A stretch of 20,000 bases of DNA from the IMG/VR virus record IMGVR_UViG_3300020048_000100; one strand, given 5' to 3'. The DNA is from an uncultured virus (IMG/VR IMGVR_UViG_3300020048_000100). Taxonomy: Duplodnaviria; Heunggongvirae; Uroviricota; Caudoviricetes. The number at the start of each line of letters is the position of its first letter. Position 1 is the first letter of the stretch. The notes beneath the pieces are model-generated. The model worked only from the letters and a program-made list of their open reading frames with translations, did no database searches and was not told the DNA's origin. Shown here in pieces: positions 1 through 20,000 of the stretch. Made by a program: the position numbers and the translations under genes.

Positions 1-94
1 AAAAAAATAGAGAAACAGAAGAAACTTCTTTACCAGACTATATTGGTCCAAGTATTGTTGTAATACTTGTTTGAATTTGAGTATTTATTATCAT
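1..94 (-). CDS. Hypothetical protein, N-terminal fragment (runs off the window start)
   Basis: ATG at 94 with GGGGG SD-like run at 106-110. Reads MIINTQIQTSITTILGPI*SGKEVSSVSLFF with one in-frame TAG. Confidence 0.6.
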
Positions 95-110
95 ATCAAA
101 AATTACCCCC

Positions 111-1310
111 TTAATTTTTTAATTCAATAAAATATGTCTATCCATCATATATAATTTTTAAAATATTTACAGCATTCTAAGATATATCAAAAGTATTTTC
201 TGTATTATTTAACCATTTTATATTACTATCTTTTAATGTTATAGTATAGTTACCAATATTATTTTGTATTAAAAACAAAGTCTATTCAAATCCATAATTT
301 ATATCAGGGCAAATAAAATATAAATCAAGATTTTCATTAATAATTAGTTTTTGTATATTACCATTAGCCCAATCTATAAAAACAGAACTCATATCCATTT
401 CATTTTCTACTACCTTATATCCAAATATATTTTCAACTTTTGATGGTGTATCTGTTTTCATAATTTTATTTGATTTTTTTTCATATGTTAAATCATGGTT
501 ATGAATTGGTGTTGATAATCTATTAACATAGAAATATAAAATATCAGATATATTTAAATATTGCAAATAGTCATAATCATTATTATAATAGTTACAGTTT
601 AGAGTTATATCATCAAAATTTATTGTTTCATTCTAATTTATCGTAATATTAGTTTCTTTTTTAATAATTCCAATCAATTCAAGCAAAGATAAATCTATAT
701 TTTCATCATCTGTAGATTGGATAATATTTAATATATTATTTATTTCTGATTCAATACTATTTTCTGACAATTCAATTTCATAAATTGAATATTCTTTATT
801 TCCAATATGTTTTAAAAAATATAAACTATTCTATGCTTTGTTTGTATAACTTGATGAAATTGTAAATATTAAATTTTCTATAACAGATTGTTTTGATAAA
901 AATCCAGTTATTCTGTATAAACTTGTTTCAACATCTTCTATTATTTCTACAAATTCACATGGCTAAGTAAATGTCTAATTATTATTATTTTTTGATAACA
1001 TAAAATAAGTTTCATTTCTTGATATATTATACAACTCTATAATATTTTCAAACATTGAAAACATTGGCAAATTAAGTTTATTCCAAGAAATGTTAATAAT
1101 ATAATACCCATTTTCTATTATATATGTAACCAAATCTGTTTTATATGGAGTTATTATTGAAAATTGCTAATTCTAAAAATATTTAATATTCGTAACAAAT
1201 TGTTTATGTTGTGATAAAATCTATAAATGAAACAAATCAGTAATACTTGAATTTAATAAACTTCTTGATAATTGACTTCCATTATTATATAGTTTAGGTA
1301 TTGAACTCAT
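111..1310 (-). CDS. Hypothetical protein (~399 aa), probably virion/baseplate-associated by context; TAG read through
   Basis: ATG at 1310 with GGGGTGG SD, open to TAA at 111-113 when TAG is sense. Contains track ORF 282..566 in frame. Starts immediately after the upstream gene's TGA (1312-1314). Confidence 0.75.
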
Positions 1311-1311
1311 T

Positions 1312-4300
1312 TCAAAATTCCACCCCAATCCAAGAAAAAAAACTTTCGTAGTTATACTAACTTAATGAATTTTTTTCTTTTAATACATCCCTGAGAAAAA
1401 TTGTATTATGCTATTGTGACTGGTATTGACTTTTCTAAAATACACTGCTCATTAAAACTAAATTTGAATAAATATTAGAACCATGCTCAATCAAATTACC
1501 TTCCAAATCTTTAATTTTTATATCATTATAATTCCTTAATTGTATTTTATCGCCACCAATATTAACAGAAATTATATTATCCTAATATACTTTCTATTCG
1601 TGAACATTTATAAATGCTATATTACATGATGTATTTGATATAAAATTCAATTTAATTTTTTCAATATCCAATAAATTAGTTATACTAAACAATTCAATAT
1701 AAATATTGTTTAATTCTCTATCCATCTTATAAATTAAATCATATTTACCTATAAAACTGGTTTCTAATATATATTCATATATTATAATATAATTTAATTC
1801 ACCAGCAGAATTAAATTTATGAAATAAATAAAATATTCTAATATTAGAATCTTTATTATATAAATTATATTTACTATATTTATCTATTAATCCACCATCA
1901 ATCAAAAATGAGTCTGAATTTAATGTATCTATATTATTTCTAAAATAATAATTATCTGAATTTCCATATATAAATGATTTTAAAGGATTAATAGTAATGT
2001 CATTTGTTGAAATATATTTACTTAGTTCTTCTAAATCATTATCAAACTACTTCTAATCAAATACATTATAATAAGGTGAATTGAAATAAATATTTGAAAT
2101 ATATCTACCATCAACATGCATTAACTAACTGTTATAATCATCTATATTATTAAATCTTTTTCTATTTAGATAAGGTTCTAATTTATAATTAGCAACTATG
2201 TGTTCTTGACTAATTTCAAATTGTGTAAATAAATTACAATTTATTCTATTGTATAATTCAGTTTTAATCAAATTATTTATATTTATGTTTTCAAAATGTG
2301 AAAATACAGTATCGATTTTATATAAATTAGTATCCTAAATATCTCTAAATATAACTTTTTTTCTATTGTCATCTAATAATTGTATGGATAAATTAAAACT
2401 ATCCTATACTTTTTGTATTTCCTAAGGATATATATATTTATCTAATTTCTAATAATATTCAAGCTACCATTCAGTTAAATAAAATTTATTTGGAGTATAT
2501 AACACCATAATCTGTTTCAAGTTCTATATTTTTAAAATTGGATTATATTTTGATTCAAGTAATACATTAAAATTATTTTTGCTTAATGCCTACATATCAA
2601 AGTTAAAAATTATAGGTATTAATTGATTTGTAACTTGTGGTAAAGATATGATAAAATTTTCATTATAATATGTATCTAAATATAAATGCAATATTTTTTG
2701 CAAATTTATAAATTTAAAAAGATTTCCTGTAGATTGCTCAATATCATATATTTCTAAATGTGTAACATCCTATAAATTTTCTTTTAGAGTTACTTTTAAA
2801 TGATAATCAATTTTATAATTTCTATATATACTATATTTATTAAATGTAGAAATAAGTTCATATTCCTAAAGTTGTATTTGCTTATATTTTGTAATAATTG
2901 TACACGCTTTAGATGAATATAGAATACTAATATTTTTTATTATATAATTTTTAGAAACAATATCAATGAATCTTAGATAATATATTTTATTTAATATATT
3001 GCATATATTTGGAAATTCTTTATTGAAAACTAAATTGAATATTGTAAAATTATTAAATGTTTTATTTTGAATCGTACACTATTTTTCCAATATATTTATG
3101 TTTTTATTTTTTATAGATTTAAAGCTAAAATTAAACTCCAATATTTTTCTATTTGCTAAAATAAAATTAATATTTATAAAATCAAAGTTATTTGTATTTC
3201 TAATATTTTTAAATTGTACAAAATATGTATTAGATTTATTTATAATTCCATAATATAATATATTAAATATATCAATTACTGTAATATTTTTAATAATTTT
3301 AGAACTAAAATTAAACTGTTTTTGTATATTTTTTATTAGTGTATAAGCAATACTACTTGATGCTGTTGATCCCTATGTTCCACCATTTATTTTAACTGTT
3401 CCGTTCCCTGTTTTGTTAAGGTTCAACTAATATGAAATTGGAGTAAATTGAGCAGTATAAGTTGTCTACTACTATGGCATATTAAAAGTATAAGTCTAAT
3501 TGCTTGATACTAATGTTCCACCATTGTACCAACCATTAAACAAATATCCAGAATTTGGTTCTGCATATATTGTAGTAGATGTTTCAACTTCAATCTAATA
3601 AGTTATTAAATAAGTGTACCAAGAATTATTATTTACTTTAACTCTTCCAGTATTTGGAATTCCAATACCAAGTGTTAAATCTCTTTTTTTTATAAATTTT
3701 GCAGTATATGTTATCTATGACTAAGGCATATTAAATGTATAAGCCTAATCGTTTGATACTAACGTTTCACCATCGTACCAACCAATAAAAACATTTAATA
3801 TACTAACAGGAGTTGGATTTGCTGTTATTGTAATTGAAGTATCAGAAACAAAACCACTGGATGCAGTCTAATCCTAAGTACCACCATTTATTTGAACTGT
3901 TCCAACTCCAGTACCAGCAGTATTTAAATTTAGTTGATATATTTGTGCTTCAATTCCAAATGAACTTTGTGAACCCTAAGATACATAGTTCCAAGTTAAC
4001 TAATCATTAACTAATTTTGGTATATAAGGTTCATAATATCCAGCAATACCCAACTGGTTAAAATTATTGTTTCCCCAAGCATATAACTAATTATTATTTT
4101 CTAATATTGCTAAAGTGTGATACCCATTTTCCCCAAATCCAACACTCACTTGTTTCCAAATACTATTACCTATTAAAGTTGGGGAAGTTTTATTAACTTT
4201 TGTTCCATCACCCAATTGACCAATACCGTTAAGTCCCCATGTATATAAATTTCCATTTATATCAAGTGCCTAACACATATACTTCTACATATTGCATGAT

Positions 4301-5022
4301 ATCTATTTCCAATCAGATGTTCCAATTTGTGTTGGAGTATATCTATTATTAGTATCGCCAAGACCTAAAACACCATATTCATTATATCCCCAAGAATATA
4401 ATTTATTATTACTTGCTATTCCAAAAGAAGCATAATACCCCTAAGAAATATATTTCCAAGTTGAAACTCCTATTTTTGTCTATATTGTTACTGAAGTGGA
4501 AGTTGATCCTATACCAGCTTGCCCATAACAATTATTACCCCACTAATACAAATAATCGTTTTCGTCTATAGCTAATACAGCACTATCAAACGCACATGAT
4601 ACAGTTTTCCAATTTGAAGAACCAATTTGAAATGGAGTATATGTTGAACCTATTGTTGGATGTGTATATATTATATAATTATTATACCCCCATGCAAATA
4701 ATTTATTATATTCATCTATAGCAATACAACTTGGATAATTATAAGCACTTACACACTATACAACTTGCTTCCAATTAGATGTTCCAATTTGTGTTGGAGT
4801 ATATCTATCAGTAGTATCTCCAAGACCTAAAACACCATATTCATTATATCCCCAAGAATATAATTTATTATTATTTTTTATTGCAAATCCAGAAAATATC
4901 TAAATATTTACCTATTTTATATCAGTAAGACCAGATGCTGTTGGAATAGTTACAGTCTATGTATTTCCATTGCCCAACTACCCATATAAATTTCTACCCC
5001 AAGAATAAAGATTATTCTACAT
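1312..5022 (-). CDS. Large virion protein (~1236 aa): N-terminal RCC1-repeat beta-propeller, InlB B-repeat-like modules, long unassigned C-terminal region
   Basis: ATG at 5022 (GGAGGG SD) with no TAA/TGA in frame until TGA at 1312. RCC1 repeats such as LYSWGYNEYGVLGLGDTTDRYTPTQIG and GQLGDGT at ~4000-5020. Modules such as FIGWYDGETLVSND*AYTFNMP*S*ITYTAKF at ~3350-3950. Contains track ORF 1594..1905 in frame. Confidence 0.85.
4307..4872. repeat. Intragenic direct repeat, ~104 bp x2 (4307-4410 and 4769-4872), duplicated RCC1 blade
   Basis: The two copies are 462 bp apart, in frame, and differ at about 4 positions by manual alignment. Confidence 0.85.
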
Positions 5023-5041
5023 AAACCCTCCGTAACTCTTT

Positions 5042-7444
5042 TTAGCAACTCAGAGAATTATATATTTCAAAACTTGCAAATGTTTCTGATATAATATCTT
5101 CATCAAACTAAGATTCCTACTATTGATTATATTTCTATTTATAATTTAATAATATACACTGTGTATTATTAGACTAATTAAAAGTCTTTACAATTTTTAT
5201 TCTGGAATATGTTGTATCAATTATTTGTGGAACTGGAAGAACTGTATCTTTAACTGTATATAATGGTAATATAGTATAATCATACTATATAATTTCTTCT
5301 TGTAATTTTATATTTATTGGATTCTACATTATAAAATTTTCAAACTCTAATGTTTCATTAAATATTTCATTAGTGCCACTTTTAATTATTTCCCCAATCT
5401 GATTTTCAAATAAGAATAGATTTAAAGAATTTGATATAAAATATTCTTCGTTTGAATTTGTAGATATTGGTAGTAAATACTATGTCTTTATTTTTTTTGG
5501 CTTATTCTAAATAATTTGAAATTGCAATGGTAATATATCATTAGATTCCAAAGTATTTTCTATAATAACATCAAAAGATTCTAAAAACTTTTCCATATTA
5601 ACATTTATAATGCCATTTACTTCTGATATTGCAGTTAATATATCTATTAAATTTATATTTTCATAAATATTAAATCTATTATTTTCTATTTTAGAATACT
5701 GATCTAACTTATCTTTTAGATTATAAAATATTGAATTTATAGATATTTTAGAATCCTAAAATATTTCTATTGGATTTTTACTATATATATAATAAATTTT
5801 ATTACTCTAAAACTAAACATCCATTGTCTATATTATATTGTTTTTTAATTCTTGCTGAATATTATATTTTTCTTTTGTATAATTAAATTTAGATAATATT
5901 ATTGGGTCTTTGATTAACTCAGAAGATAATATTTTACTTCCTTTTGGCAAATAGAAATTTCTTAGATTATCATCTTTAAATAACTAAGGGCAAATATATA
6001 ATCTATTTTCTAACCCATTAACATATGATTTATTTTGTATGTATTTATAAGTTGAAGTCTAATTAAGAGAATCAGAAAATCCTCTGAGGAAATATTTTAA
6101 ATAATTATTTATGTCATTTATTGTTACTATTTTATTTTTCTATTTAATATATGAATTAAAATTATGTTTTATAGACTCTATTTTTTCCTAATTTCTCCCA
6201 ACAACTACATTTTCTTCTTGCTTAACTATAATACTTAATGGGCTATAGCCATAATACTGCATAGATTCATTTGTATTTTGTATATTTAATAAATCAAATA
6301 AATATATTTCTGTTTTTTGATTTTGTAATTCTTCCTATGTTAAATAGCTCTTTGTATTGAAATTGTATTTTATTTTTATTTTTTGAGGGATAAACAATCC
6401 TTTTATATTGTAATCAGTATAATTATTAAAATCAACATAATTCAAATATATTTTATCATTTATTAAAATTTGAGATTCAAGACCAACATATCTGTTTACT
6501 TGCCCTAATATCTAATTCTAATTTTCACCTTTTGTTTGATAATACTATAAAAATAATGGTAAATCATTCTACTTTATTTTATAACCATTATTAATATCAT
6601 CACCATTTATTAACTCAAAAATATTTGTTATTTCATTATAACTAAGAGTTATATATTTATTTTTAATATAAGAATCATAATCTGATACATGATACTTACT
6701 ATTCTAAATAGTTTCTACATTCTTAAATGTATCATATAAATACTCAGTAATATTTCTATTGTTAAACATATATTCAATTTTTGTTTTTGACATTATTTTT
6801 AGATCTAAATAAAGTCTTTTGAAATCATCTATATAATGATCTTTGATTATATAACCTTCTGTTTCTGATAATATATTATTCCTTGATAGTTCTTCCAAAT
6901 TTGGATTAAATGGTTTAATAACCAAATGCATTTGTATAAACTAAAATATATTACTTCCATTTGTGGATGCCATTCTGTATGAATAATATTCATTATTTTT
7001 TCCAAATTTATCCATTGTTCTTGTAACAAGAATTGAATTTTTATTTAGCCAAATATTGTTATTCTAATCAATGACTCGTAATATCAGAGGTGGAATTATA
7101 AAATTTTCTATTTCCAGCATATTTAATTGTATCATTGATTTTGAATCAAATTTTAAATTTAAATTAACTTGCGAAGGTATACCAAAATTCTTTTTATATC
7201 CATATTGACTTAATAATAATTCTATTTTATCATTATTCTATGTTGCAATATAAAAATCTGAAACCTATTGCTCAAATTGATTTGATATTAATACAGTTAT
7301 ATAACTCTATATATCTGTTATTAAAGACTATGAATCCTATTGATTAAAATCAATATATTTATATTTATCATAATTAGATTTTAAATATTCAATAATCTAT
7401 TCTTTAAGAAAATATGGATTTACTAACTCATTAGGCTATGGCAT
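5042..7444 (-). CDS. gp6: Baseplate wedge subunit, T4 gp6-like (~800 aa); TAG read through
   Basis: ATG at 7444 (GGGGG SD), open to TAA at 5042. N-terminus IIEYLKSNY...IDFN...LITDI*SYI...EQ*VSDFYIAT*...QYGY and central YYQTKGEN*N...GRN*EKIESIK...K*KNKIVTIND match gp6/baseplate-J-like motifs. Confidence 0.75.
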
Positions 7445-7481
7445 ATTTTAACCCCCAAAAATACTGCAATTTATTTTTTAC

Positions 7482-7496
7482 AAATAACTTAATCAA
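7482..7496 (-). promoter_or_regulatory. Candidate phage late-promoter motif TTGATTAAGTTATTT upstream of the baseplate gene
   Basis: Identical 15-mer at 9307-9321 and a one-mismatch 12-mer core at 11166-11177, each just upstream of a minus-strand transcription unit start. Confidence 0.45.
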
Positions 7497-7523
7497 TTTT
7501 AATCTATTTTTTCCATTTAGGTC

Positions 7524-7552
7524 TTGACAAATTGATTTTTTTATGGTATAAT
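7524..7552 (+). promoter_or_regulatory. Consensus sigma70/sigmaA promoter with extended -10
   Basis: TTGACA (7524-7529), 17-nt spacer, TG-n-TATAAT (-10 at 7547-7552), upstream of an AGGAG SD and ATG 7595. Confidence 0.9.
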
Positions 7553-7594
7553 TTAAAACTTGAAAAAAGGAACATAAAAAAGGAGATATCAAAA

Positions 7595-7816
7595 ATGATT
7601 AAAAACTTTAAATTTAGAAATACAAGAATGTATACATTTTTCTTATGTCTTAAATTCAATATAAGAATGAAAATTGGTGAATGTTTATAGATAATTAAGA
7701 AAACTGGTAATTATAAATATGATTTTGATAAAAATGAATGGATAAAAATTAAAAATAATGAAAATTATAATTTTAATGATTCTAAAAATAAAAATCTTTT
7801 AATTAGAAAAAAATAA
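7595..7816 (+). CDS. Small hypothetical protein (73 aa, one TAG), paralog of the next gene
   Basis: AAGGAG SD and ATG 7595; TAG at 7688-7690; TAA at 7814-7816. The GNYKYDFDKNEWIK motif lies after the TAG and is shared with 7833..8117. Confidence 0.75.
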
Positions 7817-7832
7817 AAAGAGGTGCATTAAC

Positions 7833-8117
7833 ATGTTTAAAAATGAAACAATCGCTAAAACATATTTGTATCTACATAATAGATATGGTGATACTAAATT
7901 ATATCAATTTTTTATTGGTATATATTTTAAGATAATACATAAAATAGCATTTATTAAATCTCTTAATAAAAAAAGAGGTAATTATAAATATGATTTTGAT
8001 AAAAAAGAATGGATTAAAAAAGAAATTTTTTTTAATTTAAATGATTTCAAAAATACAAATAATACAGATTTTGATGAAAAAGTAAATAAAACAAAACGTT
8101 GTTTACCAATCAAATAA
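7833..8117 (+). CDS. Small hypothetical protein (94 aa)
   Basis: GAGGTG SD; ORF in track; GNYKYDFDKKEWIK motif; no TAG; ends in TAA. Confidence 0.8.
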   Translation: MFKNETIAKTYLYLHNRYGDTKLYQFFIGIYFKIIHKIAFIKSLNKKRGNYKYDFDKKEWIKKEIFFNLNDFKNTNNTDFDEKVNKTKRCLPIK

Positions 8118-8184
8118 TTTGAATTAATTTGATTAAATTAAATATAAATTTTACATTTAAAAACTAAAATGGGGGGAACTAATT

Positions 8185-8637
8185 ATGGAATCTACTTTTA
8201 ATTCAAAAGATGTATTTATTAATAAACTGTTTAATTTTCTTAAAAATAGTACATTTATAAATGATTTTAATTTTGAGAATGATGAAATAAACACTATTGA
8301 TCAATTTGAAAATAGATTTGGGCATAATGTAAATGAAGATGCAAAATTTACTACAATGACAATAACATTAGATACTGGTATTAATTTTGTATTTTATAAT
8401 ACACCAGAAACAGATAAATTTAAAGTTGGTGTTTATAGTTATGATTTTCTTTCTAAAAGAAGATATAAACTATTTTATTCTGATACACCAATTACAAGTG
8501 AAGAGTTTAATAAAATACTTATTTTGCTAAAAGATAGGCATTTCAGTGTTGACAATCCAATTAAATCATTGGAAGATTAGTTGTATTTAACATCAGATGA
8601 TGAAACTCCATTGAATGAAATTGAAGAAATAATTTAA
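8185..8637 (+). CDS. Hypothetical protein (150 aa with TAG read through)
   Basis: GGGGGA SD. The track ORF stops at TAG 8578-8580; readthrough adds *LYLTSDDETPLNEIEEII to TAA 8635-8637, which closes the gap to the next gene. Confidence 0.75.
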
Positions 8638-8660
8638 TTAAATAGAAAGAAGGTTAATTT

Positions 8661-8807
8661 GTGCAAGTAATAGGTGCATTTGTATCTATTTTATTTATCT
8701 GGTTATTTTTTAATTTTTTAATTTATAAGATTAAAGAGTTGAAGCAACTAAAAGAGGAAAAAGAAAAAATAATTATCCAAAATTTTGTTAACAAATATAA
8801 AAAATAA
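8661..8807 (+). CDS. Small membrane protein (48 aa, N-terminal hydrophobic helix, basic tail)
   Basis: GTG start after GAAGG; MQVIGAFVSILFIWLFFNFLIYKIKELKQLKEEKEK...; TAA abuts the terminator hairpin. Confidence 0.6.
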   Translation: MQVIGAFVSILFIWLFFNFLIYKIKELKQLKEEKEKIIIQNFVNKYKK

Positions 8808-8829
8808 ACCCCCAATAACTGGGGGTTTA
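8805..8829. terminator. Intrinsic terminator between convergent genes, probably bidirectional
   Basis: TAAACCCCCA-ATAAC-TGGGGGTTTA perfect hairpin with A/T-rich flanks. Confidence 0.85.
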
Positions 8830-8836
8830 AATTTAA

Positions 8837-9274
8837 TTATTTATAATCATCTGTAAACATTGTATCTCCATCGGGAAACAGTTTACACTACCAAGTAATC
8901 TTCTTACCATTTTCATCTATTTTTTCATATCCCTAAATAGGATATCTGATATTCATATTACCCTATTGACCAGAAACAGAATCAAAATTTTTAATATTTC
9001 TATAAAAATATACAATTTCATTTACATTTGCAAATTTAGTATCAAATGAAACAACTTTTCCTGAGTTATGAACTACCTAAAATCCAATTAGTTTTTTAAT
9101 TTCTATATTTTTTATAGTTCTTTTAGTTATATTTCCATTTTGTGAATAAAATTGTGGAATAATTTCATAATCTGTATCATTGTTTTTACTATAAACCTCA
9201 AGCCAACACCATTCGGTATCCAAAAATTTTGGCTATCCAATATAGTTTTCTTGATTAGAATAATCAATATTCAT
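8837..9274 (-). CDS. Hypothetical protein (145 aa); TAG read through
   Basis: ATG 9274 with GAGAGGA SD; MNIDYSNQENYIG*PKFLDTEWCWLEVY...; open to TAA 8837. Confidence 0.75.
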
Positions 9275-9306
9275 TTTGAATCATCCTCTCTTTTTTTGAA
9301 ATTTAT

Positions 9307-9321
9307 AAATAACTTAATCAA
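9307..9321 (-). promoter_or_regulatory. Candidate late-promoter motif, second copy
   Basis: Identical to 7482-7496; lies between the terminator at 9347-9369 and ATG 9274. Confidence 0.45.
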
Positions 9322-9346
9322 AAAAATCTTAAAAAAATAAAAAAAA

Positions 9347-9369
9347 AGACTCCTATTTTTTAGGAGTCT
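9347..9369 (-). terminator. Rho-independent terminator
   Basis: AGACTCCTA/TAGGAGTCT stem followed on the minus strand by a long U tract, downstream of stop 9397. Confidence 0.9.
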
Positions 9370-9396
9370 AAATCGTCTAATTGCAATAATATAATA

Positions 9397-9954
9397 TCAA
9401 ACAGTTTCATCATAAGAAACTGAAATTGTTGTTGTTCCCCCTGCTGTCTAAGATGCCTATACATGCAAAGTCAAATAAACAAAATCAGTATAACTATCTT
9501 CTACTGTAATACTATTAGTTGTACTTCCACCAATAGTTATATTAGGATTTTCTGGTGAAGAAGTTGGAATTGTTGTATAACTTACTAAATCACCCTAACC
9601 AATTTCTGACGTAGAACCACCAACTGGCTAAGTGTATGTTTGCACAGTTTTATACAATAATGTACAATTTGCAGATGGGTTAGCATTAGTAGCCCAAATT
9701 CTAAAATTTGAAATAGAAGCACTTGCTGGTGTTCCCATATCAGAAACTAAAAGTCTTAAAACTCTTTCGTAAGAAGTATTAGGTGAAGATGGCAAAACTC
9801 TAATTGGATATGTCTATGGTGACTATAATGGGCTAACATCCTACCCCATCAATGGTAAACTTGTTAAATCCTATCCTTCATTATCTTCAACAATTGTTCC
9901 ATCTCCTGCCCCAACAGCCCCATAACTAACAGATAATTTAACAACAGCCTACAT
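9397..9954 (-). CDS. Putative virion structural protein (185 aa, Ser/Thr/Gly-rich, beta-strand pattern)
   Basis: AAGGGGG SD; M*AVVKLSVSYGAVGAG...TYPI...SYERVLRL...ISNFRIW...TDFVYLTLHV*AS*TAGGTTTISVSYDETV; ends in TGA; follows the neck gene. Confidence 0.75.
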
Positions 9955-9978
9955 ATAAATCCCCCTTTAATATTAGTA

Positions 9979-10704
9979 TTAAAAAATTGAAATAGGTTCT
10001 ATAAAATGCGAATGACGGTTCTTCATTTCATCTTCAAGTTCTTTCTTCTATGTCTACTACTCCTAAAGAAGTGTAGAACCATCCAGTTGTATTTGACCTA
10101 CAGTTGTCTGTAAACTTGATATTTTACTACGTATTCGACCCAAAACCTCTTTCGCTTCCTATATAGAGTAATTTAATATCCACATTATATCTGATTCTGC
10201 TATATCAATTAACAATGGGAAATAAAAATAAAATACCAATACTTTAGATTTATTATCAAATTTTTTATAAAATTTTAAAGTATAGGTTCTTTCATCCCAA
10301 GTCCATTCAGGATCAATTCGTAATACTTTTTTAACCATATCATAATAGGAAAAGGTTTCAACCATAGATTGTATATTACCAATAAGAAAATATGGTTTAT
10401 ACATTGAATTAAATAAATGAAAATTATCATCTTCTCTATAAACTTCTTTAACACCAGTAATATTTCTACCCAATGAATCTTGAACTCTAATAGAATACAC
10501 ATCAAGAAGAGGATCGAATGATTCAGATATATAAACACCCATATATGGGTTTTCCTTAGCATAAAACAATCTCTATTTGTTTATCTACATGTCTATTTGT
10601 TCAGATGTTAGTTCTACATTTATTACTGGAAATCCAAGAGAGTTTAGCAAATTATCTTTTATATATTGAAATCTCTATACCTCTTCATGTGGTATAATAC
10701 TCAT
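9979..10704 (-). CDS. gp13: Neck (head-tail adaptor) protein, T4 gp13-like (241 aa)
   Basis: LGFPVINVELTSEQIDM*INK*RLFY and WILNYSI*EAKEVLGRIRSK...IQLDGSTLL*E match the N- and C-terminal gp13 motifs. Contains track ORF 10159..10569. Confidence 0.85.
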
Positions 10705-10709
10705 TTAAT

Positions 10710-11147
10710 TCAATTGGCTCCTTCAAACTGTTTCAGAATATTTGCTTTACTCATTTTTTGATATTTTGCTGTATCTTCATCTTGAATTTTACCAGAATCA
10801 ACATAATGCTTAATTAATTCTTGTTTAGTCATGTTTTCAATTTCAATAATATCTTCATTTTTTTTATCTACATCTACATATGAAGATGTTTCTAATTTTG
10901 GTTCTTCAATTTGAACTTTTTTAATATCTTCTATTTCTTTAATTGTTGTTTTAACAATAGATTCTTTTTCTTTTACCTCATAAAATACATTTGGATTTTT
11001 AGTGATATAATATAACAACTAATCTTTATATTTCTAATTAAAATTCTATGTATCATATTTTTCATTTTGCTTAAAATAAAATACATCAGAATTGATCATG
11101 AAATTTACATCTTTATATACCCCAAACTTTATATCTTGCATATCCAT
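10710..11147 (-). CDS. Hypothetical protein (145 aa) downstream of the capsid gene
   Basis: Track ORF 10710..11018 extends through 3 TAGs to ATG 11147 with a GGTGA SD. Confidence 0.7.
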
Positions 11148-11221
11148 TAATCATCACCGTCCTGTTAAGTTAATCAAAAATTCTTGTGAAAGTTGTTTTT
11201 CTGTGTAATTCAGAATTAAAA

Positions 11222-11257
11222 ATAAAGACCATCTAAGATGGTTAAGATGGTCTTTAT
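11222..11257 (-). terminator. Terminator after the major capsid gene
   Basis: ATAAAGACCATCT...AGATGGTCTTTAT 13-bp inverted repeat with U-rich tail on the minus strand. Confidence 0.8.
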
Positions 11258-11275
11258 CTTATTTATATCTTATTC

Positions 11276-12745
11276 TCAGGCAGTAGGATTCAAAATTTTA
11301 AGTTTTCCAAACCAATCATTACGATACATATGAGTAGCATATCTTGTATGGAAAACAATTCCCATTTGCCCTGTGCTTTCAGTCCAAGGTACAGCAGTCA
11401 AAGGAATGTAAGGAGCATAAACATAACCAGATTCCTCAATACGTGAACCCTTATAAACCATAAGAATTTCATCTGTGGGCACCAAATTAGATGTATAAAC
11501 TTTATAAGTTCCACCATTAACATCAAACTTAGAATATCCAACAGATACGTTTTCTTCTCCAAGAGGGGTAATAGAAGAAGCCCCATAGGACTACAGCTAA
11601 CTTCTAAGAATCTACAATGCGGTTGGGTGCATAACCATAATCTTAGGTTCAGCAATGTTAGTTCTTGTCTACATTGTCTATGCAAGTTCATTTATCTTAA
11701 TCATTAATGTTTCATACCAATCTTTTCTTGTTCCATAGAAAGCAGATGCGGGTTGCTGTTTATCCCAAGTAACATAATTACTCTTGCTCTATCCATTAAA
11801 CAATTCATTCAGAATCTGACCATTGATTTCTTGAGCTAAAATATTAGCAATATTATCATACATTTCAACTTGAGCATCAAGACCATCAATAGCAGACACA
11901 TCTTCCCAAAATTCAGGGTGCCATTTTGCTCTCAGCTTTCTATTAGAAACGGTAACCTATTCATTAGAGATTTCAAAAGTAACTTCTCTACCATTGAAAT
12001 CAGAATTTTCCTATGAAACCCAATCTTTTGAGTATTCAACTTTAAGTGTCCAAGTACCAGTAGACTATGCTTTTCTAAGTTTTTCAATTGTATAAATTGC
12101 AAGAACACCATTTTCATAGTCAACTGATCCAATAATACCATCACCAACAATCTTTCCAAGCCCATCATCAGACTAAATATATTCAGGGTCTAAGAAAGAA
12201 CCAGAATCTCCAACAACAGTATTCTGCAAGAAAAGTTTTACACTACCAAGGGCAATCTTTGTTGAAAGACCTGTTTTAACCCATGATTGTGTATCATTTG
12301 TGCTGTTGATTTCATTTTCAGCAGAAACAAGTGCAGCAGAAACAGGAATGTTCTAACCACTCAAAGGAACGATCCCAGGAAGTTGTGTATTCTAATAATT
12401 TACAACCAATTTTCTAATGAATCCAGTAGGCTATGAAATAGCTTGTGTGGAAACAATCTCATTAGCAATAAGCATAGGCCAATATCGTCTAACCAATGGA
12501 AGAATAACCTTAGAAACTTTCGCAACATCAAATTGTGAGTTAACAGCTTCTGTCAAAAGGTATTTTCTTTCATTTTCAAGAACCATATTAAACTGTGCTT
12601 GCATTTTAGGACTTGTAAGTGTCTTTGATTCAGTTGTAATAATTCTTTTCTTGAGCTAATCCCAAAGGGTATCTGTGGTAACAACCTTTGCAAAATTATC
12701 TTCCAAACTTTTGTTTTTCTCGTACATACTTGAAAAATTTGCCAT
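11276..12745 (-). CDS. gp23: Major capsid protein, T4 gp23-like (489 aa, 14 in-frame TAG)
   Basis: AGGGGG SD. Motifs LPLVRRYWPMLIANEIVSTQAIS*PTG, RKLRAKWHPE...DGLDAQVEM...QEINGQIL and YKGSRIEESGYVYAPYIPL...TRYA. Confidence 0.95.
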
Positions 12746-12781
12746 AACTTTAATCCCCCTATTATTATTTAATTAAGTTTT

Positions 12782-14869
12782 TCACTATAGTTTTTCAATT
12801 GAATTAAGTGTGTTTTTAAAATTTGAATTTTCGTCTGGATATACTGTATTAATTTTTGATGTATTCAAAAGTTTTGAGCTATCTTTAATAGAAACATCCT
12901 TTGTTGCTGGTGTTGCAACTTCTTTTACTTCTTTTTTCTTTTCAATGTCAAACAAACGCATAAACTATTCATTTAATATTGTATTTCCATCTTTTGAATA
13001 AGATTCTTCTAAATTTTCTTCCTCTTCCTCGTCGTCCTCATCATCTTTAGGTTCTTCATTTAAAATGTCATCTGTTGTAAGATCAGGATTGAAACTATTT
13101 TCAGTATTATCTTTTATGTCTTCCATTGAACCAGATTCTGGTTCTTCTGGTGTTTCGTCTGGAGTTTCAGGCTCAGGTATTGGTTCTGGCTCAATTTCCC
13201 CCTAAATAGCTTGTGTATCTTCTTTTTTCTATCCAAGTGTTTCCAAAGAATCAGAAACATTATTCTAAACTTTATCCCCCAATTGTTCCTATGTATTATT
13301 AAGTAATTCTTCAATTTTACTAACAATTTGTTTTGTTACTTCTGCCTAAATAGAATCAATTTGAATTTCAGGTTTTCCCTATTCTGGTTCAAGTTCAGCA
13401 GTATCCTCAACATCCTATTCAAAATCTTCATCTGCTTCTTTTATAATTTTTTTAGATTTTTTAATTTGCTTAGATTCAATCTAAACTTCACTTATATTTG
13501 ACCAATCCATCTAACCAGAACTAATTTTTCCAACTGGTTTTTGTGTTTTATCAGACATAATTGTGTATTCTTTTGATTTTGAAAGCATTGGAATTATTCT
13601 TTCGATATCTGCTTTTGATTTAAAGAAACAACCATCAAATAAATCAGAATCCAAAATATAAAACAGTTCTTTAACATTATTATCAATTTCAGAAGGTTCC
13701 TCTTCAATCTCAGATTCTGGGGTTTCTGTAAATGGTTTTGATACTGGTTCAACAGAATTTTCCTATTCTTCTTTAATAACTTTTTTATTAGTGGTTTTCT
13801 ATTCCTATTGCAAAGTTTTTTTCTATTCATCCAATTCTTTTACTTTTGCATCAAAACTATCTACCAAAGTGTCTTTCTACTATTTTGTTTGATCAGATGG
13901 ATTTTCCATATAATTCTTATTCTATTCTGTTAATTTTTCATAAATGATTTTAAGTTCATCTGTTAATGTTTGAATTTTATCCATTTTCTCACTCTACTCT
14001 TTTACAATATTATTTTTATTCATAGTTGTCTACTCCTATATATTTTTAAATTTTATGAAATCATTCCATTTTATGATTGCTTGATTCTAATTGTTATCCT
14101 ATTGGTTTTCTAAGTTTAACTATGTATTAAAATCATATGCTACATAATTTTTTACAGAATTTAAATCTAATTCATCAGATTGTATATCAACAGGAATACC
14201 TTTACCACTTGTAACTGCATTAACGATATCATACATAATACTTAAATCATTTTCATTATTTTTAAATTCTTTTTTAAAATTTTTTGTTGGTATAGAAACT
14301 ATGTAATTACCATTTTCCAAAAAATATATTTTTTCAGTAGTATTATTTTCTGTAATAAGATTTGTTTCTAATGATTCCATAATTCTTTTTTTAACTTCTT
14401 TAACTTTAGTGTTTTTATTTGATTTTATATTACTCTCTATCAATGCAATAAGTTCTTTTTTTATTTTCTATGTCTAAGATTCAATAAACTGCATATTTTC
14501 ATCTGAATCAGAATCTGTTTGATTTTCCAAATCTAATACTAAATCCTCTTTTTCAACTTCTTCTGGTTGTATGAGTATATTTGTTTCTGTTTCAGACTTT
14601 TGTGATGTTACCCCTTCATTTGCATTAGTTTCACCATTTAAAGTTTTTTCAATAGCATCTACAAAATTTATATCTAATCCTGCTTCTTTCTATTTAGTTA
14701 TAACTTTTTCTTTCTATAAATCATATATTGTATTCTAAATAGTATAGAGTTCTGATGTATTTGGTTCCTCAAAATTTTCTGGGATATCTTGTATTCTATT
14801 TTGTGGATTGCCTGAGTATGTTTCCCAAGACAATTCTGAATTTCTGATTTCTTCTGGTGTCATTGTCAT
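12782..14869 (-). CDS. Prohead core/scaffold protein (up to 695 aa, acidic, Glu/Pro-rich); possible second start at 14023
   Basis: AAGGAG SD and ATG 14869; no TAA/TGA in frame until TGA 12782. Lies between protease and capsid genes. Many I/L-x-E motifs. Internal AGGAG...ATG at 14023 is in the same frame. Confidence 0.7.
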
Positions 14870-14878
14870 AACTCCTTA

Positions 14879-15619
14879 TTACATAATTATTTTATTTCTA
14901 AACTATGATACTTCACGCTAAATAAACTATTTTAATTGTTTAATTTCAGATTCTTTTATAGAAGTATCATTTTTAATATCATTTTCTAATAATTTAAATA
15001 AAATAATATCATTCAACTTCTATAACTATTTTGTATTACCTATAATTTCTTTATTTTTATCTATTAAATAATTCATGTTTTCTACTAAATTTTGTTTTGT
15101 AAAATATGTAATTGGATATGACGGATTAGAAACAATATCCCATGTAATAATATCTAATGATTCAGCAATATAATTTCCTTTTGCCTATCTTAATTCACCA
15201 GACTATCTCAAACTTGTGCCAATAGAAATATCTTGTTCTATTAGATTCATAAGAATCTACCCATTTGGATTATTTTGAATTATTTCAAATTCTCCACCAA
15301 CAATTTTATTATTTTTGTCTACTTTAATATCAGTAATTAAATGGGACTATTCTTTAAAATATACAAGCCCTGATCTCTCATCACCATGGGGATGGTCAAG
15401 TTCTCCAACTAACTAACGTTTTGAAATTTTTTCTTGAATATTAGAAATCTAAGTTTCCATTTCTTGTAGTGGATAGATTCGTCTATTAGCACCCTATACA
15501 TCGCATTCAATAAGATTTAATCTAAATTTTTTAGGTTTTTCTTTATTGTTAACAGAAACAGATTCTGTTATAATTGGTTTTTGATATAATTTAACTTCAT
15601 TTAAAATCATTTTTGACAT
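14879..15619 (-). CDS. gp21: Prohead core protein protease, T4 gp21-like (246 aa)
   Basis: GGTGA SD. Motifs ANRRIYP, GELDHP, *SHLIT, NPNG*IL, IGTSLR*SG and WDIVSNPS; ends TAA TAA. Confidence 0.92.
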
Positions 15620-15706
15620 GTATTATCACCATCTCTAATTTTATTATTCACTTAATTTAACTAAAAATTTACGTAATTTCTTTTTAATGGAAAAATTATT
15701 TTTACA

Positions 15707-17725
15707 TTATTCTTTTTCTTCTTCATCTTCTTCAGTTTCTATAGTTTCTTTAAAATTCTATAACTCTGTAGATGTAAATACTTTGAAATAATTCAATAAA
15801 TTTTCTACACTAAACCCTGTCATTTCATTTATACTTCTTATTAGATCCAATCTCTAAGATATTGTTTCCTATCTTTCCTTTTGCTCAAGCTATACAGGCT
15901 AAAATAGTTTACAAACAATTTCTTCTTGGTTAAGCATATCTTTAATAGTCTTATCTACTAAATATGTTGTTCTTTTATTATTTATTGTTGATAAAATATT
16001 AAAACTGTTTAAGAATAATTGATTAATTCCTTCATTCAAATCCTATTGAAGATGTATAATCTGCCTCTACATTCTGTGATCTTGTAAAGTTAATACTGTC
16101 TATTGTCCACTTAAATTTTCATTATATCCTAAATAGGAAGGGGGGATTTTCAAAGATGATAGTAATTTATCATGCCAATATTTCATATCATCATACCACT
16201 ATTGCATTTGCTATCCTTCTACGTTTTCTATATTTAATAATTCATTTCCATTTTTTTTCAATATAAAATAATCTTCCATCAATGTAATTAAATCAAGATT
16301 TTCTTGTAATGTACCATTAACATCAATAGTTTTTTGTGATTTCAATTCATTTTTAATTCTGTTAACATATTCAGGTATTTTTTCTTTCTAAATTCCAGTT
16401 ACGTCTACAACATACTTTTTTCTATCTGGCTATTTTGTTAATCTGTATATGATCATCTAATATTCTAATAATAATATTAAAGACTATATAGACCTAACAG
16501 AATCTAATAACCCCTAACCATATGGATAATATTTATAATCAGTTAAAGTAAAATGCTAAATATGATCTGGTAAAATATATCTAACCATTCTATTTTTTAA
16601 TATGCTCCCATAATTTGGATCAATATCCATTAACTATTCTATTCTTTTATCTTCTCCACTTTGTGTTTTATTTCCCATATATGGATTTAAATCAATTTGG
16701 AATTGCAATGTAAATTTATCTTTTAGCATCTAAGAATTGACTGTCTATTCTTTTAATAATTCCTAAAAATTTGCTCTTTGAAAAGAATCATTTAATAATA
16801 CGGATCGAATATCATCAAACTATTTTGCAGTTGATTTATTACTCTAACCATTTAAATCCATTATAGATTCAAACATAATATCTTGGTTGTCTACTGATTC
16901 TTTAAATACCTAAATATTAGTAAAGTTTTTAAATTTTTCAACATCTAATTCTTTTAATAAGAATGTTAAAAAATCTAAACTTAATCTTGTTTCATCTAAT
17001 AATTCATTATTTATATCTTTTGGAAGAACTAAATAACCAAGACATACATTATCTAATTGCAATATTAAAACTTGTTTTGGTGATAGTGAATTGTATGTTA
17101 AATAATTAGAAACGAATAAATCTTTATTTAATTTTTTTGATACAATATTCTATTCATCTTTATTAGACAAAATTGGGTCTGATATTTCTATAAATCCATC
17201 ACCATAAAACAACTAATTATGTATAGCTTGTTTTATAATTGGATAAATTTTATTTCTTCTTGCATATATACTTAAATAATCCTATAAATTAACATTAATT
17301 TTTTGAAGCAACCCATCATTATCTTTTTTAAATTCAAATTCTTGTATCTATTCTTCTGTGTTCATATCAAAATTTATAAATTCAGATGTATATATTTCTG
17401 GATTTATAACTAAATCATATACAAGTTTAACCTAATTATTCTATTCTGGTATTTTCTACTATATGAGTTCATACTCCATATATCTTGATAATCTCTATTG
17501 AATATATCTTGAATAATCAAATTGAGAAAATTTCTGAATCTAATCATTGACATCGCCAAATATTCTACTACTTAATAGCCCATAATACTGATCTTCGACT
17601 GTTTGCTCTATTTTATCTTTTGTATAATTAAAAATTTTCTGTTGTAATTCTGAATCTACAACATTTTTTGTTCCTCTATTAAAAATTGCTTTCTAAAATT
17701 TCTTTATTGAATCACGTATTGCCAT
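15707..17725 (-). CDS. gp20: Portal protein, T4 gp20-like (672 aa)
   Basis: Motifs IPE*NN*VKLV, FYGDGFIE, I*HF...PYG*GLLDSVR...LEY*MIIYRLTK*PDRKKYVVDV, MEDYFI, SLKIPPSYLG and QDHRM*RQIIHLQ. Confidence 0.93.
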
Positions 17726-19277
17726 TGTCTGTATCCCCACTTTCTTCTGAAATCAAATTAATGATTTCATTTTCGTTTGCATCTTTCAAATATAAAAATA
17801 CAATTATTGTTACTAATTTAATCAAATTATTTTGTTTTCCATTAATTATATCAATATAATATAAATAATACTTCTTTTCATTTAATAGAGATTCAACTGT
17901 TCTATTATATAAAACTGGAGAAAAAGACACTTCTTTTTCTTCTTCATATTTTTCAACTGTAATATTTAGTTTTTTACCAAGATAATCTTCTTTAAACTTC
18001 TTTTCTATTTGTATAATTTTATCTAAAGATTCTTGCTATTTTTCTAATATTTTTGATAAAATTTCTTTTACTTCTTGGTTTTTATCGTTATATTTATTAT
18101 AAAGATAAGAAGTTATTGATTTATATGTTAGTTCTGGTAATTTTGATTTTAATGTTTTATTCTAATCTCCAATTATTAAATCATTGATCTATTGTCTAAA
18201 TATTGTTTTTATTGCTGGCTGATCGTTTTCTTTATCATATTTTGTTATGTTTTCTATTGGACTCCAAAAAAATTTATTTAATTCAGAAAAATAATTTCTA
18301 TCAACAAGTTTAACCATTTCATCTTTATTTGTTGAATCTCTAAATACAACTCCTTCAATATCATTTTTGTTATATAATTTATCCTCTAAATTTTTATTTA
18401 TTGATTTTAATAATAACTATTTAATTTTTGTTTTTCTATTAAACATTTCCTCTATAATATTTGACATCTATGTTTTATATTGATCTCTTTTACTTATTGG
18501 AATACTATTTAATTTTAAATTACAAGCTTCATCATTTGTATATTCTGGTATATCTTTATTTTTCTAATTCATAAAATCTTTAAAAGAATTTAATTCCTAT
18601 TTTATTTGATTAAATACCTCTTTATTCTAAAATTCAGGATAATTATTAACTTGTTCTATTTTTGATAATGTCCAAGACTCTTCTTTAACAACAGAAAATA
18701 AATTAACTGATTTTTCATTAACTTCTTCTAATTCATACTGTTTTATTTTAAATGTAAAAACAGAATTTTTGCTTAATAGCTCATCTATAAAAATATCAAA
18801 AGTCTATTCGTTTAATTTTTCTGTTTCATACTCTTTATTATCTAAAATAACTTTTCCACCAAGAGGTCTTATAATAATTAACATACCATATTTATTTCCA
18901 TAATATAATATATTTCCATTTAATGGAGGTACTATTTCACATTCAAAAGAATAATTCTTTTCTTTTGGAAAATATTTTTCAAAAATCTATTTATTTTTAT
19001 TGTATATTTCAGACATAAACTTATGCTAACTTCGTATATTATTATAAATATACGTTTTTCCCCATTCTGTATAATCTTTTTTTAATTCTATTTGATTTTT
19101 AGAAATTCTACACTAATAAATTTTATCTTCTATAATAGAAAATGATATATTCTAAACTCCATCAACTTTTACACTCTATAATAAAGTTTCATCTGGGTTT
19201 ATAATATTATCAACCCATTGGATAAATTTCTTATTTTCTAAATCTTCTATATGAATAATACCTTCTGTTAATATCAT
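17712..19277 (-). CDS. Nucleotidyltransferase/RNA-ligase-fold protein (DUF6267-like, 521 aa)
   Basis: HIEDL, motif I VKVDG, motif III FECEI, motif IV IEGVVF and motif V MVKLVDR...F. Open from ATG 19277 to TGA 17712 and overlaps the portal start by 14 nt. Confidence 0.7.
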
Positions 19278-19293
19278 TTTCTCAACACCTTTA

Positions 19294-20000
19294 TTAAATA
19301 TCTAAGAGTTTTTTAAACAAGTTTTTCTATTCTTTTTTTGTAGTTATTAATTGTTTATATAATTGTTTAACCTATTCTGATGGGTTTTTGATATATTGTA
19401 TCTATTTATAATTTTTATTTATCTACTACGTTTGAACCTATTCTGTTGGGTTTTTAATATATTTTAACTAATACTAATCTTGCTTAACCTACTATAATTG
19501 AACCTATTCTGATGGGTTTGTAATATATTGTATCTAATTCCAATTTTGTTTAATCTACTACATTTGAACCTATTCTGATGGATTTTTAATATATTCTAAC
19601 TAATATCCATTTTGATTTACCTACTACATTTGAACCTGCTCTGATGGATTTTTAATATATTGTATCTAAAACCCATATTTTTTAATCTACTACATTTGAA
19701 CCTATTCTGATGGGGTTTTAATAAATCGAATCGAATATTCATATTGATTAATCTACTACATTTGAACCTATTCTGATGGGTTTTTTATATAACATATCTA
19801 ATTTCCATTTTGATTTACCTACTATAATTGAACCTATTCTGATGGGGCTTCAATATAATATATCTAATTTCCATTTTGATTTACCTACTATAATTGAACC
19901 TATTCTGATGGATTATCAATATATTTTATCTAATGCCCACTTTGTTTTACCTACTATAATTGAACCTATTCTGATGGATTATCAATATATTTTATCTAAT
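19294..20000 (-). CDS. Helical tandem-repeat protein (DUF4116-like), C-terminal part; start lies beyond the window
   Basis: 22-aa unit NPSE*VQ(L/M)**(V/I)(K/N)QNGx*IxYIK repeated in one frame, ending TAA TAA at 19294. Confidence 0.85.
19365..20000. repeat. Coding tandem repeat, 66-bp period, about 10 copies in window
   Basis: CCTATTCTGATGG core (or a near variant) at 19371, 19437, 19503, 19569, 19635, 19701, 19767, 19833, 19899 and 19965. Confidence 0.95.

Follow-up and report, generated by a model that had tools for sequence, protein, structure and literature searches.

The 20,000-nt window (the whole stretch of DNA analysed here) very probably belongs to a divergent T4-like phage in which TAG is read as alanine genome-wide and clade-wide, presumably by means of a supplied alanine suppressor tRNA. 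Our results support a code in which TAG is not only a codon for alanine throughout the genome but the main one, with TAA and TGA as terminators. The sequence-only reading of the window had proposed that UAG is decoded mainly as alanine, and column statistics, amino acid composition, a repeat protein, and a J domain concur on this point. It had further called the code unusual and possibly undescribed in viruses, and no phage genome with TAG as alanine was reported in the literature that we searched.

Reading TAG as sense restores a packed T4-like gene module

Under code 11, the window contains 10 ORFs of at least 80 aa, the longest being 136 aa, whereas 23 ORFs of at least 80 aa appear when TAG is taken as sense. 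These include 13 large minus-strand genes, neighbours being separated by gaps of 5–36 nt or overlapping slightly, so that the genes are indeed intact and tightly packed once TAG is read through. In the 13 stop-to-stop ORFs of at least 150 codons, TAG accounts for 252 of the 6,181 codons; they end in TAA (8 ORFs) or TGA (5 ORFs), as had been pointed out, but this is a consequence of the stop-to-stop definition of an ORF. The translations place an in-frame TAG at each residue singled out beforehand in the portal (16430, 16457, 16067, and 17432), in the neck protein (10585, 10573, and 10159), at 7238, and in the RCC1 protein (4543, 4441, and 3466–3474), and two genes (1312–5022 and 9397–9954) do begin with M-TAG. 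The features of the window are as follows.

111..1328, minus strand: ORF of 405 aa with 10 TAG, no Pfam or PHROG family match
1312..5022, minus strand: 1236-aa protein with 45 TAG; RCC1-like propeller at the N terminus, domains resembling InlB B-repeats, and a long C-terminal part
5042..7444, minus strand: ORF of 800 aa with 32 TAG
7532..8637, plus strand: three small ORFs of 94, 94, and 150 aa with 1, 0, and 1 TAG
8837..9274, minus strand: ORF of 145 aa with 5 TAG
9397..9954, minus strand: ORF of 185 aa with 9 TAG, starting M-TAG
9979..10704, minus strand: T4 gp13-like neck/head-tail adaptor protein with 8 TAG (phrog_211, E 8.2e-18; PDB gp13, E 5.3e-6)
10710..11147, minus strand: ORF of 145 aa with 3 TAG
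11276..12745, minus strand: major capsid protein (MCP), gp23 family, with 14 TAG and 28 GCN (PF07068, 157.4 bits; PDB gp23)
12782..14869, minus strand: acidic 695-aa protein with 29 TAG in the scaffold (gp22) position (gene order)
14879..15619, minus strand: gp21-like prohead maturation protease with 12 TAG (PF03420, E 1.5e-8; phrog_207, E 3e-26)
15707..17740, minus strand: portal protein, gp20 family, with 34 TAG (PF07230, 95.6 bits; T4 gp20 alignment)
17712..19277, minus strand: ORF of 521 aa with 14 TAG
19294..19998, minus strand: DUF4116-like repeat protein with 38 TAG in 234 codons, 5' end outside the window (phrog_17056, 207.7 bits)

The family matches support the view that the window carries the head, neck, and fibre module of a T4-like phage, albeit a very divergent one. 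Pfam, PHROG, and PDB matches give the order portal-protease-scaffold-MCP, as in T4, and the earlier label T4-like is borne out by PF07068, PF07230, and PF03420 together with PDB matches to gp20, gp13, and gp23 in T4 order. A gp23-type MCP, a gp20 portal, a gp21-type protease, and a gp13-like neck protein are thus common to the window and T4-like phages, from which the window nevertheless differs by its great distance, its GC content of 24%, and its code. The best identity of the MCP is ~25–31% (among 2,123 matching phage records), and portal relatives in IMG/VR reach only 23–29%. The protein at 1312..5022 (Pfam PF25390, 189.7 bits, PF00415, and PF18998; PHROG 7220) is probably a fibre or host-recognition protein, a role we infer, and the position of the gene at 12782..14869 suggests that it encodes the scaffold (gp22). 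We note that the final codons of this scaffold-like gene are TAG-TAA. The label gp6-like, previously given to the 800-aa ORF at 5042..7444, was not confirmed: neither Pfam nor PHROG had a family matching this ORF. When contractile tail and baseplate genes (such as gp6 and gp18) were looked for, no sheath family was found among 35 further ORFs scanned.

TAG is a sense codon beyond the late genes and across a clade

Outside the window, we compared ORF cover under both readings of TAG in contigs of the genome bin G001, in which phage contigs are binned together with those of a bacterium. ORF cover under code 11 was 0–0.55 (at most 0.28 in 23 of the 25) in 25 of the 55 contigs examined (~116 kb) and rose to 0.32–1.0 with TAG as sense (at least 0.68 in all but one), whereas the bacterial contigs showed ~0.5–0.9 with either reading. 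The genes for PolB, RNR, DnaB, and DnaJ contain 9–41 TAGs each, only a few small genes being TAG-free; the recoding extends beyond the late genes. Counted as an alanine codon, TAG makes up ~65% of alanine codons overall, varying by gene between 0% (a few genes) and 97% (the repeat protein), the MCP having the lowest share of the structural genes (0.33). GCN-Ala, TAG, and Gln codons represent 1.8, 3.4, and 2.9% of phage codons, respectively, compared with 4.4% Ala and 2.8% Gln in the bacterial contigs of G001. No avoidance of GpC steps outside alanine codons was seen in the window phage.

The phage was found in 20 runs belonging to 14 studies, 5 RNA libraries among them, and is a common member of metagenomes from activated sludge, wastewater, landfill, and digesters. 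The part at 7423–8613 is absent from the G001 contigs. Database relatives translated with TAG as Gln contain at most 1.7% Ala and 5.9–9.7% Gln, and carry "Q" on Ala-dominant portal columns where relatives of normal composition have A, S, or T. One relative (L125), in which TAG represents 86% of alanines, has TAG at 2 of the 6 positions where the window has GCN, and GCN-Ala falls to 0.1–0.3% in the portals of some relatives. Because the same signature recurs in portal relatives down to ~30% identity, the code belongs to a clade and not to one genome.

TAG falls on alanine columns of standard-code homologues

We tabulated the residues that homologues have at TAG with profile HMMs built solely from standard-code homologues (136 representatives for the portal), which covered 101 of the 127 TAG codons that six proteins contain. 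This tabulation, proposed earlier as a check, gave totals over the 101 columns of +62.2 bits for Ala, +21.2 for Ser, +14.6 for Thr, and −22.2 for Gln, although a minority of other residues at TAG would escape such statistics. The margin was smaller for the four proteins of the window itself (57 columns; Ala 18.3, Thr 11.3, Ser 10.9, and Gln −5.0). The strongest families, RNR (36 columns; A +35.3, S +9.9, and Q −14.5) and DnaJ (8 columns; A +8.6 and S +0.4), lie outside the window on other contigs of the bin, which are tied to it by common recoding, composition, and a C-terminal motif family; the C-terminal motif of the repeat protein at 19294..19998 is likewise common to other proteins of the phage. 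In the window, Ala led in the portal (31 columns; A +9.1 and S +7.9) and the MCP (10 columns; A +8.2 and T +5.3), whereas the protease favoured residues other than Ala by small margins (7 columns; K +3.2 and Q +1.2) and RCC1 did not tell the three small residues apart (9 columns; T 3.6, S 2.8, and A 2.5). As controls, all 20 standard residues scored best on their own columns by the same method, and in 10,000 random draws of columns, an Ala score as high as the observed one was obtained 0 times. Further, Ala was the top emission in 36 of 101 TAG columns and 22 of 62 GCN-Ala columns, compared with 6% of other columns; in several TAG columns, homologues mostly have G, K, or E.

Individual sites agree with the totals to varying degrees. 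Portal TAGs fall on the Ala-dominant columns 428, 437, and 558, and the window portal LLEYXMIIYRLTKXPDR (X = TAG) lies opposite T4 gp20 LLEDAVVIYRITRAPDR. In the neck protein, NKXRL and SIXEAK lie opposite QRAL and ATALAK of T4 gp13, the TAGs at residues 44 and 182 aligning to Ala. The claim that TAG sits on conserved Ala columns holds for the portal and the neck protein and is not confirmed for RCC1, where A, S, and T are not discriminated. Against T4 gp23 alone, TAGs of the MCP face S, V, V, A, N, V, and I. Four invariant alanines of the J domain are TAG in the phage DnaJ (A 0.43 and S 0.07 in these columns). The repeat protein, in which the motif VQL-TAG-TAG-V had been noticed, has the repeat NPSE-TAG-VQL-TAG-TAG-V...G.-TAG-I, and its position 8, TAG in 9 of 9 repeats, is Ala in 18 and Ser in 2 of the 20 repeats of three standard-code phages.

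Other readings of the TAG codons

Public protein collections translate the clade with TAG as glutamine (NCBI code 15), a reading we consider highly improbable. Q does stand at TAG sites in database relatives (P0001–P0007 and P0157–P0160), but only through the code chosen by the pipeline. A CAG-type Q is found in 1 of 9 repeats where the others carry TAG, the RCC1 site YG-TAG-LG would fit the GQLG motif of the family, and the protease columns lean slightly to Q (+1.2). Against this, Gln loses 22.2 bits over the 101 columns on which Ala gains 62.2, its emission on the strongest TAG columns is 0.00–0.02, and the same HMM method recovers genuine CAA/CAG columns as Q. A phage with TAG as Gln would also contain 6.3% Gln and 1.8% Ala, compared with 2.8 and 4.4% in the co-binned bacterium. 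The TAG columns do not fit Gln, as NCBI code 15 would require. Serine (or threonine), inserted by a Ser-type suppressor, is improbable to a lesser degree. Seryl-tRNA synthetase, like the alanine enzyme, ignores the anticodon, Ser comes second overall and nearly ties with Ala in the portal (7.9 versus 9.1), and Thr and Ser are slightly ahead of Ala in RCC1. However, Ala is 41 bits ahead of Ser overall, with a lead of 25 bits in RNR alone, the runner-up order A > S > T is also that of the GCN-Ala columns of the phage, and the four invariant J-domain columns prefer A to S (0.43 versus 0.07). Nor is Ser depleted in the phage (6.8%, compared with 6.1% in the bacterium); TAG as Ser would raise it to 10.2% and leave Ala at 1.8%.

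Slightly less improbable, and still unlikely, is mixed or context-dependent decoding, in which TAG would be mostly Ala and partly another residue or a stop, or else a non-standard residue such as pyrrolysine. In about one-third of the TAG columns, homologues mostly have G, K, E, or L, the scaffold-like gene ends in TAG-TAA, the co-binned bacterium has RF1, and non-standard residues are invisible to column statistics. On the other hand, the spread of top residues is alike in both kinds of column (A on top in 35% of GCN-Ala and 36% of TAG columns), substantial termination at 3.4% of codons would truncate nearly every protein, and a bulky residue would be unlikely where the J domain and RNR have small, buried alanines. 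That the TAGs are an artefact of misassembly, pseudogenised dead DNA, or RNA editing has a negligible probability, and we found no support for it. All 34 portal TAGs are TAG in five other assemblies (G001 contig C33 and four metagenome contigs, 97–100% nt identity), and the MCP-portal stretch is free of indels in contigs from two DNA runs and two RNA libraries of four studies, the RNA-library contigs keeping the TAGs. Further, 29 of 40 listed strain differences (144 in all) are synonymous, the stretch recurs across many runs and studies, and the reading frames, long and closely packed, match known families. Assembly errors do not account for the TAGs.

A suppressor tRNA of alanine identity as the proposed mechanism

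Decoding of TAG as alanine would need an amber suppressor tRNA of alanine identity (G3:U70 and A73, with anticodon CUA), supplied during infection and most likely encoded on the remaining part of the phage genome, which the host alanyl-tRNA synthetase would charge. This enzyme identifies its tRNA by the acceptor stem, irrespective of the anticodon, and a change of anticodon alone could thus create an Ala-inserting suppressor. No tRNA of any kind was detected by ARAGORN (default and relaxed) or Rfam in ~137 kb of phage DNA (the window, 25 recoded G001 contigs, and 7 related metagenome contigs, an incomplete genome). CUA anticodons were present in 0 of 26 tRNAs of G001, and G3:U70 in 0 of 81 tRNA(CUA) from 80 IMG/VR loci; a strict Ala-type tRNA(CUA) pattern had 0 matches in IMG/VR and 1 unrelated match in a genome contig collection.

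The likely host, linked to the phage by co-binning only, is the G001 bacterium, in which 29 of 137 ORFs terminate at TAG, rpoB forms an uninterrupted frame, and prfA (RF1) is present. The code of the phage therefore seems to differ from that of its likely host. The suppressor would have to outcompete host RF1 at TAG; without it, phage genes should be untranslatable, and with it, ribosomes would run past the end of those host genes that stop at TAG (29 of a sample of 137). We think it likely that an environmental T4-like clade uses amber as its principal alanine codon through a phage-supplied tRNA-Ala(CUA) and host alanyl-tRNA synthetase, as a translation lock and a read-through weapon. If so, phage genes would be locked, and the weapon would be directed at those host genes, a fifth of the total, that have TAG as their stop.

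In the mitochondria of some chlorophyceans, UAG reportedly encodes Ala (Hayashi-Ishimaru et al., 1996), the same codon and amino acid as in the window phage, although that is a eukaryote organelle genome and ours a virus that differs from the code of its host. In the available text of Borges et al. (10.1101/2021.08.26.457843), recoded phages use code 15 (TAG as Gln) or TGA as Trp, examples being crAss-like, Lak, Garnet, Topaz, and Agate phages (also Peters et al., PMC9523058). Those phages and the window phage alike read as sense a codon at which the likely host stops, and public gene callers apply an alternative table to both kinds; the amino acid differs, the TAG columns of the window rejecting Gln and fitting Ala. 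The available text of Seki et al. (2025; 10.1101/2025.10.30.685624, PMC12636597) describes a phage-derived tRNA_CUA-151 that inserted alanine in E. coli extract, mass spectrometry showing Ala for 1 of 29 tRNAs tested and Gln for 28. This is a metagenomic-phage amber suppressor of the kind that the proposed mechanism requires, in a tRNA assay and not a phage genome written with TAG as Ala.

If correct, ours would be the first virus code that uses a stop for alanine and the first in which an amino acid is written mostly with a former stop. It would allow the origin of such a shift to be studied and provide an amber suppressor system from nature that inserts Ala. Recoding would then not be limited in its choice of amino acid to synthetases that tolerate CUA by accident, as such a code can exploit one that leaves the anticodon entirely unread. 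Given the abundance and wide distribution of the phage in wastewater systems, TAG as Ala can be tested with existing metaproteomes. Tools and databases hard-wire TAG as Gln or TGA as Trp, and the protein collection that we searched puts Q at every alanine written as TAG, i.e. at ~3–4% of residues and about two-thirds of alanines.

Reading frames and gene content of the window

When the window (GC content 20-30%) was translated with the bacterial code (code 11, in which TAG is a stop), we found 10 open reading frames (ORFs) of at least 80 amino acids, with a maximum of 136 amino acids. When TAG was read through, the number rose to 23 and included 13 large minus-strand genes that lie 5-36 nt apart or overlap slightly, so that the genes are indeed intact and tightly packed, as the sequence-only reading had described them. 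Thirteen stop-to-stop frames were at least 150 codons long; TAG accounted for 252 of their 6,181 codons (4.1%), and they end in TAA (8 frames) or TGA (5 frames). Every coordinate pointed out by the sequence-only reading proved, in the translations, to be an in-frame TAG at the residue named for it. Searches of Pfam and PHROGs assigned the following proteins of the window.

Major capsid protein (MCP), gp23 family (157 bits)
Portal, gp20 family (96 bits)
Prohead protease, gp21-type
Neck/adaptor protein
RCC1-like protein with InlB B-repeat-like domains
DUF4116-like repeat protein

The portal, neck and capsid proteins match solved T4 structures, and the portal-protease-scaffold-MCP order is the same in the window phage and T4. 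Together with the gp23, gp20 and gp21-type families, this upholds the description of the phage as T4-like. An ORF of 800 amino acids that had been called gp6-like, by contrast with that claim, had no match in Pfam or PHROGs. As many as 2,123 phage records matched the window MCP, the best of those listed at ~25-31% identity, and portal relatives in IMG/VR reached only 23-29% identity. No closer relatives with longer contigs were found in genome_contigs or among 100 relatives of G001 (the nearest genome bin, which holds both bacterial contigs and recoded phage contigs), and the related JGI/ENA contigs were seven in number and short. Judged by protein identity, the window phage is very distant from all annotated phages.

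The TAG codons recur across assemblies

The window is found piecewise in the bin G001 (1.3 Mb in 70 contigs; 99-100% identity). G001 and four metagenome contigs (97-100% nucleotide identity) keep all 34 TAG codons of the portal gene. The stretch from the MCP to the portal gene was present in 20 runs from 14 studies of activated sludge, wastewater, landfill and digester, with five RNA libraries among them, and contigs from four studies (two DNA runs, two RNA libraries) span it free of indels; this comparison of RNA and DNA coverage concerns assembled contigs and is silent on depth, transcript ends and expression level. The contigs differed at 144 positions in this stretch, and among the 40 differences listed, 29 were synonymous and 11 nonsynonymous; one of the 40 turns a TAG (scaffold residue 134) into AAG. 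The TAGs are therefore real, and the observation made on the window is confirmed.

The phage and the bacterium of the bin use different codes

We compared 55 contigs of G001 (C16-C70; for C16, the first 20 kb of 29 kb). In 25 of them (~116 kb), ORFs covered a fraction of 0-0.55 under code 11, with 23 contigs at 0.28 or less, and 0.32-1.0 when TAG was taken as sense, with at least 0.68 in all except the 1.8-kb C70. The remaining 30 contigs had a cover of ~0.5-0.9 under either code. In the bacterial contigs, TAG terminated 29 of 137 ORFs, rpoB was open across 1,239 amino acids, and prfA and a prfB-like gene were found. We conclude that the phage and the bacterium of this bin use different codes. 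The link between the phage and its likely host consists of co-binning and similar GC content (25% versus 24%).

We note that three small ORFs, each with 0-1 TAG and two of them paralogous, lie on the plus strand at window positions 7423-8613. This stretch is the sole part of the window missing from G001, in which contig C25 ends at 7422 and contig C70 starts at 8614, and it looks like a variable insert in host-compatible code. The small plus-strand ORFs of the window had no match among the G001 proteins and so gave no further link to the host. Further, no tRNA gene for Ala, Val, Pro, Asp or Phe is among the 26 in G001 (loci L009-L034), which include a tRNA-Ile with anticodon UAU. Although the bin is given as "100% complete", its set of tRNAs clearly is not.

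TAG probably specifies alanine

The database relatives of the phage portal and RNR (39-95% identity) were found to have been translated with TAG as Gln. Because such relatives carry Gln at TAG, homologues with low Ala or high Gln content were left out (14 of 150 for the portal, 4 of 120 for RNR and 3 of 120 for RCC1). Profiles were built from the remaining homologues with hmmbuild, the TAG-masked query was aligned, and log2(emission/background) was summed over the TAG columns.

Summed scores (bits) of amino acids over TAG columns; family, homologues, TAG columns scored, scores
RNR; 116; 36 of 41; A +35.3, S +9.9, T +4.0, Q -14.5
Portal; 136; 31 of 34; A 9.1, S 7.9, T 3.1, Q -4.0
DnaJ; 29 bacterial (G001 relatives); 8 of 9; A 8.6, S 0.4, Q -2.6
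MCP; 8; 10 of 14; A 8.2, T 5.3
Protease; 8; 7 of 12; K 3.2, Q 1.2
RCC1; 117; 9 of 17; T 3.6, S 2.8, A 2.5, Q 0.7

The RCC1 and protease columns are too weak to discriminate, as their leading residues are ~1-2 bits apart. The sequence-only reading had proposed alanine and a tabulation of profile columns as the check; the tabulation, with standard-code homologues only, favoured alanine over the 101 of 127 TAG codons that could be scored (A +62.2, S +21.2, T +14.6, Q -22.2 bits). The 57 columns from the window's own four proteins gave A 18.3, T 11.3, S 10.9 and Q -5.0 bits. As a control, all 20 standard residues scored best on their own columns in the combined set, and in 10,000 random draws of non-TAG columns, stratified by family, Ala scored -36.4 ± 7.6 and never more than -7.7, the observed score being +62.2. 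Ala had the highest emission in 36 of 101 TAG columns, 22 of 62 columns at standard Ala codons (GCN) and 6% of other columns; Gly, Lys, Glu or Leu led about one-third of the TAG columns and likewise of the GCN-Ala columns.

Individual sites were also considered. Four alanines invariant in 29 bacterial J domains are TAG in the phage DnaJ, and the same four sites align to Ala in two solved human J domains. The Ala residues of T4 gp20 (LLEDA...RAPD) and of T4 gp13 (QRAL and ATALAK) align to TAG in the window. Across 20 repeats from three phages with the standard code, the second TAG of the VQL-TAG-TAG-V motif corresponds to Ala in 18 and to Ser in 2, and the three other recurrent TAG positions of the repeat protein are variable in homologues (Glu, Lys, Ala, Ser, Asn). 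Against T4 gp23 alone, the MCP TAGs align to Ser, Val, Val, Ala, Asn, Val and Ile.

The phage contigs contain 1.8% GCN-encoded Ala, 2.9% Gln and 3.4% TAG, and the bacterial contigs of G001 contain 4.4% Ala and 2.8% Gln. Read as Ala, TAG would bring the phage to 5.2% Ala; read as Gln, to 6.3% Gln with 1.8% Ala; and read as Ser, to 10.2% Ser. As for precedent, the available part of Borges et al. (10.1101/2021.08.26.457843) describes only TAG = Gln and TGA = Trp in phages with a code unlike that of the host, and the window phage would differ from those TAG = Gln phages in using TAG for Ala. No phage genome with TAG = Ala was reported in the literature searched, which included the preprint of Borges et al. 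In the available part of a preprint from 2026 that describes new codes of prokaryotes, CGG = Ala is reported and TAG = Ala is absent. The glutamines seen in database relatives are themselves a product of translation: in the public protein collection this clade (P0001-P0007, P0009, P0010, P0012, P0013, P0063, P0077 and P0157-P0160) was translated with TAG as Gln, which yields 0.1-1.7% Ala and ~6-10% Gln (5.9-9.7% for portal and RNR). The low-Ala/high-Gln signature occurs in 13 database portal proteins, down to ~30% identity, all of which show "Gln" at three Ala-dominant portal columns (P0012 and P0077 read QQQ), and eight portal relatives of normal composition have Ala, Ser or Thr there. Profiles and searches built on the Gln-translated proteins carry the error onward. 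Overall, we consider it very likely that TAG specifies alanine in the window phage.

TAG and GCN together make up 1-17% of codons per gene, mostly 3-10%, and the share of TAG among them ranges from 0 to 0.97 (MT-A70 methylase and three further ORFs of 191-228 amino acids 0, MCP 0.33, portal 0.85, repeat protein 0.97). This degree of codon take-over is unusual within the stop-codon recoding known from phages. In L125, a more distant portal relative (53% identity) for which DNA was available, TAG occurs at 21 of the 34 window TAG positions and at 2 of the 6 where the window has GCN; it makes up 0.86 of the Ala codons of L125.

Mechanism and possible drivers

Alanyl-tRNA synthetase reads the G3:U70 pair of the acceptor stem and ignores the anticodon; therefore, the synthetase of any host would charge a tRNA-Ala whose anticodon is CUA. 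We infer a tRNA-based mechanism of this kind. With default settings, ARAGORN detected no tRNA in the window, the 25 recoded G001 contigs or the seven related contigs, relaxed thresholds on phage DNA returned only noise within coding regions, and 116.7 kb of phage DNA gave no tRNA match at Rfam gathering thresholds. None of the 26 G001 tRNAs has a CUA anticodon. In a pattern scan of IMG/VR (80 of 120 matched stretches), none of at least 81 tRNA(CUA) had G3:U70, and a strict tRNA-Ala(CUA) pattern had no match in IMG/VR. Its sole match in genome_contigs lies in an archaeal (Caldisphaera) MAG (L279:10001-10073), at a place where ARAGORN calls no tRNA. Release factor and aminoacyl-tRNA synthetase families were absent from the 49 phage ORFs scanned, and a search of G001 for the alaS family returned bacterial copies only. 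Because the phage DNA examined is fragmentary (e.g. without a recognised tail sheath), the suppressor tRNA may sit on absent parts of the genome. According to the available text of Seki et al. 2025 (10.1101/2025.10.30.685624; PMC12636597), 1 of 29 phage-derived tRNA(CUA) tested inserted Ala in E. coli extract, a tRNA of the same kind as the suppressor that our mechanism would require; the same text calls reassignment to alanine infrequent, citing green-algal mitochondria and allo-tRNAs (Mukai et al.).

We also considered what might have driven the change. GpC odds are 0.88 in the phage versus 1.23 in the bacterium. In the phage, NGC/(NGC+NGT) of 0.08-0.24 is comparable to NAC/(NAC+NAT) of 0.08-0.15, and G|C across codon boundaries is 1.5-fold over expected. 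As there is no GpC avoidance beyond Ala codons, the drop in GpC is a consequence of recoding and not its cause, and we reject GpC avoidance as the driver in the window phage. GpC avoidance may occur in parts of the clade, though not in the window phage: L125 (5089 nt, only 1,649 codons) has GpC odds of 0.42 and an NGC/(NGC+NGT) of 0.044 versus an NAC/(NAC+NAT) of 0.130. AT pressure is a possible but weak driver; by calculation, changing 1,024 GCN codons to TAG would lower the GC content by roughly one percentage point. That TAG = Ala serves as a translation lock or helps to shut off the host is speculative.

TAG-free genes and other features of the phage contigs

Four phage ORFs of 182-228 amino acids contain no TAG (~6-8 expected) and encode Ala by GCN.

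L066:10591-11139, TAG-free ORF
L075:5761-6447, TAG-free ORF
L087:3036-3611, TAG-free ORF
L097:204-836, TAG-free ORF

One of them is an MT-A70 DNA methyltransferase (114 bits). These ORFs may be translated before the suppressor is present or may be recent imports.

A C-terminal tail, KE-TAG-K[NQ][LY]FKK[IL]L.., closes at least five otherwise different large proteins.

Window 19294-19335, C-terminal tail
L080:533 and L080:5243, C-terminal tail
L093:1141, C-terminal tail
L102:2056, C-terminal tail

Truncated copies occur on the phage contigs L104 and L106, and a scan of 16 bacterial contigs did not find the tail. These proteins may thus have a signal for targeting or assembly in common. Further, the phage contigs encode a full-length DnaJ with J, CXXCXGXG and C-terminal domains (L066:3965-5062) and an RNR (L081:597-3548) with a TSCPD domain, the nearest named database relatives of which are annotated as B12-dependent. 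An actin-like protein with 21 TAG codons (L088:2810-3859) matches Pfam Volactin (PF25216, 199.5 bits), and a fibre-like protein (L096:3-1268) has long exact internal repeats (GTA-TAG-GTFCQGNDSRLSDSRTP...) and 36 TAG among its 422 codons.

Follow-up and report, generated by a model that had tools for sequence, protein, structure and literature searches.

Evidence that the amber codon encodes alanine in a clade of AT-rich T4-like phages

Conserved alignment columns, codon exchange between relatives, profile scores, amino acid composition and the tag of a phage tmRNA strongly support the reading of TAG as alanine in a phage represented by a 20,000-nucleotide stretch of DNA (hereafter the window), as had been proposed from the letters of the window in an earlier note. 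In the literature searched, no phage is described as giving TAG this meaning. We hold it to be about 60% probable that the full explanation is an AT-rich T4-like clade with TAG as alanine, in which a still unseen tRNA-Ala(CUA) is charged by the host AlaRS and the host RF1 is outcompeted or disabled.

The window corresponds to the virion-gene (head-and-tail) module of a T4-like phage with very high AT content. Under table 11, it contains 10 open frames of at least 80 aa versus 23 with TAG read through, and 16 non-overlapping genes cover it once TAG is treated as sense (Table 1). In-frame TAG occurs 255 times among the 6357 codons of these genes (4.0%) and is present in each of the capsid, portal and protease genes; in-frame TAA and TGA are absent. 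Several hallmark proteins of T4-like tailed phages are encoded: Gp23, Gp20 and a gp21-type protease are coded by the window, and a PF17482 sheath protein and a PF00136 family-B DNA polymerase by linked contigs. The RCC1-repeat protein may be tail-fibre-like, and the position of the acidic protein upstream of the capsid gene suggests a scaffold-like product. In the portal motif that aligns to T4 LLEDAVVIYRITRAPDRR, conserved alanines are written as TAG, and in the DUF4116-type repeat, NPSE-x-VQL-xx-V..NG.-x-I.YI, the x positions are TAG. The claim that all stops in the window are TAA or TGA holds (10 TAA and 6 TGA), with the qualification that it is partly built in by reading TAG through and that two small ORFs may still end at TAG, namely 8185-8637 of the window and 1983-2291 of the locus L034, each with one TAG 18-19 codons before its end. 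Independent support for the stops comes from the capsid gene, whose TGA is aligned with the TAA stop of its relatives.

Table 1. Genes of the window with TAG treated as sense
Coordinates	Strand	Product or feature	Length (aa)	In-frame TAG	Stop	Pfam and remarks
111..1328	-	Gene	405	10	TAA	No Pfam family
1312..5022	-	RCC1-repeat and InlB B-repeat protein	1236	45	TGA	PF25390, PF00415, PF18998
5042..7444	-	Gene	800	32	TAA	No Pfam family
7532..7816	+	Small ORF	94	1
7833..8117	+	Small ORF	94	0
8185..8637	+	Small ORF	150	1		TAG at codon 132 (8580), possibly its true end
8837..9274	-	Gene	145	5
9397..9954	-	Gene	185	9	TGA
9979..10704	-	Gene	241	8
10710..11147	-	Gene	145	3	TGA
11276..12745	-	Major capsid protein, T4 Gp23 family	489	14	TGA	PF07068, E 9e-46; T4 gp23 alignment
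12782..14869	-	Acidic protein upstream of capsid gene	695	29		No Pfam family
14879..15619	-	Prohead protease, T4 gp21 type, S77/S80	246	12		PF03420, PF20034
15707..17740	-	Portal protein, T4 Gp20 family	677	34		PF07230; T4 gp20 alignment
17712..19277	-	Gene	521	14	TGA
19294..19998	-	DUF4116-type repeat protein	234 codons	38		5' end beyond window

Beyond the window, the analysis drew on nearly identical phage DNA, about 161 kb in 27 contigs of the bin G001, a fragmented and incomplete genome from which window bases 7423-8613 are missing, together with a 95% identical relative (L225, 7.8 kb) that spans the scaffold gap of contig C9. The lineage occurs in wastewater-type habitats and is widespread. 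It was not found in the viral collection searched, and its capsid protein is only 25-31% identical to the T4-like capsids of GenBank. Across 128 phage ORFs, TAG accounts for 3.2% of the codons, and for up to 16% in one gene. It makes up 1594 of the 2485 TAG and GCN codons (64%) in a genome of 24% GC, in agreement with the suggestion that TAG suits an AT-rich composition. Each decile of gene length holds a similar number of TAGs (142-176), and base usage directly 3' of TAG matches that after codons in general, which indicates no special context. TAG is also a sense codon in relatives with capsid identities as low as about 50%, whose capsid genes each have 12-24 in-frame TAGs. As judged from these genes, the sense code is old and clade-wide. 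The earlier note had likewise expected a long-standing code from the distance between TAG and the GCN codons, which is indeed at least two positions (two for GCG, three for GCA, GCT and GCC).

Alignments with homologues point to alanine as the residue. In a comparison with 145 distant portal homologues, alanine is the plurality residue at 5 of the 15 TAG columns (107/145, 87/145, 76/140, 56/128 and 34/131) and glutamine at none. When the phage DnaK is set against 30 standard-code DnaKs, alanine holds the plurality at 8 of 15 TAG columns (29/30, 29/30, 29/29, 24/29, 22/30, 21/29, 18/29 and 13/29), and at three conserved positions of the J domain, TAG in DnaJ falls opposite an alanine of both references. 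The combined log-odds over the 30 portal and DnaK columns are +17.6 nats for alanine, -5.0 for serine and -19.6 for glutamine; applied to ordinary residues, this scoring identified 18 of 18 testable ones correctly. The capsid genes of the clade (6 lineages, 50 TAG columns) give a similar picture through codon exchange: the non-TAG cells are alanine in 34% (6.75x background), serine in 18%, threonine in 12% and glutamine in 2.6% (0.86x). The codons opposite TAG include GCA (34), GCT (21) and TCA (14), and just 7 of the 190 differ from TAG by a single step. With respect to the stepping stones TCG and GAG that had been proposed, serine receives weak support as the commonest non-alanine partner of TAG, and glutamate receives none.

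Profile scores and composition lead to the same residue. With TAG set in turn to A, Q, S, G, E, L, K and Y, alanine gave the best Pfam score for DUF4116, RCC1, WD40_RLD, RCC1_2, Portal_T4 and Gp23. DUF4116 scored 69.4 bits with alanine, 37.0 with serine, 28.9 with leucine and 15.9 with X; setting TAG to Q, G, E, K or Y left no match within the E<=0.001 cut-off. The RCC1 score was 172.9 with alanine, 167.5 with serine and 160.2 with glutamine, and that of the portal 111.9 with alanine versus 95.2 with glutamine. The GCN (1.81%) and TAG (3.24%) codons of the phage add up to 5.05%, compared with 4.52% alanine in the co-binned bacterium; glutamine is about 3% in the phage and 2.74% in that bacterium.

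A further line of evidence is a tmRNA of the phage (RF00023, 98.8 bits, E 2e-37, full length over model positions 1-374), which is also called by ARAGORN. Its tag of 30 codons ends in Q-P-V-TAG-M-TAG-A-stop (TGA), placing TAG in two of the last four codons, and a canonical A-x-A-A end arises only with TAG as alanine. The tag of the bacterial tmRNA in the same bin ends in L-A-Y-A-A-stop, and the resume codon follows the same TAAAC motif in both. The phage molecule shares with its family the full-length match, the G3:U70 pair of the acceptor stem and an Ala-Ala tag end, whereas its tag is long and the canonical end depends on the phage's own code. tmRNAs are known to be borne by the genomes of huge phages; this one would probably clear ribosomes stalled once TAG stops terminating.

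The other meanings of TAG have to be weighed against this evidence. Glutamine (genetic code 15) is the sole TAG meaning published for phages with a code unlike that of the host, as far as the available text of the sources goes; the public entry for this capsid protein has Q at all 14 TAG sites, and of the 15 TAG columns in DnaK, three have glutamine as the plurality residue, including one that is invariant (29/29). Nevertheless, we regard it as the least probable of the readings, given its negative log-odds, the lack of a plurality at any portal TAG column, its background frequency in the capsid clade and the loss of the DUF4116 match; it would further raise glutamine to about 6%, leave alanine at only 1.8% and end the tmRNA tag in Q-M-Q-A. 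Serine is the runner-up everywhere: its portal log-odds are +3.5, it falls only 2-4 bits below alanine in the Pfam scores of Gp23 and Portal, and it is 2.4x enriched in the capsid clade, an enrichment expected from the usual substitution pattern of alanine. It too is very unlikely, with DnaK log-odds of -8.6 versus +10.3 for alanine, a negative combined score, little more than half the DUF4116 bits, TAG in near-invariant alanine columns of Hsp70 and DnaJ, and a tag end that would read S-M-S-A. An ambiguous TAG, mostly alanine with some glutamine through competition between the suppressor and a near-cognate tRNA-Gln(CUG), would account for the three DnaK columns; such a tRNA is found in both G001 and a second bin, G262, and TAG columns are less conserved than GCN-alanine columns (0.59 versus 1.65 nats per column). 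This reading appears equally improbable, as glutamine is not enriched at TAG columns (0.68x in the portal, and below background in the capsid clade). Single TAGs in DnaK also occur at a conserved lysine and a conserved valine, so that ordinary substitution or noise in the alignment seems to explain the isolated non-alanine columns.

The machinery that would decode TAG as alanine was sought in all the DNA at hand. The earlier note had recognised no tRNA or release factor gene in the window, and this stands: ARAGORN found no tRNA or tmRNA gene there, Rfam in E-value mode gave no matches at E<=1 in the window and 10 small phage contigs, and Pfam searches of 14 of the 16 window ORFs and 112 phage ORFs recovered no release factor, synthetase or tRNA enzyme. 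Matches to PF00472, PF01411 and PF00749 lie only on bacterial contigs of G001. No tRNA with a CUA anticodon was found in the 161 kb of phage DNA, in the 95% identical relative or in the three co-binned genomes. ARAGORN and RF00005 gave 27 matches on all 70 contigs of G001, none of them CUA on inspection; relaxed and intron-tolerant ARAGORN, Rfam in E-value mode on the window and 26 of the 27 phage contigs (all but C61), and a scan for GC islands likewise yielded no CUA tRNA. A custom cloverleaf scan returned 52 hairpins and no cloverleaves, and a search with relaxed criteria for CUA hairpins in the non-coding DNA (8.5 kb) gave 16 AT-rich chance matches. None was found in 16 metagenome loci of relatives, nor among the 21 tRNAs of G262 and the 34 of G153. 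The sole tRNA of the phage is Ile(UAU), with U:A at pair 3:70. The combination that had been named as refuting the alanine route, a Gln-type CUA tRNA with a phage GlnRS, was not seen in the available DNA in either of its parts. Nor did this DNA show a phage RF2 or an RF1 antagonist. Since the predicted machinery was not found, the decoder is one that we infer, and a tRNA-Ala(CUA) in unseen phage DNA is the most likely candidate. An alanine-accepting tRNA with anticodon CUA would be made during infection and charged by the host AlaRS via G3:U70, with the anticodon ignored, while the host RF1 would lose out in competition or be disabled; the genes for this tRNA and for any RF1 antagonist are most likely located where the phage genome lacks assembly coverage.

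Of the 128 ORFs, 16 are free of TAG and are grouped in blocks of 3-4 genes. If TAG occurred at its mean rate, the probability that such a gene contains none would be down to 9e-7. These blocks, which are probably early genes, argue for a code switch during infection.

Two further alternatives concern the decoder. It may be unconventional: an odd or split tRNA, a tRNA from the true host, or a host tRNA reprogrammed by the phage. The empty result of sensitive and custom searches favours this, as do the single ordinary tRNA in all the phage DNA and the presence of an RNA ligase and other TAG-free genes, and in its available text Borges et al. (10.1101/2021.08.26.457843) suspect non-canonical suppressor tRNAs too. 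On the other hand, the genome is incomplete and in 27 contigs, no candidate odd RNA was seen, and the simplest route would need just one change in the anticodon of tRNA-Ala, as documented in the available text on algal mitochondria (PMC6821328); an unconventional decoder is possible but clearly the less likely solution. Alternatively, the host itself could read TAG as alanine with the phage following its code, as the earlier note had also allowed. The host assignment is tentative, since the phage pieces are binned with two unrelated-looking genomes, and the available phage DNA yielded neither a suppressor tRNA nor a release factor or synthetase gene. However, the bacterium of G001 is a standard-code candidate that has RF1, RF2 and one AlaRS and ends 120 of 653 long ORFs (18%) in TAG, so that RF1 must be bypassed there. 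The G262 genome reads TGA, not TAG, as sense (long-ORF cover is 0.10 under code 11, and rises to 0.16 when TAG and to 0.64 when TGA is taken as sense). The TAG-free blocks would also be unexpected were TAG always safe, and the literature searched reports no bacterium with TAG as alanine. A recoded host is therefore improbable, and a tRNA-Ala(CUA) charged by the host AlaRS remains the preferred reading.

As described in the available text of the sources, the "code 15" phages (crAss-like, Lak, Garnet/Agate and others) resemble this phage in low GC, structural genes in which TAG is concentrated, blocks of genes compatible with the standard code, hosts without the recoding and a suppressor tRNA that often goes undetected, being found in only 40-52% of TAG-recoded phages (10.1101/2021.08.26.457843; PMC11210395). 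They differ in that TAG is glutamine there and alanine here, and the present phage is T4-like, from wastewater-type habitats and very dense in TAG. An RF2 is reported in the available text for six Lak and two Agate phages (10.1101/2021.08.26.457843), whereas none was seen in the available DNA of this phage. The same codon and amino acid are paired in the mitochondria of the green algae Hydrodictyaceae/Neochloris, where, in the available text, the reader tRNA(CUA) is closest to tRNA-Ala(UGC) (PMC6821328), a type of reader that we also propose for the phage. No such tRNA was seen in the available phage DNA, and the algal code serves an organelle that has a release factor of its own and from which UAG had first vanished. 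The virus, in contrast, would impose its code in a cell, the standard-code candidate for which stops at TAG.

Laboratory tRNA-Ala(CUA) amber suppressors exist and take the same AlaRS route, for which the candidate host has its one AlaRS; these are engineered and act at single sites, whereas here a natural genome has about 1600 sites in 128 ORFs. AlaRS reads the G3:U70 acceptor pair and not the anticodon, so that one anticodon change would be enough and no new synthetase would be needed. The G3:U70 identity makes alanine easy to move onto a new codon.

Under code 11 the window yields 10 ORFs of at least 80 aa, and once TAG is read through it is tiled by 16 non-overlapping genes, 13 of which lie on the minus strand. 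By Pfam, these include the T4-type major capsid protein (Gp23), the portal (Gp20) and the prohead protease, together with an RCC1-repeat protein of 1236 aa and a DUF4116-type repeat protein. In this DNA, with a GC range of 19-32%, 255 of the 6357 codons in the 16 genes are in-frame TAGs (4.0%); GCN alanine codons account for only 1.8% of codon use and glutamine codons for a normal 3.0%. The gene ends, 10 TAA and 6 TGA, partly follow by construction from TAG read-through; these stops are supported by the capsid gene stop, which coincides with the stop position in relatives, by the even distribution of TAG along gene length and by the base 3' of TAG, which is the same as that 3' of any codon. 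Neither ARAGORN and Rfam nor Pfam on 14 of the window ORFs recovered a tRNA, tmRNA, release factor or synthetase in the window. The gene, tRNA and Pfam scans thus bear out the first observation of the earlier note, of a window devoid of tRNA and release factor genes with TAA and TGA as stops. Between two minus-strand virion blocks lie three small ORFs on the plus strand, each with at most one TAG.

In G001, a 1.3-Mb genome bin that also includes a standard-code bacterium, nearly the same sequence as the window is spread in pieces over contigs, and all contigs of the bin were analysed. The phage part comprises 27 contigs (161,278 bases; 26 contigs and 159,065 bases before C61 was added) each of which either is TAG-sense itself or shares a 55-base end overlap with a contig that is; the bacterial part comprises 43 standard-code contigs (44 in the codon statistics, made before C61 was reassigned). 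The earlier note had taken TAG to encode alanine, and portal, DnaK/DnaJ, log-odds, relatives' codons, trial readings, composition and the tmRNA tag agree on this. With seven lines of evidence converging, we consider the premise very likely right (probability roughly 0.93).

In the most conserved motif of the portal, both TAGs lie opposite alanines of T4 gp20 (LLEDAVVIYRITRAPDRR), and a third TAG faces an alanine beyond this motif. An exhaustive search gave 150 portal homologues, of which the 145 distant ones were retained. Alanine is the plurality residue in 5 of the 15 TAG columns (107/145, 87/145, 76/140, 56/128 and 34/131); the other pluralities are Gly in three, Pro in two, Thr, Trp, Lys, Asn and Leu in one each, and Gln in none. 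Contigs of the same phage encode a full-length DnaK and a DnaJ. Against 30 standard-code DnaKs, alanine is the plurality in 8 of 15 TAG columns, including near-invariant Hsp70 positions (29/30, 29/30 and 29/29), and three conserved J-domain positions of the DnaJ have TAG where both references have alanine. Summed over 30 portal and DnaK columns, the log-odds are +17.6 nats for Ala, -5.0 for Ser and -19.6 for Gln; as a control, the same score returned the right residue for all 18 testable ordinary amino acids.

The DNA of relatives, sampled as 16 metagenome loci, gives the same answer. The capsid gene, found in 15 of the 16 at 50-97% identity, has 12-24 in-frame TAGs in each. At the 50 TAG columns compared among six lineages, 34% of the non-TAG cells have alanine (6.75x background), followed by Ser (2.4x) and Thr (1.3x), with Gln at background. 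The codons opposite TAG are chiefly GCA (34), GCT (21), TCA (14) and ACA (13), and of 190 partner codons only 7 lie a single mutation from TAG; hence, the exchange tracks amino-acid identity and not mutational nearness. Four window genes were also translated with TAG as A, Q, S, G, E, L, K or Y and scored with Pfam; alanine gave the best score for every family: DUF4116 (A 69.4, S 37.0, L 28.9, and no match for Q, G, E, K or Y), RCC1 (A 172.9, S 167.5, Q 160.2), Portal_T4 (A 111.9, S 108.0, Q 95.2) and Gp23 (A 170.0, S 168.3, Q 165.9). In composition, the 128 phage ORFs have 1.81% GCN and 3.24% TAG, and in the co-binned bacterium, whose GC content is the same, Ala makes up 4.52% and Gln 2.74%. 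A 943-aa phage protein with a Gly/Ala-rich hydrophobic stretch carries runs of two and three TAGs beside GCN alanines (GGGGG-xxx-AAST-x-LAGMS...), which reads naturally as poly-alanine.

The last of these lines is a full-length tmRNA encoded on C9, a 42.9-kb contig that is TAG-sense throughout. Its acceptor stem has the classical G3:U70 pair, and its tag frame begins after a TAAAC motif, as in the tmRNA of the G001 bacterium. The 30-codon tag ends in Y-Q-P-V-[TAG]-M-[TAG]-A followed by a TGA stop, so that TAG makes up two of the last four codons; the bacterial tag ends in L-A-Y-A-A-stop. Ala-Ala at the end of tmRNA tags serves protease recognition, and the phage tag acquires this canonical ending (A-M-A-A) only if TAG is read as alanine. 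The SmpB family is absent from the phage ORFs scanned.

Some results sit less easily with a pure alanine reading, raising the possibility of low-level ambiguous decoding of TAG beside alanine. In DnaK, Gln is the plurality residue at three TAG columns, one of them invariant (29/29), and single TAGs fall on conserved Lys and Val columns; conservation is also lower at TAG columns than at GCN-alanine columns. We take the non-alanine TAG columns to be ordinary substitutions affecting a minority of sites.

Features and candidates discussed in the text, with their positions on G001 contigs, loci (L) or the window
Feature	Contig or window position	Locus position	Strand	Remark
tRNA(Ile), anticodon UAU	C9 39627-39703	L157 19627-19703	plus	
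tmRNA	C9 c32581-32907	L157 12581-12907	minus	98.8 bits, E 2e-37
DnaK/DnaJ chaperone pair, phage-encoded	C9 33844-35679 and C28 3968-5062			
F420-0:gamma-glutamyl-ligase-like protein	C9 25495-26763	L157 5495-6763		TAG-free
Volactin-family actin homologue	C51 2810-3856	L034		E 1e-58
S-adenosylmethionine decarboxylase	C44 114-485	L027		
943-aa Gly/Ala-rich protein	C50	L033 3-2831	minus	
Shared C-terminal tail	window 19294-19338	3' ends of ORFs on L026, L039, L048, L050, L052		
Segment with three small ORFs	window 7423-8613		plus	
717-aa gene opposite the C9 gap		L225 4718-6868		41 TAGs
Scaffold gap	C38 3099-3198			not bridged
CUA candidate, rejected	C62 c698-767			
tRNA-Met(CAU) 3' fragment	C20 95-159	L093		
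AlaRS of the bacterium	C39 2875-4644	L022		590 aa

The only tRNA on the phage DNA is of the Ile type with the anticodon UAU and U:A as pair 3:70. It lies directly 3' of a promoter-like pair (TTGACA...TATAAT) at the divergent junction of a TAG-poor region, and this rare-anticodon tRNA presumably serves to read the abundant ATA codons. No CUA anticodon occurs among the 27 RF00005 matches in G001, all of which were read, and no credible CUA tRNA emerged from relaxed ARAGORN or a custom cloverleaf scan of the phage contigs, from E-value-mode Rfam scans of 26 phage contigs and the window, or from a GC-island scan. A relaxed CUA-hairpin search of 8.5 kb of non-coding phage DNA returned 16 AT-rich matches, taken as chance. 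The dozens of calls that relaxed ARAGORN (-ps85, introns, mitochondrial mode) placed within coding regions, several of them labelled CUA, were judged noise; the sole intron-less CUA candidate, on C62, has 24% GC and stem mismatches and lies inside a 604-aa ORF. Two of the 16 hairpins, one on the antisense strand of the tRNA D-arm and one in a tmRNA helix (loop UUCUACA, with a pyrimidine at position 37), were likewise set aside. A weak RF00005 match on C20 proved to be an isolated tRNA-Met(CAU) 3' fragment on a bacterial contig and not a suppressor. This fragment may be an integration-site remnant; an integrase is encoded on C37.

Scaffold gaps were considered as hiding places. The 100-N gap of C9, 2 kb from the tRNA(UAU), is bridged by the 95%-identical locus L225 from a second bin, G262, recovered with the tRNA as anchor. 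The bridge is coding sequence only, with a 717-aa gene opposite the gap, where C9 is short of about 2 kb. The gap of C28 has duplicated flanks and is an artefact; at that of C38 sequence is missing. CUA is likewise absent from the 21 tRNAs of G262 and the 34 read in G153, a bin of G001's family. G153 and a further family member, G060, hold other T4-like phage contigs. The G153 phage (C38 and C47 of that bin; L200-L204) is only partly TAG-recoded, C38 1-5000, for example, opening with TAG sense only, and its tRNAs, a 7-tRNA array and one more, include no CUA.

The protein side is similar. Pfam detected no release factor, synthetase or tRNA-modifying family in 112 phage ORFs and 14 window ORFs, and a six-frame search with PF00472 (release factor), PF01411 (AlaRS) and PF00749 (Glu/GlnRS) matched bacterial contigs only. 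The AlaRS on C39, considered as a phage gene, is the sole AlaRS in the G001 bin and has bacterial neighbours. The missing CUA tRNA is not decisive because the phage genome is incomplete: the window segment with the three small ORFs, for instance, is not in the G001 contigs, which are otherwise 99-100% identical. Moreover, in the accessible text of two surveys, a suppressor tRNA is seen in only 40-52% of TAG-recoded phages (10.1101/2021.08.26.457843; PMC11210395). The tRNA(CUA) with G3:U70, and possibly RF2 or an RF1 antagonist, that the earlier note expected in the full genome thus stay a prediction, and the available DNA speaks mildly against a simple tRNA cluster.

The earlier note had also allowed for a host that is itself recoded, which the candidate bins do not support. 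The G001 bacterium (25.5% GC) uses the standard code, with 653 long ORFs ending in TAA (75.5%), TAG (18.4%) or TGA (6.1%), and has both RF2 (SPF motif) and RF1 (PDT at the PxT position). Its AlaRS ends directly after the editing-domain motif, far short of the approximately 870 aa usual in bacteria; the gene stops with TAG then TGA and adjoins a MiaB-type tRNA methylthiotransferase. In G262 (L226-L244, 19-27% GC), long-ORF cover is 0.10 under code 11 versus 0.64 with TGA as sense, making this bin a poor host fit because the phage stops at TGA. Co-binning here mostly reflects AT-richness, as G262 shows, and no CRISPR spacer or long exact match joining the G001 bacterium to the phage was found. 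Hence, neither candidate bin reads TAG as sense, and the host link is unproven.

Of the 128 ORFs on phage DNA, 16 are TAG-free. They occur in blocks: a run of four genes on C9 (22468-26763) and runs of three on both C28 (9205-11139) and C44 (3665-5090). Among the TAG-free products are an RNA ligase, the F420-ligase-like protein and an MT-A70 methylase. These blocks resemble the early genes, kept in the standard code ahead of a code switch, that are described in the part of a preprint accessible to us (10.1101/2021.08.26.457843). One gene has 45 TAGs: at 95% read-through per codon only about 10% of its product would be full-length, and at 99% about 64%. From this number and the lack of a special TAG context we infer that TAG termination is nearly abolished late in infection. 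The question is thereby sharpened to how the virus silences RF1 enough for 45 TAGs in one gene.

The code and its age, the blocks of TAG-free genes and the tmRNA are all observed; to these, the mechanism that we consider most likely would add a tRNA with a CUA anticodon and alanine identity (G3:U70), encoded in phage DNA outside the available contigs. AlaRS does not read anticodons, and that of the host would charge this tRNA; RF1 would be neutralised by an early phage product or by sheer tRNA excess. The tmRNA would rescue ribosomes running off messages after the loss of TAG termination. As an alanine carrier it was itself considered as the TAG reader and ruled out: trans-translation shifts the ribosome to the tmRNA frame and terminates the protein, and so cannot serve 45 internal codons. 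The closest natural precedent, going by the accessible text of its description, is the mitochondrial code of Hydrodictyaceae/Neochloris, where UAG is alanine and is read by a tRNA(CUA) derived from tRNA-Ala (PMC6821328). A further reading, improbable in our estimate, is that this widespread T4-like wastewater clade uses its TAG=Ala code, without known parallel in viruses or cells, with no conventional suppressor tRNA gene at all; working alongside a tmRNA in the new code, an undescribed decoder would then read TAG, for instance a tRNA that is split or not a cloverleaf, or a host tRNA remodelled by phage enzymes such as the TAG-free RNA ligase.

Several further features mark this phage. The Volactin homologue, the F420-ligase-like protein and the S-adenosylmethionine decarboxylase are unusual phage cargo. 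The phage DnaK shares 53-57% identity with bacterial DnaKs of many families, that of the co-binned bacterium being no closer (54%). In the phage DnaK, only 4 of the 37 conserved-alanine columns have TAG, far under the genome-wide share. A common C-terminal tail (KKE-[TAG]-KNLFKKLLDI or KQYFKKILDI) occurs in at least seven large phage proteins that otherwise differ. The shared 3' end of about 47 nt matches many contig ends, and probably explains the fragmented assembly and the break of the window there.

Identity between the capsid and T4-like capsids in GenBank is only 25-31%. In the viral collection, no match was obtained for the capsid protein or its alignment, for the RNA ligase or the F420-ligase-like protein, or for the tRNA as a DNA anchor, and the species-genome collection had none for the capsid alignment; we infer that standard gene calling shatters the genes of this clade and so keeps it out of the viral collection. 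The tRNA-bearing region is present in the 20 sequencing runs listed, from 16 studies (one run possibly being the source), with at least half of its sampled words in 16 of them; five are RNA libraries. By their labels, the samples come from activated sludge, wastewater, landfill, anaerobic digester and groundwater. Four runs were aligned to the phage stretch: the DNA run X3 covers all of it with one contig, to a depth of about 450x, the DNA runs X2 and X8 cover it partially, and contigs of X3 and X15 extend past its left end. Contigs of an RNA library match parts of the stretch exactly, which is compatible with transcription without proving it; other parts, including the tRNA, lack RNA-library cover, from which we conclude nothing.

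Stop-codon-recoded phages are a known system, and it is alanine as the meaning of TAG that is new. The full-text literature searched contains no report of TAG as alanine in a phage or bacterium, though supplementary tables could list exceptions, and the word alanine does not occur in the accessible parts of Cook et al. 2024 (PMC11210395) or the Borges et al. preprint (10.1101/2021.08.26.457843). The latter, in its accessible text, states that only TAG-to-Gln and TGA-to-Trp had been observed in phages with a code unlike that of their host, and offers as the reason that GlnRS and TrpRS are hijackable enzymes. Public protein entries of the clade have Gln at every TAG, and therefore about 3% of their residues are wrong. 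With TAG as the codon for two thirds of its alanines, this clade breaks the published Gln/Trp-only rule, and suggests that AlaRS, being blind to the anticodon, offers recoding a second route that is easier still.
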